Part shown: positions 1-64,000 of the stretch, one piece after another
Layout of the letters: the number at the start of each line of letters is the position of its first letter
Numbering within the stretch: position 1 is the stretch's first letter
Assembly (NCBI GenBank): GCA_963665005.2
Contig: CAXXTQ010000002.1
Location: forward strand, 12,964-76,963
Direction: 5' to 3'
Origin: Christensenellaceae bacterium
GTDB taxonomy: Bacteria; Bacillota; Clostridia; Christensenellales; SZUA-584
Length of the DNA: 64,000 nt
Position numbers and translations under genes: made by a program
Notes under the pieces: generated by a model
Databases searched by the model: none
Seen by the model: the letters and a program-made list of their open reading frames with translations, nothing else
Told to the model about the DNA's origin: nothing

Positions 1-896
1 GCAATAAGAGCTGGGCTGTTCAATCCAGTGCATCCATAGTTACCCTGTTTAATCATTTCAAAGGCTTCTTTTTGTCCATCAGCTGCAGCAGCTATTAGTT
101 TTCCTTCAAGCTGCCCTGCTTCTTCAAGCACCTTCATAGCAGCCATTGTCATAACATCTGCCTCGGAAAGAAGTACATTGAAATCTTCATTTAGTGACAA
201 ACAATCTTCCATAACTACAACTGCCTCATCTTCAGTCCAGCCGGTATAACCCTGGAAGATGATCTCCAAGTTCACACTGCCCTGAGAACGAAGCTGCTCC
301 TCCACGATGCCGTCGATCAAACCCAGACGGCGCAGCTGCGAATTCATCGTTCCCATTGCTCCGCTGATCAGTACAGCCGTAATTTTTTCATTGCCCATCT
401 GCTGCGCAGCCCATTCACCGCATGCAAAACCGTTGCCATAATTGTCAGCCTGCACGGTAGTCAGAACATTCGCCGCATCTTCAAGCCCGCCATCAATCGC
501 GATAACCGGCGTTCCACCTGCTGTAATCGTGTTGATCGTTGTGGTCAAAATCTGCGTATCGAAAGAGTTGACAAGGATAGCGTCGCAACCCTGAGTCACC
601 AGATCTTCCATATTTGCGATCTGTTTTGACGAATCACCCTGAGCGTCAAACAATACCAGTTCCCATTCCTTTTCATCACAAATCTTCTGAAGTGTGGTCT
701 GAATGGTCACATAAAACGGGTGAACCATGCTGATCATGGAAAGACCTATCTTGTAATTCCCATCTGCTACAACAGCACTGCTTCCATCTGTATCATCCGC
801 GCTCTGCGTTGTAGGCTCTGTAGAACAACCTGTATAGAGCACCAACACCAACGCAATTGCAACACAAAACGCAATTACCCTCTTCTTACTTTTCAT
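1..896 (-). CDS. Sugar ABC transporter substrate-binding lipoprotein (RbsB/PBP1-like); 3-prime end lies outside the window
   Basis: Absent from the ORF track because it is open to the window edge. Reverse translation from ATG 894-896 (AGGAGG about 6 nt upstream) gives MKSKKRVIAFCVAIALVLVLYTGCS, a signal peptide plus lipobox. This is followed by KIGLSMISMVHPFYV, CDAILVNS and VQADNYGNG, typical of ribose/galactose-type binding proteins. Confidence 0.8.
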   Translation of the reverse strand, partial: MKSKKRVIAFCVAIALVLVLYTGCSTEPTTQSADDTDGSSAVVADGNYKIGLSMISMVHPFYVTIQTTLQKICDEKEWELVLFDAQGDSSKQIANMEDLVTQGCDAILVNSFDTQILTTTINTITAGGTPVIAIDGGLEDAANVLTTVQADNYGNGFACGEWAAQQMGNEKITAVLISGAMGTMNSQLRRLGLIDGIVEEQLRSQGSVNLEIIFQGYTGWTEDEAVVVMEDCLSLNEDFNVLLSEADVMTMAAMKVLEEAGQLEGKLIAAAADGQKEAFEMIKQGNYGCTGLNSPALI

Positions 897-966
897 TTCT
901 TACCTCCTATATTATTTATATCTGCACCTTTCTTTTTGCCAAGATGCAAATTAAATTTTCATTATA

Positions 967-2376
967 TCAATCTCTTTTTATATCAATTATCCTGTCTACG
1001 TACCAAATCGCGCCTTCTGTCTCAGGAGTCAAGAGTAAAACCGCCATTCCTCTTTTACAATAACCCTTTATTTGATCCATAAACTGTACACATACTTCAA
1101 AATCTATTTCGCGTACCGGAAAGCCAATTATCAATATTCTCGGTTTAGTTGCTAATGCCCGCCCAAGTAGAACCTTGTACTGTTCAATGCTTTCAAGATC
1201 TTCAATACTGTCACATTTATTTCCTTTTAAAAATTGAACTATCCATTCTTCACAAATACCCCGTTCCACTCGTAGATTTATTTTTCCAAAACAACTGATT
1301 TTGTTTAACATGCCTAAAGACAAATTATGTATAATGTCTTCATCAGGTATCAATCTTTGATGCAGTTTTTTACCGGAAACATAAGCGATACTTTGCGAAA
1401 CCGCATTCCTTGGGCTTTTTATCTTCACTGATTTCCCATCAATATAAATATTTCCGTTGATTTTCTTTGTCAGACCAAAAAGCGTTCTGCCAATTTCTTC
1501 TCTCCTTGACCCGCTTACCCCCGATATCCCCAGCACCTCTCCTTCATAAAGCGAAAAATCAACGCCTTTAATACCTTTTGTATATAATTTTTCTACGCGT
1601 AAAATTTCATGTTTTCTTATTTTGCCGTTCTCTTTGTATGGGCCTTTAACCATATTCCCTTGCATCATAGCAAGCCTTTTTTCTTTAGAGCAATCATTCA
1701 CATATACGGTATTTACAACGCTGGCGTTATGTATGATGCTTATACGGTCTGCAATTTTAAAAGCTTCTTCAATTTGAGTTGTAATATATATAATTGAGAC
1801 TCCAGCTTCTATCAATAAATGTAACAGTTCATAAATCCTCTGTACCTCGTCTTTTTCAAATTCTTCAGTTATTCCTTCAAGTATGATTAAATCTGCGCCG
1901 GACGATACGGCTCTGGCGATCAAAACAAACTTTTTATGTAAATCAGATAATGTCTCAACCTTATCTTTCGGATCCAGTTCTAATCCCATTTTTAAAAAAA
2001 GTTTCAGCGCTTTAAGGCGCATATATCTTGGGGAAAGCCACTTCTTTTCATATCTATTGCCATTTAGAAGAAAAACATTTTCCGCCATACTTAAATTGGT
2101 TACAATACTATCGCTGCTCCGAATATATACAACTTTGGATTTAAGCTTTTCACATGTTTCCTGTGGTGGCATCTCCTCCTCTTGTATGTATATCTCTCCA
2201 TCGTCAGCCGTCTGGGCACCCGCTAATACGTCAATCAACGCGTCTTTCGCATTATCAGTATTAATAATCATTGCATGAATTTCTTTTTCATAAACGCTTA
2301 AACTGATACCGCATAAAATGCATTTTCCTTGTTGACTCTTTGAAACACTGTTTAGCCTTAACAATTCTTTGTTCAT
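967..2376 (-). CDS. Degenerate tandem-NBD ABC ATPase homologue (CUT2/RbsA-like fold, nucleotide-binding and catalytic motifs lost), called P1 here
   Basis: 469-aa ORF that aligns along its length with the authentic RbsA-like ATPase at 33172-34665. Walker A GENGAGKST is INTDNAKDA, signature LSVGYQQ is LSDLHKK, Walker B LIMDEPT is LIILEGI, and H-loop ISHRL is ITTQI. In the second NBD, GLVGAGRTE is GVSGSRREE, LSGGNQQK is LESIEQYK, and IIMDEPTRGID is LIIGFPVREID. Confidence 0.85.
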   Translation of the reverse strand: MNKELLRLNSVSKSQQGKCILCGISLSVYEKEIHAMIINTDNAKDALIDVLAGAQTADDGEIYIQEEEMPPQETCEKLKSKVVYIRSSDSIVTNLSMAENVFLLNGNRYEKKWLSPRYMRLKALKLFLKMGLELDPKDKVETLSDLHKKFVLIARAVSSGADLIILEGITEEFEKDEVQRIYELLHLLIEAGVSIIYITTQIEEAFKIADRISIIHNASVVNTVYVNDCSKEKRLAMMQGNMVKGPYKENGKIRKHEILRVEKLYTKGIKGVDFSLYEGEVLGISGVSGSRREEIGRTLFGLTKKINGNIYIDGKSVKIKSPRNAVSQSIAYVSGKKLHQRLIPDEDIIHNLSLGMLNKISCFGKINLRVERGICEEWIVQFLKGNKCDSIEDLESIEQYKVLLGRALATKPRILIIGFPVREIDFEVCVQFMDQIKGYCKRGMAVLLLTPETEGAIWYVDRIIDIKRD

Positions 2377-2473
2377 ATAATTCTCACCCTATATAATAAT
2401 AACACAACCGCTAAGAATCATAATATCTCAATCGACAATTATAATTTGGAAGTAAGAACCATATTCGCTTAAA

Positions 2474-2503
2474 TTGACATATGCCCATTTCGTTTGTTAT
2501 AAT
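2474..2503 (+). promoter_or_regulatory. Near-consensus sigma-70-type promoter for the RR1-HK1 operon
   Basis: TTGACA (2474-2479), 18-nt spacer, TATAAT (2498-2503), about 135 nt upstream of the RR1 start. Confidence 0.4.
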
Positions 2504-2637
2504 TAAATCAGTTCCAAATCTCACTTAAATTATATATCTGTCGTATTTTTAAACAATGACCTGGTTTTAATAATAAGAGGTCTATTATAAGGAATACAGC
2601 ATTTTTCATGTGTTGTTATTTTCAAGAGAGGCAAATT

Positions 2638-4242
2638 ATGTTAAAAGTAATGATTGCTGATGATGAAGCATGGGTTTTAAAATTAATAAAAAATTCAATT
2701 GATTGGAAATCTCTAGGTATGGAAATTGTTTGTGAAGCGACGGATGGGCAGGAGAGCTTGGACAAAATTAAGCAATTTTCCCCTGATATTGTTATAAGTG
2801 ATGTTAGAATGCCAGTTATTGACGGAGTTACTGTAGCTAAGCTTGTTAAAGATTCCAAGTTATCTCCAAAATTTATTATGTTGAGCGGTTATCAGGATTT
2901 TGAATACGTTCAAAAAGCTCTAAGAAACGAAGTAAGTGATTATTTGCTAAAACCATACGATGAAAATACAATGTTAAAAACATTAAAAAAAGTAAAAACA
3001 GAAATATATCTGGAACAACAACATATCATAGATATAAATAATATTAAAAAGCATCTCAATAGTAGTATAGATAAGCTTAAGAATAATTTATTATCAGAAT
3101 TATTATACGGTAATGTTAAAGATATTTCATCAGATAATCAATTTAATAAAGAATATCGTTTTAATTTTCAACAAGGGATATATCAAGTTATTTACATAAA
3201 ACGCACAGGGCCTTTTGAACTTAAGAAAGCTTATGACCCTATAGTGATGAATATAATAACAACTAATATTAATAAGGAAATTAAGAAATCTTGTCACGAA
3301 GTATCTATTATACATTTACATTACGGGATTGCAATCATCTTAAACTATCCGGAGCAAAATGTAGAATTAATAGAATCTTTGATTGCTCCATTTTGTTATA
3401 CAATATTGCAAGGACTACAAATGAATATAGCTGCTTCTACAGCTATTGGGATAGGAAGCTGTGAAATTTCATTATCAGATTTAGCCCGGTCTATGTATAA
3501 TGCAGAAGATTCTGCAAATTGCATGCTGTATTACGGGTGTAACAGAGTGTATGATATAAAAAATTATTCATTCGATGAATTATCAATATCCAATATTTTT
3601 TCTGCCGATAAGCAAAACCAATTCATTTGCATAGTTGAAACATTCAATACTGAAGAGTTGTCAAAATATATCAACACATTGTTTAAACCGCTTTTATTTA
3701 AAAATACACACCCCAGAGTATTGATGGATCTTAGTAAAGCACTTATTGATATACTCTATAATATTTTAAAAAAGATTAAAATTATTAATGATATGCTACC
3801 AACTGAAGAAATAGCAAAAGCTTCTGTAGAACGCTGTTCTACTTGTAATGAAATTCCGCGCCAATTAATTGCTTTTATTTCGGAAATATTCACATATTAC
3901 CATGATAATCACCCGGACACATTGAGCTCACCCGTTCAAATTGCTAAAAAATACATTTCAATTCATTATAGTGAACCTATCAAGCTTCAAGATATAGCTC
4001 AAATGGTTTATTTAAGCCCACAATACTTTAGTGAATTGTTTAAGCGTGACATGGGTTGTAATTTCAGCGATTATCTTTCACGATATCGGATTGAAGTCTC
4101 TAAAGAACTCCTTCTAGACCCCAGGTACCGTATTAAAGATATTAATTATATGGTTGGATATAAAGACTCAAAAAGTTTCAGCAAACTATTTAAGCAGCAT
4201 ATGGGCATAAGCCCTTTAGAATATAGAAAACTACATATTTAG
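2638..4242 (+). CDS. Response regulator, CheY receiver plus AraC/XylS HTH (YesN-like), RR1
   Basis: Receiver motifs MIADDE, DIVISDVRMP and LLKP. C-terminal AraC HTH (YLSPQYFSELFKRDMG, GYKDSKSFSKLFKQHMGISPLEYRK). Start trimmed from 2608 to ATG 2638, preceded by GAGAGG. Confidence 0.9.
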   Translation: MLKVMIADDEAWVLKLIKNSIDWKSLGMEIVCEATDGQESLDKIKQFSPDIVISDVRMPVIDGVTVAKLVKDSKLSPKFIMLSGYQDFEYVQKALRNEVSDYLLKPYDENTMLKTLKKVKTEIYLEQQHIIDINNIKKHLNSSIDKLKNNLLSELLYGNVKDISSDNQFNKEYRFNFQQGIYQVIYIKRTGPFELKKAYDPIVMNIITTNINKEIKKSCHEVSIIHLHYGIAIILNYPEQNVELIESLIAPFCYTILQGLQMNIAASTAIGIGSCEISLSDLARSMYNAEDSANCMLYYGCNRVYDIKNYSFDELSISNIFSADKQNQFICIVETFNTEELSKYINTLFKPLLFKNTHPRVLMDLSKALIDILYNILKKIKIINDMLPTEEIAKASVERCSTCNEIPRQLIAFISEIFTYYHDNHPDTLSSPVQIAKKYISIHYSEPIKLQDIAQMVYLSPQYFSELFKRDMGCNFSDYLSRYRIEVSKELLLDPRYRIKDINYMVGYKDSKSFSKLFKQHMGISPLEYRKLHI

Positions 4243-4253
4243 TGGAGATTCTT

Positions 4254-6017
4254 ATGCAAAAAAACAAAAAAAAATCTTCACTAAATAACATATCCACAGA
4301 CAAACAACATTTTCGAAAAACCCTTTTTAGGACATTTGCCTTAATAATAACTATTATATTGGTATCAGTTATTACTTATGGCTGTATTTATACAATACAT
4401 ATATCGAACATAAAGAAAAACGAGGAGTATTCATTTGCAACATCGTCTGTTTTATCTCTGCTTAATAAATGCTCGATAATAATAAGCGACCTTCAAATAA
4501 CAAACCTCTCTATTTCCAACGCATATACTTCCAATGAAAAAATCGCCTCTTCTTTATTGAATGAATCAGAATATTCAACCTACATTTATTCTGAAAGAAC
4601 TAACAAGTTGGAGCCGATATCATTATCAACTGTTATATCTTCAAATATGACATCAATACTTGAAGATATTAACTACTGTTTGCAAAACATAACTTCTACT
4701 TCATATGCACGGTTTGATGACGACCTTCATTATGCATATTATATTAATCAACTTGAAGATCAAGAAAATCTGTATATGGTGGTTATTGATGAAAATATAA
4801 TTGAAATTAATAACCTGCTCTCCTCCTCTATATTCGAGGGGTCAAGTTTGTTTATTAATGGTCTTGGCAACAATGTTCTTTATTCGCATAATATTGAAGA
4901 GAAAGATATATCGCGTTGGGAAACAGTCTATCGCAGAGCCGCTTTCGATTCAGCAAGTTCGGTGTATAGCAGACAACTAATCGAATCAAACGATGATTTG
5001 CTTTTTCATTATCCAATGGGCTTATTAGGATATACTTTTGGCGGTTCGCTTTTAATATCAAGCGTATATTCTTCTTTTATATATGAAATACTGCCGTTGT
5101 TCATTCTTACAATCATAATAATAGTTATTTCTGTTTATACAATAATAAAATTCAAAAGATCTATCTATATTCCTATTGTTGAAATAGAAAAGGGAATTAA
5201 CGGAATTACAAACAAGGAAATGAATCTTGAGATCGCGTTAGATGAATCCAACGAGTTCTTCCCTATGTCAACACAAATAAATAGAATAATCAGGGGCCTA
5301 AGAGAAATCCTCAATCGTGAATATAATGAAAAAATAATGCGCAAACAGGCGCAGATTAGTGCTCTGCAAAGTCAACTTAATCCGCATTTTTTATACAATA
5401 CCTTTGATTCTATGCGTGGGCAGGCATTGGAAAAAGGTGCTACAGAAATAGCAAACATATTGAAATCTATGTCAAGCTTATTTAAATACAGTATTAAACA
5501 CAAACCAAAAACAGTCACTCTATTCGACGAACTGAATAATGTTGACAATTATTTATATATACAACAATACCGATTCAATAATAAATTCACCGTAAAAAAA
5601 CAAATTGATAACGATGAGCACGGTCAAATATTATCGTATAGCATCCCTAAGCTCACGTTGCAGCCTATTGTTGAAAACTCATTGATTCATGGTATTGAAC
5701 CAACGCCAAAAAACGGTCTTCTGTCTATACGTATATTCACAACAAAACATAATCTTATAATAGAAATTGAAGATAACGGTAAAGGTATTCCTCCCGAAAA
5801 ACTTCGAGAACTTAATGAAAATTTATATCATGGTGTAGACCTTTTCGACATAAAAGAACAAGATAATGCTCATATAGGAATAGGAATGTTTAATGTTAAT
5901 GAACTTATTAAACTATTGTACGGTAATAAATATGGACTGAAAATCTATAGTACGCAAAATATTGGCACTACAGTTCAGATTATATTGCCCTTAATTCCAA
6001 CCATTTCAGAAAAATGA
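4254..6017 (+). CDS. Sensor histidine kinase, LytS/YesM type (PF06580-like H-box plus HATPase), HK1
   Basis: Two TM segments flank a roughly 250-aa extracytoplasmic region. H-box LNPHFLYNTFDSMRG, N-box QPIVENSLIHG, G-boxes EDNGKGIP and GIGMFNV. Start set to ATG 4254 (GGAG 6 nt upstream), immediately after the RR1 stop. Confidence 0.9.
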   Translation: MQKNKKKSSLNNISTDKQHFRKTLFRTFALIITIILVSVITYGCIYTIHISNIKKNEEYSFATSSVLSLLNKCSIIISDLQITNLSISNAYTSNEKIASSLLNESEYSTYIYSERTNKLEPISLSTVISSNMTSILEDINYCLQNITSTSYARFDDDLHYAYYINQLEDQENLYMVVIDENIIEINNLLSSSIFEGSSLFINGLGNNVLYSHNIEEKDISRWETVYRRAAFDSASSVYSRQLIESNDDLLFHYPMGLLGYTFGGSLLISSVYSSFIYEILPLFILTIIIIVISVYTIIKFKRSIYIPIVEIEKGINGITNKEMNLEIALDESNEFFPMSTQINRIIRGLREILNREYNEKIMRKQAQISALQSQLNPHFLYNTFDSMRGQALEKGATEIANILKSMSSLFKYSIKHKPKTVTLFDELNNVDNYLYIQQYRFNNKFTVKKQIDNDEHGQILSYSIPKLTLQPIVENSLIHGIEPTPKNGLLSIRIFTTKHNLIIEIEDNGKGIPPEKLRELNENLYHGVDLFDIKEQDNAHIGIGMFNVNELIKLLYGNKYGLKIYSTQNIGTTVQIILPLIPTISEK

Positions 6018-6298
6018 TAAACTTTTACAACTTTTGAACAATTTATTTTTTCATTAATCAGGAATATAAAAACTTGTTCCAGTATTTCTTCTTATGCTAT
6101 TTACTTATTTTACCTATCTGTATTCAAAATGCTTTAAACGTGCACAAACAAAAAAACAGCATCTACTTTTGCTCGACAGCGCTGTCATAAACGAACTGGG
6201 CAGCATAAAAAATTTGATTCATCATCTGCTGAAAGAAAGCCGCGTCGCTCTTAAAGAGAATAAAAAATGGGTAAAAAGTCTTATGGCAAAAAACACTT

Positions 6299-6341
6299 AA
6301 AAAAAGATACAGACTATACTTAAAAAAGTATAATCTGTATC
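6299..6341 (-). terminator. Rho-independent terminator downstream of trxA
   Basis: 15-bp stem (14 of 15 paired) gatacagactatact / agtataatctgtatc with a 6-nt loop, followed on the minus strand by a T-run. Confidence 0.6.
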
Positions 6342-6379
6342 TTCGTTATGCTGCTTTTAAAATTATCTTGGACTTATTT

Positions 6380-6703
6380 TTACATTGCGACAGCCTTGTC
6401 TAGAATTCCCTTATAGTATTCTTTTGGCCTTACGCCTACAACGCTTTCCAAAACTTTGCCGTCTTTTATCAGAAACACGCTCGGAATGCTCATTACTCCA
6501 AAATGCTCGGCTAATTCGCGCTGTTCATCTATGTTAATCTTTCCGATAACGGCAGTATCCGCATAATCTTTACTCAATGTCTCTATAGACGGCTCAAGCA
6601 TTTTGCACGGCCCGCACCATGCCGCCCAAAAATCGAGCAGTACCGGTTTTTTCGTATCCATAACTTCCTCTTTAAAATTATCAATTGTAATTTTCTTTGC
6701 CAT
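6380..6703 (-). CDS. trxA: Thioredoxin
   Basis: 107 aa with the WCGPC active site and a typical thioredoxin fold sequence. Confidence 0.95.
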   Translation of the reverse strand: MAKKITIDNFKEEVMDTKKPVLLDFWAAWCGPCKMLEPSIETLSKDYADTAVIGKINIDEQRELAEHFGVMSIPSVFLIKDGKVLESVVGVRPKEYYKGILDKAVAM

Positions 6704-6809
6704 AATAAAAATCCTTTCTTTGTTGATAATCGTATAATTATCTTTATTACAATAAAAGGATACTATTACTCTAAAATAAAATCTGTGACATAGTTACTTA
6801 ATTATAAAT

Positions 6810-7436
6810 TTATTTTAATATTATTTTCCCGCGCGAAAGGAATAGCAAATCTTTCTGTGACATCTTCTTTAACTGACGCGTTATTACCTCTCTTGAAGAC
6901 CCAAGGTCAATTGCCATTTTTTCATGAGTAGTCTTAACGGCGCCCGAACCATCGGCGTTTTTTTGCAGGTATTCTAGTATTCTGTCTTCAATGCTGTCGA
7001 ATATAAGCATTTCTATTGTCTCTATAGACATTATCAGCTTTTGAGCCAAAGTGTTGAAAATATACGTTTTAAAAACCTCACTCTTTGCGAAAAGCTCTTT
7101 GAATATATCGGGCGGTATGCTTAGCAGCACACTGTCTTTTTCCGCCTCGGTAGAAAAATCGTATTCAACGTCGCCCATAGTACAGACGGCCGCGAGAATA
7201 CAAAGCTCTCCTTCTTTTATGCGGTATAGCGTCATCTCTCTGCCTTTGTCGGATATTCTGAAAAGCCGGAGCGTGCCTTTAACTATCAAAGGTATACCGT
7301 TGCATCTTTGGTTGTCGCCCATCAATATCTGGCCTTTGTTAAGCTCTTTACGAAGTACGGTATCGCGCAAAAGCGCTCTGTCTTTATCGCTCATTTTTTC
7401 ATAAAAAGAAAATTTATTTAAAAGGTTTTCTGTCAT
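6810..7436 (-). CDS. Crp/Fnr family transcriptional regulator
   Basis: N-terminal cNMP-binding-like beta-roll and C-terminal HTH (REVITRQLKKM). No N-terminal Cys cluster. Confidence 0.8.
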   Translation of the reverse strand: MTENLLNKFSFYEKMSDKDRALLRDTVLRKELNKGQILMGDNQRCNGIPLIVKGTLRLFRISDKGREMTLYRIKEGELCILAAVCTMGDVEYDFSTEAEKDSVLLSIPPDIFKELFAKSEVFKTYIFNTLAQKLIMSIETIEMLIFDSIEDRILEYLQKNADGSGAVKTTHEKMAIDLGSSREVITRQLKKMSQKDLLFLSRGKIILK

Positions 7437-7607
7437 TTAGAATCCTCCGTTATTATATTCAATAAATAATAAGCAGCAGCTTACTAGCTTTTATTATAAT
7501 ATCCGTGCATACAATTATCCAGATATATTTGCCTTAAAATTCTAGCGCGTACCTAAAATTTGCACAAATTAACTTATTGTGTATAATCATATATAAGGAG
7601 CGGCGTT

Positions 7608-7907
7608 ATGAAAAAGTCTGTTATTATTATTGCTTTATTAATACTGATTGCCATGCTTTGCTCATGCACATGTGATATCGTGCGTTCGGGCGGAGTTGTG
7701 GTGCGCGCAACCCCCGGGCGATCTGCCGAAAAGACAGACTACGAAAAACAATACCCAGACAAAGAAATTGTTTACATTACAAAAAACGGCACAAAATATC
7801 ACAAAGAGGACTGCTCTTATCTTTCTTCTTCTAAAATACCTGTAACCTTAGAACAGGCAATAAGCCAGGGGCTCGAGCCGTGCAGCAAATGTTTCCCGCC
7901 CGACTAG
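7608..7907 (+). CDS. Small lipoprotein with a C-terminal His/Cys-x-CxxC metal-binding-like motif
   Basis: Signal peptide plus lipobox (LIAMLCSC). C-terminus is YITKNGTKYHKEDCSYL...EPCSKCFPP. AAGGAG RBS. Confidence 0.6.
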   Translation: MKKSVIIIALLILIAMLCSCTCDIVRSGGVVVRATPGRSAEKTDYEKQYPDKEIVYITKNGTKYHKEDCSYLSSSKIPVTLEQAISQGLEPCSKCFPPD

Positions 7908-7909
7908 GG

Positions 7910-9274
7910 CTACATCAATTTTCGAATGAGTTTATATATCTTTTTATACGGCGCATATCGCGGCAAATCCAGCATAAGATTGCGGTATGCCACCGATCTT
8001 TTTTGGGAAAAAGTTTCGAGGCTGTGCCGGCTGTGGTAACAGCCCATTCCCGACATGCCCTTGCCGCCAAACGGCAGGTTCGGGTTAGCGAAATGTATTA
8101 CCGTATCGTTTATCACGGCGTCTCCCGAAGGCAGGCGTTTTAGATAATTCTTGATTTTTTTCTTATCTCTGCTGAATATATAAATCGCAAGAGGAGTCTC
8201 GAGACCGGCGAGTTTGTCTATCATTTCATTTTCATTTTCGTATTCTATCACCGGCAGTACGGGCCCAAAAATCTCCTGCTGCATTACATCGTCATCAAAC
8301 GTCACATTATCGAGTATAGTCGGAGCTATGTACCTGCTTTTTGCATCCGATTCTCCGCCGTATACTACTTTATCTTTGTCTATCAAAGACAGCACTCTTT
8401 CAAAATGCCTGTCTGTAATGATTCGCGGGAAATCGGGGCTTTCTTTGGCGTCCTCACCGTAAAACTTTGTCGTGATTTTTTTCATCTCTTCCAAAAGTGA
8501 CTTCTTAACACTTGATTTTGCCATAACATAATCGGGCGCTATGCACGTCTGACCTGCGTTTATAAACTTGCCCCAGCATATAGATTTCGCAGCTTTTTTT
8601 ATATCCGCTGTTTCGTCTACTATACACGGGCTTTTTCCGCCGAGTTCAAGCGTTATGGGCGTAAGATTTTTCGCGGCCGCTTCCATCGCGATTTTTCCAA
8701 CCTTGGTGCCGCCCGTAAAAAAGATATAATCGTACCTTTCGTTTAGCAGCTCTGTGTTTGCCTCTCTTCCGCCCTCAAACATGGCGATATATTCGTCCGA
8801 AAAATTTTCTTCTATTATACGCCGCAGCACGGCCGATGTTGACGGCACGTATCTTGAAGGCTTGACTATTGCGGTGTTGCCCGCAGCCATTGCGCCGATA
8901 AGCGGAGCGAGCGTAAGCTGTACGGGATAGTTCCACGGCGACATTATAAGCGCAACGCCGAAAGGCTCGTACACATACGTGCTTTTTGCGTGAATCGTTG
9001 CCATAGACGGCATCACGATTTTCCGCCCTGTCCAGCGCCGTAAATGCCTTTCAAATTCTTTTATACCGCTTATTATCAAAGCAAATTCAGTAGCGTATAC
9101 CTCAAAAGGGCATTTGCCAAAATCGGCAGACATCGCTTTTTGAATGTTTTCTTCGTTATCCAGAAGAGCGATCTTGAGCTTTTTTAATTGTGCGATTCTG
9201 TACCCAATATCTTTTGTCTTGCCGCTGTTGAAAAACGCTCTTTGTTTCTTAACCGTTTCTTTTATACCGCTCAT
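7910..9274 (-). CDS. NAD(P)-dependent aldehyde dehydrogenase (class-3-like)
   Basis: Motifs SPWNYP, ELGGKSP and GQTCIAPDY. Start trimmed to ATG 9274 (MSGIKE), preceded by GGGAG. Confidence 0.9.
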   Translation of the reverse strand: MSGIKETVKKQRAFFNSGKTKDIGYRIAQLKKLKIALLDNEENIQKAMSADFGKCPFEVYATEFALIISGIKEFERHLRRWTGRKIVMPSMATIHAKSTYVYEPFGVALIMSPWNYPVQLTLAPLIGAMAAGNTAIVKPSRYVPSTSAVLRRIIEENFSDEYIAMFEGGREANTELLNERYDYIFFTGGTKVGKIAMEAAAKNLTPITLELGGKSPCIVDETADIKKAAKSICWGKFINAGQTCIAPDYVMAKSSVKKSLLEEMKKITTKFYGEDAKESPDFPRIITDRHFERVLSLIDKDKVVYGGESDAKSRYIAPTILDNVTFDDDVMQQEIFGPVLPVIEYENENEMIDKLAGLETPLAIYIFSRDKKKIKNYLKRLPSGDAVINDTVIHFANPNLPFGGKGMSGMGCYHSRHSLETFSQKRSVAYRNLMLDLPRYAPYKKIYKLIRKLM

Positions 9275-9369
9275 ATTAAAATCTCCCTTTTCGTTTTTTA
9301 AACGCAAAAGTTTCGGGTAACTGATTTAATATAATGGTATAACAATAAAGGCACGTGCGCAATACAAAT

Positions 9370-11307
9370 TTATTTTATGGTCTGCTTATATTGTCGCTTT
9401 GTTACAAGATAGAAAACGCCGTAAACTAAAGTATACGCAGCATAAATAACACCCGATGTTTTAAGCACGCTTATGTATGAGCTCTCTGCCGGTATCATAT
9501 TAGAAAAAATCAAAGTATCGGCGGCTTTCATTGCAAACACGCTGTGCAGTATGCCAAGCAAAAGAGGTATTAAAAACATAGGCAGAAGCCTTTTTGTAAT
9601 TATCTTATTTTCCGTGTCGGTATCAACTCCGATTTTTCTCAGCATTTCATACTGGCTTTTTTCTTCTGCTGCCATTGCAACCTGTTTAAAATAGAGCATG
9701 CTGGCTGTCATTAAAATAAATACGGCACACATAAAAAACCCTATAAAACATACCATACCGAAAATTTCGAGCAGGCCGTTATAAGAATTGTACGATAAAA
9801 AATAGCTTCCTTGCCCGGTTTGAAGCAACTCGTTTAAATCTTTGGCAATATCTGCCGAATTCAAAGCATGATTATAATTGATCGCAGCGTAAGAAGCCGA
9901 TTCATCTAAATTAATATCACCTGTTGAATATAGCTGATCATAATCCTCATCGTTTAAAACGACAGTAAGATATCTTCCATTGCTGTATTCGGCGCCTCGA
10001 ATTACCCGTATACTCAAATCTCTGTCCGAAAAAGACAAAGCCGCGCTGCCCCATGAGGTATCGTTATGAAATTCATCTACTATTACAGCGCTGCCTTTTT
10101 TTACGCTGACCGATTTATCGTCGCTTTTTGATATGCTCTCAATATAATTATACTGACTTTGTGAATATACTCTGAGCGGCGCGTTATCCTCAAAATAATA
10201 CTCACTGTTTTCCGGAATATCTATTGCCTCTGGCTGCGCGATATTGCTTTCGAATATAATTTCATCAGTTATTGTCTCGCCGTGGTTTTGTATGATATTA
10301 CGTACGCCATTCATAAGATTTTCGTCAGCATTCTCAAAGTATACATCGAAACCTTTTGTTTCATACGTTATATCCTCGGCGTTTCTAAACAGCGTATGTC
10401 CGAACGATATAGCTGTTGTTCCAATTGCTACGAGTATCGTTATGGTTGCCATAGTTGCCGCCATAGTCTTCGCTCTGTGCGATAGCAAAGAAACGGCAGC
10501 CAGTTTTGTTCCTTTATAATATGTTTTAGTATTTCTTTTTATCAAATGCAGTATTTTCTGAAGCCCGCCCCGAAAAAATATATACGTTCCGGCAATTACT
10601 ATTATCAATATCGGAATTATCAGAATTGCAAGCTGTGAGACTTCCTGCGTAAAAAAAGCATAATAATATCCGCCTAAAATCAGTATAAGCGAAATGGCAA
10701 GCAGCACATAAGAACCTTTAGATTTTCCTTCGGACACTTTTTCACCTTTGAATAGATCTACAAGTTTAAATTTATTTATCACCCGAAGGCCCGAGAGCCC
10801 CATAAAACAAAAAATTATAGTGAAGATTACAAGCGTCTGCAGGGCGGCACCTATACCTATGCTAAACGTTACATTTCCCGTAAAGGCGGGCATGGCAAGC
10901 TTTAAAAGCGCCATTGCCGTTAATTTAGAAAAGAAAATTCCAAACGCTATTCCTGTAACCAATGCCAAAGAGCCTATCATCATAGTTTCCAAAAAAAACA
11001 GTTTTCCTATTTTAGAATTTTGCATACCGAACAATGCGTAAGTTGAAATTTCTTTTTTTCTTGACCGTATAAAGCTGTTATTAGAGCTTAAAAGAAAAAA
11101 CAACACAAAAACGAGTATAACTATCGCAAACGTAATGAAAACGATCACATACCTGTCGTCACCAAACGTTGCCTGTACGCTCTTATTATCGAGCAGAGCC
11201 AAAAAAGAATATATGGTGAAAACACTAAAGGCCATAGCAAAAAAATACATTGCGTATTTTTTCATATTATGACGCATGTTAGACAGCGCGATGGAAGAAA
11301 GCTTCAA
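9370..11307 (-). CDS. BceB-like FtsX-family ABC permease (10 TM, large extracellular loop)
   Basis: 645 aa with two FtsX-like TM bundles separated by a roughly 200-aa loop. TTG start overlaps the upstream ATPase stop (TTGA). Confidence 0.85.
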   Translation of the reverse strand: MKLSSIALSNMRHNMKKYAMYFFAMAFSVFTIYSFLALLDNKSVQATFGDDRYVIVFITFAIVILVFVLFFLLSSNNSFIRSRKKEISTYALFGMQNSKIGKLFFLETMMIGSLALVTGIAFGIFFSKLTAMALLKLAMPAFTGNVTFSIGIGAALQTLVIFTIIFCFMGLSGLRVINKFKLVDLFKGEKVSEGKSKGSYVLLAISLILILGGYYYAFFTQEVSQLAILIIPILIIVIAGTYIFFRGGLQKILHLIKRNTKTYYKGTKLAAVSLLSHRAKTMAATMATITILVAIGTTAISFGHTLFRNAEDITYETKGFDVYFENADENLMNGVRNIIQNHGETITDEIIFESNIAQPEAIDIPENSEYYFEDNAPLRVYSQSQYNYIESISKSDDKSVSVKKGSAVIVDEFHNDTSWGSAALSFSDRDLSIRVIRGAEYSNGRYLTVVLNDEDYDQLYSTGDINLDESASYAAINYNHALNSADIAKDLNELLQTGQGSYFLSYNSYNGLLEIFGMVCFIGFFMCAVFILMTASMLYFKQVAMAAEEKSQYEMLRKIGVDTDTENKIITKRLLPMFLIPLLLGILHSVFAMKAADTLIFSNMIPAESSYISVLKTSGVIYAAYTLVYGVFYLVTKRQYKQTIK

Positions 11308-12059
11308 TTTTTTTCACCTCCGAGCACGCTCATTACATTCATAATAGAGTCAAAAAATTCTTTTCTGTCGTCGCTTGCATAAAGCTGGTTATAGATTTCG
11401 CCGTCACTTATGAATAATATTTTATGGCAATAACTCGCGGCATAAGCGTCATGAGTTACCATGAGTATAGTTGCTTTATACCGCTCGTTTATATGTTCGA
11501 ACAAGCAAAGAAGCGCTTTGCCCGATTTTGAATCAAGATTGCCGGTGGGCTCGTCCGCAAGTATTATTCTCGGCTGTGTTATAAGTGCTCTGCATGCGAC
11601 TGCCCTTTGCTGTTCCCCGCCCGAAACTTCGTAAATATATTTATCTAAAACATCGGTGATACCAAGGTCTTTTGCCAATACGTTTAGCTTATTTTCCATT
11701 TCATCAGCGCGCATGCCCGACAGCGCAAGCGGTAGTATTATATTCTCTTTTAGTGTCATGGATTGCAGCAAATTGTAATCCTGAAATATAAAACCTATGT
11801 TTCTCATTCTGTGTTCTGCAAGCTCTTTTTTGCTTAGCATGGATACATCCTTGTCGCCCATCTGCAGAGTGCCTGTCGTAAGAGTATCAATGCTGCCTAT
11901 AATGTTAAGCAATGTCGATTTGCCCGCGCCCGAAGGCCCCATTATGCCTATAAAATCACCTTGGTTAACTTCAAGTGAAATATTTTTTAGTGCAACATAC
12001 TGCTTATTTTTTTTCGAACCGTATATTTTACTTAAATTCTTTGCTTTTAATATCTGCAT
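11304..12059 (-). CDS. BceA-like ABC ATP-binding protein
   Basis: Walker A GPSGAGKST, signature SGGEQQR, Walker B ILADEPTGNLD. Start trimmed to ATG 12059 (MQILKAKNL), preceded by GGAGAA. Confidence 0.9.
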   Translation of the reverse strand: MQILKAKNLSKIYGSKKNKQYVALKNISLEVNQGDFIGIMGPSGAGKSTLLNIIGSIDTLTTGTLQMGDKDVSMLSKKELAEHRMRNIGFIFQDYNLLQSMTLKENIILPLALSGMRADEMENKLNVLAKDLGITDVLDKYIYEVSGGEQQRAVACRALITQPRIILADEPTGNLDSKSGKALLCLFEHINERYKATILMVTHDAYAASYCHKILFISDGEIYNQLYASDDRKEFFDSIMNVMSVLGGEKN

Positions 12060-12157
12060 ATTTTTCTCCCTTTTTGTTATAAAAAAATTATACATTAAAA
12101 ATGTTAATGCAAAAATCGCTTAACCTTACATTTTTATAAATTCAGCTAACATTTTTG

Positions 12158-13144
12158 TCACATGGATTTTTTATTTGAAAATATCAAACTGAACTGTGCG
12201 TATTCACCGTATTTTGAGGCCGCCGTTAAACAGTGCCCGAGTTTATCCGCCAGTTTTTTAGATAAGTATAAGCCATAACCGGTAGAAGCAAGCCCGCTTC
12301 GGTTATCGTTTGACGTATATCCCCTGTTAAAAATATGCTGCAAGTCAGAATTTCTTATGCCCTGTCCTGTGTTTTTTATGCTGATTGTAACATCATCTTT
12401 ATCTTTAGTTGTTTTTATCGTGATTTCTCCGTTTGGCGGAGTACGCTTTACAGCGTTTGACAAAAGCTGGGATATAATATAACCGCTCCATTTCGAATCG
12501 GTCAGTACCGTAAAATCTTCGTCGCCGAGTTTTAACGTTATCTTTTTGTAAGCGAAAAAGGTGGAGAACTGCTTCAAAGATGTGTTTATCAGGCTTCTCG
12601 TGCTAACTTGCGATATTGTATAATCGTCATAAAAGCTTCTTGATTTTATATGAAAGAGCACTTTCTGCGTGTTTTGCTGTATGGCTGAAAGCTCCATTTC
12701 AAGCCTTTCTTTTACATTTTCCATATCGCTTTCGAGCAAAAGCTTCATAGCCGATATAGGCACTTTTACGTCATGCACCCATTTTGTTATAAAGTCTAGT
12801 TCATCGGCAGAGCTGCTTACTACCTGTGCGCGATACCGGTTAAACTCGTTTGCAAGCTGAGTTATATCTTTAGAATAAATCCTGTCGCTCGGGAAGGAAA
12901 ACTCTTCATTGCCCGTACCTCCGTTTTTTATATATTCGGATAGTTTTTTTATTCTCGATTTTGTTATAAAAAAGTCGACTACTATATAGAAAACCAGAAA
13001 CAACAATATGCCCGAAAAAACATATATCAAGTTTCCTGATAAAAGGCTCGTATCAATCAGCATTATCGCAAAAACGAACACTATGCAAACTATTATCATT
13101 ACGAACATATACCATTTTTCTTTTATGTAATCAAAAAAACTCAT
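12158..13144 (-). CDS. BceS-like intramembrane-sensing histidine kinase
   Basis: 328 aa, two N-terminal TM helices with almost no loop. H-box HDVKVPISA and HATPase motifs. ATGA overlap with the RR gene. Confidence 0.85.
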   Translation of the reverse strand: MSFFDYIKEKWYMFVMIIVCIVFVFAIMLIDTSLLSGNLIYVFSGILLFLVFYIVVDFFITKSRIKKLSEYIKNGGTGNEEFSFPSDRIYSKDITQLANEFNRYRAQVVSSSADELDFITKWVHDVKVPISAMKLLLESDMENVKERLEMELSAIQQNTQKVLFHIKSRSFYDDYTISQVSTRSLINTSLKQFSTFFAYKKITLKLGDEDFTVLTDSKWSGYIISQLLSNAVKRTPPNGEITIKTTKDKDDVTISIKNTGQGIRNSDLQHIFNRGYTSNDNRSGLASTGYGLYLSKKLADKLGHCLTAASKYGEYAQFSLIFSNKKSM

Positions 13145-13815
13145 ATAAGCTTATACCCTTCGCCCTTAACTGTTCCGATAATATCTTCTTGCTTTATGTC
13201 CTTTAGTTTTTTGCGAAGCCTGTTCACATTAACGGTCAAAGTGTTTTCATCCACGAACTGCTCGTCTTCCCAAAGCGATTTTATAAGCGCCGCCCTGCTG
13301 ACGATTTTTCCCGAAGCTTTTATGAGCATCAGCAATATCCTGCAGTCATTACGCGCAAGTGTTACTTCGGTACCATTGCATGTTGCCACAGCTTTTTCAA
13401 GGTCAAGCACTATATCTTTATAAGATATTATGCTGTATGTGTTATCCACGTAATCGTAAGCGCGCCGCAGCGCCGCCTTGATTTTTGCAATAAGAACATC
13501 GACGGAAAACGGCTTTTCTATATAATCGTCTCCTCCGCCCGTAATAGCGCGTATTTTATCAGAATCGTCAGCTCTCGATGATATAAAAATTATGGGTATA
13601 TTAGATGCTTTTCTTATTTTTTCGCACCAATAAAACCCGTCATAATAAGGCAGGTTAATATCCATAAGCACGAGATGAGGCTTTATTTCAAGATGTTTTT
13701 TAAATACATTTTCAAAATCTTTCACCTCGAAAGATTCCAATCCCCATTTATTAAGTTTTTCATGCAGTATAGACGAAATTGTGGTGTCGTCTTCTACTAT
13801 CAGTATCTTATACAT
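13141..13815 (-). CDS. BceR-like OmpR-family response regulator
   Basis: Receiver (ILIVEDD, LVLMDINLP) plus a winged-helix C-terminus (TVKGEGYKL). Confidence 0.9.
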   Translation of the reverse strand: MYKILIVEDDTTISSILHEKLNKWGLESFEVKDFENVFKKHLEIKPHLVLMDINLPYYDGFYWCEKIRKASNIPIIFISSRADDSDKIRAITGGGDDYIEKPFSVDVLIAKIKAALRRAYDYVDNTYSIISYKDIVLDLEKAVATCNGTEVTLARNDCRILLMLIKASGKIVSRAALIKSLWEDEQFVDENTLTVNVNRLRKKLKDIKQEDIIGTVKGEGYKLI

Positions 13816-13836
13816 TAAAAATCACCCCGCGGCTTT

Positions 13837-14061
13837 TCAGCGCATAAATTCATACATATCATCGGCTTTTTCGCTGACGAATTTCTGCATGTCAATCACC
13901 GCCTGATTATATATTCCAGGCCCTATTTTCTCTAGTATAAAATCGAGTATCAGTTTGCTTTGCAGCTCTCCTATAGACTCGTCCCTTTCGCACTCAAAAT
14001 AATTTTTTAGTTCCTGCGTCGCCGCATCGTATCGCTCTTTATCTAGTTCAATCTTGCTCAT
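13837..14061 (-). CDS. DUF2164-like small protein
   Basis: 74 aa from ATG 14061 (GGAG upstream). Sequence pattern ELQSKLILDFILEKIGPGIYNQAV resembles the DUF2164 family. Confidence 0.5.
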   Translation of the reverse strand: MSKIELDKERYDAATQELKNYFECERDESIGELQSKLILDFILEKIGPGIYNQAVIDMQKFVSEKADDMYEFMR

Positions 14062-14134
14062 ATTATACTCCAAATTTTTTTGATTTGTCTTTATTATACT
14101 ATATATTTCCTTATGGTTCCTCTATCTTTTTATA

Positions 14135-14161
14135 TAAAAAAGAACGCTCATTAAACGTTCT
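14135..14161 (-). terminator. Weak rho-independent terminator downstream of typA
   Basis: 6-bp stem agaacg/cgttct with a 9-nt loop, then TTTTTT on the minus strand. Confidence 0.35.
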
Positions 14162-14215
14162 CTTAGAATGTGCCATTTTGAATGAACGAAGCGAATGAAG
14201 AATCTTTCGCATTTA

Positions 14216-16024
14216 TTATTTTTGCGACTTGGCTCTGTCCGTTTTTCCGAGCACTGCTTTTCGCAAGCGTATGCTCATTGGCGTAACCTCTACAAGCTCG
14301 TCATCGGCGATAAACTCAAGTGATTGCTCTAAGCTAAGCACGGCAGCAGGCGTTAATTTCAGCGCTTCGTCAGAGCCCGAAGCCCTGGTGTTCGTAAGCT
14401 GTTTTTTCTTGCAAACGTTTATCACGATATCTTCCGCGCGCGCGTTCTCTCCGACTATCATTCCTTCGTATACTTTTGTTCCTGCGCCTATAAATAGCCG
14501 CCCTCTCTCCTGTGCATTAAAAAGCCCGTATGCTGTGCTTTCTCCGAGCTCATGCGAAATTATAGACCCTCTCTGGCGCTCGGGGATATCGCCCGCGTAG
14601 TCGCGGTAACCACAGAAAATATGATTGAGTATACCATTTCCTTTTGTGTCCGTCATAAACTCGTTTCTATAGCCTATAAGCCCCCTTGCCGGTATCTTGA
14701 ACTCAAGCCTTGTGCTTGCCCCTTCTGTGCTCATATCGACAAGCGACGCTTTTCTCGTATTAAGCTTATCTATTACTACTCCTGTGTATTCGCCCGGAAC
14801 ATCTATCATCAAAAGCTCGAAAGGCTCCTGCCTTCTTCCTTTTTCCTCTTTGAATATAACGCGCGGCCGAGATACCGCAAACTCGTAGCCTTCTCTTCTC
14901 ATTGTCTCTATCAAAATAGACAGATGAAGCTCTCCTCTTCCCGATACTTTAAAAGAATCGGTAGACTCCGTTTCCTCTACCCTTAAGCTGACGTTTGTCT
15001 CAAGCTCCCGCGTGAGCCTCTCTTTTATATTTCGCGTTGTTACGTATTTGCCTTCTTTTCCGGCAAAAGGGCTGTTGTTTACTATAAACTGCATAGATAC
15101 TGTAGGTTCGTCTATTTTTACAAACGGCAGCGGCTCTATACATTCGGGATCGCAGACAGTTTCGCCTATGTTTATTCCCGGTATGCCAGCTATAGCGATT
15201 ATGTCGCCAAATCTGGCGCTGTCCGTTTCTGTTCTTGTAAGCCCCGAAAACTCAAAAAGCTTTGTTATTTTAACGTTTTGCGAACTGCCGTCGTCTTTGC
15301 ACAGCACAGCCGGCATACCTCTTTTCGCCATACCGCGCTCTACCCTGCCTATACCTATTCTTCCGAGATATTCATCGTAGTCTATGTTGCTTATAAGTAT
15401 CTGGAGATTTCCGTCTTTATCGCCCTTTGGCGCGGGCACATGTTCTAAAATTGCCTCAAACAGCACGGACATATCTTTTTGCTGCCCACCCGGCACGAGC
15501 GACGCTGTTCCCTCTTTTGCCGAAGTATAAATCACGGGAAAATCAAGCTGGTCATCCTGCGCGTCAAGCGCTATAAATAAATCGATAATACCGTCAACAA
15601 CTCTTTCGGGGTCTGCGCCCGGCCTGTCTATCTTGTTTACCACAGCCATCACATGCTTTTTTAGTGCAAGCGCTTTTTTTAGTACAAAACGCGTTTGGGG
15701 CATACACCCCTCAAAAGCATCCACGAGCAAAAGCACGCTGTCTACCATGGTCAGCACGCGCTCTACCTCTCCGCCAAAATCGGCGTGCCCGGGGGTATCA
15801 ACTATGTTTATCTTTATTCCTTTATATTCAACGGCGGTGTTTTTAGAGAGTATGGTTATTCCCCGCTCCTGCTCTAAGTCTCCCGAATCCATTACTCTTT
15901 CGCGTACCGTCTCGTTTGTACGAAATGTCCCCGACTGCCTAAGCATCTGGTCGACAAGCGTCGTCTTGCCGTGGTCGACATGCGCGACAATCGCTATATT
16001 TCGAATTTTATCCTGTGTTTGCAT
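14216..16024 (-). CDS. typA: Translational GTPase TypA/BipA
   Basis: 602 aa with G1 AHVDHGKTT, DTPGHADF and NKID, and EF-G-like domains. Confidence 0.95.
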   Translation of the reverse strand: MQTQDKIRNIAIVAHVDHGKTTLVDQMLRQSGTFRTNETVRERVMDSGDLEQERGITILSKNTAVEYKGIKINIVDTPGHADFGGEVERVLTMVDSVLLLVDAFEGCMPQTRFVLKKALALKKHVMAVVNKIDRPGADPERVVDGIIDLFIALDAQDDQLDFPVIYTSAKEGTASLVPGGQQKDMSVLFEAILEHVPAPKGDKDGNLQILISNIDYDEYLGRIGIGRVERGMAKRGMPAVLCKDDGSSQNVKITKLFEFSGLTRTETDSARFGDIIAIAGIPGINIGETVCDPECIEPLPFVKIDEPTVSMQFIVNNSPFAGKEGKYVTTRNIKERLTRELETNVSLRVEETESTDSFKVSGRGELHLSILIETMRREGYEFAVSRPRVIFKEEKGRRQEPFELLMIDVPGEYTGVVIDKLNTRKASLVDMSTEGASTRLEFKIPARGLIGYRNEFMTDTKGNGILNHIFCGYRDYAGDIPERQRGSIISHELGESTAYGLFNAQERGRLFIGAGTKVYEGMIVGENARAEDIVINVCKKKQLTNTRASGSDEALKLTPAAVLSLEQSLEFIADDELVEVTPMSIRLRKAVLGKTDRAKSQK

Positions 16025-16192
16025 AATAACCTCTTATGTTAATTTTTTTCAGCCGCACATGATTATATGCCTTTATTACCTATAATACAAGGTGTTTTAT
16101 AAGAAATGCATCCAAAATTTTTATATCCAGGCAGTTGATTGATAAGGCACATAAATAAAATGAAGAGCTGCGAGCCTCTCGTCATTCACTTT

Positions 16193-19156
16193 TTATCCAA
16201 CAGTCACTCCCGGACCCGAGAGAGTGCTCTTTCCGCCCGACAGTTTGTCTACCTGAACTTTTACGTTTATTCTCTCTTTTAGCGCGCCGACGTGTGATAT
16301 AACGCCGACAAGCTTATTCTCGCGATTGCCAAGCGACGAGAGCGTCTGAAGCGCGGCTTCGAGATAATCTTCATCGAGCGAGGCAAACCCTTCGTCTATA
16401 AAAAGCGAATCTATACGAGTTTTGTTAGACGACATCTCTGAAAGCCCGAGCGCTAATGCCATAGATACTATAAAGCTTTCTCCTCCTGAAAGATTGCTTA
16501 CAGGGCGTATATCGCCCGCCTGATAATTATCTAGCACGCTTATCTCGAGCGGCTTTGCGATGTTGCCTGAATCGCGCATTAGCAGATACCTGTCGCTCAT
16601 TTTCATAAGGTTCGCGTTAGCATACTGTAATAGAACTTCAAATGTGATACCCTGCGCCATACGGCTGAATTTGTCACCCGTTGCCGAGCCTATAAGCGCA
16701 TTGAGCCTGCTCCATTTCTCGTAAGCTTTTTTTAGCTGCTTTTCCTGGCTGCGCAAGTCTTTAAGCTGTTTTTTACGCTGATCGTTTGTTTCAAGCTGCT
16801 CCGCGACTCTGCCTTTTCTCTCCGTCTGTTTTGCCGACAACGCCCGCAGAGCGTTTGCCATACTGTTTATATCGCCGATGTTTCGCCCTGCGTCTTTTGA
16901 AACCTTTTGCGATAAATCGCAAATATCAGCAAATAATCCTCTTATTTCATCATCGCCGAAAACAGGCTCTGAACACATTTTATCCGCATTTTCCACAGCC
17001 TGCTTATACGCTTGCCCAAGCTTAATGTTCTGCTTCTCAATTTCTTTTTTTGTGCGCTCGATATCGTTTATATTCTGCTGTGCGTCGCTTTTTGCTTTTT
17101 GGCTTTTTTCACGGCACTCTTCTAAAACTTTCTGCGCTTCTTCAAGCAGCTTTTCCGCCATCTGCTCTTCTTTATCCGCCTGTCTTTGCCCGAAAATCTT
17201 TATGCGCTCCTGTACGTTTTTACCAAGCTCTTTTTGTGCTTTTTCTTTTGCTTCCTGCCTTTTTTCGTTGCGCAGCTGCGTATCTTTTATCGTCTGCTTA
17301 TTGTTGTCTATTATAAGCACGTCTTTATCCACTTCGCCGAGCTGCCTTGTGAATCTTGATACCTCGCCGCTGGCGGCGCTGTGCTCTTTTAGAAGCTCAG
17401 AATATTTTCGCATTATAACCTTCGCTTCATCTATCAGCTCTTCTATCTTTTTTTCGGCCGTGTCATCTATAAAATCAACGCCCGTATCTTCAAGCCTTGC
17501 GCCTATCCCCGCCAGCCTTACTTTATTCTCATTGATAACAGCGGTTTTTTCTTTGACCAGTTTATCTTCGGCGGCAAGGCTGCTTTTTATATCTATAATA
17601 TCCCGCTTTGTTTTTTCTATCTCTTTTAAAAGCAGAGTTTTTTGCTCGTTTATATATTGTAAGTTTTTTTCGGCTTGCTCTGCATCAATGCCCGGATGAT
17701 GCAAAGCGCCGCAAAGCGGGCATGGTTTTCCGTCCTCTAATTTGCTGCGCTCCTGCCCAAACTTTTCTTCGAGCCTTGCGAGCAAAAGTTTTTCCTGCAT
17801 CTCTTCATTTTTAGCTTTTTGCTCTTTTTCTTTTTCCTCAAGCTTTTCCGCTTTTTTATAAAGCTCTGACTGCCGAATTTCAGACAACAAAACGGCTCTT
17901 TGCGACTGCGCTATAGGCAAAGCGATTTCGAGCAGGTCTGCCCTTGCCTGCCAGTATTTTTCATCTTTTCCTGCAAGAGTTTTTTCTATCTTGCCGCGCA
18001 TATTTTTTTCTTTGTCAGTCGCGCCTTTTAAATCCGCCTTGGCTTCCGCGCGTATTATATCGGCCGCATCGTGTGTCTCATACAAGCTTTTTAGTTTTGC
18101 GTTGTCCGCGCCGGGCAGGTACTTTTTAAAAAGATTAAGAATTACCGATTTATATTCGCGTATCTTTTTTTCATCGCCGTCTATCTCGCTTTCTATTCTT
18201 TTAATATTGTTTTTTTCCACTGCTATTTTATTGTCGAGTTCCCTGACTGTTTTAAGCGTTTTTTGCAGATCTGACTGCTGCTGTTTTGTCTTTTGCTCAT
18301 TTATTTTGGCCGTTTCAAATTTCTTATTTTGCTCTAAAAGCTCTTGTTCAAGCCGCTTTTTTTCTTTCTCGTATACTTCAAGAGACTCTTGCAGCTCTGC
18401 TGCTTTTTTTATTGACTCCGCGCAAAACACAAACCTTTCGCCAAGCTCGCTGTATTCGGCAATCGCGCCGCCAAGCTGCTTAGCCTCATTTTCGAGCTCT
18501 TTTTGGCGGACATCATCAAGCACATTAACCGCGTCTATCTTAGTTCTTATCTCAAAAAGCCCCGCTTCGTGTTTCTTTGCTCTTTGATAAACAGCTATAG
18601 ATATATTGCGGTAGATATCCATATCAGAAATCTGCTCTAATATTCCCGCCCTCGTATTAGAGTCCGCTTTTAAAAACTCTGTGAACTCAAACTGCGCAAG
18701 CATTATAGACCGACGGAACTGGTTATAGTCTAGCCCAGTTATTTCGGTGATTTTCGCATTTACCTCTTTTATCATACTGGCAATGATACTTCCCGTGCCG
18801 TCCTGCCCGTATTCAATAACCTCTCTTTTTACCTGGCGAAAAGGGTTTTGCCCCTTTGCCCTCGCGTGAGAAAATACCGCTTTATATTTTTTGCCTCTCG
18901 ACCAGAAAGTAACCTCTGCGCCGCATTCGCTTTCCGCTTTTGTCATTATCTCGTTTTGCGTTTCGCTAATCATATTTATACGCGGCGTTTTTCCGTACAA
19001 CGCCAGGCATATGGCATCGAATATGGTGCTTTTTCCGGCGCCCGAAGGCCCAACTATCGCGAAAAGCCCTTCTGCGTAATCGCTTTGCGTAAAATCTATC
19101 TCGAAAGTTCCGGCAAGAGAATTTATATTGTGAATGAGCACCTTTTCTATTCGCAT
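16193..19156 (-). CDS. sbcC: SbcC-type SMC-like ATPase (nuclease SbcCD subunit C)
   Basis: 987 aa. Walker A GPSGAGKST, long coiled coil with CPLC zinc hook, LSGGESF signature, LFIDEGF Walker B. Confidence 0.9.
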   Translation of the reverse strand: MRIEKVLIHNINSLAGTFEIDFTQSDYAEGLFAIVGPSGAGKSTIFDAICLALYGKTPRINMISETQNEIMTKAESECGAEVTFWSRGKKYKAVFSHARAKGQNPFRQVKREVIEYGQDGTGSIIASMIKEVNAKITEITGLDYNQFRRSIMLAQFEFTEFLKADSNTRAGILEQISDMDIYRNISIAVYQRAKKHEAGLFEIRTKIDAVNVLDDVRQKELENEAKQLGGAIAEYSELGERFVFCAESIKKAAELQESLEVYEKEKKRLEQELLEQNKKFETAKINEQKTKQQQSDLQKTLKTVRELDNKIAVEKNNIKRIESEIDGDEKKIREYKSVILNLFKKYLPGADNAKLKSLYETHDAADIIRAEAKADLKGATDKEKNMRGKIEKTLAGKDEKYWQARADLLEIALPIAQSQRAVLLSEIRQSELYKKAEKLEEKEKEQKAKNEEMQEKLLLARLEEKFGQERSKLEDGKPCPLCGALHHPGIDAEQAEKNLQYINEQKTLLLKEIEKTKRDIIDIKSSLAAEDKLVKEKTAVINENKVRLAGIGARLEDTGVDFIDDTAEKKIEELIDEAKVIMRKYSELLKEHSAASGEVSRFTRQLGEVDKDVLIIDNNKQTIKDTQLRNEKRQEAKEKAQKELGKNVQERIKIFGQRQADKEEQMAEKLLEEAQKVLEECREKSQKAKSDAQQNINDIERTKKEIEKQNIKLGQAYKQAVENADKMCSEPVFGDDEIRGLFADICDLSQKVSKDAGRNIGDINSMANALRALSAKQTERKGRVAEQLETNDQRKKQLKDLRSQEKQLKKAYEKWSRLNALIGSATGDKFSRMAQGITFEVLLQYANANLMKMSDRYLLMRDSGNIAKPLEISVLDNYQAGDIRPVSNLSGGESFIVSMALALGLSEMSSNKTRIDSLFIDEGFASLDEDYLEAALQTLSSLGNRENKLVGVISHVGALKERINVKVQVDKLSGGKSTLSGPGVTVG

Positions 19157-20352
19157 GATTGGGCCTCCTCAACTTCCGCCGCGATTTCATTAAAGCATTC
19201 TATAAGCTCTCCTTTATGCTCTTCGCTGTACGAATTGGCCTCAATACACTTTAAAAAAACGTCCTGCACTTTCATGCTTTCAAGAGTTTCGCTCGGCTCG
19301 GTTGTGAGTATGCTGCCGAGAAGCGCGCTGTTTCTTATGCTTAAAACTTCTGCGTTTTTGCCTTTTACCGCCTCGTATATATCCGCCGAAAGCCCCGGGT
19401 AAATTTCTTTTCCCGTATATGTTATCTCTATCCAAACATCCTCGTCTGCTGTATCTTTTAAATCGCGCATTATATCAGAATATTCGCCCGAAATAGTTTT
19501 CATAGCCTGAAAGGAGGGCACTTTTATTTTCTCAACAGAAATCCCACCATCCGTATCAATCTCTAAGACGTATTTGCTTTTTTCTGTCTCTGAAAAACTC
19601 ATAGCAAGAGGCGACCCGCAGTACCTAATATTATCTCTGCCCATCACTTTTTGTTCGCTGTGTATATGCCCGAGAGCAACATAATCAAAGACTTCCGGGA
19701 ATATATCCGCGCCCACCTGCCCTAAGCTGCCTACATACAAATCTCTTACGCCGTCGCCCTGCCGAACGCTCGCGCCCTGTGCGAACAAATGGCCCGTCGC
19801 AATAATCGGCAAACCTATTCCCCATTTTTCTCTTTTTCGTACCGCTGCGTTTGCAACATCGCTGTATAGCCTTTCGGTCGCCGTCACGATTTTTTCATCG
19901 CTGTTTATATTATCGTCCTCAATTTTGACCATCTCGTTTTTCCTAAGATAAGGCACGGCGCAGCACACCGCCGCTGCCTTGCCGCTGTTATCAGTTAATG
20001 GTATAACGTGGTCCTCGGGCTCTCGCGGAAACCCTATTACGTGTATATTCAGGCTTTCGAGCACGCCCGCGGGCGCTTCAAGCATACTTGGAGAATCGTG
20101 ATTGCCCGCTACAATAACAGCATTTTTGCAGTTTGTGCAAAGCAGAGACTTTAAAAAATCGTAATACAGTTTCTGCGCCCCGCCTCCCGGCACACCGGTA
20201 TCAAAAATATCGCCCGATACAACAAGCGCTTCGATTTGCCTTGTTTTAATCTGCTCAATAAACCAGGAGAGAAACTTTTCGTGTTCCTCGTGCCTCTTTT
20301 TTGAGTAAAGCGCGTGCCCTATATGCCAGTCGGATGTATGTAATATTTTCAT
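19147..20352 (-). CDS. sbcD: SbcD/Mre11-type nuclease
   Basis: MKILHTSDWHIGH, GDIFD, GNHD and GHIH phosphoesterase motifs. Start trimmed to ATG 20352 (GGAGG upstream). The 3-prime end overlaps sbcC. Confidence 0.9.
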   Translation of the reverse strand: MKILHTSDWHIGHALYSKKRHEEHEKFLSWFIEQIKTRQIEALVVSGDIFDTGVPGGGAQKLYYDFLKSLLCTNCKNAVIVAGNHDSPSMLEAPAGVLESLNIHVIGFPREPEDHVIPLTDNSGKAAAVCCAVPYLRKNEMVKIEDDNINSDEKIVTATERLYSDVANAAVRKREKWGIGLPIIATGHLFAQGASVRQGDGVRDLYVGSLGQVGADIFPEVFDYVALGHIHSEQKVMGRDNIRYCGSPLAMSFSETEKSKYVLEIDTDGGISVEKIKVPSFQAMKTISGEYSDIMRDLKDTADEDVWIEITYTGKEIYPGLSADIYEAVKGKNAEVLSIRNSALLGSILTTEPSETLESMKVQDVFLKCIEANSYSEEHKGELIECFNEIAAEVEEAQSCE

Positions 20353-20517
20353 AGGCGCCTCCGAATTTCCTTGAAATGCTATCGAAAATGGTGTCGATTC
20401 TTGCTGCCGCAAATTTCTAATTAATTGTATCATGCGCCCTGTGTGTTTTCAATGTAACCATAAAAATAGGATGCGCCTTACTAAGACACATCCTGAAAAT
20501 GCGTTTGTTATAAAAAA

Positions 20518-21735
20518 CTATATCTTAAGCGCGGCAAACCTCTCCATAGCTTTTACCGTGTTCTCTCTTGTGTTAAAAGCGGTCAGCCTAAAATACCCTT
20601 CGCCCGCGTTTCCAAAGCCCGCGCCCGGTGTTCCTGCAACGTTCGCTTCTTTTAGCAGCTTATCAAAGAAATCCCACGAAGGCATACCGCCCGGAGTTTT
20701 GAGCCAAATGTACGGTGCGTTTATTCCGCCGAAACATTCTATGCCAAGCGATGATAAACCGTCGAGTATCACCTTAGCGTTTCCAAGATAATAATCTATG
20801 ATTTCTTTAATCTGTTTCTTGCCGTCCGGCGAATAACAGGCAAGCGCACCCTTTTGGGTGATATACGGTACACCGTTGAATTTTGTTGTGTGCCGCCGGT
20901 TCCACATGGAGTTCAGCGACTGCGTCTCGCCGTCGCTGTTTATGCCGAAAAGCGTTTTCGGCACCACAGTATACGCGCACCTTGTGCCCGTGAACCCTGC
21001 CGTTTTAGAAAAGCTTCTGAACTCTATAGCGACCTGTTTTGCGCCGTCTATCTCGTAAATGCTGTGCGGAACATCGTCCTGCCTTATAAACGCTTCGTAC
21101 GCCGCGTCAAAAAGTATGAGCGCATTATTTGCCTTTGCGTAATTCACCCACTCTGTCAGTTCATCTTTTGTCAGCACAGTTCCCGTAGGGTTATTGGGGT
21201 AACAAAGGTAAATGATGTCCACATTGCCAGAAGGCAGCGCCGGTTTAAAACTATTCCCTGCGCTTGCCGTAAGGTAAGTTATATCCGAGTAACCTTTTTT
21301 GTTTTCGTCGTATTCGCCCGAACGCCCCGACATCACGTTTGTATCAACGTACACGGGATATACGGGGTCTTGAACGGCAACGCGGCACATATCGGAAAAA
21401 AGCTCGCCTATGTTGCCCGTGTCGCATTTCGCACCGTCGGAAACGAAAATCTCGTCAGCAGAAATATCAAGGCCGGAGAAATCGTTATCAGCAATCGCCT
21501 CGCGCAGCCAGGCGTACCCCTGCTCGGGTCCGTATCCGTGAAATTTGTCTGCCGTCGCCATATCATCTACCGCGCTTTTCATTGCGTCGGTAATTGCCGG
21601 CGGCAGCGGGCACGTAACATCGCCTATGCCGAGCTTTATTATATCTTCGCCCTTATGGGCATTTATTCTCTTTGCCATTTCGGAAAAAAGATAACTTCCT
21701 CTAAGCCTTTGGTAATTTTCATTGATTAATATCAT
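20518..21735 (-). CDS. dapL: LL-diaminopimelate aminotransferase
   Basis: N-terminus [17 protein letters not shown] and PLP-lysine context [15 protein letters not shown]. Start trimmed to ATG 21735. Confidence 0.85.
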
Positions 21736-21767
21736 GCAGTATCCTTCTCCTTCGTATAAAATCTTAT

Positions 21768-22616
21768 TTAAAAAGCTTTTCTTATAGCCTTTTTCATCGC
21801 TTCTATAGGCGCATCCATGCCCGTCCATATTTTAAAACCAATCGCTCCCTGATACACCAGCATACCCTGCCCACTGATGATTTTTGCCGCGCCGAGTTTT
21901 TTTGCCTGCTTTAAAAACGGCGTGTCGGGCGGATTTGGAATAACGTCGCAGACAACGAGCCTGCCGTTAACACAAGACATATCAATATCGGGCAAACTGG
22001 TGTCGGGATAAAGCCCGACAGACGTCGCATTAACCAAAATATCCGCTTCGGCAGGTTTTTGCGCCCTGCCTGTCCATTGTATAAACTCGGCTTTGCTTCC
22101 TGTTTTTTCGTTTACCAGATCGGCAAGCGACTGCCCTCGCTCTTTGTTTCGATTTATTATATAAATCTTCGCGGCTCCTTCGAGCGCAGTTTCCACAGCT
22201 ATAGCCCGCGCGGCGCCGCCCGCTCCGAGAAGCGCAATGACCGCTCCTTTTATTTGAACTTTCTCTTGCTTAAGTGCGCGCGTAAAGCCCTGTCCGTCTG
22301 TGTTATATCCAATAAGCTTTCCGTTATCGTTCTTTACCGTATTAACCGCGCCTATGAGCTTTGCGCTTTTATCTATCTCGTCAAGAAAAGGCATGCAGGC
22401 GACTTTATGCGGTATGGTCATATTCATGCCTTTAAAGTTAAGCGCGCGTATGGAAGCAATAGCGTCGCCTAAATCCTCCGGCTTTACGAGCAGGTTAAGA
22501 TAATGCCAGAAAAGCCCCTTTGCCGCAAACGCCGCGTCTTGTATTACGACGGTCGGGTTCTCGTCTACAGGATATCCGAACACTCCTACGAGTTCCTGCC
22601 TAAAATTTTCTGCCAT
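21768..22616 (-). CDS. aroE: Shikimate/quinate 5-dehydrogenase family protein
   Basis: Motifs MTIPHK, NTDGQGF and GAGGAARA. The N-terminal substrate motif is atypical, so the exact substrate is uncertain. Confidence 0.7.
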
Positions 22617-22705
22617 AACCTACACTCACCAGCTTTCCCCATTAAAAAAAACATATGTTAGCCTTATTTTCTGTCTATTATACTACAGCACATAAGGCAG
22701 CGGCG

Positions 22706-23374
22706 TCAATACTTATGAGCTTTGTTTGCAGGTATTCTTATGCATGTTCCCTCAGTAAATTCGCTTGGCCTGACGTTCTCGTTGGCGGCAAGAAGAGCGC
22801 TGACTTTTATTCCGAATTTGCCGGCGACGCAAACTACATCTTCTCCTTTTTCTATGGTATAGAGTTCGCCTCCGGCATGCCTTGGCATTTTTCTTTCTAT
22901 GTTTACTTTCTGCCCCGGTTTTACATCAAGCGGGCTGATGCCCGGATTAAGAGCGCAAAACGTCGTAACATCCATATTATATTTTCTTAGCACATCGAAA
23001 AGCCCTTCGTTTTCTTTTAGTATATAGCTTTCATCCGAAGTTTTATGTGAGCCGTGCGGAATAATTATTATCTGCCCGGGAATATAGTACGACGGGTTAA
23101 GATAAGGGTTTGCGCCAAGCAGCACATCAAGCGTTATGTCATGCCGCTTTGCGATTTTAAAAAGTGTGTCGCCTTTTTTAACCGTGTAAAAAGAACCTCT
23201 TGCGCATCCGCCGCATTTACAGGGAATTTTCAGCGCCGCTCCTTTTGTTATATTACTAATATCATTGCTGTTTTTTATCTCTTTTTCGCTGACCGAAAAC
23301 TTTTTTGCTATAGACTCAAAAGTTTCGCCCTCCTGAGCGCAGTAATCAAAATAGCTGTAAGGGCACTGCATCAT
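22706..23374 (-). CDS. Multi-LysM-domain protein (no signal peptide; spore-coat/SafA-like)
   Basis: Repeated LysM-like units (YTVKKGDTLFKIAKRHDITLDVLLGANP, YTIEKGEDVVCVAGKFGIKVSALLAAN, and others). Confidence 0.7.
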   Translation of the reverse strand: MMQCPYSYFDYCAQEGETFESIAKKFSVSEKEIKNSNDISNITKGAALKIPCKCGGCARGSFYTVKKGDTLFKIAKRHDITLDVLLGANPYLNPSYYIPGQIIIIPHGSHKTSDESYILKENEGLFDVLRKYNMDVTTFCALNPGISPLDVKPGQKVNIERKMPRHAGGELYTIEKGEDVVCVAGKFGIKVSALLAANENVRPSEFTEGTCIRIPANKAHKY

Positions 23375-23580
23375 TTATCTCGCCTCGCTAAAAAATTTTA
23401 TTACTATATTTATATTTTGAGCCTTTGCAATTAATGACGCGGTTTTAAGGCAGATATAAAATCGCCGTTAAAAAAGAGAATATTAATAAATTGAGTTTGC
23501 ATTTTACAGAGCTGATTGATAAAATGAGAGTTAATCACAAAGTTACAAGTAATTCAATATTCGATAAAGGGCGGCAGAAA

Positions 23581-24483
23581 ATGCAAAGCATTGCAAAGCA
23601 GATTGAAAAACTTAAAAAAGAAAAAAACGCGGTCATACTCGCGCATTATTACCAGACCGGAGATATTATCGATATCGCGGACATGGTGGGAGATTCTTAC
23701 GGACTCAGCAAAAAAGCAAAAGAAACGCGAGCTGATATCATAGTTTTTTGCGGAGTAAGGTTTATGGCGGAAAGCGCCAAGATATTAAGCCCGGATAAAA
23801 AAGTCCTTCTTCCCGTGAGCGGCGCAGGCTGCCCCATGGCGGATATGGTAACTCCGCAGGATATAATAAACCTCAGAAAAAAATATCCGCAGGCTGCGGT
23901 TGTGTGCTATGTCAACTCGACATCGCAAGTAAAGGCGCAAAGCGACGTATGCGTAACCTCATCTAATGCGGTAATTGTTGTGCGCTCGCTAAAAGAAAAA
24001 CAGATAATTTTCGTGCCCGACCAGAACCTTGCCAGATACGTCGCCAGCAAACTGCCCGAAAAGCAGATTATACTGTTTGACGGATATTGCATAGTCCACC
24101 ACCAGGTAAGCGCAAAAGAAGTTGATGATGTTAAGGCCTCTCTGCCTGACGCTTTGCTTCTCGTGCATCCCGAATGCGCGCAGGAAGTAGTGCAAAAGGC
24201 CGATTTTGTAGGAAGCACGGCAGGAATAATAGAATATGCCAAATCGTCCGAAAATGAGGAGTTTATTATAGGAACAGAACTGGGTATCATGCATGTTTTG
24301 AAAAAACAAAATCCCAATAAAAAATTCTATCTTTTAACTCCCAGGCTACTGTGCTCTAATATGAAAAAAACAAAGATTGCTGATGTTCGTGATGCGCTTT
24401 TGTTAGAACAGCACGAGATACAGCTTGATAAGCAAGTTATGCAAAAAGCCAAAAAAAGCCTTGACCGAATGCTGATGGCTTGA
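23581..24483 (+). CDS. nadA: Quinolinate synthase
   Basis: ILAHYYQ and FCGVRFMAE with conserved Cys positions. Start trimmed to ATG 23581. Confidence 0.9.
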   Translation: MQSIAKQIEKLKKEKNAVILAHYYQTGDIIDIADMVGDSYGLSKKAKETRADIIVFCGVRFMAESAKILSPDKKVLLPVSGAGCPMADMVTPQDIINLRKKYPQAAVVCYVNSTSQVKAQSDVCVTSSNAVIVVRSLKEKQIIFVPDQNLARYVASKLPEKQIILFDGYCIVHHQVSAKEVDDVKASLPDALLLVHPECAQEVVQKADFVGSTAGIIEYAKSSENEEFIIGTELGIMHVLKKQNPNKKFYLLTPRLLCSNMKKTKIADVRDALLLEQHEIQLDKQVMQKAKKSLDRMLMA

Positions 24484-24511
24484 TGATCATTATTTTGAGA
24501 CGGGAGCTTTT

Positions 24512-26068
24512 ATGAGAAGGTATGTTTTTGATATATCAAAAAAAGATGTACAGACACACGACATTGATGTCGCTATAATCGGCAGCGGGCTGGCAGGCCT
24601 TTATTCGGCGTACCATTTAGACGAATCGCTCTCGTGCGCTCTTTTTACCAAGGAAGAAATTGAAACGAGTTCTTCTTCGCTTGCCCAGGGCGGTATTGCC
24701 GCCGTTACCGAAAAGGACGATAATTTCACATATCATTTTCAGGATACCATTAACGCGGGCGCGGGCATGTGCGACGAAAAAGCGGTACGCATAATAGTTG
24801 AAGAAGGGCCAAAAGAGATAGAAGAACTTTTAGCACTCGGTGCAAACTTTGACCTTGACAGCAAAGGCAACCTTTTAACTACGCGCGAAGGCGGCCATGG
24901 CATGAGCCGTATACTGCACGCAGGCGGAGACGCTACCGGCCTTGAGATGGTAAGAACATTAAAAGAAACGGTAAAGCGCAAAAAAAGCGTTGCTCTGCAT
25001 GAAAATTCTTTTGTTGCCGATATTATCACGGATAAAACGGGCGTCGTCGGTTTAATGGTATACGAAAACGGCGGCTGGCATTTATATGCAACAAATCATG
25101 TAATATTAGCTTCGGGGGGCCTCGGCCAAATATACAGGTACACTACCAACCCGAGCGTAGCGACGGGCGACGGGTTCGCTCTTGCCGAGCGCGCGGGCGC
25201 GGCCATGGAAAATATGGAGTTTATACAGTTTCACCCTACAGGATTATATACTCCCGAAAACCGCAACAAGCAGTGTTTTTTAATATCAGAGGCGGTACGC
25301 GGCGAAGGAGGCATACTTCTAAACGATGCGGGCGAAAGATTTATGAAAGGGCGTCATCCGCTTGCTGAACTGGCGCCGAGAGACATAGTCGCGCGAGAAA
25401 TATATAACGAGATACAAAACCAGAAATCACCGTTTGTTAAACTTGATATTACGCATAAATCAAAAGATTTTTTAAAGAGCCGTTTTCCGACAATTTACAA
25501 CACCTGCAAGCAAACTGGCATAGATATTTCAAAAGATTATATACCCGTCGGCCCTGTACAGCATTATATGATGGGCGGCGTAAAATCTGATCTTATGGGG
25601 AAAACAAACGTAAACGGGCTTTTGGTATGCGGCGAAGTTGCGTCAACGGGCGTGCACGGCGCAAACCGGCTTGCGAGCAATTCTACTTTAGAATGCCTCG
25701 TATTCGGAAGAAGATGCGCGAAAGTCGTCAGCGAAGCGTTTACCAAACAAAAAGATAAAAATATAATGCCTGTTCTAGCTGCTGCCAAAGACAAAAAATT
25801 TGATACGACTGCGGCTATGATAAGTATTAAAGGCCTCATGATAAGATACTGCGGTATTTTGCGCAGCGACGAGAATCTGAAATATGCAGCAGGAAAAATT
25901 GATGACTTGTTCGCTAAATTAAGAAACGCGCGGCTTAGCACCATCAAACAAATGGAGCTTTATAACATGACTATAGTCGCAAAAAATATTTTAAAGTGCG
26001 CTCAAAAAAGAAAAAATTCTGTAGGTGCGCATTTCCGCACAGACGAAGGAGAAACTTCTGATGATTGA
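24512..26068 (+). CDS. nadB: L-aspartate oxidase
   Basis: FAD motif IIGSGLAGL, SSSLAQGGIAA and HYMMGG. 518 aa. Confidence 0.9.
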   Translation: MRRYVFDISKKDVQTHDIDVAIIGSGLAGLYSAYHLDESLSCALFTKEEIETSSSSLAQGGIAAVTEKDDNFTYHFQDTINAGAGMCDEKAVRIIVEEGPKEIEELLALGANFDLDSKGNLLTTREGGHGMSRILHAGGDATGLEMVRTLKETVKRKKSVALHENSFVADIITDKTGVVGLMVYENGGWHLYATNHVILASGGLGQIYRYTTNPSVATGDGFALAERAGAAMENMEFIQFHPTGLYTPENRNKQCFLISEAVRGEGGILLNDAGERFMKGRHPLAELAPRDIVAREIYNEIQNQKSPFVKLDITHKSKDFLKSRFPTIYNTCKQTGIDISKDYIPVGPVQHYMMGGVKSDLMGKTNVNGLLVCGEVASTGVHGANRLASNSTLECLVFGRRCAKVVSEAFTKQKDKNIMPVLAAAKDKKFDTTAAMISIKGLMIRYCGILRSDENLKYAAGKIDDLFAKLRNARLSTIKQMELYNMTIVAKNILKCAQKRKNSVGAHFRTDEGETSDD

Positions 26069-26894
26069 CAATACGCTGCTTAATAAGATAATAAAAAGAG
26101 CGCTCGAAGAAGATTTGAATACAGGCGATATAACAACAATGAGCACCGTGCCAAAAGAAACAAATATCAGCGGAAATTTTATCGCCAAGACAGATGGTAT
26201 TCTTTGCGGAATAGATATCGCAAAATCGGTTTTTGCGTACTTAGACCCGCAGGTTAAATTAGACTGCTTTTTCAAAGACGGCGATACTGTAAAAAAAGGC
26301 GATGTCATAGCCAAAATTAAAGGGCGGGCAATATCTGTGCTCTCGGGCGAAAGGCTCGCGCTTAACCTTATGCAGCGTCTTTCGGGAATAGCCACCAAAA
26401 CAAGACAGGCGGCAGATAAGGTTGCTAATTTTGATGTAAGAATCCTTGACACGAGAAAGACAACGCCGGGGCTGCGCATGCTCGAAAAATACGCAGTGCG
26501 AACGGGCGGCGGATATAACCACCGCTTTACGCTCTCTGACGGCGTGCTCATTAAAGACAACCATATAAAAGCGGCGGGCGGTATAGGCAAGGCCGTTTCG
26601 GCGGCAAGAGATTTTGTGCCGCACACTTTAAAGATTGAGGTAGAAGTCGAGACGATTGAGCAGGTTAAGCAGGCGCTTGCTGCCCGCGCGGATATCATAA
26701 TGCTCGATAACATGAGCAATGATATGATGAGCCAGGCGGTTGCATTAATAGACAAAAAAGCATTAGTTGAAGCGTCGGGAAACATGGACGGAAAAGACCT
26801 TCGCGAAGTTGCCGAGACCGGCGTCGATTTTATATCGATAGGCGCGCTTACTAATTCGGTTAACCCACTGGATATAAGTTTAAAATTTGATTAA
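26061..26894 (+). CDS. nadC: Nicotinate-nucleotide pyrophosphorylase (carboxylating)
   Basis: ALEEDL..GDITT, TRKTTPGLR and MLDNM. Start ATG 26061 overlaps the nadB stop. Confidence 0.9.
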   Translation: MIDNTLLNKIIKRALEEDLNTGDITTMSTVPKETNISGNFIAKTDGILCGIDIAKSVFAYLDPQVKLDCFFKDGDTVKKGDVIAKIKGRAISVLSGERLALNLMQRLSGIATKTRQAADKVANFDVRILDTRKTTPGLRMLEKYAVRTGGGYNHRFTLSDGVLIKDNHIKAAGGIGKAVSAARDFVPHTLKIEVEVETIEQVKQALAARADIIMLDNMSNDMMSQAVALIDKKALVEASGNMDGKDLREVAETGVDFISIGALTNSVNPLDISLKFD

Positions 26895-26906
26895 AGAGAT
26901 TTTTGG

Positions 26907-26937
26907 AAAAGCCGCAGCAAAAATGCTGCGGCTTTTT
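26907..26937. terminator. Bidirectional rho-independent terminator (nadC on plus; ancestral tRNA-Gln flank on minus)
   Basis: Stem gccgcagca/tgctgcggc with an AAAA loop, flanked by an A-run upstream and a T-run downstream. Confidence 0.75.
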
Positions 26938-26941
26938 CCTT

Positions 26942-26964
26942 TGGCAGCGGAACTAGGATTCGAA
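26942..26964 (-). repeat. Direct repeat 1: copy of the 3-prime 23 nt of tRNA-Gln (att-like)
   Basis: tggcagcggaactaggattcgaa is identical to 41861-41883 and to 42137-42159 (T-loop to CCA end of tRNA-Gln), in the same orientation. Confidence 0.85.
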
Positions 26965-27340
26965 ACAGAATTAAACGTATTTTCTGGTATTTTCCTGTTA
27001 TGTCATGTCCAGAAAATGCCTTTATAAAGGCATTATTTGTTTCGTTGTGTCTATAGCGTTCCAAGCGATTATAAAGCTTTTGTATCCAAACCAATATTCC
27101 TATTTTTTGATAATGAGTATATTATAATATTCCACAATCATTTTTCAGAGTGAGCTTTTTGCATTAGTATCTTTCCTCCTAATTGCCTTTGAAGCTATGA
27201 TTCCTTGACTTATTTTAATGTCTACCTCTTGTAATTTGCTGATGATCTATTCATCTGTGTAAATTCTTTTAGCAATATTCCTTCATCTCTTGATTTATTA
27301 TATCATCAGTAAATCCCCACTTTTCATACCTTTAACCAGC
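26965..27340 (-). mobile_element. Heavily decayed transposase/integrase remnant at the island edge
   Basis: Only short interrupted frames. The minus-strand translation contains EKMIVEYYN...IKK and FGYKSF, reminiscent of the C-terminus of rve/IS3-type DDE transposases. No intact ORF. Confidence 0.25.
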
Positions 27341-27343
27341 TTT

Positions 27344-28879
27344 TTAGCTCTCCCCCATATCCTGCAGCCTCTCAAAGAAACCATGAAGCTCTACCATATA
27401 CTTAGAGTAAAGCTCGATATGCTTAGCATATTTCTCTTTCATTTCCGGCTTTGGATCATAAGCCTTCTCTTCTTTGACAAACCGTTTCGCCGTCTCTTTT
27501 ATATCCTTGAACACGCCTATCGCATTGCCCGCTAGTATCGCCGCTCCCCACATAGCAACATCCTCGCGGTTCAGCGTCTTGTACCTCTTCCCCTGTGCGT
27601 CAGCGCACATCTGTGTCCAGACAGGCGATTTCGCACCGCCGCCTATTATCTTTATGTTATCAATATTGTACTCAGGATAAAGCCTCTCGATGCTTCTTAA
27701 GCATAATGTAAAATCGTAGGTAAAGCTTTCGAGCAACGCTCGGTAAAAATGTTCTTTCTTATGGCTCCAGTCATGCCCCATCCACAATCCTCGCAAAGCT
27801 CCGTCAAGCGGCATCGAGCTCCCGCCTAAAAGCCCCAGCGCCATAAGCCCGTCGCACCCTATCGGCAACGCATCTACCTTCTTCTCTATCTCGGCAAACA
27901 TCTCTTTTGTAGAAACGCCTTCTTGTCTTACAAAAGTATTCATGAACCAGTCAAGCGTTATTCCCGAACCGGCAACGAAGTGTACCGCGTAAAACTCACC
28001 GGGTACAGCCGATGGAACGACATCAAGCCGCCTCTCCTTTAGATCCGGCCTGTATTGCTCCACACACGTACTGATCATACCATACGAAGACGCTTCAAAA
28101 ATCGTCTCTCCGGGCGTCACAATAGCGGCCCCTAGCGCACCAGCAGCTTTATCGCCCGCCCCGGAAACAAGCGGAACGCCTTCCTTCAACCCCATTACAT
28201 CAGCCATTTTCCCGGAAAGACGGCCGCATATGTAGTTTGACCTCACTATTTTTGGCAGATACTTTTTTTCAAGTCCTATGGCGTCACATATCTTGTCAGA
28301 CCATTGGTCGTTTTGTACATCCGCAAGTCCCGTCCATTCTGTATACGACCTGTCTATTACCGCTTCTTCTATCGGCACATTCCCAAGCCTGCCGATAACA
28401 TATCCGCTAATCATCAGATACTTGGCGATTTTTTTGCTTTCGTCGGGAAACTCATTTTTGAACCATTCATATTTTGGAGCCATCTGAGGAAAATTAGTAC
28501 CCGCAATCCCTAGGAAGTCATCCTTGAGTTCCCCCATCTGCCGCTCCGCATACGGCATATACCGGCTGTCAAGCGAGCAAGACCAAGTTGTTATATCATT
28601 CCAGTCCTTGTCTACCCCCATGAATCCGGACATCTGCCCGGTAAAAGCGATAGCCTCTATGTTTTTAGCACGGTCTCCAAGCGCTTGCGATATCTTTTTT
28701 ACGCATTCAACTACCGATTCAAAAAGCTCCTCGCCTTTCTGTATAAACACTCCCGGGCTTGGCCGGTAATCTTTTACAGGCTCATTTGCAATCGCCACAC
28801 AATTACTTGACGTATCATATACTCCCGCCTTTATGAAGCTCGTCCCAAGGTCAACCGCCAGCAGTAATACTTCTTGCAT
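27344..28879 (-). CDS. FGGY-family carbohydrate kinase (xylulokinase-like)
   Basis: 511 aa. N-terminal LAVDLGTSFIKAG and C-terminal GGGAKSPVW motifs. Confidence 0.85.
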   Translation of the reverse strand: MQEVLLLAVDLGTSFIKAGVYDTSSNCVAIANEPVKDYRPSPGVFIQKGEELFESVVECVKKISQALGDRAKNIEAIAFTGQMSGFMGVDKDWNDITTWSCSLDSRYMPYAERQMGELKDDFLGIAGTNFPQMAPKYEWFKNEFPDESKKIAKYLMISGYVIGRLGNVPIEEAVIDRSYTEWTGLADVQNDQWSDKICDAIGLEKKYLPKIVRSNYICGRLSGKMADVMGLKEGVPLVSGAGDKAAGALGAAIVTPGETIFEASSYGMISTCVEQYRPDLKERRLDVVPSAVPGEFYAVHFVAGSGITLDWFMNTFVRQEGVSTKEMFAEIEKKVDALPIGCDGLMALGLLGGSSMPLDGALRGLWMGHDWSHKKEHFYRALLESFTYDFTLCLRSIERLYPEYNIDNIKIIGGGAKSPVWTQMCADAQGKRYKTLNREDVAMWGAAILAGNAIGVFKDIKETAKRFVKEEKAYDPKPEMKEKYAKHIELYSKYMVELHGFFERLQDMGES

Positions 28880-29034
28880 TTTCCCTTTTCCTCCTCAATA
28901 ATCTCTCTGTTAAAACAATTTGAGAGCAAAAGACAATCTTATTGCAGCTTGTCAAATGCCCTCAAATCACCCCTTCACTCTACTAAAAATCAGAGGTATT
29001 AGCATCTATATATTTTTTGTTCGCACCTTTTTAC

Positions 29035-29808
29035 TCATACTCCCGTATCAGTCTTTTCCTGATTCGGCTGTCCGTTCCAAGCCGACAAGCCTCCGTCCAC
29101 GGGAATGTTCACTCCGCATAGATGTGTAGCCTGATCGGACGCGAGATATACGATCACGTTTGCGCACCACTCCGGCTCGCACAACGCCCTTGCGGGCATA
29201 TTCTTGCGGAAACTCTCCAAAACCGCTCTAGATGCGCCCGTTAAAAACATTGGCGTCTTGACCGCCGAAGGCGATATTATGTTAACACGCACGCCCTGCA
29301 TTGAGTAATCCATGGCTACTGCCCTCGACATCGCTATAACGGCGCCTTTTGTCGCGCAGTAAAGCGACATGTTATAATCTCCGCCCATACCAGATACTGA
29401 TGCAACATTAACTATTGCGCCCTTCTTCTTGGCGAGCATCTGGGGCCCGAACGCCTTCATGGTATGGAATGTACCGCGTACATTTACATCAAACTGGAAA
29501 TCATAGTCCTCTTCCGGCGCATCCTCAATCTGCCCAACTCGGAACACACCCGCACAGTTTGCCAACACATCCGCTCCGCCTGCATCGTTAACCATCTTTG
29601 CAAGAGCCTCTACCTGTTCCCATTTGCCTACATCCGCAGCCTTACAGAAAACATTACCCGGATAATCCTTTTCGAACTCGCCGCATACGCTCTGAAGCTG
29701 ATCCGCTTTCCAATCCGTCATAAAAACTTTATCACCAAGCTTCAAGAAAGCTTCTACCGTTGACTTGCCAACTCCTGATGCAGCCCCTGTAACTACTACA
29801 TTTCTCAT
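29035..29808 (-). CDS. Short-chain dehydrogenase/reductase
   Basis: TGAASGVGKS cofactor motif and YCATKGAV catalytic YxxxK. Confidence 0.9.
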   Translation of the reverse strand: MRNVVVTGAASGVGKSTVEAFLKLGDKVFMTDWKADQLQSVCGEFEKDYPGNVFCKAADVGKWEQVEALAKMVNDAGGADVLANCAGVFRVGQIEDAPEEDYDFQFDVNVRGTFHTMKAFGPQMLAKKKGAIVNVASVSGMGGDYNMSLYCATKGAVIAMSRAVAMDYSMQGVRVNIISPSAVKTPMFLTGASRAVLESFRKNMPARALCEPEWCANVIVYLASDQATHLCGVNIPVDGGLSAWNGQPNQEKTDTGV

Positions 29809-29820
29809 TTTATTACCTCC

Positions 29821-30219
29821 TTAAAGCGCCTGGCAGAGTTCTATGTGCTCGTTATCCGGCCCACGGAAAAACACCCACTTGGTGCCATTCGGGAACATAT
29901 CCGCACAGAACATCTGATCTTCCGTCTCAAACTTAATTCCTTTTGCCTCCAGCTCTTTACGGATTTCTTCTATATCATCCACCGCGTAAGCAACATGATC
30001 TGTCATGCCATCTCCCGGATTGGAACCGATCTTCCTCTGCACCAATTCCAAACATACGCTCCCCTTCTTTACAAATGCACACGTAAACGTATTCCCGTCT
30101 GCATCAAAAGAACATTGCTCTATGCACTCAAGTCCTAATATATCATTATAAAACTTCTTAGATTTCTCCACATCGTCCACAAATATACCGATGTGCCCTA
30201 ATCCAGTTACTTGTGCCAT
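29821..30219 (-). CDS. VOC/glyoxalase-family protein
   Basis: 132 aa with GLGHIGIFVDD and HVAYAV metal-ligand contexts. Confidence 0.75.
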   Translation of the reverse strand: MAQVTGLGHIGIFVDDVEKSKKFYNDILGLECIEQCSFDADGNTFTCAFVKKGSVCLELVQRKIGSNPGDGMTDHVAYAVDDIEEIRKELEAKGIKFETEDQMFCADMFPNGTKWVFFRGPDNEHIELCQAL

Positions 30220-30230
30220 ATCTTTTCTCC

Positions 30231-31247
30231 TTAATTCTTAATCAACACTTTTATACAATTCGAAGAATTATTCATCACGAATTCAAATGCTTCTTTTACT
30301 TTATCTAATGGGAATTCCTGTGTTAACAACAAATCTAAATTTATTTTCTTTTTTTCAACCATTTTAGCCGCTTCTCTAAAATCTTCCCATGTATATTCAA
30401 GTGCACCCCGAATCGCTATCTCTCTATCTTCTACCCGGAACATATCCACCTTCGGAGTCATTCCATAAACCCCCATTGCGATAACTTCTCCACCACGATC
30501 TGTATGTTTTACACATGTTGAGAGGCTCTTTTCGTTTCCAACGCACTCAAACGTGTATCTGGTATAATTCTTTCCTGTCTCTTTAACCAATGTTTCTTCA
30601 ACAGACTCTTTTAAAATATTTATGGGTATTAATCCCAGCTCTTCTGCTATCTTTAATCTGCTATCTATAAGGTCGGAAATAAAAACTTTTTTTGCGCCCT
30701 TGTTTTTTGCAGAAACCGCTGTCAAAAGGCCGATTGTTCCCGCTCCTGATACCAACACATTTTCACTTCTAAGCTCTTTAATCATATTCGCACCGTGGAC
30801 ACCAACTGCCAGCGGTTCAATCATCGCAGCATGACGCAAATCAGTGTTATCATCTAATACAATTGCATTATCAGCATCAACAATAAAATAATCAGCCATC
30901 CCTCCCATATAGAACGTCTGTTCAGGACATATTGCCACTAAACCTTTTTTACAGGTCCAGCATTGCCCGCAACTTCTTACCGGTTGTACTGTAACTTTTT
31001 TGCCGATTTCTAAACCTTTCACACCAGAACCTATGTCGTCTACGATTCCTGAAAACTCATGCCCCAATTCAACCGGATATTTACCTTCCATCAGCGGATG
31101 CTCGCCTTTGAATATATGAATATCCGAACCACATATCCCGCAATAAGCCACTTTAATTCTGACTTGTCCCGATCCGGCCTTAGGCATTTCCATTTCTCTA
31201 ATATTCAAATTTTTTATATCTTCACAATACACTTGTTTCATATTCAT
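30231..31247 (-). CDS. Zinc-dependent polyol/alcohol dehydrogenase (sorbitol dehydrogenase-like MDR)
   Basis: CGICGSD, GHEFSG, structural-Zn Cys cluster CGQCWTCKKG, and GAGTIG Rossmann motif. Confidence 0.85.
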   Translation of the reverse strand: MNMKQVYCEDIKNLNIREMEMPKAGSGQVRIKVAYCGICGSDIHIFKGEHPLMEGKYPVELGHEFSGIVDDIGSGVKGLEIGKKVTVQPVRSCGQCWTCKKGLVAICPEQTFYMGGMADYFIVDADNAIVLDDNTDLRHAAMIEPLAVGVHGANMIKELRSENVLVSGAGTIGLLTAVSAKNKGAKKVFISDLIDSRLKIAEELGLIPINILKESVEETLVKETGKNYTRYTFECVGNEKSLSTCVKHTDRGGEVIAMGVYGMTPKVDMFRVEDREIAIRGALEYTWEDFREAAKMVEKKKINLDLLLTQEFPLDKVKEAFEFVMNNSSNCIKVLIKN

Positions 31248-31272
31248 TTATTCTCCATATTTTTCAATTTAT

Positions 31273-32118
31273 CTATACAAGCTTTTTCTCTGCCTCTTCA
31301 AGCACCTTGAGCCCGTCTATCCAATACTTATCCGTTTGGAAACGAGAACCGTCACATCTTTCCATATAATCGAAAAAGAACGCAACGGGCGGCAGCAATT
31401 CAAGCGCAAGATATCCATCATATCCGATATCTTTTAGCGTTTGCAATATTTTTACGAAATCATGTGACCCCGTTCCCGGAGCCTCTCTTCCGCTGTCCGA
31501 AAGATGAATATGCACAAGATAATCTTTTTGATCGATAAGCGCCTGATACATATCCTTTTCTTCAAATTGCATATGGAAAAAGTCCCCGTGCACCCCTATG
31601 TTAGGCATGTCTACTGCTTTTACCCACCTAACCGCTTCTGCAAGCGTATTAATAAGATGATTGTCGTATCTATTCCAAGCTTCAAGGCAAAGTGTGACAT
31701 CATGCTTTTGAGCATATTCCGTAGAGATACGCATACTTTCAACACCATACTTAAACTCGTCCTCAGGATCCGCAAGCGGTACCGGTTTTAAAAATTCGCC
31801 GGGATATACGATAGCCATGTGGCAGTCCTGCTCAGAAGCAAAATCTATTGTTTTTTTCATATAATCGATTGATTTTTTACGAACTCTTGTTATTGGGCTG
31901 GAGAGGCAGGTTCCTTCTAGAAACACGCTGCACATCGAACCCATCTTCAATCCTTCGCCTTCAAGGACTTCTTTTATCTCTTTGGATTTTTCATAGTAAT
32001 CATTGAATCCGGGTATTTCTACATATTTAAACCCGCATCTGGCTGCCCTTTTGAAAGATTTAGCTATATCCTCCACTGGGCGGTTTATCATTGAATTGTA
32101 TTCATATTTGAATTGCAT
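31273..32118 (-). CDS. Xylose-isomerase-like TIM-barrel protein (ketose 3-epimerase-like)
   Basis: Metal-ligand contexts LEAWNRYD, VHGDFFHM and LALELLP resemble the tagatose/psicose 3-epimerase family. Confidence 0.65.
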   Translation of the reverse strand: MQFKYEYNSMINRPVEDIAKSFKRAARCGFKYVEIPGFNDYYEKSKEIKEVLEGEGLKMGSMCSVFLEGTCLSSPITRVRKKSIDYMKKTIDFASEQDCHMAIVYPGEFLKPVPLADPEDEFKYGVESMRISTEYAQKHDVTLCLEAWNRYDNHLINTLAEAVRWVKAVDMPNIGVHGDFFHMQFEEKDMYQALIDQKDYLVHIHLSDSGREAPGTGSHDFVKILQTLKDIGYDGYLALELLPPVAFFFDYMERCDGSRFQTDKYWIDGLKVLEEAEKKLV

Positions 32119-32195
32119 TTATTATACCTCCTTCAATAGGTTAACTTATTATTTTTCATGGTCTTCATTGCATAAATTATTGATACTGCCTATTG

Positions 32196-33152
32196 CTATT
32201 TTTCTTTAGCCATACGTAATTTCTGTAAACAATCAAAGCTTACCGCCAACAACAAAACAACACCCTGTACAACAATTTGCACATACTCGCTTACATTTGC
32301 CAGAGCCATACCATTTGCAAGCACGCCCATTATAAACACACCAATCAAGCAACCAAACACTGAGGCCGATCCACCTGAAATACTTGTTCCTCCCAGAACA
32401 CATGCTATAATAACATCGAACTCAAACCCTCCTCCTGTATTCGGCGATCCTGTGTTGATCCTTGAAAGGGTCACTATACCTGCTATACATGCAAATACAC
32501 TGCTCAACACATATACGCTCGTCTTCATGACGTCAACATTTATACCAGAAAGTTTTGCAGCTTCCTCGTTTCCTCCTATGGCAACATAATATCTGCCATA
32601 AGTCGTTTTATAAAGCAATAACCATGCCAATACAAAAGTAATCGCAAAGATAATTACAGGTATCGGGATATATGCCAAGTACCCTTGTCCAATTACTTTA
32701 AATTCTGTAGTAAAACCATATATGGGTAACCCGCCGCATATAAGGTAGGCTGCACCTTGAAGTATTTTCATAAAAGCAAGCGTCGCAATAAAGGGCGGTA
32801 TCTTTACCTTCGTAATAAACAAGCCAGTAATCAAGCCCGCTATAATGGCCATGACAATGCATATTAGTATTGCCAGGTACATATTCATACCCATATTAAC
32901 CATCATGTAGGCGCATATGATATTTGTAAATGTAACTTGTGAGCCTACTGATAAATCTATACCTCCCACTAACAATACAAACATCATACCTGCAGCGGCA
33001 ATCCCGACCATTGATACTTGTCTTGCAATATTTAACGTATTGTTAATTGAAAAGAAATTATTTGCAGTAAATGAAAAGAATATAACAAGAGCAATTAACA
33101 CAAATACGATTGCATACTTCCCTAAGAATTTCGCCTTTCCTTCTTTATACAT
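32196..33152 (-). CDS. CUT2 sugar ABC permease (RbsC-like)
   Basis: 318 aa, about 9-10 TM, typical RbsC/branched-chain permease pattern (GGIDLSVGS). Confidence 0.9.
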   Translation of the reverse strand: MYKEGKAKFLGKYAIVFVLIALVIFFSFTANNFFSINNTLNIARQVSMVGIAAAGMMFVLLVGGIDLSVGSQVTFTNIICAYMMVNMGMNMYLAILICIVMAIIAGLITGLFITKVKIPPFIATLAFMKILQGAAYLICGGLPIYGFTTEFKVIGQGYLAYIPIPVIIFAITFVLAWLLLYKTTYGRYYVAIGGNEEAAKLSGINVDVMKTSVYVLSSVFACIAGIVTLSRINTGSPNTGGGFEFDVIIACVLGGTSISGGSASVFGCLIGVFIMGVLANGMALANVSEYVQIVVQGVVLLLAVSFDCLQKLRMAKEK

Positions 33153-33171
33153 TATATACCATTTCCTCCAT

Positions 33172-34665
33172 TCAACTTACCTTTGATGCATAGTGCATTA
33201 TTTTTTCTTGAGAAAACTCTTCTCTTTTTAACTGGGCTCGTATTTTCCGTTCGCACAAAACAAGTATTCGATCAGACATTCCCATTAACTCAGGCATCTC
33301 CGACGAAATCATAATTATTGTTTTACCCTGTTTAACCATCTCATTTATGAGTATGTATATTTCATATTTTGCCCCAACGTCTATACCTCTGGTCGGCTCA
33401 TCCATTATAATTAGATCGGGCTGTGCCGCAAGCCATTTTGCAACAACAACCTTTTGCTGGTTGCCCCCGCTCAGATTTTTCACAAGCTGTTGTATAGACG
33501 GTGCTTTTATTGTAAGTGCATTTTTATATTTATCAATAATTTTTCTTTCTTTACTTCTATTGATCCAGGACAAAAAGGATATCTTACTTAACATAGCAAG
33601 CGTAATATTCTGGGCAATTGACATATGTGCTAATATACCATGCTCTTTACGGTTTTCCGGCACCAACACGATTCCGTGAGCAATCGCATCTTTGGGAGAT
33701 TTAACATGTATTTCCTTCCCCTTCAATTTCAACTTTCCAGATTTTATCTTTGCAGTGCCGAATATTAATTGCGCCATCTCCGTACGCCCAGCACCTACAA
33801 GGCCGCCCAAGCCCAGTATTTCTCCTCGATATAGCTTCATATTTAAGTTTTCAAATCCATTACCTGATACCCCTTCCATTTCCAGCAGTACTTCATCGGT
33901 AATCTGGGGCTCCTCTTTAGGAAATATGTTTTTTATTTCACGTCCTACCATCATTGTAATAAGCGTATCTCTTGTTATCTCGTTTGTATCCATAGTCGTA
34001 ATTAGCTTACCATCCCTCATAACAGAAACTCTGTCAGATACCTCAAATATTTCTTCTAATCGATGTGAGATATATATAATACTGACTCCGGAGGCTTTCA
34101 ATGTTCTTATCAATTTGAATAACGTCTCCACTTCTGCATCTGTCAATGGTGCAGTGGGCTCATCCATTATCAACACTTTTATATCCGTTATTAATACTTT
34201 ACCGATTTCAACTAGCTGTTGATATCCAACGGAAAGATTTTTTATTTGATCGTTTATATCTATCTTTATATCTAACTGATCAAACACCTGCAGGGCACGC
34301 TTTTTCATTTCTTTTTTCTTTAAAAATTTCCCAACCTTTATCTCTCGTCCCAAGAACAGATTTTCCCACACGGTGAGTTCATTTACCAGATTAAATTCCT
34401 GATAGATAACACCAATACCTAATTCTTTCGAGCTATGTGGGTTAAAACCTTTATATTCTTCGCCTTCAATTACTATCGTACCGGAGCTGGGTTTATGTGC
34501 GCCTGCTGCAGTTTTTATCAATGTTGATTTGCCTGCGCCATTCTCACCAACAAGCGCATGCACCTCACCCTTACGAAGTGAAAAGCTCACATCATCTATT
34601 GCCAAAACACCCGGAAACGTTTTAGTAATATTACGAAATTCAAAAAAAGTCTTTTTATTTCCCAC
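33172..34665 (-). CDS. CUT2 sugar ABC ATP-binding protein (RbsA/MglA-like, tandem NBD, intact motifs)
   Basis: GENGAGKST, LSVGYQQ, LIMDEPT, GLVGAGRTE, LSGGNQQK and IIMDEPTRGID. GTG start with GAGGAA RBS. Confidence 0.9.
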   Translation of the reverse strand: MGNKKTFFEFRNITKTFPGVLAIDDVSFSLRKGEVHALVGENGAGKSTLIKTAAGAHKPSSGTIVIEGEEYKGFNPHSSKELGIGVIYQEFNLVNELTVWENLFLGREIKVGKFLKKKEMKKRALQVFDQLDIKIDINDQIKNLSVGYQQLVEIGKVLITDIKVLIMDEPTAPLTDAEVETLFKLIRTLKASGVSIIYISHRLEEIFEVSDRVSVMRDGKLITTMDTNEITRDTLITMMVGREIKNIFPKEEPQITDEVLLEMEGVSGNGFENLNMKLYRGEILGLGGLVGAGRTEMAQLIFGTAKIKSGKLKLKGKEIHVKSPKDAIAHGIVLVPENRKEHGILAHMSIAQNITLAMLSKISFLSWINRSKERKIIDKYKNALTIKAPSIQQLVKNLSGGNQQKVVVAKWLAAQPDLIIMDEPTRGIDVGAKYEIYILINEMVKQGKTIIMISSEMPELMGMSDRILVLCERKIRAQLKREEFSQEKIMHYASKVS

Positions 34666-34750
34666 TTAATTTCCTCTTTCGTTTTTTTTATAATTCTACA
34701 GACACGAACAGCAAATATATTACCGTTCGTGTCTGCACCTATTTATACCT

Positions 34751-35866
34751 TTATTCTAAATAATCTCCAAAATACGCCAGGGCTTCGTAATCAACCGTTA
34801 CTTCAATATCATAATTGAGCTGTTCCATCATTTCAGGTAAGTTATCATAAGTAATTGGAAGTACAGGCATATACAAAACACTTTCATAATCTTCGCCGCG
34901 TACAACCTTCATTGTTTCATCTATCATAGCTTCCGCGTGAAGAGCTCCCCCTCCAAGATTTGCACAGCCACGTATATAACCGCCCATGGCCATTAACGTA
35001 ACCGCTTCCAAGCTACCGTCGATTGTGAAAATACCAAAGTCATCATCAGCATTGGCCGCTACAATCGCCTCGTTTGCGCCAACACCGCCGCCATCACCAA
35101 AAGATAGAATGATGTCCATATCGGGGTAAGCCTGGAGCATGTTTTCAGCTCCATCAAATCCTTCAGTTGCTACCAAAGCGTCTTGCTCTATAACGACCTC
35201 CGCGTTAGGAGCCAGTTCTGCAAGAGCATCTTTCATTCCTTGAACACGCGTTGCGGCTATATCAGGAAATACGCTACTCCCGAATACTCCAACTTCAATT
35301 GTTTCCTTATTTTTTAGTGTTTCATGCTCATTGATCCATGCCGCTGCCATAGTACCACACATCACACCCGCATCATGATCAGGCATAGCATATTTAATAT
35401 CATCGACTAGAGATTCGGTCGTATAAGCACAAAGCGCAATGCCGTTGTCCTTTGCCTTCTGAAGCACGTCTTCACCTGCAGTTGTTGGCGTAATGTATAT
35501 AATGCCGTCATAACCAGCCGTAATGAAATTTTCCATTTGCTCAACAAATTTGCTGGGATCATCATCATAAGAAACGGATGTTACGTTGGCATTATACTTT
35601 TCCTTTGCATATACTTCTGCATGATTAACAAGATCAACCCAAACACTGTTAGTAAGGCCGCTGAATACGATGCCGAGCTGGTACTCCTTAGCAGTCTCGT
35701 CAACGCTATCATCAGGCTCTTCGCCACCATTTTCCGCAGTCTCTGTATCTACCGCTTCATCGGTAGACTGAACTTCGTTAGGTGCACCTGTACAAGCAGC
35801 AAATACAAACGCTAATAATAAAACTAACAGTACAAACGCTATGCTCCTTTTCATCTTCTTCACCAT
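34751..35866 (-). CDS. Sugar ABC substrate-binding lipoprotein (PBP1-like)
   Basis: Signal peptide plus lipobox (VFAAC), an acidic linker, then a binding-protein fold sequence. AGGAGG RBS. Confidence 0.85.
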   Translation of the reverse strand: MVKKMKRSIAFVLLVLLLAFVFAACTGAPNEVQSTDEAVDTETAENGGEEPDDSVDETAKEYQLGIVFSGLTNSVWVDLVNHAEVYAKEKYNANVTSVSYDDDPSKFVEQMENFITAGYDGIIYITPTTAGEDVLQKAKDNGIALCAYTTESLVDDIKYAMPDHDAGVMCGTMAAAWINEHETLKNKETIEVGVFGSSVFPDIAATRVQGMKDALAELAPNAEVVIEQDALVATEGFDGAENMLQAYPDMDIILSFGDGGGVGANEAIVAANADDDFGIFTIDGSLEAVTLMAMGGYIRGCANLGGGALHAEAMIDETMKVVRGEDYESVLYMPVLPITYDNLPEMMEQLNYDIEVTVDYEALAYFGDYLE

Positions 35867-36050
35867 TTTTGTTCCTCCTTTTGTTTTTACAATTTATACA
35901 ATCCACATAGCCGTGTTACATAAGCAAACCACAAAATACGGATTGTCGCTATTGCTCAGCATCATTTATACTAACACTCGCTCAATAAACCGTCTACGCG
36001 ACACTTTCTAGATTTCTCATGCCATTTTCAAGATATTTAATTTTGGTCAC

Positions 36051-36080
36051 TTGCTTTTATTATTTATAAGGGACTATAAT
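36051..36080 (+). promoter_or_regulatory. Candidate sigma-70-type promoter for the RR2-HK2-P2 operon
   Basis: TTGCTT, 18-nt spacer, TATAAT (36075-36080), about 30 nt upstream of the RR2 start. Confidence 0.3.
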
Positions 36081-36111
36081 AAAATAGGGAAAGGGGGATA
36101 AAATTAAATTT

Positions 36112-37725
36112 ATGATTACATCAAAGAAATTGTCAACAATAATCATAGATGACGAACCTAATGTCTGTGACTTAATAAAGCATTTAGGGAATTGGCAGGA
36201 GTTAAATATCGAAGTCATCGGAGAAGCAAATGGTGGTCAACAGGGTCTTGCCTTAATTCGAAAATACAAACCAGATATCGTAATAATTGATATGAGGCTT
36301 CCGGGGATTAGCGGAATTGATATTATTAAAAAATGTTTTACAGAACATATTTCGTCAAAATTTCTAGTTGTTAGTGGCTATAAAAAATTCGAATATGCTC
36401 AACAGGCTCTCACATTAAACGTTTCAGGGTATCTCCTCAAACCTATTAACAAATATGACCTTAATTCTGCCCTTAAAAAAATAATTACAGAGATTCAAAA
36501 TTCTTATGTTGCCAAGAATCATTTGCAAACTCTCTCCTCAACAATCGATATAAAACAAGGATATTTATGGGAGCAGCTATTTTTTGCATTGACCGAACAA
36601 AAAAGGAATAACATTGATATAAATAAACTTAGAAAAACTCTTGGAATTTCCAACGATAATATAAGCTTTGTATTTTTTATCGTTAAAATAGATGCTTTAA
36701 TTGATACATTAGATATAAATTCATTATTAAAACAGATTAATGCTTTATTAAAAAAATACTTTAATGAACAAGCTCCCTTTCCCTTACATATTTTCAAAAC
36801 CGAAAATCGCCTTTTTAGCATTTTATATTATGAATCGGCCAGTCCCTACAACGCCACGTCGATATTTAATAATATCTATCAACTAGTAAATAAAAAAATA
36901 CTTCCAGCCAAAGCAAAAGTAACTATAGGAATTAGTTCGAAAAAAAATAGTTTTTCTGATTTGCCGTCAGCATATCGCGAAGCCACAGCCTGCATAGAAT
37001 TTCGTCGTTATAGTACACAAAATATAATTTTGTATACCCCGGAAATCCCGTTGGTCCCAAAAGAATTTGCTGTTCCTCAAAAATATGAAGACAAAATCAT
37101 AAGAGCTATAGAAATCCAAAGTAAAGAAAAGGCTTTACAAATCTTTAATGATTTTTGGTCAGAATTTTTGCCCACTTTTAAGCCTCGCGGCAGTTTATTC
37201 ATTACAATTAGCGCATTTGTGGAAACATGGTGTTCAATACTTAATAGCTATTCTAAACATACGGATTTTTTTCAAAAAGAAAAATATATGCTTATTACAT
37301 CAATAGATAATGAAATGAACCTCAATAAAATTAAGGATTATGTTTCCATAATGATCAAATCTTCTATTAAACAATATGCTGACTGCCATAAATCATGGGG
37401 GGACCAATATATACGAACAGCTAAAAAATATATTGCAGAAAATTTGGGAAATGGTTTAACATTGGATGAAGTTGCTGAAGCAGTATCTTTAAATCCAATA
37501 TATTTTAGTTCATTATTTAAAACAAAAACCGAAATGAATTTCTCCAGTTATATCCAAAAGCAACGTATAGATATGGCTAAGCAACTACTTCAAAAATCTA
37601 AGTCTCCCATCAAAGTCATTAGTTCTTCCGTCGGTTATCAAGATATCAATTATTTTACAAAACTGTTTAAAAGGTATGTCGGAATTACTCCATCTGCATA
37701 TCGGCGTATGCATTTTCCAATTTAA
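36112..37725 (+). CDS. Response regulator, CheY receiver plus AraC/XylS HTH (YesN-like), RR2
   Basis: IIIDDEP, DIVIIDMRLP and LLKP. C-terminal AraC HTH (LNPIYFSSLFKTKTEMNF, GYQDINYFTKLFKRYVGITPSAYRR). Confidence 0.9.
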   Translation: MITSKKLSTIIIDDEPNVCDLIKHLGNWQELNIEVIGEANGGQQGLALIRKYKPDIVIIDMRLPGISGIDIIKKCFTEHISSKFLVVSGYKKFEYAQQALTLNVSGYLLKPINKYDLNSALKKIITEIQNSYVAKNHLQTLSSTIDIKQGYLWEQLFFALTEQKRNNIDINKLRKTLGISNDNISFVFFIVKIDALIDTLDINSLLKQINALLKKYFNEQAPFPLHIFKTENRLFSILYYESASPYNATSIFNNIYQLVNKKILPAKAKVTIGISSKKNSFSDLPSAYREATACIEFRRYSTQNIILYTPEIPLVPKEFAVPQKYEDKIIRAIEIQSKEKALQIFNDFWSEFLPTFKPRGSLFITISAFVETWCSILNSYSKHTDFFQKEKYMLITSIDNEMNLNKIKDYVSIMIKSSIKQYADCHKSWGDQYIRTAKKYIAENLGNGLTLDEVAEAVSLNPIYFSSLFKTKTEMNFSSYIQKQRIDMAKQLLQKSKSPIKVISSSVGYQDINYFTKLFKRYVGITPSAYRRMHFPI

Positions 37726-37732
37726 ATATGGT

Positions 37733-38776
37733 ATGAATATGAAATTATTAAAAAATAAAAATAATAAAATAAATTTTTTTTCTCATGCTGCTTTTGTACT
37801 ATATTGCCTATTATTTTCTGCGCAGATTTTCTCGCTTTATTTTATTTATCTTGCATATAGAGTATCCTTATTAAGTATTTTGTATTTCTTTTTTATAATT
37901 CTTTGTATGCTATTTTTTATTTTCATTATAATTCGGCCAATATATAAGAACTACAAACGCGGCAAAATTGCTGGCATTGTTGAAAACAATCCTTTTAAAA
38001 TGCTAAATAGCCTTGCTTCAGGTGCGTGGGTGAAAATCATTGAAGAAAACAATAATTTAGTTAAAAAAGACTACTCTAATAAAATACTTCTTAACCAAAT
38101 GAAATTTCAAACATTGCAAAATCAAATAAATCCTCATTTTTTATATAATTCCCTTGATTCTGTCCGTGGACTGGCAATAAAGGCAAAGGACTATTCTACA
38201 GCAGAAATGGTAGAAGCTCTCGCCTCATTTTTCAGATATAACATTGGTAATGAAAATGATATCGTTGAATTGCATCAGGAAATACAAAGTATACGCAACT
38301 ATTTTATTATCCAGAGATATCGTTTCTCAAATCGTTTTAAACTTGAGTGCCATTTTGATCAGAAAGACTCCTCAATTATTCAATATATGATTCCAAAACT
38401 AATAATACAACCGTTAGTAGAAAACGCAATATTTCATGGACTCGAACCCAAAGAAGGCAAAGGTTTCGTCGCCATCAATGTCCGTAAAACTACACACAGA
38501 CTGTATATATCAGTTGCCGACAATGGCGTAGGGATGAGCGACGCAGAATTACACTATCTCAATAAAAAATTGCTTTCAATTAAAAAAACTTCGCAAGGCT
38601 TATCTATTAGCGAAGATATGAAACATAAAAACATTGCTATACCTAATATAAATCAACGCATAAAAAGTATTTTTGGAGAAGATTTTGGTTTGCATATCAG
38701 CAGTACGCTCAATCTTGGTACAGAAATCGAACTCTCTCTCCCATTTCCATCACAGATAAAGGATTACAGCCAGTGA
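37733..38776 (+). CDS. Short LytS/YesM-type histidine kinase without an extracytoplasmic domain, HK2
   Basis: Two adjacent TM helices, a short linker, H-box INPHFLYNSLDSVRG, N-box QPLVENAIFHG and G-box ADNGVGM. The start is ambiguous (ATG 37733 or 37739; the ORF-track start 37676 overlaps RR2). Confidence 0.85.
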   Translation: MNMKLLKNKNNKINFFSHAAFVLYCLLFSAQIFSLYFIYLAYRVSLLSILYFFFIILCMLFFIFIIIRPIYKNYKRGKIAGIVENNPFKMLNSLASGAWVKIIEENNNLVKKDYSNKILLNQMKFQTLQNQINPHFLYNSLDSVRGLAIKAKDYSTAEMVEALASFFRYNIGNENDIVELHQEIQSIRNYFIIQRYRFSNRFKLECHFDQKDSSIIQYMIPKLIIQPLVENAIFHGLEPKEGKGFVAINVRKTTHRLYISVADNGVGMSDAELHYLNKKLLSIKKTSQGLSISEDMKHKNIAIPNINQRIKSIFGEDFGLHISSTLNLGTEIELSLPFPSQIKDYSQ

Positions 38777-40182
38777 TAGACGAATTGCTTAGAATTGAAG
38801 ATTTATACGGCTATTATATTGAGAAAACAATACTTGATCATGTTGCTTTTAGTCTTTTTAATGGCGAAATTTTGTGCCTATTTGGATTGAATAATTCCGG
38901 GAAAAGTACTATTATCCGCATCTTTTCGGGCAAAATACACGGCGTCTGGGAAAAAAGAATATATTATAAAGGTAACCCTATAACAATTGATTCTCCAACC
39001 GAATCAAAAAAACTTGGAATTGCATGTATACAATCTAACTCTTCGCTACTGGATACTTTTACGGTATCAGAAAGCCTTTTTATAATGCCTGAAATTTCTC
39101 CAAAACGCACCTTTATCTCATATAAAAAAATTAATAAAAAGACTGCTCAAATCCTAAAAAAATTTGATCTCGATATAAACCCTACCGACATAGTATGCAA
39201 TCTTAGTCAAGCCAACCGCTTCCTTCTTGAAATTGTTAAAAATATAGTAGATGAAAAAGAAATATTCTTTATTGACTGTCTTCATGTATTCAGGCAAAAA
39301 ACTGATTTTGATAAACTTAGAAAAATTATTATTAGCCTTAGAGAAACTGGTAAAACCATTTTATTTACCAGTAATAATTACCACCAAAACCTTTCCTTTG
39401 CTGATCGTATTTATATATTACGTGATGGTATGATCGTAAAGGAAATGACTGCTTCAAATTTTACTCCAAAGCTCTTAAAGAAATATGCAGCTAAACAGTT
39501 TTATATTCCAACATCGAATAGCAAAGTAGAAAAAGATTCATCTATACTGCTAGACATTAAAAACCTCAATGTTAACAAAAAATCTCATGCGCTTTCTTTT
39601 AAAATCTTTAAAGGTGCAATAACTGCTGTTGCATCACAAAATAAAAATTTGCTGCATGAATTAGCTAACTATTTTATTGACCCATATCCACAGAATATTT
39701 TTGTGAAAATTAATGGTATGAACGTTACACACAAGAAATTCTGCAAATGGCTCAAACGCAATTCCAGCACTATATTAAACCTATCTAAAAGCGTTTGTAG
39801 ATTTTATAACATGAGTGTTTTAGAAAACATTACTGTAAGTGCTAAACCTTCTTTCCCATTCCCTAGATTATGGATTAATAAAAAAGTCAAAAGCTTTATA
39901 GCTACTGACAATAAACATCTTATTGATGTTGTAGAACTACTAGATAAACAAGGAGGTGACTTTGTCGTCTACAATGCATTTCTTCTTATAAAACGACTTA
40001 TATACCGTAAGATACAATTTGTCGTATTCTACTGCCCCGAATTTGGACTTGATCCCTTAAGTATTACTTGGATCTACTCAGTAATTGAAGAACTCTGTAA
40101 AAAAGGTATTGGTGTATTGCTACTTACTGAGAATGGTAATGAGGCGTCCCCTTTTTGTTCCCATACTATTTGGATAGGCTAA
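38773..40182 (+). CDS. Degenerate tandem-NBD ABC ATPase homologue (Walker A kept in NBD1, catalytic residues lost), called P2 here
   Basis: 469 aa. GTG start forms a GTGA overlap with the HK2 stop. NBD1 has Walker A GLNNSGKST intact, but the signature is LSQANRF, Walker B is IFFIDCLH (catalytic Glu is Cys) and the H-loop is TSNNY. NBD2 has no Walker A, and the Walker B region is FYCPEFGLD. Confidence 0.85.
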   Translation: MIDELLRIEDLYGYYIEKTILDHVAFSLFNGEILCLFGLNNSGKSTIIRIFSGKIHGVWEKRIYYKGNPITIDSPTESKKLGIACIQSNSSLLDTFTVSESLFIMPEISPKRTFISYKKINKKTAQILKKFDLDINPTDIVCNLSQANRFLLEIVKNIVDEKEIFFIDCLHVFRQKTDFDKLRKIIISLRETGKTILFTSNNYHQNLSFADRIYILRDGMIVKEMTASNFTPKLLKKYAAKQFYIPTSNSKVEKDSSILLDIKNLNVNKKSHALSFKIFKGAITAVASQNKNLLHELANYFIDPYPQNIFVKINGMNVTHKKFCKWLKRNSSTILNLSKSVCRFYNMSVLENITVSAKPSFPFPRLWINKKVKSFIATDNKHLIDVVELLDKQGGDFVVYNAFLLIKRLIYRKIQFVVFYCPEFGLDPLSITWIYSVIEELCKKGIGVLLLTENGNEASPFCSHTIWIG

Positions 40183-40479
40183 TTCTATTGACCAGTTTTC
40201 AGGAAAAAGGTCGCAAAGTTCAAGAATACCCCCTGTCAGTGTCAAATAAATGGCCTATTGCCAAAACCTTTTTTTATGTCTAAAACAGATTAAATAATGC
40301 ATTGTTCTCATCTATTTGTACTGTGGGAAAGCCATCGCTCCTAAAAAATAAACGTCAATAATCAAAAGAAGTAATAAACCGCAAATACGTTATCCTCACA
40401 AATATTTAAAAACTGAAATGTGTCCAAACGTCCTTTTTTTAAAGTTCACAAATAAGCGAAAACTACGTAACCATCGTGG

Positions 40480-41835
40480 GGCGTGTTGACAAAATGGTCA
40501 ATACAAAACGAAAAGCCTGAGAAAAGTCAGGGTTGGAGGTAATAATATTCATCCGTACCAATCAATTTATGGTTCTGTTCCATATGCTCCGTATAGAGAT
40601 CGTTTGATTTTCCTTATCGTAGAAGTAGCTGTAAAACATTTTTCCCTTAGACCGCAACTTCGGCATTTTGGGGCGCTGCTTCTGTACAAAGCATATATGT
40701 GCTCGCCCTTACGTTCATAATAAGAAAAATGAAGGGTATGCCCTCCTGGACAATGGTATACATTTTTTTCTTTATCGTAGATAAATTCTTCTGCAGGTAA
40801 TTCGTTCTTTCGAAAACCAACATGTTTCTGACTTTCGGGAATATAGAGTGTTATACCCATTTCGCCAAAATCGTGATGTGCTTCCACACAATCATATCCA
40901 CGATCCGCAACCATATTTTGAATGGGCAATTATAATCGATCATGCTGAATTTTTATCCTATCTGTACAACATTCATGATCCAAACGATTTCCGATTGTTA
41001 CATGGATATCAGTAATAATCCCGTGCTTTATGTCGGCGCATTGGTGGCAAAGGTAATGAAATCCTCCCGGCTTCCCCCGCCGCCCTAACATTCCACTATC
41101 AGAATCGATCAGGTTTTGCACTTCTTGCCTTTTTCGTAGCTTAGCTCTTGGTTTTGGTTTTAGCCCACGCTTTTTCTTGCAGGAATACTTCTCTGCTTAC
41201 AATGCTTTAATATGCTCGAGGGAATTCCAGGACGGTCACTATAACTCTCTTTTTATCATCTGTATTAGCTTTTACATGGGTTGCATCCATAGCAATTGAT
41301 TTACCTTCTACTAAACCCGCCTCTATGCAAAGACGTACAATATGTACGAATATATCCTCAAAGATGGTTGTATTTTTAAATCGGCGACATCTGTTTTGTG
41401 AAAAGGTCGAATAATCCGGTAATACGGTCTTCCAGATCTAACCCCAGGTACCATCAATATGCAATATTGACCTGTACTTCCTGTTCAAGCCTCTCTCAGA
41501 ATTGATGCCGTACAAATATCCAGCAGAAGCATCTTTACCAGCACTACGGAATTAATTGATGTCCGTCCATATTTGCTATACATGGGACGCACCACATCAT
41601 ACACAAAATTCATGTCAACAGATGCATCCAGCTTCCTTAAAAAATGATCAGCCGGGGCAAGGCTATCCATTGCTATCATCATAAGCCGTTGTTGCTTGTT
41701 TCGTTCTTCGCTCATCATTGAAATCGCCCGCTTTTATTATACATAAATATTCTGTATTTTTCCCTTTTTGCGGCATTTTTTCATTCCTTATACTACAAAA
41801 GTCATCGGCTTATCCGATGACTTTGTCAACACGCC
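40480..41835 (-). mobile_element. IS5/IS1182-superfamily insertion sequence, internally deleted and non-autonomous
   Basis: 13-bp perfect terminal inverted repeats, GGCGTGTTGACAA (40480-40492) and TTGTCAACACGCC (41823-41835). Flanked by the 8-bp direct repeat CATCGTGG (40472-40479 and 41836-41843), which looks like a target-site duplication. Confidence 0.75.
40567..41718 (-). pseudogene. Disrupted IS5/IS1182-type DDE transposase
   Basis: The N-terminal DUF772-like segment (LAPADHFLRKLD...YSKYGRTSI), the middle part and the ADRGYD...CRSCGLREKC segment lie in at least three different frames. The C-terminal catalytic region is missing. Confidence 0.75.
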
Positions 41836-41860
41836 CATCGTGGTTTCCGGGGTTTTCTTG

Positions 41861-41883
41861 TGGCAGCGGAACTAGGATTCGAA
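41861..41883 (-). repeat. Direct repeat 2: copy of the 3-prime 23 nt of tRNA-Gln (att-like)
   Basis: Identical to 26942-26964 and 42137-42159. The preceding T-stem sequence is not conserved, so it is not a tRNA. Confidence 0.85.
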
Positions 41884-42104
41884 GGCGGGAGCCGCCCTTC
41901 ATCTTACGTTCGAGTTGCTTTGCTACCAGTGATATTTTTTTGTGTCTATATGCTTTTATAATCTTTGGCTCTTTTTACTAGGTTCTCACCACGATTCCAC
42001 AGTCAAAACAAAAAGACGATAGTTTTCTTTCGGGGCCCCCGCAAAGCACAGCTTTGTGGGGAAAAGGAGGAGCAAGGGAGCGGACGGATGTTTTTCATGA
42101 AATG

Positions 42105-42132
42105 AAAAACGGAGCAAAGCGTACTTTGCTCC
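42105..42132 (-). terminator. Rho-independent terminator of the tRNA-Val/6S/tRNA-Gln operon
   Basis: 9-bp stem ggagcaaag/ctttgctcc with a 4-nt loop, then GTTTTT on the minus strand, 4 nt after the tRNA-Gln CCA end. Confidence 0.75.
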
Positions 42133-42136
42133 GACG

Positions 42137-42210
42137 TGGCAGCGGAACTAGGATTCGAACCTAGACACTACGAGTCAGAGTCGCAGGTGCTACCGTTACA
42201 CAATTCCGCT
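42137..42210 (-). tRNA. tRNA-Gln (anticodon CTG)
   Basis: Hand-folded cloverleaf: acceptor AGCGGAA/TTCCGCT, anticodon stem TGCGA/TCGTA, loop CTCTGAC, T-arm CTAGG-TTCGAAT-CCTAG, encoded CCA. Confidence 0.9.
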
Positions 42211-42217
42211 TTATAAA

Positions 42218-42392
42218 TATCCCACAGATGCCGTCCGCCAAAGTTTTAACGCCTGCACACTCGCAGGTGGGTGCTCTGCCAAATGCCTCTGCCCTCCCGT
42301 CTAAGCGGGCCCGGTATCAGCAAGCGGACTCCCGAGCTCCCGAAAACATTTTGTAGGTTTAAAACAAGGGCGTTATCGAACACCGCAGGATA
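42218..42392 (-). ncRNA. ssrS: Structured 175-nt RNA, most consistent with 6S RNA
   Basis: GC-rich segment between two tRNAs. The ends pair over about 10 bp (UAUCCUGCGG with CUGUGGGAUA). GGUGUUCG near the 5-prime end and UUAAAACU...GGCGGACGGCAUCUG near the 3-prime end resemble E. coli 6S as I remember it (GAUGUUCG, UUAAAACU, GGCGGCAUCUC). The size fits 6S. Confidence 0.5.
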
Positions 42393-42469
42393 TGGTGGGG
42401 TTAATTGGGCTCGAACCAACGACCTCTACGATGTCAACGTAGCGCTCTGACCAGCTGAGCTATAACCCC
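42393..42469 (-). tRNA. tRNA-Val (anticodon GAC)
   Basis: Hand-folded cloverleaf: acceptor GGGGTTA/TAACCCC, D-arm GCTC..GAGC, anticodon loop TTGACAT, T-arm GTTGG-TTCGAGC-CCAAT, encoded CCA. Confidence 0.9.
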
Positions 42470-42489
42470 TTTAAAAATCCGTACCTCAT

Positions 42490-42517
42490 ATTATACACAA
42501 TCTCGCGATTAAATCAA
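42490..42517 (-). promoter_or_regulatory. Candidate promoter of the tRNA-Val/6S/tRNA-Gln operon
   Basis: Minus strand TTGATT, 16-nt spacer, TATAAT, about 20 nt upstream of tRNA-Val. Confidence 0.35.
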
Positions 42518-42524
42518 TACTTTT

Positions 42525-43196
42525 TCATATATTGGTATTGTTACAATATGGACACACGGCTATACAAATTCCGCAAACAGAGCCTCTGCCTATCATTTTG
42601 AACTTATCTTTCATAAACCTGTTACAAAGCGAAGCGTCTACAATATCATCCCTTGCAATGCCTTTTTTCCACATATTACCGACTATTGCTCCGCACGGGC
42701 AAGCAGCTACACACAAATTACAGTCTCCGCATTTTGGCTCACCGATTGCGTTCCCCTCAAGTTTTAAATTTGTAAGCACTGTCGCGAAGCGCACGCCAGG
42801 CCCGAATTTATCAGTTATAAAAAGCCCGCTTTTCCCCACAAACCCAAGTCCGGCAAGATTCGCAGCAATCTTATGCGAAAAATCTGCTGCAATCCCTGCC
42901 GAATTCGTCGTCTGCGAAGCGGGTATAGCGACAGCTTCATAGCCGTTTCTCTGAAGATATACGACACATTTAAAAGCACACATATCAAGAAACGCGTTTG
43001 CAGTTCTGTAATGGTGGAAGTAATTCTTTGTCGGGCCTTTTTTTACAGCTTTAATTACAGCGCGTGAAAGCACCGCGCCTATAGTCACGGCATACGGCGT
43101 TTTAGAAAAAACCTCCGGCACATACGAAGACACGTCAGACGTGCCGAAAACGTCTATGCCTTCTTGATACATCAAATCTTCAAGCGTCTGCCGCAT
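42525..43196 (-). CDS. 4Fe-4S dicluster protein, epoxyqueuosine-reductase (QueG)/reductive-dehalogenase-like, short form
   Basis: CGDCNLCVAACPCG and CGICIAVCPY ferredoxin motifs follow a roughly 140-aa N-terminal domain. 223 aa. Confidence 0.45.
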   Translation of the reverse strand: MRQTLEDLMYQEGIDVFGTSDVSSYVPEVFSKTPYAVTIGAVLSRAVIKAVKKGPTKNYFHHYRTANAFLDMCAFKCVVYLQRNGYEAVAIPASQTTNSAGIAADFSHKIAANLAGLGFVGKSGLFITDKFGPGVRFATVLTNLKLEGNAIGEPKCGDCNLCVAACPCGAIVGNMWKKGIARDDIVDASLCNRFMKDKFKMIGRGSVCGICIAVCPYCNNTNI

Positions 43197-43320
43197 TAAG
43201 CCTCTCTCCTTTTTTACTACAACATATAGTTTATTTGGTAAATTTAGAATACCATATTTGCTGTACTAAATCAAAAAACGTGATATAATAATATATATAA
43301 ATTATCATGGAGGGCTTGTA

Positions 43321-43839
43321 ATGCAAATAAAGCCGATAGCGCAAAACAAACTGCTCGTTTTATATCTGCTGAACTCTATTGATATACAGCTTTCCGAGAT
43401 GCAAATATTAAGAATCGTAACGGATAACGGCTGGATGAATTATTTCGATTTTAAAGAGTGCATGTTTGAGCTTATTGAAAGCAATCTTGTCAGTCAGGAA
43501 GAAACTTCTAACGGCAGTTTATTTGAAATTACCGAGCTTGGAAGCACGACGCTTTTTCAATTAAAGAATGAAATTTTTAATTCACAGCGAAAAGCCGTAG
43601 ACGAATATTGCGTAGCCAATCGTGATGCTCTGCGCCTCGAAACAGAACTCTTTGCCGATTATGTTAAAATCGATGAAGGCGAATATAAAGTGATGTTAAA
43701 AGTACTCGAGAATCAGGTTTCGGTCTTCGAGCTTAATCTGGTAACCTATTCTAAGCATTCCGCAGAAGATTTTATAAAAAAATGGAAAGACGTTGCTCCG
43801 AAAATATATAAGAACACTTACGATTTTCTGGCCGAATAA
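43321..43839 (+). CDS. DUF4364-like putative winged-helix regulator
   Basis: 172 aa. The N-terminal LLVLYLL...LSEMQILRIV pattern is typical of clostridial DUF4364 proteins. Confidence 0.5.
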   Translation: MQIKPIAQNKLLVLYLLNSIDIQLSEMQILRIVTDNGWMNYFDFKECMFELIESNLVSQEETSNGSLFEITELGSTTLFQLKNEIFNSQRKAVDEYCVANRDALRLETELFADYVKIDEGEYKVMLKVLENQVSVFELNLVTYSKHSAEDFIKKWKDVAPKIYKNTYDFLAE

Positions 43840-43906
43840 TTTTCAGGCTGCGCTTTGCCTTATGCAGTAAATAAAAATCAGCAAAAACAAAAAGGGAGAA
43901 ACACCC

Positions 43907-44845
43907 ATGCAACAAAGTCTGACAGTAATTAAAATAGTCGTTCCCGTATTTTTGGCGTTATTCTTTGGATATTTCAGCAGACAGAAGAAAATCATCTCCA
44001 AAGAAGGTATAGCCGGCATGAGAACGTTCATTGTCAATTTTGCTTTGCCCGTCGCATTATTCAGGGCTGTTGGTTCAATCAGTTATTCATCGGACACTCT
44101 TGTGCTTGTCGTAGTCATTTTTCTGGCGTGTGCCGTTGCTTTTTCGCTCGGTTTTGTTTTGCTGAAACTGTTTCCCAAATCGCCGCGCATGCTGCCCTTT
44201 CTTATAACATGTACAGAATCGGGCATGATAGGTCTTGCTCTTTTTGCACTGCTTTTTGGCATAGAAAATCTTCCGTTTATCGCACAGATCGGGCTTGGCT
44301 GCGATATATTTGTTTTCACAATCTATTCTATAATCTTAAGATCGCGTGACGGAAAAGGCGGCGTATTAAAAGAAGTTATACACAATATGGTTACCTCGCC
44401 TATTTTCATAGGTATTTTTCTTGGCATTATAGCGGGCACAAGCGGCCTTTATGCACTGGTAATGAAAACGGGTGCAGGCATGGTGCTTGGCGGCGTATTT
44501 GAGCTTTTTGCATCGCCTATCACGTTCGTTATGCTTTTCGTTGTTGGTTACAGTATAAAAGTATACAAAAGCACAATCAAACAGGTTTTATTAACGTCAA
44601 TTACACGGATATTGGTAATGGGCGCGCTTTGCGCCGGCGTTATTTTGCTGTTGAACCAGCTTATAACATTGGACAGGCGAACCATGTGGGCGATAATACT
44701 TCTTTTCTCGCTGCCCGGCCCTTATATACTGCCTGTGCTGGCATCAAGAGAAGAGGATCGCAGCTTTGCATCTACTGCGCTTTCATTCCACATGCTTATT
44801 AGCACAGGAATATTTTTTGTCATTGCCACGCTCGCTGCCGGCTGA
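43907..44845 (+). CDS. AEC (auxin efflux carrier) family transporter
   Basis: 312 aa, about 10 TM, with a two-fold TM repeat pattern typical of the membrane transport protein family. Confidence 0.7.
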   Translation: MQQSLTVIKIVVPVFLALFFGYFSRQKKIISKEGIAGMRTFIVNFALPVALFRAVGSISYSSDTLVLVVVIFLACAVAFSLGFVLLKLFPKSPRMLPFLITCTESGMIGLALFALLFGIENLPFIAQIGLGCDIFVFTIYSIILRSRDGKGGVLKEVIHNMVTSPIFIGIFLGIIAGTSGLYALVMKTGAGMVLGGVFELFASPITFVMLFVVGYSIKVYKSTIKQVLLTSITRILVMGALCAGVILLLNQLITLDRRTMWAIILLFSLPGPYILPVLASREEDRSFASTALSFHMLISTGIFFVIATLAAG

Positions 44846-44874
44846 TATCTCTTGCTTTATTTTAAAACAGAGTT

Positions 44875-45810
44875 TTATGCCAATGCATAAAAGGTGTTCA
44901 GCACGAATAATACTGCACACGACACAATAAATAATGCCATGCCCACGTTAGAAAAAACAGTTGCTTTCCATTTTTCTTTGGACAGTACTATTTCGCTCTG
45001 TTTGAATGATATTCGTTTTTTATTGATAAAAAACAGTACAAGGCCGGCTATTACAATACCCAAAACAACGTTTCCGTACAGCAATGTCAAAACTGTGGTT
45101 TCTTTGAGCACCATAGGCGCTATAACAGAACCCATGAAATTAATTATAATATGAAACGCTATCGTATAACGTATCTTGCCCGTTTTTACAAATACATACC
45201 CGAAGGCAAGCCCTAAAGCAAACGCATAAAAAAACTGAGATATATTGCCGTGCACCAAGCCAAATATCAGGCCGGATGTTATAACGGCAACTCGTTCTCC
45301 GTATCTGCTCAGCCTTTCTATCAAAAGCTTGCGGTAAAAAAGTTCTTCTATTACGGGAGCAAGTATAACGACTATTATAAGATTGAACCATATATCCAAG
45401 CCCATTATAGTATCCGCAACTAAATCGGACATATCACTTTGTACTATTGTACTTATTATCGACGATAAAATAGTCGAAGCTATGTTTCCTGCGCTTACAA
45501 GAAAATAGCATATCATAAATATTATAACAAGCTGTCCGGGGTTTAGTTTTTTCTGTTTGATTTTTGAAGCGGGAATTTTATTTAGCGCAAATGCGGCAAT
45601 AGGCATTATTATCACATAGGTCGGTAAAAACGTTAGTACGTAATAACCCCACTTTCCGAAACTTTCAGGGAAAAATGCCGAAAAGAGAGCATCAACAATT
45701 ACGCCGATAATAACAGAAGATATTACTATTCCGAACATTATAAGCCCTATGTGCGAAAATATCTTTTTCTCTGTAAAAAGGTCAGTCTCTGATAACATGC
45801 GTTTCTCCAA
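44875..45810 (-). CDS. CPBP-family intramembrane glutamic endopeptidase (CAAX protease-like)
   Basis: Motifs EELFYRKLL, FGLVHG and HIIINF within a polytopic membrane protein. Confidence 0.8.
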   Translation of the reverse strand: MEKRMLSETDLFTEKKIFSHIGLIMFGIVISSVIIGVIVDALFSAFFPESFGKWGYYVLTFLPTYVIIMPIAAFALNKIPASKIKQKKLNPGQLVIIFMICYFLVSAGNIASTILSSIISTIVQSDMSDLVADTIMGLDIWFNLIIVVILAPVIEELFYRKLLIERLSRYGERVAVITSGLIFGLVHGNISQFFYAFALGLAFGYVFVKTGKIRYTIAFHIIINFMGSVIAPMVLKETTVLTLLYGNVVLGIVIAGLVLFFINKKRISFKQSEIVLSKEKWKATVFSNVGMALFIVSCAVLFVLNTFYALA

Positions 45811-45825
45811 AAAGATAGTATATTT

Positions 45826-46113
45826 TTAGTCTCTGTTAAAATCTACCGATACGGCTTTTTCCATGATGCCGTGCATGAATTCACGCACAGGCTGGTGAAG
45901 CTCGTGTTTGTCATATATCTCATAATCTTCCTTGCTGTCAAAATCGGCTATAAGAGCTATTTCATAAGAACGCTCGCTTTTTTTGTCGTCCAGCCCGACC
46001 TCAATGTTTTTAACCTCGGGCATTGCGGCAAGAGATAAAAGCTTTTGTTTTGCCTCTTCGGCTTTGTTTTTTTCGCACTGTTTTAAGCCAAAGCATACAA
46101 TATGCCTGTACAT
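45826..46113 (-). CDS. Dabb (stress-responsive alpha/beta barrel) domain protein
   Basis: 95 aa with a HIVCFGLK start and a Dabb-like pattern. Confidence 0.65.
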   Translation of the reverse strand: MYRHIVCFGLKQCEKNKAEEAKQKLLSLAAMPEVKNIEVGLDDKKSERSYEIALIADFDSKEDYEIYDKHELHQPVREFMHGIMEKAVSVDFNRD

Positions 46114-46124
46114 ATAATTTCTCC

Positions 46125-47180
46125 TTATCTTATATCGACCAAATTTGAAGAGTCTATTCTTGCTTCTTCAAAAGTAGCCATGTTCTTTATCATAACTAGG
46201 CTTACGCCGAGTATATTAAACATCAAAGGGCAGCCGCTTCCTTCGCCGAGCCGCATCTGCAAATCCAGAGGAGCTTTTAGCCCGAGTTCATCCATGGCAA
46301 CACCAAAACCCGGTTCAGTGCTTACATGCGAAGCGAACATATATTGTGTAACCGCAGGATTGAACCTGCTTGCCGCAAGCGCCGCTGCCGCCGATATAAA
46401 GCCGTCTACAACAACCGCCATCTGTTTATAAGCCGCGCCGAGGAAAAACCCCGTCATAGCCGCTATATCAAACCCTCCGACTTTGGAAAGCACGTCTAGT
46501 ACATTGTCTTTCTCCGGGCTGTTTACCTCTATCGCCTGCTCGACTACCGCTATCTTTTTTTTAAGCTGCTCGTCCGACACTCCCGCGCCTTTGCCGACAA
46601 CGAGCTCTGCGGGAGTCTGTGTTAATACCGTAACGACTGCCGAAGAAGATGTTGTATTGCATATACCCATTTCACCGCAGCCTACCAAACGGTATCCTTT
46701 TGCCCAAAGCTCTTCAGCGGCGTCTATACCGTACGCTATAGCCTGAACCGCCTGCTGTATATCCATAGCCGCGCCTTTTGCGATATTGCGCGTTCCGTCT
46801 CCAACGCGCCGGCTTTGTACTCCCTTAACCGTTTCAAACCCCTTTATACCCATATCATAAATAAAAACATCTGCATCGCAATGCGCCGCGATTGCATTGA
46901 CGCCCGTTATGCCTTTTGCCATGTTTTTCACCTGCATTGCAGTTACGCTCTGCGGAACGGGAGAGATATCCTCTTCCCAAACTCCGTTGTCCGCAGCAAA
47001 AACCGCGACCGCCTTTTTTGGGTCGGGAATGTTTGTCTTTCCGAATATTCCGGCCAACTTAACAGCGTATTCTTCAAGAAGCCCAAGGCTGCCTATAGGT
47101 TTTACAAGACTGTCTGCCCGCTCTCTCGCTTTTGCCATCGCGGCGGCAGACGGCTGCTTAATATTAATTATTCTTTTCAC
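46125..47180 (-). CDS. cobT: Nicotinate-nucleotide--dimethylbenzimidazole phosphoribosyltransferase
   Basis: GEMGICNTT motif, 351 aa, CobT-like throughout. Confidence 0.85.
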   Translation of the reverse strand: MKRIINIKQPSAAAMAKARERADSLVKPIGSLGLLEEYAVKLAGIFGKTNIPDPKKAVAVFAADNGVWEEDISPVPQSVTAMQVKNMAKGITGVNAIAAHCDADVFIYDMGIKGFETVKGVQSRRVGDGTRNIAKGAAMDIQQAVQAIAYGIDAAEELWAKGYRLVGCGEMGICNTTSSSAVVTVLTQTPAELVVGKGAGVSDEQLKKKIAVVEQAIEVNSPEKDNVLDVLSKVGGFDIAAMTGFFLGAAYKQMAVVVDGFISAAAALAASRFNPAVTQYMFASHVSTEPGFGVAMDELGLKAPLDLQMRLGEGSGCPLMFNILGVSLVMIKNMATFEEARIDSSNLVDIR

Positions 47181-47381
47181 AAAGCAACTCCTTAAAGCTT
47201 TTTTACAATTTTACATCAGAACATTCCCTTTTACAATGAAAGGTTGCATTATACAGATACTTTTTGCTTAAAATCATGAATTGTTACATTTTTCACTTTA
47301 AAAAAAATTATTATATGCTATAATCTTTGTTGACGTAAATTTTTTGACTTATAAGAAATTATATTTAAGGAGAAATACAAA

Positions 47382-48212
47382 TTGTATAGAATTCTCGAAA
47401 AAAGAGTCTTGAACGAACAAGTTAAGCTAATGGTTATAGACGCTCCCCTGATAGCTAAAAAAGCGCAGGCAGGCCAGTTTATAATCTTAAGGGTAAACGA
47501 TAAAGGAGAACGCATTCCTTTAACTATCGCCGATTATAACAGAGATAAAGGGACTATTACAATTATCTTTCAGGAAGTCGGCAAAACGACCATGCTTCTT
47601 GGGACATTGAACGAGGGCGACAGCCTTGCCGATTTTGTAGGGCCTTTGGGCAAAGCTTCGCATTTTGACAGCAGCGTAAAAAAAGCGGCCGTCATCGGCG
47701 GCGGGCTCGGAACGGCCATAGCATACCCGCAGGCAAAAAAGCTTCATTCTCTGGGTGTTGATGTAACAAGCATAGTTGGTTTTCGCAATAAAGACCTTAT
47801 TTTACTCGAAGGCGAGCTTAGCGCTGTTTCGAATAAACATATCATTATCACCGACGACGGAAGCAACGGCAATAAAGGGTTTGTAACGGATGCTCTTAAA
47901 AAAGAAATTGACTCTGGCGAAAAATTCGATTTGGTTATAGCCATCGGCCCGCTTATTATGATGAAGTTTGTTGCAAAGCTTACAAAAGAGTACGGAATAA
48001 AAACGATTATCAGCATGAACCCTGTTATGATAGACGGCACAGGCATGTGCGGCGGATGCAGAGTTACTGTCGGCGGCGAGACGAAATTCGCCTGCGTTGA
48101 CGGCCCCGATTTTGACGGGCATGAAGTTGACTTCGACGAAGCAATGAGGCGTCAGAATATGTATAAAAAACAAGAAAAAGAATCCTGCAATTTATTCAAG
48201 GGGGTTAATTAA
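47382..48212 (+). CDS. nfnA: NfnA-like FAD/NAD-binding and [2Fe-2S] subunit (sulfide/dihydroorotate dehydrogenase-like)
   Basis: TTG start after AAGGAG. C-terminal CGGCRV...FACVDGP cluster motif. 276 aa. Confidence 0.8.
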   Translation: MYRILEKRVLNEQVKLMVIDAPLIAKKAQAGQFIILRVNDKGERIPLTIADYNRDKGTITIIFQEVGKTTMLLGTLNEGDSLADFVGPLGKASHFDSSVKKAAVIGGGLGTAIAYPQAKKLHSLGVDVTSIVGFRNKDLILLEGELSAVSNKHIIITDDGSNGNKGFVTDALKKEIDSGEKFDLVIAIGPLIMMKFVAKLTKEYGIKTIISMNPVMIDGTGMCGGCRVTVGGETKFACVDGPDFDGHEVDFDEAMRRQNMYKKQEKESCNLFKGVN

Positions 48213-49606
48213 TGGCAAAGCGCAATATGGACTTGAAAAAAACAGCAATGCCCGAGCAAGACGCAAAGAAAAGAGCGGGCAATTTTGGAGAAGTGTCATT
48301 GGGATATACAGAGGAAATGGCAATAAACGAAGCAAACCGCTGCCTCCAGTGCAAAAATCAGCCTTGCGTATCGGGATGCCCCGTATTTGTACAGATACCC
48401 CAGTTTATAAAGCTTATAGCGCAGGGAAAACACGTGGACGCTTACAATAAAATCCGCGAAACGAACGGCCTTCCTGCAATATGCGGAAGAGTCTGCCCCC
48501 AGGAAGAACAATGTGAAAAGCTCTGTGTAAGAGGCATAAAAGGTGAACCTGTCGGCATAGGCAGGCTTGAGCGGTTCTGTTCCGATTTCGCTATCGATAA
48601 GGGCGTAGAAGCGGTAACGTGCGCGCCGCCCATAGGCAAAAAAGCAGCCGTCATAGGCTCGGGCCCTGCCGGATTAACTTGCGCTGCAGATTTAGCAAAA
48701 GCGGGCGTGGACGTAACTATATTCGAGGCTTTTCATGTTTCGGGAGGAGTTTTAGTTTACGGCATACCCGAATTCAGGCTTCCTAAAGCGCTTGTACAAA
48801 AAGAGATAGATGCCCTCTCTGCAATGGGCGTTAAGATAGAGAACAACATGGTTATAGGCAGGATACTGACCATAGATGATTTAAAACAAATGGGCTTTGA
48901 TACCATGTTTATAGGAACGGGAGCAGGCCTTCCTTCTTTCATGAAAATACCGGGCGAAAATCTTAACGGAGTTTATTCGGCTAACGAGTTTTTGACACGT
49001 ATCAACCTCATGAAGGGCTACAAATTCCCCGAGCACGATACGCCCGTGGTACTGCATAAAAAGGTTGCTGTCATAGGCGGCGGAAACGTTGCCATGGACT
49101 CGGCAAGGTGCGCAAAGCGCCTCGGCGCAGAAGAGGTACATATAGTATACCGCAGAAGCGAAGTGGAAATGCCGGCTAGAAACGAAGAGATAGAGCACGC
49201 CAAAGAAGAAGGCATTATGCTTTCTCTGCTCGTCAACCCAACTGCAATTCTCGGCACGGAAGACGGCTATGTAAAAGGCATGACTCTTCAGAAAATGGAA
49301 CTTGGCGAACCGGATAGTTCGGGAAGGCGCAGGCCTGTGCCGATAGAAGGTTCGGAGTACGATATAGAATTAGATGCTGTTGTGGTAGCAATCGGCCAAA
49401 GCCCGAATCCGCTTTTGCGTGAAGTTACGCCCGGCCTTAAAACGCAGACCTGGGGCGGAATCATTATCGACGAAGAAACGGGGCAGACTTCTATAGAAGG
49501 CGTTTATGCCGGCGGCGACGCGGTTTCTGGTGCGGCTACCGTTATTCTTGCAATGGGCGCAGGAAAAAAGGCTGCAAAATCTATGCTCGAATATATGCAA
49601 AAATAA
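48212..49606 (+). CDS. nfnB: NfnB-like glutamate synthase small-chain homologue
   Basis: Two N-terminal 4Fe-4S motifs (CLQCKNQPCVSGCP, CGRVCP) and dinucleotide folds GSGPAGL and GGGNVAMD. Confidence 0.85.
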   Translation: MAKRNMDLKKTAMPEQDAKKRAGNFGEVSLGYTEEMAINEANRCLQCKNQPCVSGCPVFVQIPQFIKLIAQGKHVDAYNKIRETNGLPAICGRVCPQEEQCEKLCVRGIKGEPVGIGRLERFCSDFAIDKGVEAVTCAPPIGKKAAVIGSGPAGLTCAADLAKAGVDVTIFEAFHVSGGVLVYGIPEFRLPKALVQKEIDALSAMGVKIENNMVIGRILTIDDLKQMGFDTMFIGTGAGLPSFMKIPGENLNGVYSANEFLTRINLMKGYKFPEHDTPVVLHKKVAVIGGGNVAMDSARCAKRLGAEEVHIVYRRSEVEMPARNEEIEHAKEEGIMLSLLVNPTAILGTEDGYVKGMTLQKMELGEPDSSGRRRPVPIEGSEYDIELDAVVVAIGQSPNPLLREVTPGLKTQTWGGIIIDEETGQTSIEGVYAGGDAVSGAATVILAMGAGKKAAKSMLEYMQK

Positions 49607-49620
49607 TAAGAACAAATACC

Positions 49621-49655
49621 AAAGAGGATACTTATGGTGTATCCTCTTTTTTGTT
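49621..49655 (+). terminator. Rho-independent terminator after nfnB (hairpin shared with the convergent gene)
   Basis: 11-bp stem aaagaggatac/gtatcctcttt with a 7-nt loop and a T-run. Confidence 0.75.
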
Positions 49656-50006
49656 TGGCGATTTTATAAGAATATATATATAGGCTGATAACGCCGCAAC
49701 ATTTAAAGCCAGTATTAAATAATCCCATAAGCCGGCTTGGTCGGTAACGCAGAAAATAAGATTAACTCCCAGAAATAAAAACGTTGCTATTTTGAACAAA
49801 AGATATTTCTTTTGGGAGATAAGCATTAAAACAATATACGCGATACCATCCGCCGCCATAAGCAAAGCAAGAATATATTTGCAAGATTCTTGTATGCTAA
49901 TAAGCTGTATTATGCCGAATATTATCCAAAACAAACCTTGCGCAGCCATGCTTACATAAAAACAAATTTTAGCTGTTTTAAGCATTAGATACCTCCATAA
50001 AACCAT
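49632..50006 (-). CDS. Small polytopic membrane protein, unknown function
   Basis: 124 aa, four hydrophobic segments. Overlaps the dgkA 3-prime end by 22 nt. Confidence 0.5.
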   Translation of the reverse strand: MVLWRYLMLKTAKICFYVSMAAQGLFWIIFGIIQLISIQESCKYILALLMAADGIAYIVLMLISQKKYLLFKIATFLFLGVNLIFCVTDQAGLWDYLILALNVAALSAYIYILIKSPNKKEDTP

Positions 50007-50347
50007 TCCAGTATGTGCGGCACAAATATAATAATTCCTATTGCCGCAGAGAAAATCGAAAACACCAGCGTAGCGCCGGCGGCGATATCCTTTGCTTTTT
50101 TGGCTAAAACTTTATACTGATTTGTTTGTAGGTCTACTGCGCTTTCTATAGCGGTATTAACCATTTCAAGGCTTATAACAACACCGCAGCATATAAGAAT
50201 TACCGCCCATTCTATGCCCGAAAGCCTGACGATAAATCCAAGAGCCGCTGCCAGTATAAAGCAGACAATAATAATGCGGAAATTGTTCTCTGTTAAAAAG
50301 ACAAGCTTGATTCCGTTTACCGCATTTTTTAATGATTTTAAAACCAT
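49985..50347 (-). CDS. dgkA: Diacylglycerol/undecaprenol kinase
   Basis: 120 aa, three TM, EMVNTAIESAVD motif. Confidence 0.85.
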   Translation of the reverse strand: MVLKSLKNAVNGIKLVFLTENNFRIIIVCFILAAALGFIVRLSGIEWAVILICCGVVISLEMVNTAIESAVDLQTNQYKVLAKKAKDIAAGATLVFSIFSAAIGIIIFVPHILEWFYGGI

Positions 50348-50508
50348 TTAACCATTACCCCGCTATATAATAAGTATTAAACTGTATTGTGCTCATACAA
50401 AAAACATTATATACAAATACGCAGCGATGTCAAGTATACTTTACACCGCATACTACAAAAAAAGGGCTTGCACAATTATGTGTAAACCCTCATTTTTTAA
50501 GCGGAGTT

Positions 50509-52338
50509 TTATTCTATCTCTATAAAATATATCTTTTGTTTTCTTGTCCCTACCACAATCATGTTGTCATATATAGCAGGTGTAGATTCAAAGTTGATAC
50601 CTTCGCCCATATTCAGCTTATCCACTTCACTGCCCGTAGCACCGTCGATAAGCGCGATATCGCCCGCCTTGTCGCACTGCACGATATAACCCTTGCCATC
50701 TTCTGTGTACACGGGTACAGGAGAAGACGGAGACCATCCGGCAATATCCATATCATACTCCCAAACCTGCACACCTGTTAGTTTATCAAGCGCGACAAGC
50801 CTGCTTGTCGTAGAATCTCCTTTAACCTCTTGCGTTATATTGAATATTATCAGCCCTTCCATGCTCGTACCGTCTTTTCCAAGCACAGGAGAAGCAAGTA
50901 TTCCGCCGTCAACACTGCCAGACCTAACGGTATATTTCTCCTCCCAGATAATCTCTCCGGTCATACCGTCAAGTTTACGGGCATATGCCGTGTCCGAGCT
51001 TCCATTCTTTCTTACATCCTCGTCATATTCACATCCTGTATACAGATAGAACGTATTGTTCGCTATATCTTCTTCAAGCACCATGGATACATCGCTGTCG
51101 TCCGTAAGGTCGTTTGCGTAAACCAGCTCTAACGTATTAAGGTTAACGCATTGCAGCATACCGATGTTGTCGGTAAAAATTAGATAATCTCTCCATGCCA
51201 CGGCAGAGTCTTCCATGCCCCATCTTCCGCCGTCGTCCGCAGCCACATTTCTCGGAGTGGTGTATCTATATTTTTGTTTTACAGGATCCGGGTCCATAGT
51301 GACTGTTCCGGCGTCGGGGTCATAATTCGTGTTTAGTTTGCATGTATATAAAACGCCGTTTTCTCCAAGAACGATAAGCGTATCCGTTTCTGCGTCTATA
51401 AGCGCGCTCGAATCATACGCCTGCCAGTTCCTCAGAGCAAAAGGATCGCCCGAGGTTGCACCGAACTTCATCAAAAGCGTTCCGTCTATAAGGTTAAAAG
51501 CCCTGAAATACATGTCGTTGCTTTTATTGCCGTCTCCATCCGGGCTTATGCCCTGTCCCACGTAAACGATAGGGTATCCTCTCGGGTCAAGGCTCGCTGT
51601 GCCTTTTGTCGGCGCTCCTATGTTTATAAAATCTCTCGTTTTTTCACCCGTTTCGAGTTCCATAAAATACATGTTCCCATCGAGAGTAGCGTATATTACT
51701 TCAGTAAAATTTTCTTTCGTTCTAAACTCATCGTAAAGCATTGTCATGTTTTCTCTTGTCTCTGCCGGCCATTTTACTATAAGCGGCTGCCCCGTCCATC
51801 CCGTACCAGTCCAGGTACCTATCGCGCCTATATCTTTTGCATTTACCTCTGTCAGTTCTTCTTTTGTGATATCAGCCGTTCCGTAGCTTGCCGCGTCTCT
51901 GTAGTTGTTGCCTCGGAATGTAATAACGCCTTCAAGCTGTGTATACTCTTCTCCCGTCGCGAATGATATTATCTCGTCTCGGGAGAAAGAAGAAACTTCT
52001 GTTCCGTTGTCCATAATATTCGTCTCAAAATCAAAATTTGAAGGCTGTGTTTCATCCGTCGCGTGAGGAACAAGGTCTATAGCGAGCGACGGCTCGGGAG
52101 TCGGCGTTGCGGGAGCCTGCGTCTCGTCCGTAGGCAAATTAACAGCATCTTCGTCAGGGGCTGTCATTGCTAATGATGAACTTGGTGATTCGCCGCTGCC
52201 CGGTTTTTCAGATGTCGCTTTAACAATAAAGAATATTCCAACCGCAAGCGCAACGATAAGCAAGCCTATGATTACATAAAATCTTGTCCTTGCCTTTCTT
52301 CGTATTCTGCGCCTTCTGGCGTATTGTCTTTTTTTCAT
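50509..52338 (-). CDS. Membrane-anchored PQQ-like beta-propeller repeat protein
   Basis: Arg-rich N-terminus plus one TM, a Pro/Thr-rich linker, then repeated beta-propeller-like blades (for example LVALDKLTGVQVWEY, ALIDGATGSEV). Confidence 0.7.
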   Translation of the reverse strand: MKKRQYARRRRIRRKARTRFYVIIGLLIVALAVGIFFIVKATSEKPGSGESPSSSLAMTAPDEDAVNLPTDETQAPATPTPEPSLAIDLVPHATDETQPSNFDFETNIMDNGTEVSSFSRDEIISFATGEEYTQLEGVITFRGNNYRDAASYGTADITKEELTEVNAKDIGAIGTWTGTGWTGQPLIVKWPAETRENMTMLYDEFRTKENFTEVIYATLDGNMYFMELETGEKTRDFINIGAPTKGTASLDPRGYPIVYVGQGISPDGDGNKSNDMYFRAFNLIDGTLLMKFGATSGDPFALRNWQAYDSSALIDAETDTLIVLGENGVLYTCKLNTNYDPDAGTVTMDPDPVKQKYRYTTPRNVAADDGGRWGMEDSAVAWRDYLIFTDNIGMLQCVNLNTLELVYANDLTDDSDVSMVLEEDIANNTFYLYTGCEYDEDVRKNGSSDTAYARKLDGMTGEIIWEEKYTVRSGSVDGGILASPVLGKDGTSMEGLIIFNITQEVKGDSTTSRLVALDKLTGVQVWEYDMDIAGWSPSSPVPVYTEDGKGYIVQCDKAGDIALIDGATGSEVDKLNMGEGINFESTPAIYDNMIVVGTRKQKIYFIEIE

Positions 52339-52437
52339 GTTATACCTTCCTAAATCTTTTTCTCCTTTGCATTTTCCGTTTAATTATACTATATAACGAC
52401 AAAGTATTACAGTCTTAATGTTTATGCATGAAAACGC

Positions 52438-53301
52438 TTATTTTTCCCTGCAAAAAACGCTGCTGTAACGCGGCTTTCCAAACTCTCTCATAAACCTTTC
52501 GCATTTGCAGAGCAGCATATAATATATATTAAGGCCGCATCCTTCCATCGTTTCATAATTGCCCATGCCCTTAGATATTAGAATATCCGCGTCATAAAAA
52601 AGCTCTTTGGCCTCTTGCGATATTTCATCGATTATTGTTCCGGGAATCGCCATGCCGTTATCGACAACGGGCACAATGTCAGAAAGCCCTACTTCTTTTG
52701 CATCAGCAATAGTCACATCGTTCAGTACGGGAAATCCGCGCACAATAGAAGTTATTTTAAGCTTTGGGTAAAGCTCTTTTATAAAAGCGATACATATCTT
52801 ATCGAATACTATCTCTCCGCTGTTGTCATGCACGAACAGCAGAGTTTCCGCTTTTTTTAAATCTTCTTTCAATTCATCGTAAGCTTCCCCGAGGTCTATA
52901 TCCACAGCAGCCTCAATAAGCTCATGAAGCTTTTCTTTGCTCACTCCCGATGAATTGCCAAAATCGATATAATTGCCCGTCATGGCATATTGCAATGCTC
53001 TGTAAAGCTTGTCGGGCGCATTGGTAATATGCGCTATTATATCATCCTCCATATCTAGTATAGCCTTGTTATAGATATATTTTTCTTTCTCGTATAAGTC
53101 TTTGCTGCCCGCCTCTTTGGCGACAAGTGACATCAATTCGGCAACAATCGGCGGAGCGGAAGACTCGGCGTCAGACTCCGCAATAGTTTTGCAAACACCT
53201 CTCATAAACGCCATTCTTTTATCCGCGTCTTTTTGAAAATTTCCGTAGTTGCGGTCCATTTGGTTAAATATGCAGTAGATACATTCTGTTGTCATTTTCA
53301 T
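52438..53301 (-). CDS. DUF89 (ARMT1-like damage-control phosphatase) family protein
   Basis: N-terminal CIYC, HDNSGEIVFD, and KGMGNYE near the C-terminus, typical of DUF89. Confidence 0.7.
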   Translation of the reverse strand: MKMTTECIYCIFNQMDRNYGNFQKDADKRMAFMRGVCKTIAESDAESSAPPIVAELMSLVAKEAGSKDLYEKEKYIYNKAILDMEDDIIAHITNAPDKLYRALQYAMTGNYIDFGNSSGVSKEKLHELIEAAVDIDLGEAYDELKEDLKKAETLLFVHDNSGEIVFDKICIAFIKELYPKLKITSIVRGFPVLNDVTIADAKEVGLSDIVPVVDNGMAIPGTIIDEISQEAKELFYDADILISKGMGNYETMEGCGLNIYYMLLCKCERFMREFGKPRYSSVFCREK

Positions 53302-53332
53302 ATAATTTATTTAGCTCCTGTCAAATAATTTT

Positions 53333-54664
53333 TCATTCTTGTTCCGCCTGCGCATAAAAAGCTTCGCCCGTGGTATACGGCTCGAATTCCTGCAAATACG
53401 CCTGCGCATCCGAATACTCATAGTAATGTTTCGGATAATACTCTTTTAACTGCGATTGGTCGGGCAAAAACAATTCATAGCTGCCTATACTCTCTAAACA
53501 ATTCTGCGTGCCGCAGCTTTTCATATCTGCCAATATTTTTGCAATGGCATCGGCTTTTTGCTGTGTTTCGACAGAAAACACGCGCGACATAGAAAAAACT
53601 ATAGGCGGTATATCTTTGCCCTGCCCTTCAAGATACTGTATTGCGTATTCAAGCGCTACCATACCCGTCTGGCAGGTACATTCTACCGTCTGTGCAAAAT
53701 CATTATAATACACACTAGTAAGCCCCTCCCTGGTCGCGCCTATAGACCAGATATTGCCGATAAGCTCGTCTCTGCCGTAATCGAGTATCGCCTGAAGGCA
53801 CTGCACGGCTGTATCATCGCATACGGCAGCGACAGCGTCAAGCTCGCCATAACGAAACGCTTTTAATAAATTGACCGCCGCTTTATAGCTTACCTCTTTA
53901 TCATAATCGCCCGCAACACTGCATACTACGTTTAATTCGTCGTAATTATCAAACACACGGCGCAGCCCCATAGATCTAAGCCTCGACGCGGAATCTGTAA
54001 CCTCGCCTGTTATCTCGCCTATATTTCCTTTTGGATAGCCGTATTTATCGGTCATAGCTTTTACTATAGAAATACCGTTTAAAACGCCCAGCAAATATTC
54101 GTCGCGTTCTATAGAGCATATATATCCGCCCTGCCCGGGAGTTTTAGCTATCGTTTTATTCATCGTTATATAAGGAACGGAGTTTTTTTCGCATAAATCT
54201 CCGAGCTCTTCCATACCGCTCTCATTCGGAGAAATTATAAGTAAATCGATTTTAGCGTTTATCATTTCTTTTGCCGTTTCTATTTGAAGAGCAGTATCGC
54301 CGCCCGTTGCTTGTTCGAGTATGTCGACGTCAAATTTCTCTTCATATCCGCCGCTTATCGCATGAAACTCTTTCCACCAATTTTCTTCCTGCTCCGATTT
54401 ATTTATAATAACGCCTATCTTATACTCTCCTGTAGGCAATGTTCCTATTTCGGAAAGCCCGGGCATAAAAAACTGCGGTATCCCAGTGTTTGTCACAGGC
54501 AGTATAACTGTAGGCTGCGGAGTAGGCTGCTCTTCGGGCAGAGAATCCGCTGTTTGTGTTTCGGCAGGCGTGACCTGCTGCGCTTCGCTGGTATAACTAC
54601 ATGATGAACTAAAAAATAAACTTGCCAATAATGCCAGTATTAAAAATGCTGATCTTGTTCTCAT
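53333..54664 (-). CDS. Orphan PBP1-type sugar-binding-like lipoprotein
   Basis: Signal peptide plus lipobox (FSSSC), a Pro/Gln-rich linker, then a binding-protein-like core (KIGVIIN, DLLIISP). Start set to ATG 54664 (GGAGG 5 nt upstream). No transporter genes adjacent. Confidence 0.65.
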   Translation of the reverse strand: MRTRSAFLILALLASLFFSSSCSYTSEAQQVTPAETQTADSLPEEQPTPQPTVILPVTNTGIPQFFMPGLSEIGTLPTGEYKIGVIINKSEQEENWWKEFHAISGGYEEKFDVDILEQATGGDTALQIETAKEMINAKIDLLIISPNESGMEELGDLCEKNSVPYITMNKTIAKTPGQGGYICSIERDEYLLGVLNGISIVKAMTDKYGYPKGNIGEITGEVTDSASRLRSMGLRRVFDNYDELNVVCSVAGDYDKEVSYKAAVNLLKAFRYGELDAVAAVCDDTAVQCLQAILDYGRDELIGNIWSIGATREGLTSVYYNDFAQTVECTCQTGMVALEYAIQYLEGQGKDIPPIVFSMSRVFSVETQQKADAIAKILADMKSCGTQNCLESIGSYELFLPDQSQLKEYYPKHYYEYSDAQAYLQEFEPYTTGEAFYAQAEQE

Positions 54665-54689
54665 ATATTCCTCCAAATATGATATATCT

Positions 54690-55643
54690 TCAAATGCCTG
54701 CTCTCCTGAATATTTTTGCTGTATAAAAACGGCTGTCTTTATAGACGATGTCCGATTTCTCTAAAATAAATTCTTTGCCCAGCGCCTGCTCAAGCCGGGG
54801 CAGCCCGGGCGTATAGATAAAACAGCCTCCCGTTTTCAAAGCGTTTAATATCATATCATATTTACGTTGGTATTTTTCAAGCTGTGAAGAACCTTTTTGC
54901 ATAAGATACCACAACTGGTTAGAAAATGCCATGTGCGAGACTATAGTGCCGTAAGTTTTTATGCCGAAATCAAAGTCCAGATAGTCGCCCGAAAATAAAA
55001 ATTCATTTTGCTCGGCATCCCTGTCTATACCGTACGCCTCTATACCGTTTTGTCTTAAATATTTAACGAGCCCCGCATCTTTCCCGCATCCTATATCCAT
55101 CACAGGGCCGATTATTTTCTCCGTTTCTAGATCTAGCAGCTTCATCTGGCGCTGCGGGCTGTACTGCGAGCATACTTTAGGTATTATCTGCGGCGCTTTA
55201 GTATATTCTTGCAGCATACTCTGGCCGTTATATTCACTCAGAAAAAGCCTCAGCCTGTCGTAATGCGCACTGAAAAGTTCATCTATATCATTTTTGCTTA
55301 CCGCCTTTTTTTCGCACAGCTTTCTTATATCGCAGACAAATCTTTTGTATACTTCGCCCGCTTTTTTTAGGCTGTCTTTATCTCCGGCAAGATATTGGTT
55401 AGCCCTAAAAAAAACATCCATAACATACTTTGACAATATTTCTATAAAAAAATCGAACCGTCCCTTATCTTCTATTTCCTGTATAAACCGCAATACATCC
55501 TGCCTTGCGTTTAATAAAAGAAAATAGTTTTTATCCGAACAGCTCACGCCCTGCTCACTGCCAAAGTTGTAGAACAGGCTTTTTGTACCGTTTTTTTCTA
55601 TCTGGCTTTGAATGCTCTGTGTTATCTCTTCCCAACCTGCCAT
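54690..55643 (-). CDS. Class I SAM-dependent methyltransferase with an unknown N-terminal helical domain
   Basis: Motif I VMDIGCGKD and AYGIDR in the C-terminal half. The roughly 170-aa N-terminal region is not recognisable. Confidence 0.6.
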   Translation of the reverse strand: MAGWEEITQSIQSQIEKNGTKSLFYNFGSEQGVSCSDKNYFLLLNARQDVLRFIQEIEDKGRFDFFIEILSKYVMDVFFRANQYLAGDKDSLKKAGEVYKRFVCDIRKLCEKKAVSKNDIDELFSAHYDRLRLFLSEYNGQSMLQEYTKAPQIIPKVCSQYSPQRQMKLLDLETEKIIGPVMDIGCGKDAGLVKYLRQNGIEAYGIDRDAEQNEFLFSGDYLDFDFGIKTYGTIVSHMAFSNQLWYLMQKGSSQLEKYQRKYDMILNALKTGGCFIYTPGLPRLEQALGKEFILEKSDIVYKDSRFYTAKIFRRAGI

Positions 55644-55740
55644 TTATTAAAAAAGCCTTTCCGCCGATTAGTTTTCCATGATATATTAACGGCACTATGA
55701 TATAATATCTTACGGGAAAAAACAACTTTTAGGGGGAAAT

Positions 55741-56988
55741 ATGAACGCAGAGATACTATGTATCGGTACAGAGATACTTCTTGGAGACATTGTAAACACC
55801 AATGGTGCTTTTCTGGCGCAGCAGCTGGCGGCGCTTGGTATAGATATTTTTCATCAAACGGTAGTGGGCGATAATAAAGACAGGCTTAAAAAAAGCTTAG
55901 AACTTGCTCTTTGCCGAGCGGATATCGTTATAACGACAGGCGGGCTCGGCCCGACATACGACGACGTTACCAAGAAAACGATAGCCGATTATTTTGGCAT
56001 AGGGCTAAAGCTGCATGAACCTTCTGTAAAAAAGATAGAAGAATTATCGCGCAGGTTAAAAAGAAAGCTCTCGCCAAACAACCTTCTTCAGGCAGAAGTT
56101 CCCGAAGGCTCTACCGTGTTTTTTAACGATACGGGATTCGCGCCGGGCATTGCCTTAGAAAAGAATAATAAGACGGTAATAATGCTTCCCGGGCCTCCGA
56201 ACGAAATGCGGCCTATGTTTAAAAACCGGGTAATACCTTATCTTTTAAAAAACACCGATTCAATTATATTGTCGCGAACCGTTCACGTTTTTGGCCTCGG
56301 CGAATCTCTCGTTGAACAGACTCTGCACGATATTATGACTACCTCTTTTAACCCGACTGTCGCGCCGTACGCGAAACAGGGTGAAGTTCATGTAAGAGTA
56401 AGCGCAAAAGCAAAAGACGAGAAAGCCGCGCAGGCGCTTATAGCTCCTGTAATCGGCGAGATAAAAAAGCGTCTTGGCAATGCCATTTACGGAATTGATA
56501 TAGGCAGCCTGCAAAACGCTCTTGTTTTAGCGCTTAAACAAAAAAACATAAAAGCGGCGACCGCCGAAAGCTGTACGGGCGGCGCTGTATCTCGTGCAAT
56601 AACAGATATCCCCGGCTCGTCCGCTGTGTTCGAGTGCGGTATATGTACATATTCTAACGCTATGAAAGCAAAACTTCTAGGAGTTAAAGAAGAGACTCTA
56701 AAAGCGCACGGCGCTGTTTCTGCCCAAACTGCCGCACAAATGGCAAAAGGCGTGCGAGAAGTTTCGGGCGCGGATATAGGCTTTGGAATTACAGGTATCG
56801 CCGGCCCTGACGGCGGAAGCGAAGAAAAACCGGTCGGGCTCGTGTATATGGCGATAGACAGCGACGCCTTATGCGAAACAAAAAAACTTAATCTTAGCAG
56901 AGGCCATAAGAATGAGCGTGATTTTATTAGAATGTATGCAACTATGAACGCTCTGTCATTTCTCTTGTCTGCCGCTGATAAAGCATAA
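55741..56988 (+). CDS. cinA: CinA family protein (MoCF-like domain plus NMN deamidase PncC domain)
   Basis: N-terminal ILCIGTEILLG..NTN, GGLGPTYDD, and C-terminal TAESCTGG. Confidence 0.9.
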   Translation: MNAEILCIGTEILLGDIVNTNGAFLAQQLAALGIDIFHQTVVGDNKDRLKKSLELALCRADIVITTGGLGPTYDDVTKKTIADYFGIGLKLHEPSVKKIEELSRRLKRKLSPNNLLQAEVPEGSTVFFNDTGFAPGIALEKNNKTVIMLPGPPNEMRPMFKNRVIPYLLKNTDSIILSRTVHVFGLGESLVEQTLHDIMTTSFNPTVAPYAKQGEVHVRVSAKAKDEKAAQALIAPVIGEIKKRLGNAIYGIDIGSLQNALVLALKQKNIKAATAESCTGGAVSRAITDIPGSSAVFECGICTYSNAMKAKLLGVKEETLKAHGAVSAQTAAQMAKGVREVSGADIGFGITGIAGPDGGSEEKPVGLVYMAIDSDALCETKKLNLSRGHKNERDFIRMYATMNALSFLLSAADKA

Positions 56989-57061
56989 GAAAATATTTCT
57001 TCAAAAAAAGAAAAGGGATGCCTCGTTCTATAATTCGAGGTATCCCTTATTTATTAAATTA

Positions 57062-57844
57062 TTATTGCTTAGCTCCGCATTTTCCGCAGAATACTGCGCC
57101 CGGCGGAAGGTCTGCTCCGCAGCTTACGCATTTTGCACCGGCAGGTGCCGCGCTCTGTTCGGGAGCGGATGCCGCCGGCTGTACCGGAGGTGCTGCAGGC
57201 GGTGCCTGAGGTGCTGCTTGGGGTGCTTGGGGCGGTGCAGCCTGAGGTTGTACCGGAGGTGCGGCTTGAGGTGCTGCTGGCGGTACAGGCTGCTGCCCGA
57301 TAGTATTCGGCGCGCCGCAATTCGGGCAGAAAGCAGACGAAGACGGAATAAATGCTCCGCAATTCGGGCACGCAACGCCGGCGGTTGCCTGCGCTTTTGC
57401 CGCTGATGCCGCTCTAATCTGCTTAAACTTCTCGGATTTTATCATTACCAAAGCAACTATAGCTCCAAACGCGAGGAAATAGAAGAAAGGTTCAAACCAT
57501 CCTCTACCTACCCAGGCAACATAACCATATCCATATCCTCCAAAACTAATGAGAGTTATAATAAAAGCAATAAGACTGCCTAACGCAATAATGCCGCTTG
57601 TTATTATTAGAGTCATAATATCTTCTTTTATTAACGTCAACAGCAATCCGGCGTACATTAAAATAATTCCAATTGTTGATACAAAAGATGCCGCGACCAT
57701 TACAAAAGCGCCAACAAGATAGAAAAAACCTCCTGCGCCAAACACAAGCATGTTAAATGTCAAAAGAAATTTTAAAAAAGGAACACTGTTAAAATAATCT
57801 TTAGCAGCATTGGTAAAGTTTTTATACGGAGTCATAATAAACAT
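57062..57844 (-). CDS. Membrane protein with two zinc-ribbon motifs joined by a Pro/Ala-rich low-complexity linker
   Basis: About five TM helices, then CPNCGAFIPSSSAFCPNCG, then a PPAAPQAAPPVQPQAAPPQAPQAAPQAPPAAPPVQPAA tract, then CVSCGADLPPGAVFCGKCG. Confidence 0.75.
   Translation of the reverse strand: MFIMTPYKNFTNAAKDYFNSVPFLKFLLTFNMLVFGAGGFFYLVGAFVMVAASFVSTIGIILMYAGLLLTLIKEDIMTLIITSGIIALGSLIAFIITLISFGGYGYGYVAWVGRGWFEPFFYFLAFGAIVALVMIKSEKFKQIRAASAAKAQATAGVACPNCGAFIPSSSAFCPNCGAPNTIGQQPVPPAAPQAAPPVQPQAAPPQAPQAAPQAPPAAPPVQPAASAPEQSAAPAGAKCVSCGADLPPGAVFCGKCGAKQ
57177..57300. repeat. Imperfect GC-rich direct repeats encoding the Pro/Ala tract
   Basis: gtaccggaggtgc occurs at 57181 and 57250 (69-nt offset), each followed by (c/t)tgaggtgctgct. 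Confidence 0.5.
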
Positions 57845-58101
57845 CCTCCCAGATTTAATTTTTATATGTATTTATATTACATCATTAATACCTATATTCG
57901 CAAGAGATAAACAAACAATATATTTTAAAATTTCTTATAATTTCGTAATGTTTACAAAATTTGAGTATCTTTTGCAAAATAATCTGTTTAGCCATAAACT
58001 TTTTAATATTTTCAATGTTCAAATTTTTTTCACACTTTAATCATGTTTCGGCAAAAATAATACTGTAATGTGTTATTTATAATACGGAGAGGAAAAAATT
58101 A

Positions 58102-58986
58102 ATGGAGCTTTGGATAAACATAGTTTTCGCGTGGATTGCGCTGATATTATCTTTTTTTCTTATTGTCATATGGGCACTGCGATTAACCTGTAAAAAGAAA
58201 AAACCGCTGCTGCTGCATAAAATAAACCGAAAGCTTAGAAAACACCATAAGCTTATAGGTATACTGCTTATAGGCACGGCGTTCGTGCACGGGCTTTTTT
58301 CGAGCGACGACCTTCTCAGCCTGAACTGGGGAACTGCCAACTGGATAGTGAGTATACTGCTCGGTTTCTCGTGGCTGCTGCGCAAAAAGCTTAATATGAA
58401 AAAAACCTGGATGACAGTTCATCGTGTTTTGACTGTTTCTTTTGTTGCGCTTATCGCCATTCATGTATTAAACGTCGGCGGATTTATTATCGATGATATG
58501 ATAGCGGGCGATATTGCTCCGCCCCCTGTTGCAATTGCGCAGGCTGAGTCGACAGATAACAGCGAGGCGGATGAAGAAACGCCCGAGCCAAGCGTAGAGC
58601 GAACGCCCGCCCCAACTACGCAAAGCGAAGCACAGACGGCCAAGCCAAGTACTGTTGCAGAGCCGAGCACCGAAAATACGCCTGCACCTGCAACCACTTC
58701 CGAAAGCAGCACCATGTATCAGGACGGCGTTTATCAGGGCACAGGCACCGGCTATAAACCCGGCCTTGTCGTCGAAGTCACCATAGAAAACGATATCATC
58801 GTAAGCGTAACGGTAATCGACCATAACGAGAAAAACGAGATGTTCTGGGGCGTTCCCGTAACCGAAATACCTAAAGCTATAGTAGAATCGCAATCGACAG
58901 ATGTCGATGTAGTATCTGGCGCGACTATGACGTCAAGAGGTATCATAGAAGCTGTGGAAGACGCACTCGGCAAGGCTCTTTATTAA
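58102..58986 (+). CDS. Fusion of a four-helix His-containing membrane domain and an extracytoplasmic FMN-binding (FMN_bind) domain
   Basis: N-terminal TM helices carry conserved-looking His residues (HHK, FVHG, VHRV, IHV). A Pro/Thr/Glu-rich linker follows. The C-terminal domain has the flavinylation-type motif SGATMTS. Confidence 0.7.
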   Translation: MELWINIVFAWIALILSFFLIVIWALRLTCKKKKPLLLHKINRKLRKHHKLIGILLIGTAFVHGLFSSDDLLSLNWGTANWIVSILLGFSWLLRKKLNMKKTWMTVHRVLTVSFVALIAIHVLNVGGFIIDDMIAGDIAPPPVAIAQAESTDNSEADEETPEPSVERTPAPTTQSEAQTAKPSTVAEPSTENTPAPATTSESSTMYQDGVYQGTGTGYKPGLVVEVTIENDIIVSVTVIDHNEKNEMFWGVPVTEIPKAIVESQSTDVDVVSGATMTSRGIIEAVEDALGKALY

Positions 58987-59061
58987 AATATATAGCTTTT
59001 GCTGTTAAAAAAAGTTCGCGGTCATGGTATCCTCGGTATCCGATTTTAGAAAAGCAGCTTT

Positions 59062-59118
59062 CAAAAAAACAAAAGACCGTGTATATACACCAGAATAACT
59101 CCTGCAAAATACACGGTC
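59062..59118 (-). terminator. Candidate terminator downstream of glmS
   Basis: 10-bp stem gaccgtgtat/atacacggtc with a large 24-nt loop, followed by a T-rich run on the minus strand. Confidence 0.4.
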
Positions 59119-59134
59119 AAGTATTTTTGTAATT

Positions 59135-60958
59135 TTATTCCACTGTCACACTCTTAGCCAGATTTCTTGGTTTGTCTACATCACAGCCTTTTTCTACCGA
59201 CATATAATATGCGAAAAGCTGCATGGGCATAACGGCAAGTATGGGCGCGAACAGGTCATTCATTTTAGGAAGATAAATAACCTCATCCGCTATATCGTCG
59301 GGCAGCTCACAGCCCTCAAAAACAACAGCGAGCACTTCCGCGCCTCTGGCTCTTACCTCTTTTATATTGCTTATAGTCTTTTCCAGAAGCTTTTGCTGTG
59401 TCGCAATCGCCACAACAAGAGTACCCTTTTCTATAAGCGCAATCGTTCCGTGCTTTAGCTCTCCCGCGGCGTAAGCTTCCGAATGTATATACGATATTTC
59501 TTTTAACTTTAGCGAAGCCTCCATAGACAATACGTAATCGAGCCCCCTGCCTATAAAAAACACGCTGTTTTTATGAAAATGCGCTGCCGCGAATTTTTGA
59601 AGCTGCTGCTTTGTGCCCAGTATTTGTTCCATAACAGCCGGCACCTTAGCAAACTCTTTTACGAACTCATCGTATTTTTTTGCATCCAGGCTTTGGTTAA
59701 GCCTCGCAAGCTCAAGCGCAATCATATATATAGCCATCAGCTGTGTATTATACGCTTTTGTAGAAGCTACTGCTATCTCGGGGCCTGCGTGCGTATATAG
59801 CACGGCATCCGCTTCTCTTGATATTGTGCTGCCTACAACGTTTACTATCGCAGCGATTTTTGCACCGCATTTTTTTGCTTCGCGCATTGCCGCCAGAGTA
59901 TCTGCAGTTTCTCCCGACTGGCTTATAATTATAACGAGCTGTCCGGGTACAATTATAGGGCGGCGATAGCGAAACTCTGAAGCGACTTCTACGTCTACAG
60001 GTATTCTCGCCAAACTCTCGATTATATATTTTCCTACCATTCCGGCGTGGTATGCCGTTCCGCAGGCAATAATGCTTATCTTGCCTAAACCCTCTACCAT
60101 CGCTTTATCTATGCCGATCTCTGCCAAATCGATTATGCCGTCTTTGAATCTTGGAAAAAAAGTATCAGCCATGGCCTTTGGTTCTTCATGTATCTCTTTT
60201 ATCATGAAATGCTCATAGCCGCCTTTTTCTGCCATAGATACATCCCAGTCTACATGATAGCTGTCTCTCTGCGCTTTTTTTGCGTACTCATCATAGATAA
60301 CGACATTGTCTTTTGTTATTACCGCAATATCTTTATCGTTTAAAAAATATACGTCTCTTGTATACTCCAATATGGCGGGTATGTCCGAAGCGATGAAGTT
60401 ATCGTCCTTACCGATTCCGATGACTAAAGGGCTGTCTTTTCTTGCCGCGATAAGCATGTCAGGATGTTTCTCAGAGACTACGCCGAGCGCATACGACCCT
60501 TCGAGCCGTGCAATCGCACAATTTACCGCTTCGAGTAAATCTCCATCATAATAATGGTTGATAAGATGCGCCACAACTTCTGTGTCCGTCTGTGATACAA
60601 ACTCTGCGCCTTCACTGATCAACCACGTTTTTAGTTTCATGTAATTTTCTATTATACCGTTGTGCACTACGGCGATATCGCCGGCGCAGTTAGCATGAGG
60701 ATGCGAATTTTCGAAAGACGGCTCTCCGTGCGTCGCCCATCTGGTATGCCCTATACCTATAGTATCTTTAGCTTCACAGCCTTGCAGTATTTCGGCAAGG
60801 CCTGTAAGCCTTCCTTTTGTCTTTTGTATGTTTAACCTGCCGTCCTGAACGACCGCTACTCCCGCGCTGTCATACCCTCTGTATTCAAGCTTAGAAAGGC
60901 CTCCAAGCAATACGGGATAAACATCCCGCGCTCCTACGTAACCTACTATTCCGCACAT
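59135..60958 (-). CDS. glmS: Glutamine--fructose-6-phosphate aminotransferase
   Basis: MCGIVGY N-terminus, two SIS domains, C-terminal KSVTVE. Start trimmed to ATG 60958 (GGGGG upstream). Confidence 0.95.
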   Translation of the reverse strand: MCGIVGYVGARDVYPVLLGGLSKLEYRGYDSAGVAVVQDGRLNIQKTKGRLTGLAEILQGCEAKDTIGIGHTRWATHGEPSFENSHPHANCAGDIAVVHNGIIENYMKLKTWLISEGAEFVSQTDTEVVAHLINHYYDGDLLEAVNCAIARLEGSYALGVVSEKHPDMLIAARKDSPLVIGIGKDDNFIASDIPAILEYTRDVYFLNDKDIAVITKDNVVIYDEYAKKAQRDSYHVDWDVSMAEKGGYEHFMIKEIHEEPKAMADTFFPRFKDGIIDLAEIGIDKAMVEGLGKISIIACGTAYHAGMVGKYIIESLARIPVDVEVASEFRYRRPIIVPGQLVIIISQSGETADTLAAMREAKKCGAKIAAIVNVVGSTISREADAVLYTHAGPEIAVASTKAYNTQLMAIYMIALELARLNQSLDAKKYDEFVKEFAKVPAVMEQILGTKQQLQKFAAAHFHKNSVFFIGRGLDYVLSMEASLKLKEISYIHSEAYAAGELKHGTIALIEKGTLVVAIATQQKLLEKTISNIKEVRARGAEVLAVVFEGCELPDDIADEVIYLPKMNDLFAPILAVMPMQLFAYYMSVEKGCDVDKPRNLAKSVTVE

Positions 60959-61024
60959 ATAATAATTGCCCCCTTGCTTTGTGCTCCAAAAAGCTGCCGC
61001 TTTTTTTAATCCCACAAATATTAA

Positions 61025-62371
61025 TTACGCAAGGCGGCTTTCTATGAGCGCTGCCATTTCTACCGCCTGGCGCTCTATTTCTTTGATGTCCTGGCCCTCT
61101 ATCATAACTCTTACAAGCGGCTCTGTTCCCGAGGGACGTATAAGAACTCTGCCTTTACCGTGAAATTTATGTTCAAGCGCTTTTATCTGCTTTTTTATCT
61201 GTTCGTCTTCGATTATATGATATTTGTTTTCGTCTTTCACTTTTGCGTTTACGAGCACCTGCGGAAGTATTGATACCACTCCTGCAAGCTTCGAAAGCGG
61301 TTTCCCGCTTCGCCTAACTATTGAAGCAAGCTCGATTCCCGTTAATATTCCATCGCCCGTAGTATTGTTGTCAAGGAAGATTATATGCCCCGACTGTTCC
61401 CCTCCGAGCGAATATCCGCCTTTCATCATCTCTTCTAAAACGTATCTGTCGCCGACGTTTGTCTTGACTATTTTTATGCCGTTCTCTTTCATAGCGATAT
61501 CGAGCCCGAGATTGCTCATTACCGTAGCGACAAGAGTGTTCTTTTCCAGCCGACCGCGAGATTTTAAATCGAGCGCACATATAGCCATTATCTGGTCTCC
61601 GTCAACAACAACGCCGTGCTCGTCTACCGCGATAAGCCTGTCTGCGTCTCCGTCAAAAGCAAACCCCATATCAGCGCCAAGCTCGGCTACAAGCTGCGTC
61701 AGCTTTTGCGGGTATGTAGAACCGCAGTAATCGTTTATGTTTGTTCCGTCGGGAGTGTTATAATACGGAACAACTTCTGCACCAAGCTCCATGAAAGCGC
61801 GCGGCCCGACGATAGATGCCGCTCCGTGCGCGCAATCGAGTACTATTTTTAATCCGCGCAGATTGGTATCTGTGGTAGACAATAGAAATTCTTTATATTC
61901 TGCCAAAGCGTTTGCCGCAGTGACCCGCCTTCCGACGTCTATTCCCGTCTTTAATTCTATCTCTTCGTTGCCGTCGAGAATAATTCTTTCTATATGGTCT
62001 TCTATCTCGTCGGGAAGTTTTTTGCCGTCCGCGCTGAAAAATTTTATGCCGTTATATTCTACAGAGTTATGCGACGCCGATATCACAACGCCCGCGTCCG
62101 CTTCGTAATCCCTTGTTAAAAAAGCAACGCCTGATGTGGGAATAACTCCCGTAATAACCGCCTCTGCGCCGACAGAACAAATTCCCGCAACCATTGCCGC
62201 TTCAAGCATATCGCCCGAAATCCTTGTGTCTCTGCCTATAAGTATTCTTGCCTTGTGCACCTTGCTCGTCAATACATACGCACCAGCCTGCCCAAGCTTA
62301 AACGCAAGCTCGCAAGACAGCTGGTCGTTAGCTACTCCACGTACACCGTCCGTTCCAAAAAGCCTTCCCAT
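61025..62371 (-). CDS. glmM: Phosphoglucosamine mutase
   Basis: GTDGVRG N-terminus, active-site SASHN, 448 aa. Confidence 0.95.
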   Translation of the reverse strand: MGRLFGTDGVRGVANDQLSCELAFKLGQAGAYVLTSKVHKARILIGRDTRISGDMLEAAMVAGICSVGAEAVITGVIPTSGVAFLTRDYEADAGVVISASHNSVEYNGIKFFSADGKKLPDEIEDHIERIILDGNEEIELKTGIDVGRRVTAANALAEYKEFLLSTTDTNLRGLKIVLDCAHGAASIVGPRAFMELGAEVVPYYNTPDGTNINDYCGSTYPQKLTQLVAELGADMGFAFDGDADRLIAVDEHGVVVDGDQIMAICALDLKSRGRLEKNTLVATVMSNLGLDIAMKENGIKIVKTNVGDRYVLEEMMKGGYSLGGEQSGHIIFLDNNTTGDGILTGIELASIVRRSGKPLSKLAGVVSILPQVLVNAKVKDENKYHIIEDEQIKKQIKALEHKFHGKGRVLIRPSGTEPLVRVMIEGQDIKEIERQAVEMAALIESRLA

Positions 62372-62411
62372 ATTTCCTCCGTTTCCCGGACCTTTGTATT
62401 ATATTCCGGGT

Positions 62412-62435
62412 TATACCAATATGCAAATTGGTATA
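62412..62435. promoter_or_regulatory. Perfect 9-6-9 palindrome between trxB and glmM
   Basis: TATACCAAT-atgcaa-ATTGGTATA, starting 4 nt after the trxB stop. A second hairpin, cccgga-N14-tccggg, lies immediately before the glmM RBS. Confidence 0.3.
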
Positions 62436-62438
62436 GTC

Positions 62439-63353
62439 CTATTCGTTTTCTCTGATATAAGACTGTGCTGAATATACAGCCGTCGCGCCGTCCGCAGCCG
62501 CTGTAACTACCTGTCTTACAGGCTTTACAATTATATCGCCAGCTGCAAATACACCCGGCAGGCTCGTCCTCATGCCCGTATCGGTAATGATATATCCCGA
62601 AGAATCTGTCTTAATAAGGTCTTTGACATCGTCCGAATGCGGCACCGTCCCTATGGCTACGAATACTCCCGAAACGTTTATGGTGCGCATCTGCTCTGTC
62701 TTTTTATTTCTTACCCGTATGGCTTCAACTGCCGTTTCTCCGGCTATGCTGTCAACTATGCTGTCCCATACAAACTCAATTTTTTTGTTAGCCATAGCCG
62801 CTTTCTGCAGCGCTTTTTGAGCCCTTAGCTCGTCTCTTCTGTGCACTACATAAATTCGGCTTGCAAATGCCGCAAGATAAAGAGCGTCCTCTAATGCCGT
62901 ATCTCCGCCGCCTATGACTGCCACATCTTTTTCTCTGAAAAAAGCTCCGTCGCACGTTGCGCAATACGAAACGCCCGAGCCTATAAATTTCTTTTCAGAA
63001 TATAACCCGAGGCTTCTGTAATCTGCGCCCATCGCAAGTATAACTGTTTTTCCTTTATATGTCTTATCTGACGATACAACCTTTTTTTCGTCGCCTTCAA
63101 GATCGTATCCGGTTATTTCTGCCGTCTCAATTATCGCGCCGTGCGCCTCTGCCTGTTCTTTGAATTTAATCGAAAGGTCTACGCCCGAAACTCCTTCGGG
63201 AAACCCGGGATAGTTTTCTACGATATGCGCTCTGGCTATCTGCCCGCCGGCAAATACTCTTTCTAGCACAAGCACAGACATGCCCGCCCTTGCGGCATAC
63301 AGCCCCGCGGTAAGCCCTGCAGGGCCTGCCCCTACTATTATTACGTCGTACAT
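62439..63353 (-). CDS. trxB: Thioredoxin-disulfide reductase
   Basis: GAGPAG FAD motif, redox-active CATCDG, GGGDTA NADPH motif. Confidence 0.95.
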   Translation of the reverse strand: MYDVIIVGAGPAGLTAGLYAARAGMSVLVLERVFAGGQIARAHIVENYPGFPEGVSGVDLSIKFKEQAEAHGAIIETAEITGYDLEGDEKKVVSSDKTYKGKTVILAMGADYRSLGLYSEKKFIGSGVSYCATCDGAFFREKDVAVIGGGDTALEDALYLAAFASRIYVVHRRDELRAQKALQKAAMANKKIEFVWDSIVDSIAGETAVEAIRVRNKKTEQMRTINVSGVFVAIGTVPHSDDVKDLIKTDSSGYIITDTGMRTSLPGVFAAGDIIVKPVRQVVTAAADGATAVYSAQSYIRENE

Positions 63354-63512
63354 TATTTACTCCTTATGTGTGTTATTTTTCCGCACTTATAATACCCTAT
63401 TTGCCCTGAAAAAACAAACGGGCGTTTTTGCTTAATGCCATATTATCACAAATTTGCTTTTGCAGGCTTTAACATAATGTAAACTTCATTATCAACCATT
63501 AAAACCTTATAC

Positions 63513-64000
63513 CTACATACCTTGCTTTAAAACTTCTATCGCTTTTTCAAGCTGTGTATCATGCCACTCTTCATTTTCCTGAGAATCTTTGATTTGCGGC
63601 AGTTCAACATAATAATCGGGATAAATGCCGTTGCCGTTAATGCTTCTGCCGTTAGGCGTGAAATATTCGGAAGTCGTTATCTTTAAGCCGCCGCCCGCAG
63701 GCATAGGAATAACCACCTGTACAACGCCTTTACCGTATGTCGTCGTACCCACTACCTCACCGTACTCAAAATCCTGAACAGCCCCGGCAAAAATCTCGGA
63801 TGCCGATGCCGTGTTGCCGTTTACAATAAGCGTTACCGGCATATCAATATGCGCCTCGTCGCTGCTTTTAACCTCACGGTTTCCATCTTTGTCTTCGGTA
63901 TAAACGAGAGTGCCCTCGGGCAGCAGCATATCGAGCACATCAACGACCGTAGTCAAAAAGCCGCCCGGATTATCCCTTAGATCTATAATAACACCGTTTG
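63513..64000 (-). CDS. S41-family C-terminal processing peptidase (C-terminal part; 5-prime end outside the window)
   Basis: The frame stays open to the window edge. Motifs NGNTASASEIFAGA and TTYGKGVVQ, with IIDLRDNPGG upstream of the ORF-track Met. Confidence 0.8.
   Translation of the reverse strand, partial: NGVIIDLRDNPGGFLTTVVDVLDMLLPEGTLVYTEDKDGNREVKSSDEAHIDMPVTLIVNGNTASASEIFAGAVQDFEYGEVVGTTTYGKGVVQVVIPMPAGGGLKITTSEYFTPNGRSINGNGIYPDYYVELPQIKDSQENEEWHDTQLEKAIEVLKQGM

Follow-up and report, generated by a model that had tools for sequence, protein, structure and literature searches.

A degenerate RbsA-type ATPase encoded beside YesM/YesN-type two-component systems, most likely a non-catalytic signalling accessory

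P1, an RbsA-like protein encoded in the 64,000-nucleotide stretch of DNA analysed here (the window), belongs to a group of proteins that are most likely non-catalytic signalling accessories of sugar-sensing two-component systems (TCSs), and the evidence suggests that a dead transporter engine has been recruited as a signalling part. An exhaustive profile search together with local scans brought up a small clade of these proteins (P proteins), partly to fully degenerate, beside two-component sensors in several anaerobic Firmicutes-like lineages. The reading that we hold probable, though well short of certain, is that the P1 clade consists of a small set of old RbsA-type tandem-NBD paralogues, once motors, which are kept as third components of YesM/YesN-type systems activating CUT2 operons for sugar/polyol uptake and catabolism; this grading takes in the inferred permease/kinase mechanism set out below. 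That P reports the state of the transporter to the kinase is an inference, for which there are no interaction data.

Two loci with degenerate RbsA-like proteins

Table 1. Features of the two loci in the window
Feature	Position	Strand	Description
SBP gene	1..896	-	substrate-binding lipoprotein, 70 nt 3' of P1; extends beyond window
P1	967..2376	-	469 aa, ATG start; tandem-NBD RbsA-like; heads transporter operon
P1 RBS AGGGTGAG	2383..2390	-	6 nt 5' of ATG; read off sequence directly
RR1/HK1 promoter	2474..2503	+	TTGACA-18-TATAAT, TG-extended; consensus sigma-70-type
Candidate P1 promoter	2529..2556	-	TTGTTT-16 nt-TATAAT; weak -35, consensus -10; inferred only
RR1	2638..4242	+	response regulator, receiver + AraC-type HTH (YesN-type)
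HK1	4242..6017	+	PF06580 (YesM/LytS-type) histidine kinase
Intact CUT2 transporter, second locus	32196..35866	-	divergent from RR2
Second-locus permease	32196-33152	-	
Second-locus ATPase	33172-34665	-	every motif intact
Second-locus SBP	34751-35866	-	
RR2	36112..37725	+	receiver + AraC-type regulator, second system
HK2	37676..38776	+	short PF06580-type kinase; TM helices, no extracytoplasmic domain
P2	38773..40182	+	second, very divergent degenerate RbsA-like protein, 469 aa; GTG start

P1 meets the definitions of both the ABC_tran superfamily and the tandem-NBD fold. The Pfam profile ABC_tran (PF00005) matches it in two stretches (E=1.4e-19, 71.5 bits, cut-off 25), and the best PDB matches that Foldseek returned for its AF2 model (mean pLDDT 84.4) are fused double-NBD proteins (E=3e-26). 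BLASTP aligned it end to end with the intact CUT2 ATPase of the window (28% identity, E=3e-47), an alignment already described in the initial annotation, which had also placed an SBP gene 3' of P1 and a divergent RR1/HK1 pair next to it; both neighbours are as described, the SBP frame (896..1) ending off the window.

The interval from the P1 stop (967) to the SBP start (896) is free of terminator-like sites; the sole one nearby, 878-853 on the minus strand, falls barely within the SBP coding sequence. The SBP is 76% identical to that of locus L001, and the SBPs of orthologous loci are of the Peripla_BP_4 type. The promoter assigned to RR1/HK1, which is kept in L001 and L031, sits within the putative 5' leader of P1 in the opposite orientation, and the candidate P1 promoter is kept in L001. 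An Rfam scan of the P1/RR1 region found no known RNA element, and a repeat search of the same region returned weak repeats only. RR1 probably starts at 2638 (MLKV) rather than at 2608. In HK1, two TM helices flank an extracytoplasmic domain of ~230 aa. The locus thus satisfies the definition of a PF06580 kinase and a receiver/AraC regulator beside a sugar ABC operon.

P2, which had not been recognised in the initial annotation, keeps a P-loop-like GLNNSGKST and has lost the catalytic Glu, the H-loop His and the NBD2 motifs. Its start codon overlaps the stop of HK2, a kinase with the architecture of the intramembrane-sensing type, by 4 nt, and P2 lies in the TCS operon and outside the divergent transporter operon. 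A short kinase without extracellular domain followed by a P gene occurs in five loci (that of P2 in the window, L034, L036, L062 and L009); the kinase stop and the P start overlap or abut in four of them, with a gap of 33 nt in L036.

Loss of the ATP site in P1

In all comparisons, motif loss was assessed against 64-81 intact CUT2 ATPases. For P1, 64 of them were used, among which 72 columns are at least 85% conserved, and P1 retains 32. In its NBD1, the Walker A motif GxxGxGK[ST] has become INTDNAKDA, where G38, N40, G41, G43, S45 and T46 are lost and Lys44 alone is kept; the Q-loop (Q87 to S), Walker B (D167/E168 to E/G) and H-loop (H200 to T) are replaced as well. The NBD2 signature LSGGNQQK reads LESIEQYK, with the positions S395/G396/G397/N398/Q400 lost, and LDNSDQYK in the orthologue P0002, from which the Q-loop Gln, catalytic Glu and H-loop His are likewise missing. 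In the AF2 model of P1, strand 33-38 and helix 41-52 are separated by residues 39-40 only, at the place where the intact ATPase has the nine residues of Walker A. P1 also scores far under every CUT2 equivalog cut-off in NCBIfam, with YtfR as its best match (232 bits, cut-off 850); the intact ATPase of the window reaches 571 bits against the XylG cut-off of 699.

Authentic RbsA-type proteins have one competent ATP site only, their NBD2 Walker A (GxxGxGRTE) and NBD1 signature being natively non-canonical (PMC11466899). The initial annotation had held that all motifs of both NBDs are replaced in P1. Profile alignment supports this for Walker A, Q-loop, Walker B and H-loop of NBD1 and for the NBD2 signature, but not for the NBD2 Walker A and the NBD1 signature, which are degenerate already in RbsA types, and Lys44 is retained. 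The decisive losses, as far as alignment can establish, are therefore those of the four NBD1 motifs and the NBD2 signature. Given that these are replaced, the single competent CUT2 ATP site is predicted to be gone; the verdict that the catalytic site of P1 is destroyed is drawn from sequence, in the absence of data on ATP binding or hydrolysis.

Relatives of P1 and their genomic neighbourhoods

Word-indexed homologue searches with P1 and P2 yielded, beyond self-matches, only one orthologue of 58% identity, and such a search with a nine-sequence profile found nothing further. All 29 loci from a contig scan with the P1+P0002 alignment carry intact ATPases (29/29), and members of the P1 family were absent among the GTDB representatives matching P1+P0002 patterns. 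The pattern used for the metagenome scan, [LIM][SNT][IMV]AEN[IV]FL, also matches intact ATPases, and the matched genes were indeed intact ATPases (80/80), 78 of which passed all motif checks, L105 and L107 failing the LS.G..Q regex only. These loci served as a control set; L062 was obtained there by chance. Degenerate proteins were chosen by motif status alone from the best 150 of 72,679 matches of an exhaustive profile search, and two further ones, found in control loci, were added to the association set. On the inspection of those best 150 of 72,679 matches, the family is rare.

A PF06580 kinase and an AraC-type regulator lie beside P in all 13 loci with usable flanks, compared with 4 of 107 control loci with an intact ATPase (Fisher p=3e-14), so that the linkage to these two families, on which the initial annotation had made its interpretation depend, is found. 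In six loci (L001, L031, L032, L038, L120 and L122), the gene order is HK<-RR / P -> SBP -> intact ATPase -> permease -> catabolic genes, the last being of polyol type (FGGY kinase, AP_endonuc_2 and Zn-ADH); L120 alone has an ADH between P and SBP. The SBP gene is single in each P locus whose flanks reach the transporter, except L123, which has several. In the P-less control TCS loci L043 and L050, a second SBP stands beside the kinase, which is the classical three-component layout.

All P members (15 or more) are full-length, and the Pro of the Walker B 'DEPT' (Pro169) is missing in 15/15 members of the clade. The fully degenerate ones, namely P1, P0122, P0124 and that of L009, have no P-loop. 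With TCS neighbours, loss of this Pro, motif erosion and a conserved helix (see below), the group fulfils the definition proposed for a clade of 'TCS-associated degenerate RbsA paralogue' proteins. A kinase-P fusion ('Rosetta stone') was sought among long matches and none was found, all being ATPase-permease fusions.

Could P still be an ATPase that works with unorthodox motifs, for example, on the same permease under other conditions? Clade members P0126 and P0123, in the matching genomic position, keep a seemingly competent consensus site, and P0125 (L123) has a permease of its own, which follows it, and its own SBP, so the ancestral and perhaps the current role could be related to transport; P1 itself retains the Walker A Lys44. 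Yet the P-loop of P1 has neither its glycines nor its Ser/Thr; the Gln of the Q-loop, the Asp/Glu of Walker B, the His of the H-loop and the partner signature are missing as well, and in the AF2 model only two residues stand where Walker A should be. Moreover, an intact ATPase is encoded two genes 3' of P in orthologous and related loci (three in L120), which makes P1 an extra component rather than the transporter motor. This ATPase is observed in orthologues, since the window stops inside the SBP gene, and it rules out P1 as the sole motor of the transporter. A surviving motor function is considered very unlikely.

Selection, rates and the conserved helix

P1 and P0002, with 58% amino acid identity, differ by a dN of 0.29 and a dS of ~2.6 (saturated), giving a dN/dS of 0.11, next to 0.12 for the adjacent HK, and no frameshifts separate the two. 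P1 is under purifying selection and is not decaying. Neutral evolution or frequent frameshifts among orthologues would have told against the original interpretation, and neither applies to this pair. The long open frame had been read in the initial annotation as a sign of selection instead of decay, an argument upheld both by this ratio and by the probability of 2.5e-18 that 469 stop-free codons arise by chance at P1's own base composition; the 25-30% GC on which it leaned was too low, P1 having 36%.

P proteins are 26-32% identical to their own neighbouring ATPases, which marks them as old paralogues from an ancient duplication. In an NJ tree, all of them group apart from the intact ATPases (bootstrap 73-75), a clustering that long-branch attraction may inflate, the sequences being fast-evolving. 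The P subtree and the subtree of the cognate ATPases are congruent, and this congruence of old subtrees, together with the low identity, rules out a recent tandem duplicate of the neighbouring ATPase. That P is a functionless duplicate in decay has in its favour the loss of all catalytic motifs, the fast sequence evolution and the rarity of the family, but it is hardly credible in view of the dN/dS with saturated synonymous sites, the improbable open frame, the full length of all members, the age of the duplication and the conservation of position even where the P proteins of the loci have no more than 27-33% identity. A pseudogene is contradicted by the same ratio and by the lack of frameshifts or stops in any member.

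Between orthologous loci, SBP, ATPase and permease share 60-83% identity, and HK, RR and P share 27-49%. P evolves two to three times faster than the CUT2 ATPases and, judging from these identities, at the rate of the HK and RR rather than that of the transporter. The best-conserved nine-residue window of the P clade is LSMAENVFL (P1 95-103), the post-Q-loop helix of NBD1. In the intact set, the top windows are those of Walker A, Walker B and the signature; among P proteins, these drop to ranks 172-417 of 461. The post-Q-loop helix of ABC NBDs lines the permease-docking cleft. No CUT2 transporter structure turned up in a sequence search of the PDB, and the docking-cleft residues therefore lacked structural mapping.

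The conserved docking region, the lack of catalysis and the first place of P1-type genes in the transporter operon would all suit a mere transport brake or decoy, in which P and the real ATPase compete for the permease dimer, so that uptake is throttled, and P has no direct line to the kinase; as the first gene of an induced operon, P would then supply built-in negative feedback. This is distinctly unlikely, because it leaves unexplained the translational coupling of P to short sensor-less kinases and the rate of P, which tracks the HK and RR instead of the transporter, and because the operon that contains P2 is that of the TCS, not the divergent one of the transporter.

Synteny and evolutionary rate, which tie P to the TCS, also agree with a permease-independent cytoplasmic sensor that binds an intracellular ligand and modulates the kinase or regulator directly. 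The ligand could be the imported sugar/polyol, its phosphate or, in P2-type proteins with GxxxxGK[ST], a nucleotide; these keep GLNxSGK[ST] but have neither catalytic Glu nor H-loop His, a combination compatible with binding in the absence of hydrolysis. Against such a sensor, the NBD fold has no added ligand-binding domain, the fully degenerate members are without P-loop, and conservation peaks at the TMD-docking helix and not at a novel pocket. It is regarded as unlikely.

A proposed role in signalling

In the preferred reading, a non-catalytic signalling accessory, P would dock on a cytoplasmic coupling helix through its preserved NBD cleft, a step inferred without contact data. Its likeliest partner would be the RbsC-like permease, where it may displace the real ATPase in a fraction of the complexes; alternatively, it may bind the membrane-proximal linker of the kinase itself. 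From there, P is inferred to relay the occupancy or conformation of the SBP-permease complex to the cytoplasmic domains of the kinase without hydrolysing ATP. In P2-type systems with a short kinase, P would be the main signal input. P1-type kinases have a ~230-aa extracellular domain of their own, and hence no obvious need of P for sensing; here, P made from the induced operon could act as a feedback or gain-setting input.

It should be noted that direct evidence for contact of P with any other protein is lacking, and that P evolves fast despite the well-conserved permease as its supposed dock.

A more specific version, offered only tentatively, is a class of four-part sugar sensors, in which the transporter lends its SBP and permease as the receptor and some of the permease dimers carry the dead NBD in place of the motor. 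This NBD would signal to a YesM-type kinase, the sensory domain of which is absent in P2-type systems. If so, a pseudo-ATPase would be the signal-input subunit of a histidine kinase and the cytoplasmic counterpart of extracellular sensor-SBP paralogues.

Few regulators of carbohydrate use are as common in gut and lignocellulose-degrading Clostridia as the sugar-sensing YesM/YesN systems, and how kinases without an extracellular domain perceive sugars is, to our knowledge, unexplained. A selected, conserved copy of a dead motor encoded with the kinase is a concrete candidate for the missing sugar input and, if the reading is true, a clean bacterial pseudo-enzyme derived from an ABC ATPase. P genes carry the annotation 'sugar ABC transporter ATP-binding protein', a label that would lead metabolic reconstructions astray and distort counts of transporters. 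In the literature searched, no account was found of a degenerate NBD acting as partner of YesM/LytS kinases.

Comparison with known systems

The CUT2 ATPases (RbsA, XylG, MglA, AraG and YtfR) share the tandem-NBD fold and length of P1 and align with it end to end at 26-32% identity, and, like P1, they belong to CUT2 operons that also encode a Peripla_BP_4 SBP and a BPD_transp_2 permease. P1 differs from them in having lost the remaining competent site as well, in being an extra gene beside an intact ATPase, in staying under all equivalog cut-offs and in its faster, regulator-tracking evolution. Heterodimeric ABC exporters, CFTR and RbsA have also lost catalytic residues but keep the fold, which serves a structural or regulatory purpose (PMC7756269, PMC11466899). 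These proteins keep one active site and are still transporters, whereas in P1 both sites appear dead and it is not a motor.

Importer NBDs are known to convey the transporter state to a cytoplasmic regulator in PstSCAB-PhoU-PhoR and MalK-MalT, where PstB and MalK are active ATPases doubling as signalling surfaces and PhoU is an adaptor. A dead, separately encoded NBD paralogue such as P is not known there. Tandem pstB paralogues with unequal roles occur in Firmicutes (PMC12096839).

In BceAB-BceRS, a kinase without a sensory domain depends on an ABC system, which acts as its co-sensor (PMC3023708, PMC7828314). A like architecture, with no extracytoplasmic domain, is seen in HK2 and the four other P2-type kinases, but not in HK1. 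Bce signalling requires a working transporter and ATP hydrolysis by active BceA; the system is of the peptide-resistance exporter type, with a different kinase family and no known dedicated dead NBD. The permease of the P loci is instead BPD_transp_2 (RbsC-like), not BceAB-type, and the accompanying NBD protein is non-catalytic.

XylFII-LytS-YesN of Clostridium beijerinckii and CuaD-CuaS-CuaR of Ruminiclostridium cellulolyticum are three-component sugar sensors; in each, the third component arose by duplication of a transporter part and does not itself take part in transport (PMC8050422, PMC10384115). With the XylFII system, P loci share the kinase and regulator families and the control of an adjacent sugar ABC transporter operon; with the Cua system, they share the arrangement in which a sugar ABC transporter is under the control of a TCS. 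P loci with flanks reaching the transporter (L123 excepted) lack the second, sensor-dedicated SBP beside the kinase, and P2-type kinases have no extracellular domain. XylFII and CuaD are extracellular binding proteins recruited to dock on the extracellular domain of the kinase, whereas P is a copy of the cytoplasmic motor subunit; if the preferred reading is true, the use of transporter parts for signalling extends from binding proteins to the NBD.

Loss of the ATP site in P1

P1, an RbsA-like protein with tandem nucleotide-binding domains (NBDs), has a good ribosome-binding site 6 nt upstream of its start. As the initial annotation had claimed, this 469-codon open reading frame (ORF) can be aligned over its whole length with the window's intact CUT2 ATPase (33172-34665; BLASTP, 28% identity, E=3e-47). 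ABC_tran is found in it twice (Pfam, E=1.4e-19), its AlphaFold2 model has a mean pLDDT of 84.4 (input alignment of 67 sequences), and the PDB structures closest to the model are fused double-NBD proteins. The GC content of P1 is 36%, rather than the 25-30% first given, and at its own base composition the probability of 469 stop-free codons by chance is 2.5e-18.

In RbsA-type proteins, Walker A, Walker B, and the H-loop of NBD1 combine with the NBD2 signature into the single competent ATP site, the second site being natively degenerate (PMC11466899). Compared with 64 intact CUT2 ATPases, P1 retains 32 of the 72 columns conserved at ≥85%, and the losses include, in NBD1, six Walker A positions, the Gln of the Q-loop, the Asp-Glu pair of Walker B, and the His of the H-loop and, in NBD2, the signature; the Walker A lysine alone is left. 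Because RbsA-type proteins own only one competent ATP site, P1 is missing precisely the site that counts. The motif losses originally listed stand for these elements, whereas the changes noted in Walker A of NBD2 and in the NBD1 signature carry no information, as they lie in the natively degenerate site.

Features of the two loci encoding degenerate tandem-NBD proteins (TCS, two-component system; RR, response regulator; HK, kinase)
Feature	Position	Strand	Description
P1 ORF	967..2376	-	ATG start, 469 codons
RR1 promoter	2474-2503	+	consensus TTGACA-18-TATAAT, perfect TG-extended sigma-70; conserved in L001 and L031
P1 promoter candidate	2556-2529	-	likely P1 promoter, by inference only; weak -35, consensus -10; conserved in L001
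RR2	36112-37725		second TCS of the window
HK2	37676-38776		short kinase without extracellular domain
P2	38773-40182	+	469-aa tandem-NBD protein; 19% identical to P1

Selection and the orthologous locus

Among 5.8 billion clustered proteins, P1 matches only itself and one orthologue, P0002 (58% identity). In the codon alignment of the two, synonymous sites are saturated (pS 0.73, dS ~2.6; dN 0.29), dN/dS is ~0.11, against 0.12 for the adjoining kinase, and all indels are in frame. P1 as a pseudogene is thereby ruled out, and the earlier argument for selection is upheld. P0002 has matching substitutions in Walker A (AKD), Walker B2 (FP), and signature 2 (QYK); thus, the degeneration is older than the lineage split.

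The P0002 locus (L001) reads HK <- RR | P -> substrate-binding protein (SBP) -> intact 501-aa ATPase -> permease -> Zn-ADH, FGGY kinase, AP_endonuc_2, Zn-ADH, which shows what follows past the window edge. Since it also encodes an intact ATPase, P, as such proteins are called here, is an extra gene ahead of a full set of transporter genes and a polyol-like catabolic set, and P1 as the transporter motor is rejected.

Family census and TCS linkage

When 1.84 billion representatives were searched exhaustively with a P1+P0002 profile (HMMER), 72,679 hits were obtained, the best 150 of which were classified by motif status alone; excluding P1, 135/149 have all five consensus-site features and 14/149 are partly or fully degenerate. 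All degenerate proteins with a readable contig and usable flanks adjoin a PF06580 (YesM/LytS-type) kinase and a receiver/AraC regulator. The P1 layout recurs around P0122 (L031), P0124 (L032), P0133 (L038), P0123 (L120/L121), and P0126 (L122), the order RR -> short HK -> P is found for P0205 (L034) and P0166 (L036), and P0125 (L123) comes after RR-HK, with permease and SBP genes next in line. Contigs too short for the count were left out, namely those of P0214 (L037) and P0252 (L035) and the second P0124 contig (L033).

As a control, 109 loci around intact CUT2 ATPases were fetched, and 6/109 have a PF06580/AraC TCS within 10 kb. Two of these six (L062 and, from a Ruminococcus MAG, L009) read RR -> short HK -> fully or largely degenerate P -> SBP -> ATPase -> permease. 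A TCS is thus present in 13/13 informative P loci versus 4/107 P-less loci (Fisher p=3e-14), so that the neighbourhood survey suggested in the initial annotation finds its P homologues TCS-linked. It should be noted that the control loci come from many phyla and that context itself led to L062 and L009. What is shown is that P is an extra NBD protein that is non-catalytic, under selection, and linked to a TCS.

P0125 is partly degenerate (H-loop lost, signature LSAGDQQK), yet has its own permease and SBP inside the TCS cluster (L123:430-8614, SBP-RR-HK-P0125-permease-SBP), possibly an evolutionary intermediate in the form of an entire 'sensor transporter'. P0116, an unrelated 515-aa tandem-NBD protein, keeps the NBD1 Walker A and Walker B Asp-Glu, with the H-loop lost and NBD2 degenerate; degenerate tandem NBDs may be more widespread beyond the P clade.

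Two architectures

In type 1, represented by P1, the kinase has two TM helices flanking a 110-235-aa extracytoplasmic domain and P is the first gene of the divergent transporter operon, while in type 2, represented by P2, the kinase (329-366 aa) has TM helices, no extracytoplasmic domain, and P directly after it. Type 2 proteins mostly retain a P-loop-like GLNxSGK[ST] without the catalytic Glu, the H-loop His, or the NBD2 motifs; type 1 proteins form a gradient, in which P0126 and P0123 look competent, P0133 is partly eroded, and P1, P0002, P0122, and P0124 are fully dead. The Pro of 'DEPT' is absent in 15/15 members.

The type 2 locus of the window (36112-40182) was missed in the initial annotation. 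The GTG start of P2 overlaps the HK2 stop by 4 nt, and the TCS is divergent from the intact CUT2 transporter and polyol-type catabolic genes (27344-35866). With its listed start, HK2 shares 50 nt with RR2; more likely, translation begins at an internal ATG close to 37733 (MNMKLL...), just past the RR2 stop, giving a kinase of ~347 aa. A transposase-fragment-like 120-aa ORF (40567-40929, minus strand) lies directly downstream of P2 and may be the reason for the divergent transporter here, as opposed to the one-direction order of L062/L009.

Regulatory region and base composition

The RR1 and P1 promoters are face to face, with predicted start sites ~12 nt apart and the former within the putative P1 leader; transcriptional interference between the transporter operon and the TCS is possible, by inference only. 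No terminator-like site was found between the P1 stop and the SBP start, one nearby match lying just within the SBP coding sequence, and an Rfam scan of the P1/RR1 region returned no element. The RR1 start at 2608 (MCCYFQERQI...) is probably wrong, and 2638 is preferred because the L001 orthologue and the L062 regulator begin at the MLKV equivalent. The regulatory genes (RR1/HK1 30-31% GC, RR2/HK2/P2 31-32%, P1 36%; 2001-6000, 36001-40000) are much more AT-rich than the flanking transport/catabolic genes (38-51%; window mean 41%).

Evolutionary rate and proposed mechanism

The type 1 locus evolves at two speeds. Between orthologous loci (L001, L031, L032, L038, L122), SBP, ATPase, and permease are 60-83% identical, whereas HK, RR, and P, pair by pair, are 27-49% identical; P therefore evolves like the regulators. 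P shares only 26-32% identity with its own adjoining ATPase, and in an NJ tree all P proteins separate from intact ATPases (bootstrap 73-75), with a subtree congruent with that of the cognate ATPases; P is thus an ancient paralogue that has been passed down together with the rest of the locus.

The Walker A, Walker B2, and signature windows, which top the intact set, rank 172-417 of 461 in the P clade, whose most conserved 9-residue window is P1 95-103 (LSMAENVFL), the helix that follows the Q-loop of NBD1. In ABC NBDs, this helix and the Q-loop line the cleft receiving the permease coupling helix. The assignment of P1 95-103 to the permease-docking cleft rests on such established structural knowledge, without residue-by-residue mapping to a CUT2 structure. 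It is inferred that P would use its preserved cleft for docking on a coupling helix, with the RbsC-like permease as the likeliest partner, and relay the SBP-permease state to the kinase; for short kinases, P may be the main input, and P1, as a product of the induced operon, could provide feedback or gain control. Rival readings are a pure transport brake, a permease-independent cytoplasmic sensor of ligand or nucleotide and, much less likely, a residual unorthodox ATPase or a decaying duplicate. Against the relay count the lack of interaction evidence, the absence of HK-P fusions, which were sought, the fast evolution of P, and the existence of semi-intact members.

Comparison with known systems

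A full-text literature search found no dead NBD protein described as the dedicated partner of YesM/LytS-type kinases, but did return BceAB-BceS, Pst-PhoU-PhoR, sensor-SBP three-component systems, and degenerate sites in working transporters. P is regarded as a variation on a known theme, transporter parts recruited as TCS accessories. While known degenerate ATP sites lie within working transporters, P1 is a dead protein and, judging from L001, an extra gene beside an intact ATPase. Sensor-SBP systems place an additional SBP gene beside the kinase, as is classical for clostridial three-component systems (PMC8050422, PMC10384115), and 2/4 P-less control TCS loci (L043, L050) are built this way; P loci, in contrast, carry one SBP, L123 apart.

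Follow-up and report, generated by a model that had tools for sequence, protein, structure and literature searches.

A probable tandem array of two decayed integrants at the 3′ end of a tRNA-Gln gene in an uncultured Christensenellales-like bacterium

Introduction

Tandem accretion of integrated elements, followed by loss of the integrase, is a textbook mechanism, and the type of island that results is ordinary and well known. The T-loop as a crossover sublocation in tRNA genes was reportedly described by Williams in Nucleic Acids Research in 2002 (30:866).

Integrase-less islands that lie in tandem and are bounded by repeats of a tRNA or tmRNA gene end have been documented (PMC5704250; PMC3146451). 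Among the elements treated in the relevant passages of PMC5704250, which cite Pavlovic 2004 and Bellanger 2011, are CIMEs (cis-mobilizable elements) and tandem accretion at the 3′ end of a gene, represented by ICESt1/ICESt3-related elements of Streptococcus thermophilus and by the tRNA-Lys arrays of S. agalactiae. The ssrA islands of Dehalococcoides are likewise multiple and tandem, being located downstream of a small-RNA gene and bounded by direct repeats of about 20 bp that correspond to its 3′ end (PMC3146451). Their crossover falls in the T-loop region, and 15 of them are without an integration module and have metabolic cargo (PMC3146451).

Here we describe a comparable locus from an uncultured Christensenellales-like bacterium. 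The window, i.e. the whole stretch of DNA that was analysed, is 64 kb long, and the interval of interest lies between nadC and a tRNA-Gln gene. With a probability of roughly 0.7, we consider this interval to be a tandem accretion array, in which two site-specific integrants, both decayed, occupy the 3′ end of tRNA-Gln(CTG): a 14.9-kb integrase-less, CIME-like island (E1) and a 253-bp stub of the size of an attP (E2).

Results

The repeat and its tRNA-Gln source

An earlier note on this DNA had pointed out three co-oriented copies of a 23-mer and had read them as the complement of tRNA-Gln from the T-loop to the CCA end. It turned out that the window contains exactly three copies of TGGCAGCGGAACTAGGATTCGAA, all on the + strand and at the very positions claimed (26942-26964, 41861-41883 and 42137-42159), compared with 0 chance copies expected from 100 shuffles. 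A search of the window allowing up to 3 mismatches found no fourth copy, and sub-cores of 12–16 nt taken from the 23-mer led only to those same three sites. The tRNA-Gln(ctg) gene is intact and was placed on the − strand by ARAGORN, in agreement with Rfam RF00005; the 23-mer is therefore indeed the complement of the tRNA 3′ end. It is made up of the complement of the T-loop (7), the 3′ strand of the T-stem (5), the 3′ strand of the acceptor stem (7), the discriminator and CCA.

26942..26964, + strand: copy A, tRNA-Gln 3′ end, distal att-type scar (exact 23/23 match)
41861..41883, + strand: copy B, tRNA-Gln 3′ end, internal att-type site between the two segments (exact 23/23 match)
42137..42210, − strand: tRNA-Gln(CTG), whose last 23 nt (42137-42159) are copy C (ARAGORN; Rfam RF00005)

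In copies A and B, identity to the tRNA breaks off at one common base, the junction of the T-stem and the T-loop. The three copies delimit segments of 14,896 bp (E1) and 253 bp (E2), exactly as the note had calculated. Thus, the interval has an intact tRNA gene at one end, and at the other the 3′ part of that gene recurs as a direct repeat; perfect 23-bp cores, the predicted att sites, flank the 14.9-kb segment.

The note had named a dispersed repeat as one finding that would speak against its reading, and the source being probably a metagenome-assembled contig might raise the suspicion of an assembly artefact. However, the three copies share one orientation, are identical to the tRNA 3′ end and all fall within the 15.3 kb downstream of the tRNA, against a chance expectation of 0. 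Moreover, assembly chimeras arise from k-mers longer than a 23-bp repeat, and for the flanks of each copy, independent homologues exist in other genomes. The idea that the 23-mers are chance or dispersed repeats, or products of assembly, unrelated to recombination at the tRNA, is thus effectively refuted.

The target gene is the last of an operon consisting of tRNA-Val, 6S RNA and tRNA-Gln(CTG), which has a promoter-like site at 42517-42490. The placement of 6S RNA between the two tRNAs is an arrangement conserved in relatives.

42215..42394, − strand: 6S RNA, between both tRNAs in the same operon (Rfam RF00013, 78.9 bits compared with a gathering score of 46.4)
42393..42469, − strand: tRNA-Val(GAC), first gene of the operon (ARAGORN; Rfam)

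The left boundary and the corresponding loci in relatives

At the distal end, nadC (26061-26894, Pfam) is directly followed by a hairpin of about −25 to −26 kcal/mol on either strand (z about −5.5). Copy A sits 3 nt from this hairpin, in line with the earlier description of a distal copy abutting a bidirectional terminator. In the related locus L093, a terminator hairpin likewise comes after nadC, and its stem bases are similar (AAGCCGC...GCGGCTTTTT); the left boundary can therefore be assigned to the backbone. On the island side, the distal arm of E1 contains a palindromic terminator-like hairpin at 27015-27034 and had no homologue among the relatives' loci compared.

26905..26938, no strand: nadC terminator hairpin, bidirectional, the backbone side of the left island boundary (fold and L093 comparison)
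26965..27343, no strand: distal non-coding arm of E1 (no ORF with a family match)

The backbone around the interval (SbcC, SbcD, aminotransferase, shikimate DH, LysM and nadABC on one side; tRNA-Gln, 6S, tRNA-Val, Fer4 and DUF4364 on the other) is collinear with L082, the closest relative found, in which NadC is 80% and DUF4364 81% identical. Between nadC and tRNA-Gln, however, L082 has 2.8 kb of unrelated filler as opposed to 15.2 kb in the window. The filler contains two Zn-ADHs and includes no extra copy of the repeat. As these ADHs are only 25% identical to the one in the window, we rejected them as orthologues of the island ADH, and with them the notion of a shared, shrinking island. In L093 and L094, still other genes follow nadC. 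Synteny is thus interrupted at this interval, and the uniform gene order in all relatives, which the earlier note had regarded as contrary to its proposal, is not what we observed.

Among the contexts of NadC matches at 78–81% identity, L082/L083 is the one collinear locus, and L081, L093 and L094 are non-collinear; the relatives retrieved by a GTDB scan with NadC, at ≤73% identity, have no tRNA-Gln nearby. No empty site, in which the nadC terminator would be joined to tRNA-Gln, was present among these contexts and GTDB relatives, and exact look-ups of the NadC protein (with two start codons, and as P0001, its 100% database match) returned no indexed contig and no second genome of the same species. 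Insertion polymorphism is therefore seen between species only.

Other relatives use the same tRNA end. A tyrosine integrase abuts it in L085 and a large serine recombinase in L090. In L086, the tRNA-adjacent flank is followed by a putative helix-turn-helix ORF of 37 aa, excisionase-like as judged from its sequence and about 220 bp from tRNA-Gln, and by a 259-aa ORF without a Pfam match. L088 and L091 have units in tandem, 144 nt long in the former and 147 nt in the latter, and every unit repeats 21 nt of the tRNA end.

Cargo genes and base composition

E1 contains an operon and a divergent set of regulators.

27344..35866, − strand: sugar/polyol catabolic and uptake operon of eight genes (Pfam, NCBIfam, GC3 strata)
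36112..40182, + strand: regulator triad, divergent from the sugar operon (Pfam, NCBIfam)

By coordinate, the operon encodes an FGGY kinase, an SDR, a VOC/glyoxalase protein, a Zn-ADH, a sugar isomerase/epimerase TIM barrel, a CUT2-type ABC permease, an ABC ATPase and an ABC binding protein. The triad consists of an AraC-type response regulator, a YesM-type histidine kinase and a degenerate double-domain RbsA-like ATPase. Homologues of the FGGY kinase, with 74–83% identity, are located in comparable sugar clusters elsewhere; at 83% for its best foreign match versus 81% for that of NadC, the kinase is no closer. For the AraC-type response regulator, a large protein database yielded no full-length homologue above 31% identity. 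Judging from the matches of these two proteins, no donor can be named for the island cargo.

The mosaic GC content reported earlier is evident as far as its strata are concerned: 0.44–0.51 for FGGY/SDR/VOC, 0.38–0.44 from the ADH through the binding protein, and 0.31–0.32 for the regulator triad. The strata are less extreme than reported, and the figure of 23 percent was an underestimate, the lowest 1-kb window being 0.288. In terms of GC3, the triad (0.26–0.29) and the ABC/ADH block depart from the backbone (0.42–0.53), both together covering 0.26–0.40, whereas FGGY/SDR/VOC (0.48–0.53) are backbone-like. The window also contains a second low-GC regulator triad, a distant paralogue located outside the island at 967-6017; low GC alone therefore does not mark the island.

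Apart from one IS relic, the cargo consists entirely of metabolic, transport and regulatory genes. Pfam and NCBIfam searches of the island detected no conjugation, mobilisation or virion genes, by which an autonomous element (ICE, IME or prophage) would be recognised, and no mobility, replication or transfer genes or relaxase remnant. A megablast comparison of island DNA with plasmid and phage records gave no match.

Could the cargo then be an old resident of the nadC–tRNA-Gln interval, with the repeats left behind by small transient elements or rearrangements and the 15 kb never mobile as a whole? The backbone-like GC3 of FGGY/SDR/VOC would fit, as would a coherent operon with its regulator that is free of mobility, replication and transfer genes, and so would the paralogous triad outside the island. 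Yet after site-specific integration, whatever lies between the distal repeat and the tRNA belongs to the integrant, and here copy A lies immediately next to the nadC terminator and copy B at the other end of the cargo. Moreover, these genes are missing from the same place in the collinear L082, and other relatives have yet others after nadC. Taken together, we find a long-resident, never mobile cargo very unlikely.

Absence of a recombinase

None of the ORFs has a Phage_integrase, Resolvase or Recombinase domain. All ORFs of at least 110 aa in the interval have another Pfam assignment, and the non-coding gaps, each below 400 bp, leave no room for a recombinase; by eye, these gaps contain only short ORFs that resemble neither an integrase nor any known protein. 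Searching the whole 64-kb window by tblastn with the tyrosine integrase and the serine recombinases from related loci produced no match, and the flanks outside the island are housekeeping genes. An integrase gene within the element is thus absent, and the combination of retained putative attL and attR with missing integration and transfer genes is CIME-like. The earlier observation that no recombinase remains and that only IS debris is present accordingly holds, the debris being a relic of the IS1182 family. The island may be fixed, as also proposed, but an integrase elsewhere in the genome could still act in trans.

The IS1182 relic and the tRNA-proximal arm of E1

Inverted repeats (GGCGTGTTGACAAA / TTTGTCAACACGCC) form the termini of the relic, an 8-bp target duplication flanks it, and three ORF fragments within it match positions 3–67, 248–307 and 312–417 of the 488 positions of NF033551.

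40415..40479, no strand: left half of the E1 proximal arm, including the left target-duplication copy CATCGTGG at 40472-40479 (L086 alignment)
40480..41836, − strand: IS1182-family IS relic, its transposase frameshifted and partly deleted (inverted repeats, NF033551, Pfam DDE_Tnp_1_6)
41837..41860, no strand: right half of the E1 proximal arm, the rest of the disrupted terminator hairpin, including the right target-duplication copy (L086 alignment)

Once the IS is removed, 40415-40479 and 41837-41860 align to positions 1254-1334 of L086, directly 3′ of its tRNA-Gln; the homology between the proximal arm and this tRNA-adjacent flank amounts to about 95 nt. Since the IS with its target duplication lies inside an arm homologous to the L086 flank, the junction at copy B predates the IS. 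This homology, along with the integrase and the recombinase beside the same tRNA end in L085 and L090 and the tandem units in L088 and L091, supports the proposal of the earlier note that site-specific integration took place at the tRNA-Gln 3′ end.

A composite transposon was ruled out, because the only IS is an internal IS1182 relic that has its own 8-bp duplication, where two bracketing IS would be expected. If both integrants belonged to one family, the arms on the right side of copies A and B should be related, but the 11-mer that they share (TTGTGTCTATA) is not significant, with 82 of 500 shuffles scoring as well. A comparison of the same arms with the tandem units of L088 and L091 revealed no significant similarity.

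The 253-bp stub and module N

E2 can be divided into two parts.

41884..42032, no strand: distal arm of E2 (sequence comparison)
42033..42136, no strand: module N, a conserved three-hairpin block of 104 nt (conservation, fold)

The distal arm had no homologue in the related loci. On the − strand, module N provides the intrinsic terminator of the tRNA-Val/6S/tRNA-Gln operon, with the terminator predicted at 42133-42110 and fold z-scores of −4.6/−5.5. It is also present in three other genera (L088, L089 and L091), always beside a copy of the tRNA-Gln end. Between the window and L089, module N is 88% identical, whereas the adjacent 6S RNA is only 75% identical; within the L088/L089/L091 clade, N itself is 66–75% identical. 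The closest relative, L082, is without the module. This pattern of identities suggests that the stub arrived horizontally.

The occurrence of module N at tRNA-Gln end copies in three other genera is unforeseen by a simple model. If N were the native flank of tRNA-Gln, the tRNA–N junction would be an unoccupied attB and the model of two integrations would have to be amended: E1 alone would have integrated, entering a pre-existing duplicate of the tRNA end about 250 bp downstream and splitting it into copies A and B. Besides the presence of N in those genera, where in L089 it adjoins the intact tRNA, such a scenario can draw on L091, in which backbone genes (LysM, aminotransferase and SbcD) are found no more than about 3 kb from N, with no further copy of the repeat, and on the very existence of additional downstream tRNA-end copies in L088 and L091. 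These additional copies, however, are situated between the tRNA and N, not beyond N. Furthermore, the discordant identities of N and 6S RNA, including the low values for N within the clade of L089, are unlike vertical descent, N is missing from L082, and an earlier site-specific event would still be required to make the duplicate. We regard a single integration as decidedly unlikely, and retain the model of two.

The tandem units of L088 and L091 show a similar discordance, their arm being 94% identical between the two loci compared with 85% for 6S and 75% for N. These units fold no better than shuffled sequences (z −0.71). Rfam contained nothing relevant to either N or the tandem unit at E-values up to 10, and in an attP search of IMG/VR the 23-mer, its 19-mer sub-core, the N motif and the tandem-unit arm were all absent. 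Based on the two identity patterns (N versus 6S for the window and L089, tandem-unit arm versus 6S for L088 and L091), one might speculate that the stub and the 144–147-nt units are not mere debris. Instead, they could be miniature gene-less integrative cassettes, composed of two att arms and a tRNA-operon terminator, which integrases acting in trans would move between genomes and amplify in tandem. We put this forward tentatively and think it unlikely. Either pattern could mean horizontal spread or selected function; in the latter case, the tRNA-Val/6S/tRNA-Gln operon might, for example, end in a module that binds protein or in a structured RNA so far unrecognised.

Discussion

In the reading that we favour, two successive integrations, the repeats would result from integrase action. 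Each incoming element would have had an attP in which a block of 23 bp matched the T-loop-to-CCA end of the tRNA exactly. Upon recombination by an integrase, most likely one of the tyrosine recombinases, with the T-loop as its site of action, the tRNA would be rebuilt from the copy of the element, and the previous tRNA end with everything after it would be pushed outward. Such events would account for the order seen from the tRNA: tRNA body, copy C, E2, copy B, E1 (14.9 kb), copy A and the nadC terminator, the last being the presumed original chromosomal junction. E2 would have been reduced to two att arms, one of them module N. E1 would have lost the genes for integration and transfer, the integrase included, and retains only coherent cargo, i.e. 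the sugar/polyol operon and the divergent two-component regulator triad. An IS1182 copy entered the terminator hairpin in the proximal arm of E1 and is now itself a relic. The past mobility of the island is what we infer from these sequence features. In its present CIME-like state, with att sites kept and no recombinase, E1 would not move by itself and could do so only with help in trans from an integrase of the same specificity.

Since the mechanism is a textbook one, the finding mainly adds an example from a poorly studied clade. It points to a route by which a sugar/polyol operon, along with its own regulator, may have been taken up and then domesticated by an uncultured Christensenellales-like bacterium, and to tRNA-Gln as an integration hotspot for different mobile elements across several related genera. 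Specialists may find three side observations most worthwhile: the conserved tRNA-Val/6S/tRNA-Gln operon, a 104-nt terminator module that is horizontally incongruent, and tandem att-like units that contain no genes.

With respect to known systems, the locus resembles classical tRNA-integrated genomic or pathogenicity islands and prophages with tyrosine integrases in that the identity block extends from the T-loop to the tRNA 3′ end. An intact tRNA at one end, a partial copy at the other and a mosaic composition, here backbone-like for FGGY/SDR/VOC, are also shared with classical tRNA islands, but the window is without their defining integrase gene beside the tRNA. As in CIMEs, E1 lies in tandem with another integrant, an internal att site is common to both, and the repeats correspond to the target gene's 3′ end (PMC5704250). 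Unlike in CIME arrays, there is no functional partner element, the second unit being a 253-bp stub, and no relaxase, coupling-protein or integrase remnant ties E1 to an ICE or IME, the homology of about 95 nt to the L086 flank being the sole evidence for such a descent. The ssrA islands of Dehalococcoides share with the window tandem islands at a small-RNA gene, repeats of its 3′ end and, in 15 of those islands, a missing integration module and metabolic cargo. They differ in that their target is tmRNA and their family integrase, DsiB, belongs to the serine recombinases and is embedded at attL, whereas the window has tRNA-Gln as the target and no known integrase. The cargo differs as well, serving sugar catabolism in the window and consisting of reductive dehalogenases in the ssrA islands.

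Direct repeats of the tRNA-Gln 3′ end

The 23-mer TGGCAGCGGAACTAGGATTCGAA occurs in three exact copies in the 64-kb window, all on the + strand, starting at 26942 (copy A), 41861 (copy B) and 42137 (copy C). Allowing up to three mismatches added no further match in the window, with none expected by chance, and 12–16 nt sub-cores recovered the same three sites only. Thus, the 23-mer is not the dispersed repeat that the earlier note had considered as an alternative. Since ARAGORN and Rfam both place a tRNA-Gln(CTG) at 42137–42210 (− strand), the 23-mer is the complement of its T-loop-to-CCA end (T-loop, 3′ strands of the T-stem and acceptor stem, discriminator base and encoded CCA), just as that note had read the three co-oriented copies. 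In both extra copies, the match to the tRNA ends at one identical base, the T-stem/T-loop junction. The tRNA is one of three adjacent RNA genes:

42137–42210, − strand: tRNA-Gln(CTG) (ARAGORN and Rfam)
42215–42394, − strand: 6S RNA (Rfam), between tRNA-Val and tRNA-Gln
42393–42469, − strand: tRNA-Val(GAC), flanking the 6S RNA on the side away from tRNA-Gln

With a promoter-like site directly before tRNA-Val and an intrinsic terminator directly after tRNA-Gln, the target is the last gene of this operon, which is kept in seven related loci. The spacers are only 0–5 nt (window 42137–42517, − strand), and the same tight arrangement is seen in L082, L085, L086, L088, L089 and L091, loci from several Christensenellales-like genera.

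At the opposite boundary, only 3 nt separate copy A from a strong hairpin 3′ of nadC that folds equally well on both strands. A terminator hairpin whose stem bases are similar also follows nadC in another related locus, L093, and therefore the hairpin in the window belongs to the nadC backbone. The distal copy does adjoin a bidirectional nadC terminator, as had been proposed.

A variable interval between conserved flanks

Among GTDB species representatives, the closest NadC is 73% identical, and the organism is Christensenellales-like; no other genome of its species was retrieved. The closest informative locus, L082 (NadC 80% and DUF4364 81% identity), shares with the window both the left backbone (SbcC, SbcD, aminotransferase, shikimate dehydrogenase, LysM, nadABC) and the right backbone (tRNA-Gln, 6S, tRNA-Val, Fer4 protein, DUF4364). 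Its nadC-to-tRNA-Gln interval spans only 2.8 kb, encodes two Zn-dehydrogenases and holds no extra copy of the tRNA end. We rejected these enzymes as orthologs of the island dehydrogenase, the identity being only 25%. Two more loci (NadC 79–81%) carry other genes 3′ of nadC. Because these fillers differ, the nadC–tRNA-Gln interval varies within an otherwise conserved backbone; relatives do not keep one gene order there, which answers the other objection that the earlier note had raised against its own island. No empty site, with the nadC terminator joined to tRNA-Gln, was present among the loci compared.

All interval ORFs of at least 110 aa could be assigned to something other than a recombinase, the non-coding gaps of the interval (<400 bp each) held nothing recognizable, and a tblastn search of the whole 64-kb window with one tyrosine integrase plus two serine recombinases from related loci gave no match. 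Both island flanks consist of housekeeping genes. Together, these results agree with the earlier claim that no recombinase is left.

Island cargo

An eight-gene − strand operon encodes, from its 5′ end, a CUT2-type ABC binding protein, ATPase and permease, a sugar isomerase/epimerase TIM barrel, a Zn-dependent dehydrogenase, a VOC/glyoxalase protein, an SDR and an FGGY kinase, whose top-scoring model is xylulokinase. A divergent + strand triad encodes an AraC-type response regulator, a YesM-type histidine kinase and a degenerate RbsA-like double ATPase. Judging by this layout, the cargo appears to be a self-contained sugar or polyol utilization locus with its own regulator. A homolog of the FGGY kinase, 74% identical, lies inside a comparable sugar cluster of another organism. 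Around it (loci L095–L098), a long sugar cluster with a SorC-type regulator, CUT2 transporter, AraA-like isomerase, glyoxalase and two Zn-dehydrogenases runs on into a bacterial microcompartment operon; its pairing of a kinase with two dehydrogenases recalls the two dehydrogenases between nadC and tRNA-Gln in L082.

Per-gene GC3 separates three strata: kinase, SDR and VOC genes at 0.48–0.53, which is backbone-like, dehydrogenase through binding protein at 0.33–0.40, and the regulator triad at 0.26–0.29. The mosaic composition reported previously therefore stands, but its lower figure of 23 percent is an underestimate, as GC falls no further than 0.288 in any 1-kb window.

A second triad of the same make-up is located at 967–6017, besides that of the island at 36112–40182; in both, the AraC-type response regulator and YesM-type histidine kinase are accompanied by a degenerate 469-aa RbsA-like double ATPase. 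The two triads share 19–35% identity, and GC3 is very low in both (0.25–0.32). Among 5.8 billion proteins, none matches the island response regulator over its full length at more than 31% identity, and the island histidine kinase is short (366 aa versus 591 aa).

Copy B as a probable former element junction

What had been described as IS debris proved to be one element:

40480–41836: IS1182-family relic (three ORF fragments, inverted-repeat ends and an 8-bp duplication)

The ORF fragments match positions 3–67, 248–307 and 312–417 of 488 in the transposase model, the ends are inverted repeats GGCGTGTTGACAAA and TTTGTCAACACGCC, and the flanking duplication is CATCGTGG. We took the IS out in silico before aligning the left flank of copy B (40415–40479 plus 41845–41860). 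The IS-free flank aligns over ~95 nt with DNA directly 3′ of tRNA-Gln in L086, a locus whose tRNA is followed by a putative 37-aa helix-turn-helix ORF and an unknown gene. A terminator hairpin falls within this alignment, and its stem has since decayed in the window. Copy B is therefore a former junction of tRNA end and element arm, and the IS insertion appears to be later than this junction.

The 253-bp stub and module N

The stub between copies B and C contains a three-hairpin block, module N, which has counterparts in three relatives:

42033–42136: module N, right-hand 104 nt of the 253-bp segment, three hairpins
L089, 18907–19012: module N
L088, about 777–890: module N
L091, about 8566–8678: module N

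A search of 98 loci and the window found these relatives to be the only others with N, which is confined to the neighborhood of tRNA-Gln end copies and always lies directly 3′ of one. Module N includes the operon's terminator, forms a much more stable fold than shuffled sequences on either strand (z −4.6/−5.5) and matches no Rfam family. By inspection, a conserved G–T pair in its hairpin A fits RNA read from the + strand only.

L088 also has three tandem units of 144 nt (891–1322) and L091 one unit of 147 nt (8679–8825), each composed of 21 nt from the 3′ end of tRNA-Gln, followed by an 85-nt arm and a terminal terminator hairpin. The arms are 94% identical between the two loci, although their 6S RNAs are at 85% and their hairpins differ. 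They may represent either att-only remnants that were amplified or miniature integrative cassettes.

Module N might be native, the 14.9-kb segment between copies A and B (E1) having integrated into a pre-existing downstream copy of the tRNA end. In L088 and L091, N indeed stands beyond the tandem units, the expected place of a displaced native flank; in the window and L089 it adjoins the intact tRNA, and with N as a simple native flank, the window would have an unoccupied attB at the tRNA–N junction. Yet N is 88% identical between the window and L089, whose adjacent 6S RNAs share 75%, and only 66–75% identical within the L088/L089/L091 clade; moreover, it is absent from L082, the closest relative. 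We consider a native origin unlikely. The incongruence between N and 6S RNA and the lack of N in L082 favor horizontal arrival of the stub including N; the stub would then be a second integrant that has collapsed to its two arms. More generally, the conservation pattern of N and the att-like, gene-less units suggests horizontal spread or an unrecognized function.

Other insertions at tRNA-Gln

In L085, a tyrosine integrase gene (8043–9100) abuts tRNA-Gln cut just after the anticodon loop, and the rest of the contig (9 kb) does not contain the tRNA 3′ half; the insertion is apparently of a different, anticodon-loop type at the same tRNA. In L090, a 522-aa large serine recombinase (5073–6641) ends ~100 bp from the tRNA 3′ end. 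On the other side of that tRNA, a two-gene AriA/AriB-like (PARIS-type) defense module (6970–8625, − strand) lies between 6S RNA and tRNA-Gln, splitting the otherwise tight RNA operon. Together with L086, L088 and L091, these loci mark the end of tRNA-Gln as a hotspot among relatives.

Proposed accretion at tRNA-Gln and its precedents

Site-specific accretion at tRNA-Gln is the best-supported reading. The variable interval, the use of the hotspot in relatives and the match of the copy B arm to L086 bear out the integration-island interpretation in its main lines. In the proposed scheme, an element whose attP had a 23-bp core would have integrated at tRNA-Gln, and a second would have followed likewise, via the copy in the tRNA or the distal one. 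By deletion, the first element would then have lost its mobility genes and the second nearly everything, and IS1182 would have entered the first element's arm and decayed there; this order is the probable one. The enzyme was probably a tyrosine integrase, since the identity block lies in the T-loop, which is reportedly a known sublocation for such enzymes in tRNA genes. An empty site would read ...GCTGCGGCTTTTTCCTTTGGCAGCGGAACTAGGATTCGAACCTAGACAC..., and E1 loss by recombination between copies A and B would leave the nadC terminator, the 23-mer and then GGCGGGAGCCGCC...; circular E1 would have the junction ...CGGGGTTTTCTTG, 23-mer, then ACAGAATTAAACG... The island is probably immobile now.

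The island is an unremarkable case of a known phenomenon from an under-sampled clade, with modest residual interest in the gene-less att-like units and module N. Site-specific accretion has been described for CIME/ICE/IME arrays (PMC5704250), CIMEs being cis-mobilizable elements that keep att sites without their own recombinase. It is also described for Dehalococcoides, where 15 of the tandem islands at ssrA are without an integration module (PMC3146451); the island described here resembles them in both its proposed accretion and its missing integration module.

Follow-up and report, generated by a model that had tools for sequence, protein, structure and literature searches.

A sensor-less histidine kinase encoded with a degenerate ABC ATPase homologue beside a CUT2 sugar transporter operon

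INTRODUCTION

The kinase of the PhoR–PhoU–PstSCAB system has no sensor in the periplasm; a cytoplasmic adaptor that contacts the ATPase side of the ABC importer lets it read the importer's state. This adaptor, PhoU, folds as a helical bundle, has no relation to ABC domains and is encoded alongside the transporter. Transporter homologues have also become receptors, as in UhpC, which acts with UhpB/UhpA, and yeast Snf3/Rgt2. The ATPase of Bce-type modules is catalytically active, and hydrolysis is needed. The kinase of these modules (BceRS–BceAB; BraSR–BraDE) is a two-helix, sensor-less protein of the intramembrane-sensing type that relies on the ABC transporter for its signal (PMC7438565, PMC7828314). 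In DctA–DcuS, the transporter serves as co-sensor (PMC4280142).

Three-component sugar sensors that depend on a substrate-binding protein (SBP) are described from Clostridia, with XylFII–LytS–YesN and CuaD–CuaS–CuaR as examples (PMC10384115, PMC3656788, PMC8050422). The degenerate nucleotide-binding sites of CFTR and heterodimeric ABC exporters lack the catalytic Glu, the H-loop and the signature but retain Walker A, and so bind ATP stably and do not hydrolyse it (PMC7756269, PMC2860590). Here we describe a Christensenellaceae operon that joins a response regulator (RR2), a sensor-less kinase (HK2) and a tandem ABC protein lacking catalytic residues (P2).

RESULTS

Organization of the locus

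The window (the whole 64,000-nucleotide stretch analysed) contains the RR2–HK2–P2 operon, a neighbouring CUT2 transporter and catabolic operon, and a separate module with related proteins (RR1, HK1 and P1; Table 1). The three ORFs of the operon lie exactly where the original prediction had placed them. The sequence also bears out the overlap of the P2 start with the kinase stop and the divergence from the SBP gene. RR2 scores 72.5 bits against Response_reg and 72.7 bits against HTH_18. The mechanical HK2 ORF spans 37676–38776 (+), so that its first codon falls within RR2; judging from the N-termini of homologues, the true start is likely ATG 37733 or 37739. AAGGA is found 9 nt upstream of the GTGA junction. 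The intergenic region presumably holds the promoters and the RR2 operator. Promoter-like sites in this region are not commoner than in shuffled sequence, and a repeat search of it returned short two-copy repeats only. Broken transposase ORFs lie just downstream of P2.

Table 1. Features of the window discussed in the text
Feature	Position	Strand	Description
SBP lipoprotein gene, module 1	1–896	-	Begins about 70 nt 3′ of P1; truncated at the start of the window
P1	967–2376	-	More degenerate tandem ABC protein, Walker A lost too; first gene of module-1 transporter operon
RR1	2608–4242	+	Module 1
HK1	4242–6017	+	591 aa, full-length; extracellular domain of about 230 aa between two transmembrane helices
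Catabolic genes	27344–32118	-	Same operon as SBP, ATPase and permease; assigned by Pfam and NCBIfam
FGGY sugar kinase	27344–28879	-	
SDR	29035–29808	-	
VOC/glyoxalase-like	29821–30219	-	
Zn-dependent dehydrogenase	30231–31247	-	
AP_endonuc_2 sugar isomerase/epimerase	31273–32118	-	
CUT2 permease (BPD_transp_2)	32196–33152	-	Pfam PF02653, 150 bits; proposed docking partner of ATPase and P2
Canonical CUT2 tandem ATPase	33172–34665	-	497 aa, every motif intact
CUT2 substrate-binding lipoprotein (SBP)	34751–35866	-	First gene of divergent operon; Pfam Peripla_BP_4, 98.6 bits
SBP gene/RR2 intergenic region	35867–36111	.	245 bp, divergent
RR2	36112–37725	+	537 aa; YesN-type response regulator, receiver domain and AraC/HTH_18 DNA-binding domain
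HK2	37733–38776	+	About 347 aa (likely start); LytS/YesM-family histidine kinase without sensor domain
GTGA	38773–38776	+	P2 GTG start overlapping HK2 TGA stop; translational-coupling junction
P2	38773–40182	+	469 aa; tandem-NBD ABC protein of CUT2 ancestry, catalytically dead by its motifs

HK2 is a kinase without a sensor domain

HK2 matches His_kinase (PF06580, 88 bits) and HATPase_c (PF02518, 33 bits), and together with the adjacent receiver–AraC regulator it forms a LytS/YesM–YesN pair. Hydropathy and alignment give a layout of two N-terminal transmembrane helices joined by next to no external loop, followed by a short linker and the two kinase domains. Alignment with seven other short kinases and HK1 shows the H-box (NPHFLYN), N box and G box to be conserved. 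Neither a HAMP nor a sensor domain was found in HK2 by Pfam search, even at E<=1. HK2 thus departs from the canonical YesM architecture, having no large extracellular domain between the helices and no HAMP-like linker, and has the two helices and minimal loop of Bce-type intramembrane-sensing kinases. The external domain is likewise missing from the seven other short kinases, and is present in HK1 and the kinase of locus L001. With two transmembrane helices and no extracellular or HAMP domain, HK2 needs an external input. The kinase truncation, the feature that makes a co-sensor necessary, had been passed over in the original prediction.

P2 is a tandem ABC protein with neither site competent

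P2 scores 52.9 bits against ABC_tran (PF00005; cut-off 25), in one stretch only, and aligns over both NBD halves to the XylG, RbsA and AlsA models, as expected of the CUT2-type tandem architecture of the ABC ATPase superfamily. It falls below the curated cut-offs of the named CUT2 ATPases (NCBIfam XylG, RbsA, AraG, MglA and AlsA equivalogs), scoring 115–123 bits against the XylG and RbsA models with cut-offs of 699–745 (best, 123 versus 699). The real ATPase of the adjoining operon scores 187.7 bits against ABC_tran, in two stretches, and 535–571 bits against the XylG/AraG/RbsA-like NCBIfam models; the value of 571 bits is also under the equivalog cut-off but about 4.6-fold above that of P2.

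The NBD1 Walker A of P2 is intact (GLNNSGKST), and Walker B1 reads D168–C169, with Cys in place of the catalytic Glu. P2 has also lost its H-loop, the signature motifs of both halves and, in NBD2, Walker A and the Walker B acidic pair (Asp-Glu); it keeps Asp427 of the NBD2 D-loop and has no C-terminal tail. No composite site in P2 combines a catalytic Glu, an H-loop His and LSGGQ. The AF2 model has a tandem NBD fold (pLDDT 87.5, pTM 0.79), and its best full-length Foldseek matches are the permease-docked tandem importer ATPases OppD and DppD (Mtb); the BceABS cryo-EM complex 8g4c is also among the matches.

The two modules of the window are not copies

P1 was claimed to head a transporter operon in module 1 (967–6017), and it does so: an SBP gene follows it closely on the same strand, and locus L001 has the order P1-like, SBP, ATPase, permease. 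The P1 orthologue there (P0025) is 58% identical and 491 aa long. P1 itself has a best NCBIfam score of 232 against a cut-off of 850, and catalytic motifs are degenerate in both P1 and P2. The pairs are homologous far beyond chance (BLASTP E-values: RR1/RR2, 1e-54; HK1/HK2, 6e-52; P1/P2, 7e-17), but their identities are lower than first estimated, at 29% rather than 35–40% for the regulators and 19% rather than about 25% for P1/P2. The real ATPase is closer to each P protein (P1, 28%; P2, 23%) than these are to one another.

The view of module 2 as a second copy of the same module does not hold, as P1 and P2 fall in different clades. Nor are the kinases of one type: HK1 is a full-length sensor kinase, and sensor-less HK2 aligns only to its C-terminal 249 residues, leaving out the extracellular domain. 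The equal length of P1 and P2 (469 aa) is real but coincidental, given P2 relatives of 461–476 aa and the longer P1 orthologue. The segment VLLLT occurs in both proteins but is no family signature, and the P1 orthologue has kept the C-terminal tail.

P2 belongs to a rare, conserved family

A word-indexed search returned no close relative of P2, and an exhaustive HMMER (phmmer) search recovered six relatives (P0123, P0124, P0125, P0126, P0129 and P0131; 24–36% identity, 461–476 aa) together with a sister group. The family is rare: in a set of 1.84 billion representatives it makes up about 7 + 5 clusters (50% identity). Its seven sequences share 26 invariant columns, which include G38/G43/K44 (Walker A), D168–C169, W59, N352, P422 and D427. 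In each of the seven, Walker A of NBD1 and the Asp of Walker B are retained, and Cys takes the place of the catalytic Glu. The first H-loop carries N, D, S, K or R; signature 1 is degenerate, signature 2 is missing, NBD2 has neither Walker A nor the Walker B acidic pair, and the NBD1 Q-loop Gln is not conserved. The ‘(S/T)VxEN’ helices that follow the Q-loop are kept in both halves (N101, N352).

We define the family by a length of 461–476 aa, a retained Walker A1, D-C at Walker B1, G-x-W-x-K after the Walker A helix, a dead NBD2 with the D-loop Asp kept, and a gene directly 3′ of a short PF06580 kinase; this is a working definition from seven sequences and six contexts, not a curated family. 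In a neighbour-joining tree, which carries no support values, P2-family and sister-group sequences form one monophyletic group each, apart from the canonical ATPases of their own loci, indicating old lineages rather than local duplicates. Judged from these comparisons, the P2 family is separate, conserved and unannotated, and P2 is not a copy of P1.

P genes travel with short kinases

The genes for RR, short HK (314–369 aa) and degenerate ATPase occur in this order in all eight loci with readable context (the window, L002, L003, L004, L005, L006/L007, L012/L013 and L014), each of which encodes a member of the P2 family or of the sister group; apart from the window, all are metagenomic contigs, and sampling is thin. 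This tabulation of neighbours, which had been proposed as a check, therefore places a P-like gene directly 3′ of a short YesM-type kinase gene in 8/8 cases. The HK stop and P start overlap as ATGA/GTGA in six of the eight loci (as in the window, also in L003, L004, L005, L006 and L007); in L002 the overlap is 11 nt long, and in L012 the two genes are 2 nt apart. Across these loci and the P1-type locus L001, the six canonical ATPase genes are internal to the transporter operons, and none follows a kinase gene.

CUT2 genes adjoin the cassette in 7/7 loci with readable flanks, an adjacency expected for any YesMN regulon anyway. The catabolic gene set of the window recurs downstream of the cassette in L006. 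In L002, a gene for a divergent BPD_transp_2 permease overlaps the end of the P gene and is thus directly coupled to it.

Distances among P proteins co-vary with those among the kinases and regulators (Mantel r 0.71–0.86; P versus HK, r 0.71, p 0.004; P versus RR, r 0.73). With the real ATPase and the permease next to the cassette, compared at five loci, P distances show no co-variation (r -0.02 and 0.07), whereas the distances of these two proteins track one another (r 0.98). The result speaks against a P–permease interface under tight co-evolution, and a kinase-only partner fits it equally. L006 and L012 encode SBPs that share 50% identity, yet their P proteins belong to different groups. 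The proposal that P bridges kinase and transporter thus stands on the kinase side, through synteny and co-variation; on the transporter side, CUT2 adjacency and the L002 permease coupling hint at it, yet co-variation with ATPase and permease is absent.

DISCUSSION

Our results support the view of P2 as a catalytically dead member of the ABC proteins with a functional link to the kinase, and the P2 family is probably the source of the input signal for the sensor-less kinase. The best explanation overall, in which we place moderate confidence, is that P2 is a non-hydrolysing input subunit of HK2 docked on the CUT2 permease. P2 would be co-made with HK2 through the start/stop overlap and would bind ATP at NBD1 without hydrolysis. 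As its ancestor did, it probably binds the neighbouring CUT2 permease dimer from the cytoplasmic side, where it would tell the kinase whether a sugar-loaded binding protein engages the permease. Phosphorylated RR2 would then switch on the divergent operon for the SBP, ATPase, permease and catabolic enzymes. In this scheme, we infer ATP binding by P2, its contacts with the kinase and the permease, and the sign of regulation. Against it stand the lack of co-variation between P and the ATPase or permease, the variable NBD1 Q-loop Gln position and the rarity of the family.

P2 might instead be a purely cytoplasmic regulatory subunit that senses ATP/ADP or an intracellular sugar metabolite through the retained nucleotide site or the cleft between its halves, and modulates kinase/phosphatase activity directly without touching the transporter. 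We consider this somewhat unlikely. It accords with the co-variation of P with HK and RR and not with ATPase or permease, with the apparent shuffling of the RR–HK–P cassette relative to transporters (L006 versus L012), with the Walker A and A-loop aromatic residue kept in P2, and with a translational coupling that fixes stoichiometry with the kinase rather than the transporter. However, it leaves unexplained why a full tandem CUT2-type NBD pair that keeps its helical-subdomain motifs was chosen, why the permease gene is coupled in L002 and why the P1 type heads transporter operons, and it would make extracellular sugar invisible to the system until transported.

The likeness of the P2 fold to permease-docked ATPases, its want of catalytic residues and the P1-type genes inside transporter operons would also suit a competitive transport brake, in which P2 replaces the real ATPase on the permease and co-expression with the two-component system only sets its level. 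This we judge quite improbable, since it would not account for the strict pairing with kinases that lack a sensor domain, the conservation of the start/stop overlap or the co-variation with HK and RR, and would still leave the kinase with no input. That P2 is a functionless, decaying remnant of a duplicated transporter ATPase in a degraded duplicate of module 1 is highly improbable and largely refuted by the family search and locus contexts: every catalytic motif but one Walker A is lost, the word-indexed search found no close relative and broken transposase ORFs lie nearby, but P2 is an intact 469-codon frame in AT-rich DNA (32% GC), which by our own estimate (about 1e-16) would not last unselected, C169 and W59 are family-specific and invariant across genomes of 34–60% GC, position and coupling are conserved in 8/8 loci, and P1 and P2 lie in different clades, each nearer to canonical ATPases than to the other.

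The P2 input-subunit reading has parallels in known systems. In the XylFII–LytS–YesN type, a LytS/YesM-type kinase and an AraC-type regulator adjoin a sugar ABC operon that they induce, and a transporter-derived, non-transporting third protein in the two-component operon collects the signal; the RR2–HK2–P2 system would work alike. There, the collector is an extracytoplasmic binding protein received by an external kinase domain; here, it would be a dead ATPase in the cytoplasm, HK2 lacks an external domain, and the sole SBP gene heads the transporter operon, leaving only RR2, HK2 and P2 in theirs. HK2 resembles Bce-type kinases in its two transmembrane helices and missing sensor domain. Bce systems, however, pair an FtsX-like permease and an OmpR-type regulator with an antimicrobial peptide signal, whereas at this locus an intact ATPase is accompanied by a separate dead one, the permease is of the BPD_transp_2 type and the regulator of the AraC type, the kinase has a PF06580 DHp domain, and sugar catabolic genes are present.

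P2 differs from PhoU in being itself an ABC pseudo-enzyme and in being encoded with the kinase. As with UhpC, Snf3/Rgt2 and DctA–DcuS, a member of a transporter family whose transport role is lost or down-graded would serve as the input device; in those cases it is a membrane component, and here an energy-coupling NBD pseudo-enzyme, possibly with a divergent permease in L002. The motif loss at P2 NBD1 follows the pattern of the degenerate sites of ABC exporters and CFTR, which keep one competent site and still transport or gate, whereas the P2 family has neither.

We found no published description of a response regulator, sensor-less kinase and dead ABC ATPase arranged in this way, and the RR–HK–P cassette is a new form of transporter-coupled two-component signalling. 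More tentatively, P2-family proteins may turn a CUT2 importer into a transmembrane receptor, with the dead NBD pair seated either on a shared permease or, as in L002, on a divergent permease dedicated to it, so that docking of the binding protein becomes a conformational signal for the bound sensor-less kinase. If true, this would be the first ABC nucleotide-binding pseudo-enzyme to transduce the signal as third component in a two-component system, and the arrangement would seem to have arisen more than once, in the P2 family, the sister group and the P1 family.

Organization of module 2

Module 2 is composed of a response regulator (RR2), a histidine kinase (HK2) and a degenerate tandem ABC protein of 469 residues (P2), all encoded where the original prediction had placed them. 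The GTG start codon of P2 overlaps the TGA stop of HK2 in a GTGA junction, an overlap that had also been foreseen, and an AAGGA sequence lies 9 nt upstream. As likewise anticipated for its substrate-binding protein (SBP) gene, the CUT2 sugar transporter operon runs opposite to RR2, across a spacer of 245 bp; further downstream in this operon come genes for catabolic enzymes (sugar isomerase/epimerase, Zn-dependent dehydrogenase, VOC protein, SDR, FGGY kinase). Taken without the VOC protein, these enzymes point to a polyol or ketose as the likely substrate. Scans of 35700–40700 for promoters, terminators and repeats gave nothing above shuffled expectation.

Features of the two modules and their surroundings, in window coordinates
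Feature	Position	Strand	Description
P1	967–2376	−	degenerate tandem ABC protein of module 1, followed by an SBP lipoprotein gene on the minus strand
RR1	2608–4242		response regulator, divergent from P1
HK1	4242–6017		histidine kinase, divergent from P1
Flanking genes	14216–26894		TypA/BipA, SbcCD, aminotransferase, shikimate dehydrogenase, LysM protein, NadA/NadB/NadC
Permease	32196–33152		CUT2 operon divergent from RR2
Canonical ATPase	33172–34665		497 aa; CUT2 operon divergent from RR2
SBP gene	34751–35866		CUT2 operon divergent from RR2
RR2	36112–37725	+	receiver domain and AraC/HTH_18 output domain
HK2 ORF	37676–38776	+	His_kinase (PF06580) and HATPase_c
P2	38773–40182	+	ABC_tran, one significant stretch only, 52.9 bits
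IS remnant	40567–41718	−	broken transposase-like ORFs; weak DDE_Tnp_1_6 match, 23.6 bits
RNA cluster	42137–42469	−	6S RNA and flanking tRNA genes
tRNA-Gln(CTG)	42137–42210	−	
6S RNA	42215–42394	−	Rfam RF00013, 78.9 bits
tRNA-Val(GAC)	42393–42469	−	

The original prediction holds for the genes of module 2, with corrected numbers, and overlooked the key feature, the truncated kinase. The mechanical start of the HK2 ORF reaches 50 nt back into RR2; the N-termini of homologues point to ATG 37733 or 37739 as the likely start, giving a protein of ~347 residues. RR2 and HK2 are therefore separated by 7–13 nt and do not overlap. HK2 begins with two hydrophobic helices that follow each other almost without a loop; a short linker and the DHp and CA core come next. 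In HK1, the 591-residue kinase of module 1, ~230 residues lie between the two transmembrane helices, and the BLASTP alignment of the two kinases (35% identity, E 6e-52) covers the last 249 residues only. Pfam detected neither a sensor nor a HAMP domain in HK2, even at E ≤ 1, and a HAMP search of the kinases at this threshold, HK1 included, was also negative. Judged by its sequence, HK2 is a truncated form with no apparent means of sensing of its own.

The 6S RNA gene and its flanking tRNA genes lie ~2 kb downstream of P2. The sugar island may have a rearrangement boundary at the broken ORFs between P2 and this locus. GC content is 30–32% in the two-component genes and P2 (2608–6017 and 36112–40182), versus 41% in the window and 38–44% in the adjoining transporter genes; either weaker constraint or a horizontal origin could account for the difference. 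Because the flanking genes are housekeeping genes of the chromosome, the setting of both sugar modules is that of an ordinary bacterial chromosome.

P2 is a degenerate tandem ATPase

Motifs were read from an alignment of P2 with canonical CUT2 ATPases. P2 retains the Walker A motif of the first nucleotide-binding domain (NBD1; GLNNSGKST), an aromatic residue in the A-loop, the Asp of Walker B and the D-loop Asp of NBD2. The catalytic Glu is replaced by Cys. Neither half has its signature motif, the H-loop His is gone, and NBD2 has lost its Walker A as well as the acidic Asp-Glu pair of its Walker B. The NCBIfam CUT2 models assign 123 bits to P2, 232 bits to P1 and 571 bits to the neighbouring canonical ATPase, with which P2 shares 23% identity (BLASTP, E 5e-24). 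The AF2 model of P2, built from a 44-row alignment, is confident (pLDDT 87.5, pTM 0.79) and contains two NBD folds. Its full-length Foldseek matches are led by the Opp and Dpp importer ATPases of Mycobacterium tuberculosis, fused tandem proteins that sit beneath their permeases. The strong matches (E ≤ 1e-30) from a sequence search of solved PDB structures included no full-length CUT2 ATPase.

Word-indexed searches with P2 alone, and then with a seven-sequence family profile, returned almost only canonical ATPases and suggested that P2 is an orphan. This was overturned by an exhaustive HMMER search of 1.84 billion cluster representatives, in which six proteins (P0123, P0124, P0125, P0126, P0129 and P0131; 461–476 aa, 24–36% identity) clearly outscore the bulk of canonical ATPases. 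The seven sequences share 26 invariant columns, including the Walker A Gly and Lys, D168-C169, Trp59, N352, P422 and D427, and the Glu-to-Cys change is present in every member. Trp59, within G-x-W-x-K (codon 38947–38949), and Cys169, following D168 (39274–39279), occur in all seven and are missing from canonical ATPases and from a second group of degenerate proteins (P0136, P0170, P0185, P0197 and P0199; 492–499 aa). This sister group keeps a Walker A-like motif and a Walker B of the form D-[D/G/N], lacks the H-loop His and has a dead NBD2. P2-type proteins have no dedicated Pfam or NCBIfam model, and when genomic and metagenomic contigs were scanned for patterns from the P2/P0123/P0124 alignment, the matches were all canonical ATPases of the CUT2, Opp or Dpp type.

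Single-site defects are seen in three relatives of P2 that look canonical and score among the best: P0127 (Walker B2 D-Q; C-terminal tail also absent), P0128 (Gln in H-loop 1) and P0224 (signature 2 LDGSNQQK). These may be intermediates towards full degeneracy. An N-terminal 'ELLR' motif was considered as a derived character uniting P1, P2 and the second group, and rejected because it also occurs in the same three near-canonical proteins. Matches without the AAA_21 Pfam label, considered as degenerate P-loop candidates, were all canonical or partial.

P1 and P2 belong to separate lineages

Module 1 is real and organized as predicted. Module 2 had been described as its second copy, which is incorrect. 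A neighbour-joining tree (without support values) resolves three separate clades: one is the P2 family, another the second group, and in the third P1 is joined by P0025 (58% identity), its only orthologue. The canonical ATPases of the same loci group with ordinary ATPases. Because of this separation, the degenerate proteins are regarded as old lineages and not as recent local duplicates. The proteins are also less similar by BLASTP than had been estimated by eye, with 29% identity between RR1 and RR2 (E 1e-54) instead of 35–40%, and 19% between P1 and P2 (E 7e-17) instead of about 25%. P1 is 28% identical to the canonical ATPase of the window (E 3e-47) and more degenerate than P2, having lost the Walker A glycines and Ser/Thr so that only the Lys is left. 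The module 1 layout recurs at the P0025 locus (L001).

The kinase-coupled ATPase is conserved across loci

The order response regulator, short kinase, degenerate ATPase (P) is found in 8/8 independent loci with readable context, the window included. The tabulation of neighbours proposed in the original prediction thus places the degenerate ATPase directly after a short kinase in every case. Canonical ATPase genes at these loci and L001 (n = 6) all lie within transporter operons, none after a kinase gene. Six of the eight loci join kinase and P through an ATGA or GTGA start/stop junction; the other two have an 11-nt overlap (L002) and a 2-nt gap (L012). All kinases of these loci are short and without an external domain. 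The loci range from 34 to 60% GC, and the module is therefore spread over distant genomes.

Comparison loci on metagenomic contigs, with protein lengths in residues
Locus	RR	HK	P	Gene context
L002		341	476	RR, HK, P, then permease
L003	536	340	461	divergent from isomerase-ATPase-permease operon
L004		339	474	RR, HK, P, then SBP gene
L005	537	344	475	divergent from SBP-ATPase-permease; layout as in the window
L006/L007		314	462	L006 beyond P: dehydrogenase, SBP, ATPase, permease, AP_endonuc_2, VOC, SDR
L012/L013 (second group)		369	493	L012 continues with SBP, ATPase, permease
L014 (second group)		335	499	RR, HK, P
L001 (P1 type)		586		full-length kinase and RR divergent from P1-like, SBP, ATPase, permease and catabolic genes

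Positions 4962–11827 of L006 match window positions 29035–35866 in gene content (Zn-dependent dehydrogenase, SBP, ATPase, permease, AP_endonuc_2, VOC and SDR), and despite this the P proteins of the two loci are only 24% identical. P, RR and HK diverge much faster than the transporter ATPases (38–51% identical).

P co-varies with the kinase

In Mantel tests on pairwise distances, P tracks the kinase across a small sample of seven loci (r 0.71, p 0.004) and also tracks the response regulator (r 0.73). In the five loci available for the transporter comparison, P tracks neither the neighbouring canonical ATPase (r −0.02) nor the permease (r 0.07), and the latter two track each other (r 0.98). For this small sample, the pattern indicates that P belongs to the signalling cassette and speaks against a tightly co-evolved P–permease interface. 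Weaker evidence for a transporter link comes from the origin of P and its complete tandem fold, from the post-Q-loop helices kept in both halves (N101 and N352), and from a permease gene at L002. Adjacency to CUT2 genes is invariable, yet any YesMN regulon would show the same. Of the bridging role originally proposed for P2, the kinase side is strongly supported and the transporter side is plausible only. P2 could instead regulate the kinase entirely from the cytoplasm, a reading that we consider rather unlikely.

At L002, a very divergent BPD_transp_2 permease gene (3537–4541) overlaps the stop codon of the P2-family gene, shortly before the contig ends. The product scores 63.9 bits, versus 150 for the window permease, to which it is 21% identical. 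This suggests a dedicated pseudo-transporter, in which the product may serve as a 'pseudo-permease' for the sensor.

Model for signal entry

Our model builds on the observed anatomy of the module, the motif pattern and family of P2, the synteny, the coupling of kinase and P, and their co-variation. P2 would be made stoichiometrically with HK2 and bind to it. The NBD1 site would bind ATP without turnover, as the degenerate sites of ABC exporters do (PMC7756269, PMC2860590). P2 would dock on the CUT2 permease dimer and convey engagement of the binding protein and substrate to the kinase, and phosphorylated RR2 would then switch on the divergent operon. We give this full chain an even chance of being correct; the narrower claim, that a conserved, kinase-coupled dead ATPase acts as a signalling subunit, is highly probable. 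That P2 instead serves as a competitive brake on transport is improbable. A decaying relic is very improbable, being contradicted by the intact P2 ORF in DNA of 32% GC and by the conserved family.

Relationship to known systems

Among described systems, the SBP-type three-component sugar sensors of clostridia, XylFII-LytS-YesN and CuaD-CuaSR (PMC10384115, PMC3656788, PMC8050422), come nearest to the RR2–HK2–P2 signalling module. They have in common with it the type of two-component system and a transporter-derived third component, but it is another component that they co-opt, and an external domain is present in their kinases. Bce-type modules resemble RR2–HK2–P2 in having a sensor-less kinase, which depends on an ABC transporter (PMC7438565, PMC7828314). 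They differ in permease family and regulator class. Their ATPase is active. Closest in logic to the proposed role of P2 is PhoU–Pst–PhoR, where a cytoplasmic adaptor links a sensor-less kinase to an importer; PhoU, unlike P2, is not an ABC protein and has no ABC ancestry. The literature yielded the SBP-type systems, the Bce-type modules and the degenerate exporter sites, and no published description of a dead ATPase paired with a short YesM kinase was found, in coverage that was incomplete, so that an earlier description is possible.

The RR–HK–P module is a new form of transporter-coupled two-component signalling, rare but conserved. For the many histidine kinases in which no sensor domain can be recognized, the route by which a signal arrives is a question that keeps returning; pairing a sensor-less kinase with a pseudo-enzyme derived from the regulated transporter offers a concrete, testable route of signal entry. 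Why Glu is invariably changed to Cys beside a Walker A that is kept is a well-defined biochemical problem, approachable with simple mutants. The annotation of proteins now labelled 'sugar ABC transporter ATP-binding protein' would be corrected, and for the engineering of Clostridia-like hosts the module could serve as a sugar-sensing cassette that is both small and portable. It would also extend the short list of transporter-derived sensors (UhpC, Snf3/Rgt2, BceAB and PhoU–Pst) with an example at the level of the nucleotide-binding domain.

Follow-up and report, generated by a model that had tools for sequence, protein, structure and literature searches.

Three genes on the forward strand of the window, by which we mean the whole stretch of 64,000 nucleotides that was analysed, make up the module considered here (Table 1). 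The first codes for a response regulator, RR2, in which Pfam places a Response_reg domain at residues 10-121 and an HTH_18/HTH_AraC domain at residues 455-532. The histidine kinase gene HK2 starts 8 nt beyond the RR2 stop, and its own stop codon overlaps the GTG start of the third gene, P2, in the sequence GTGA (38773-38776), in keeping with the translational coupling of HK2 and P2 described in an earlier note on this DNA. Upstream of these genes, and divergent from them, lies an operon for a CUT2 transporter (32196-35866) with a binding protein, an ATPase and a permease. We infer from gene position alone that RR2-HK2-P2 controls this operon, and the binding protein is presumed to be both a regulatory target of the module and the source of its signal.

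Table 1. Genes and features of the RR2-HK2-P2 module and of the divergent CUT2 operon (positions in the window).
Feature	Position	Strand	Basis
RR2, response regulator with REC and AraC-type HTH (YesN type), first gene of the module	36112..37725	+	Pfam
HK2, sensor-less PF06580 (LytS/YesM-type) histidine kinase, 347 aa	37733..38776	+	Pfam, hydropathy, alignment, AF2
HK2 TM helix 1, residues ~18-41	37784..37855	+	Hydropathy; AF2 helix 10-42
HK2 extracytoplasmic turn, ~3-4 residues (YRVS)	37856..37867	+	Hydropathy; AF2 non-helical 43-45
HK2 TM helix 2, residues ~46-66 (hydropathy ~43-66)	37868..37930	+	Hydropathy; AF2 helix 46-79
HK2 cytoplasmic linker, ~57 aa, helix-gap-helix, HAMP-length	37931..38101	+	
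HK2 DHp / PF06580 H-box	38102..38338	+	Pfam, alignment
HK2 phospho-acceptor His135 (QINPHFLYN)	38135-38137	+	
HK2 HATPase_c catalytic domain, N231 and D263xGxG267 intact	38399..38749	+	
P2, tandem-NBD paralogue of CUT2 (RbsA/XylG-type) ABC ATPases, predicted dead, 469 aa	38773..40182	+	
P2 NBD1 Walker A (GLNNSGKST), intact	38884..38910	+	Motif table
Solute-binding protein (Peripla_BP_4) of the divergent CUT2 transporter	34751..35866	-	Pfam
Canonical tandem-NBD CUT2 ATPase, motifs all intact	33172..34665	-	2 ABC_tran domains, E 1.8e-55
CUT2 permease (BPD_transp_2), candidate docking site of P2	32196..33152	-	Pfam

That HK2 has no extracytoplasmic sensor domain, the central claim of the earlier note, is confirmed by every line of analysis that was followed. 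Pfam recognizes only the His_kinase domain PF06580 (residues 124-202, E 5e-25) and HATPase_c (residues 223-339, E 6.6e-8) in the protein, with no extracellular, PAS or GAF module, and the topology check by hydropathy and by an AlphaFold2 model (30 homologues; pLDDT 83.6) brought no hidden sensor domain to light. The two membrane helices do stand back to back, hydropathy picking out the same strings that had been quoted for them, and the mean Kyte-Doolittle value in TM2 is as high as 3.3. The distribution of basic residues, with four K/R in the K-rich N-terminus (residues 1-17) and six in residues 67-90 after TM2, fits an in-out-in topology. The linker between TM2 and the H-box is short, as had been described. 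It begins with a conserved proline (IRPIY), and it is of HAMP length in the model, where two helices (residues 87-95 and 98-131) run on into the DHp and CA domains; Pfam gave no HAMP match in this linker even at E = 10, and a short relative, P0108, reaches a HAMP score of 25.3 bits. Across 30 aligned short homologues, H135, N231 and D263xG265xG267 are invariant, and by these intact catalytic residues HK2 would be an active kinase of the YesM type. A structure search with the model gave the GanS kinase domain 6swk as the closest solved structure (34% identity), while BceS (8g3a_D) ranked third overall and was the best match over the full length.

The contrast with the long kinase HK1 of the same window (4242/4254-6017, 591 aa) is as it had been drawn. 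HK1 has the usual YesM layout, with TM helices at ~31-49 and ~283-301 enclosing an outside loop of ~235-250 aa, and HK2 is 244 aa shorter, close to the 240 aa first estimated. Among the 120 top-scoring homologues of HK2 in the database, some 110 are 300-370 aa long, and the short length of HK2 is therefore no truncation artefact. Most of these homologues share its TM hairpin, the loop being no longer than ~17 aa, and a subgroup of ~300-312 aa possesses a single N-terminal TM helix. The sequence of the hairpin is poorly conserved among the short homologues, and this, together with the existence of the one-helix subclass, leaves a specific intramembrane contact unsupported. A 5'-truncated HK2 gene was also considered and could be ruled out, as the RR2 stop lies so close upstream and the homologues share the N-terminus. 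A 289-aa gene call for HK2 in the database was discarded because its start falls within TM2.

P2 resembles the canonical CUT2 ATPases RbsA, XylG, MglA and AraG in its tandem-NBD fold and length class, but differs from them in having lost the catalytic motifs and in falling far under the NCBIfam cut-offs. Only one ABC_tran match is found by Pfam. The best NCBIfam matches are XylG, YtfR, AlsA and RbsA, the top score being 123 bits against equivalog cut-offs of ~700 (699 for XylG, PRK13549). An AlphaFold2 model (pLDDT 81.6) has the tandem-NBD fold, and Foldseek matched it to the fused NBDs of OppD/DppD and to single NBDs. Only the Walker A motif and the Walker B aspartate (FFID-C) are left in NBD1; the catalytic glutamate and the Q-loop glutamine are absent, LSGGQ reads LSQAN, and the H-loop with its histidine reads TSNN. 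NBD2 retains none of its motifs, and the last ~25 aa of true ATPases are absent as well. Lacking the catalytic glutamate, the signature and the H-loop, P2 is predicted to be incapable of hydrolysing ATP on its own.

The same pattern extends to the relatives of P2, here called the P proteins. The catalytic glutamate is absent from every one of them, and of the signature only LSxxE/Q is left; the Q-loop glutamine has disappeared from nearly all, the NBD2 motifs are wholly lost and ~25 C-terminal residues are missing. The Walker A motif of NBD1 is kept in a minority subclade only, which includes P2, the P protein of a second module of the same genome (C1) and those of loci L003, L004, L019 and L026, within which it is intact across ~27% identity. 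P2 may thus bind nucleotide; since most P proteins lack Walker A, nucleotide binding is no family-wide function. Relative to the canonical ATPases, the best-kept stretches of the P proteins are those that follow both Q-loops (LTVADNIFVLR and MSYxDNL). The NBD segment after the Q-loop is the part that faces the coupling helix of the permease, and its conservation offers a weak hint of contact with a permease.

Between close species pairs, dN/dS is 0.11-0.18 for P and 0.07-0.10 for the kinase, and the values for P indicate purifying selection on a working protein and not a decaying gene. They bear on the reading in which neither protein has a specific signalling role, HK2 being a remnant of a long YesM kinase, either decayed or constitutive, and P2 a decaying ATPase pseudogene. 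The position of the module in a horizontally acquired island beside a broken IS element might suggest such decay, as might the strong divergence of P2, for which word search found no close homologue. This reading is nevertheless scarcely credible when it is considered that, apart from the selection on P, the catalytic residues of the kinase are all invariant, that the ORFs are intact and keep a constant length across dozens of distant taxa, and that the genome holds a second intact paralogous module. When P2 or the P alignment served as the query in word-indexed searches, nearly all matches were canonical ATPases, and no HK-P fusion was seen among the results; the P family is too divergent for its members to be recovered in this way.

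The earlier note had named P2 as the candidate partner of HK2 and had proposed a survey of whether short kinases co-occur with P-like genes. The outcome was all or none. Eighty loci were fetched with conserved kinase-core patterns, which recover short and long kinases alike, and three were added by exact look-ups. In these 83 loci each kinase and each tandem ABC ATPase within 8 kb was classified, an ATPase being counted as dead if it had neither the DEPT motif nor the LSxGxxQ motif. A dead tandem-NBD ATPase lies directly downstream of 27 of the 28 short PF06580 kinases, the 28th locus stopping at a contig edge, and downstream of none of the 56 long ones (Fisher's exact p = 3.7e-21, relatedness ignored). 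The P gene usually overlaps the kinase stop or is separated from it by a gap of a few nucleotides, an arrangement that fits stoichiometric co-production of the two proteins.

Searching from the P side led to the same association. A profile of 26 P proteins was run against 301 genomes of the same class, and all nine matches above 420 bits, one of which is the window itself, come right after a kinase of 334-368 aa. Each match below 420 bits is a canonical ATPase with a permease gene after it. P is accordingly present in at least 9 of the 301 genomes, a lower bound, as the profile separates true P proteins only above ~420 bits, weaker ones are hidden among the canonical ATPases, and five candidates per genome at most were scored. 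Seven further homologues, looked up one by one and ranging from a Bacillus and the one-TM subclass to the most divergent members, all belong to an RR-HK-P trio. In the kinases themselves, two residues of the DHp region set the short class apart: R145 is found in 100% of short kinases and 19% of long ones, and E161 in 97% and 17%, respectively. These residues could mark the face to which P binds. Comparative genomics supports P2 as the partner of HK2, and we consider it quite probable that the input of HK2 comes through its contact with P2.

The genome from which the window was taken follows the same rule with respect to the gene after the kinase. It has five PF06580 kinases, of which two are short (HK2 and the kinase at C1:331858-332886), each with an overlapping P gene, and three are long, with no P gene in that position. 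The second short kinase belongs to an intact paralogous module of the same arrangement (C1:330158-334289). There is, however, a further dead ATPase, P1, which is the first gene of a transporter operon that diverges from the genes for RR1 and the long kinase HK1. Dead ATPases are therefore not confined to kinases that lack a sensor, and the company that P1 keeps with a kinase possessing a full outside domain counts against the model that we favour below. In a tree of the ABC proteins P1 branches beside the canonical CUT2 clade, and it appears to have been derived separately from the other P proteins.

Phylogenetic analysis of the kinase core places 37 short kinases in one group without any long kinase, although support for the node is weak (0.23). 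The group is nested among the long kinases, and HK1 falls in its sister group. With all short kinases in one clade, the association of HK with P represents one ancient operon that has been faithfully kept, and not many independent events; it follows that the survey statistics overstate independence. The sensor-less kinase with its P protein is best read as one old invention, which would have come about by loss of the ectodomain. The pair has been kept in Clostridia, Bacilli and some genomes of the Treponema/Sphaerochaeta type, and the trees of P and HK are broadly congruent. In the ABC tree the P proteins form long branches outside the tight clade of canonical CUT2 ATPases; the tree settles neither its own root nor whether P is monophyletic.

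Comparison of the operon position after the kinase gene proved informative. In 21 of 25 long-kinase loci beside CUT2 transporters, or 22 when L063 is rescued by Pfam, the gene right after the kinase encodes a Peripla_BP_4 binding protein, often in addition to the transporter's own; in all short-kinase loci the same slot is taken by P. Precedent for the former arrangement exists in XylFII-LytS-YesN of Clostridium beijerinckii, in which an accessory binding protein binds the periplasmic domain of the kinase and reports D-xylose (PMC8050422). The HK2 module shares with this system and with CuaD (PMC8050422, PMC10384115) a PF06580 kinase, a REC-AraC regulator, an adjacent CUT2 transporter as the type of target and, right after the kinase gene, a gene for an accessory protein related by duplication to a transporter subunit. 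The two differ in that XylFII is an extracellular binding protein seated on the periplasmic four-helix-bundle domain of LytS, whereas HK2 has no outside domain and P2 is a cytoplasmic, dead ATPase. With no outside domain on HK2 and P2 in the cytoplasm, the signal must come from inside or by way of the transporter. As far as gene content goes, these look like two alternative three-component designs, one combining an ectodomain with a copy of the binding protein outside the cell, the other combining the absence of an ectodomain with a dead copy of the ATPase inside it. The accessory is in both a duplicated part of the transporter, and the side of the membrane on which it resides matches the presence or absence of the ectodomain.

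HK2 shares with the YesM/YesN family the PF06580 H-box, the N and G boxes of HATPase_c and an adjacent regulator with REC and AraC-HTH domains; the classic YesM layout, in which two TM helices surround an extracellular domain of ~250-300 aa, is present in HK1 and the 56 long relatives but not in HK2. The likeness to kinases of the BceS/LiaS type, to which the earlier note had drawn attention, holds for architecture and fails in other respects. In common with the kinases of BceRS-BceAB and GraSR-VraFG (PMC10314905, PMC4513084, PMC11009047), HK2 has a length of ~340 aa, a TM hairpin with a minimal loop and no input domain. Bce and Lia kinases, however, have a HisKA or HisKA_3 DHp and work with an OmpR- or NarL-type regulator, in contrast to the PF06580 DHp and REC-AraC regulator of the HK2 module. 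The transporter is also of another kind. BceAB is a complete, ATP-hydrolysing exporter with a large extracellular domain and serves flux sensing of antimicrobial peptides, whereas HK2 has as neighbours neither a BceAB nor a LiaF partner but a soluble dead tandem NBD and a CUT2 sugar importer. In Bce modules the input of the kinase depends on components of the ABC transporter, and for HK2 we propose such a dependence.

A further parallel is found in PhoR-PhoU-PstSCAB, where a kinase with two TM helices and hardly any periplasmic domain is cued from the ATPase side of an importer. PhoR carries a PAS domain and works with the adaptor PhoU, and PstB is an active transporter ATPase; HK2 differs from PhoR in having no PAS domain and in being accompanied by a dedicated dead ATPase paralogue. 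None of the nine neighbouring proteins scanned matched a PhoU-type family. The full-text literature searched, which did not extend to subscription journals, describes no pairing of a kinase with a dead ABC ATPase, and only works on XylFII-LytS and CbrA came up. The HK2-P2 module is apparently undescribed, while sensor-less kinases that depend on a transporter are as such already known.

The resemblance to BceS also raises the possibility that HK2 is signalled through its TM helices straight from the permease or the membrane, with P2 serving the transporter as an accessory or regulator and linked to the kinase by shared regulation only. The match of HK2 to BceS as it stands in the BceAB-S complex (8g3a_D) and the HAMP-length linker after TM2 are both what might be expected from this arrangement. 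It is nonetheless highly improbable, for P is tied more tightly to the kinase than to the transporter: its gene and that of the kinase overlap at almost every locus, P is present even where no transporter is nearby, and in the survey loci it never accompanies CUT2 transporters governed by long kinases. The hairpin itself, moreover, is unconserved and is cut to one helix in a subclass.

We favour, with some confidence though by no means full confidence, the view that RR2, HK2 and P2 constitute a three-component sugar-sensing module in which P2 gives the input by way of the transporter. HK2 would be blind to the outside, consisting of a TM-hairpin anchor, a HAMP-length linker and a DHp/CA core, and P2 would be its obligatory, co-translated partner, a paralogue of a transporter ATPase that is past ATP hydrolysis. 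P2 could then seat itself on the neighbouring CUT2 permease, replacing or competing with the real ATPase, and pass the state of the transporter, whether its binding protein is loaded or it is translocating, to the adjacent, membrane-held HK2. HK2 would in turn phosphorylate RR2, and this AraC-type regulator would switch on the divergent transporter and the catabolic operon. No second permease gene is present, which would leave P2 and the real ATPase to use the same permease.

The docking step, in which P2 would seat on the CUT2 permease and for which BceS with BceAB provides the analogy, is the less secure part of this scheme, and we would give it somewhat under an even chance. A canonical CUT2 ATPase and permease occur within 8 kb of 22 of the 28 short-kinase modules; for at least three modules (L002, L012 and L018) a CUT2 transporter is absent from the surrounding 6-8 kb. 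Loss of the Q-loop glutamine, the unconserved TM hairpin, the one-TM subclass, these three modules and the want of a dedicated permease all count against docking. The main rival is a purely cytoplasmic complex in which P2 binds the linker, DHp or CA domain of HK2 and acts as a soluble sensor or allosteric subunit, responding for example to ATP/ADP or a sugar phosphate, with no contact to the transporter and with the hairpin serving as an anchor only. Such a complex would accommodate the Walker A motif that has stayed intact in P2 and its near subclade over so much divergence, the unconserved TM region with its one-helix subclass, the modules without a nearby transporter, and the DHp residues R145 and E161 specific to the short clade. 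A role as nucleotide sensor, however, agrees poorly with the loss of Walker A in most P proteins, and NBDs are not known to possess a sugar-binding site. The membrane anchor of the kinase has also been kept family-wide, and CUT2 transporters adjoin most of the modules, which would both be unexpected of a purely cytoplasmic device. On balance we regard the cytoplasmic complex as unlikely.

If the transporter-linked model is extended to the family as a whole, the P proteins may be dedicated input subunits seated on a sugar permease, making of some transporters receptor complexes for a sensor-less kinase, and Bacillota and some Spirochaetota would possess two interchangeable sensor designs; we advance this tentatively and with rather more doubt than belief. 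Were it true, the idea of the transporter as co-sensor, familiar from Bce modules and PhoR/Pst, would come to include sugar importers, coupled to the kinase by a dedicated pseudo-enzyme. One sensor design would read the outside through a paralogue of the binding protein, and the other would read the cytoplasmic face of the transporter through a paralogue of the ATPase. In Bacillota of gut, rumen and soil, few regulators of carbohydrate use are as numerous as systems of the YesM/YesN type, whose inputs are mostly unknown. The rule that a kinase with no outside domain has a dead ATPase next door supplies a testable hypothesis of input for a whole kinase clade, and it also means that P genes now annotated as 'sugar ABC transporter ATP-binding protein' do not encode transporter motors. 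The two designs further amount to a natural experiment, in which one kinase family performs the same task with an extracellular or a cytoplasmic accessory.

Scans for promoters and terminators gave a signal no greater than that of shuffled sequence. The horizontally acquired island that carries the module, 15 kb in length, is bounded by three copies of the 3' end of tRNA-Gln and holds the whole cassette of enzymes, transporter, RR, HK and P, and with the entire cassette enclosed between these repeats the unit looks self-contained.

The form of HK2, the short kinase without an ectodomain, that carries two TM helices over 347 aa is backed by its homologues, and for this reason the deposited annotation is probably truncated at the N-terminus. 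The public gene call (P0001) is only 289 aa long, covers 83% of the query and begins at Met59 of HK2, within TM2. Starting instead from the in-frame ATG at 37676 would lengthen the protein by 19 aa, but the gene would then overlap that of its response regulator, RR2.

A paralogous second module with the same layout as that of HK2 is found outside the window, at C1:325377-334289 of the same genome. Here a CUT2 operon of binding protein, permease and ATPase, in this order of coordinates, is divergent from an RR gene, a short kinase gene and a gene for P, the tandem-NBD ATPase homologue that follows short kinases (see table). Variants of this arrangement also occur. In a subclass of about 277-312 aa (loci L114/L115 and L011; P0104 of L114/L115 has 312 aa) the TM hairpin is replaced by a single N-terminal TM helix, and the kinase gene is immediately followed by P and then by genes for the binding protein, ATPase and permease. 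No CUT2 transporter was present within 6-8 kb of the RR-short kinase-P modules L002, L012 and L018, and in L002 the module is followed instead by a restriction-modification system.

Six positions of HK2 (R145, A157, E161, N186, T253 and A302; window about 38165-38640) are typical of the short clade: each residue named occurs in 84% or more of its kinases vs no more than 20% of long kinases, although HK2 itself has Ser in place of the clade residue N at 186. R145 is present in 100% of short and 19% of long kinases, E161 in 97% and 17%, and at the position of A302 96% of long kinases have Gly. These residues are candidates for a P-binding surface or a clade-specific pairing with the regulator.

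The second dead ATPase of the window, P1, heads a CUT2 operon that is transcribed divergently from the genes of RR1 and HK1, the latter a long kinase. P1 is followed by a lipoprotein binding protein of 342 aa with the lipobox LYTGCS, next by an ATPase that is intact and then by a permease. Since even the Walker A of NBD1 is gone in P1, and P1 branches beside canonical ATPases, it looks like a dead ATPase of separate origin, linked here to an ectodomain-bearing kinase.

A layout resembling the three-component XylFII-LytS sensor was seen in 21-22 of 25 loci in which a long YesM-type kinase neighbours a CUT2 transporter, seemingly a very common arrangement. The likeness lies in a Peripla_BP_4 gene that either adjoins the kinase gene at its 3' end or overlaps it there (L027, L035, L042, L047, L054, L078, L081 and others), after which a second binding protein gene precedes that of the ATPase.

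Copies of the tRNA-Gln 3' end enclose approximately 15 kb in which RR2-HK2-P2 lies together with the transporter, the catabolic operon and an IS element that is broken. This arrangement fits an island that has integrated but carries no integrase. Separately, an AT-rich 39-nt direct repeat (77% identity) lies inside RR2 (window 36604-36642) and P2 (39292-39330), and is probably a chance match.

Coordinates of the second short-kinase module, the P1 operon and the tRNA-Gln sequences
Feature	Position	Strand	Remarks
Second module, binding protein	C1:325377-326495		CUT2 operon
Second module, ATPase	C1:327525-329027		CUT2 operon
Second module, RR	C1:330158-331828		
Second module, short kinase	C1:331858-332886		342 aa; 53% identical to HK2
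Second module, P gene	C1:332883-334289		overlaps kinase gene; Walker A intact
CUT2 operon headed by P1	window 967-2376; C2:10187-15339	-	runs on past window start
P1 operon, intact ATPase	C2:11204-12709		
tRNA-Gln 3' end, direct copies	window 26929-26964, 41848-41883, 42124-42159		n=3
tRNA-Gln gene	window 42137-42210	-	real gene
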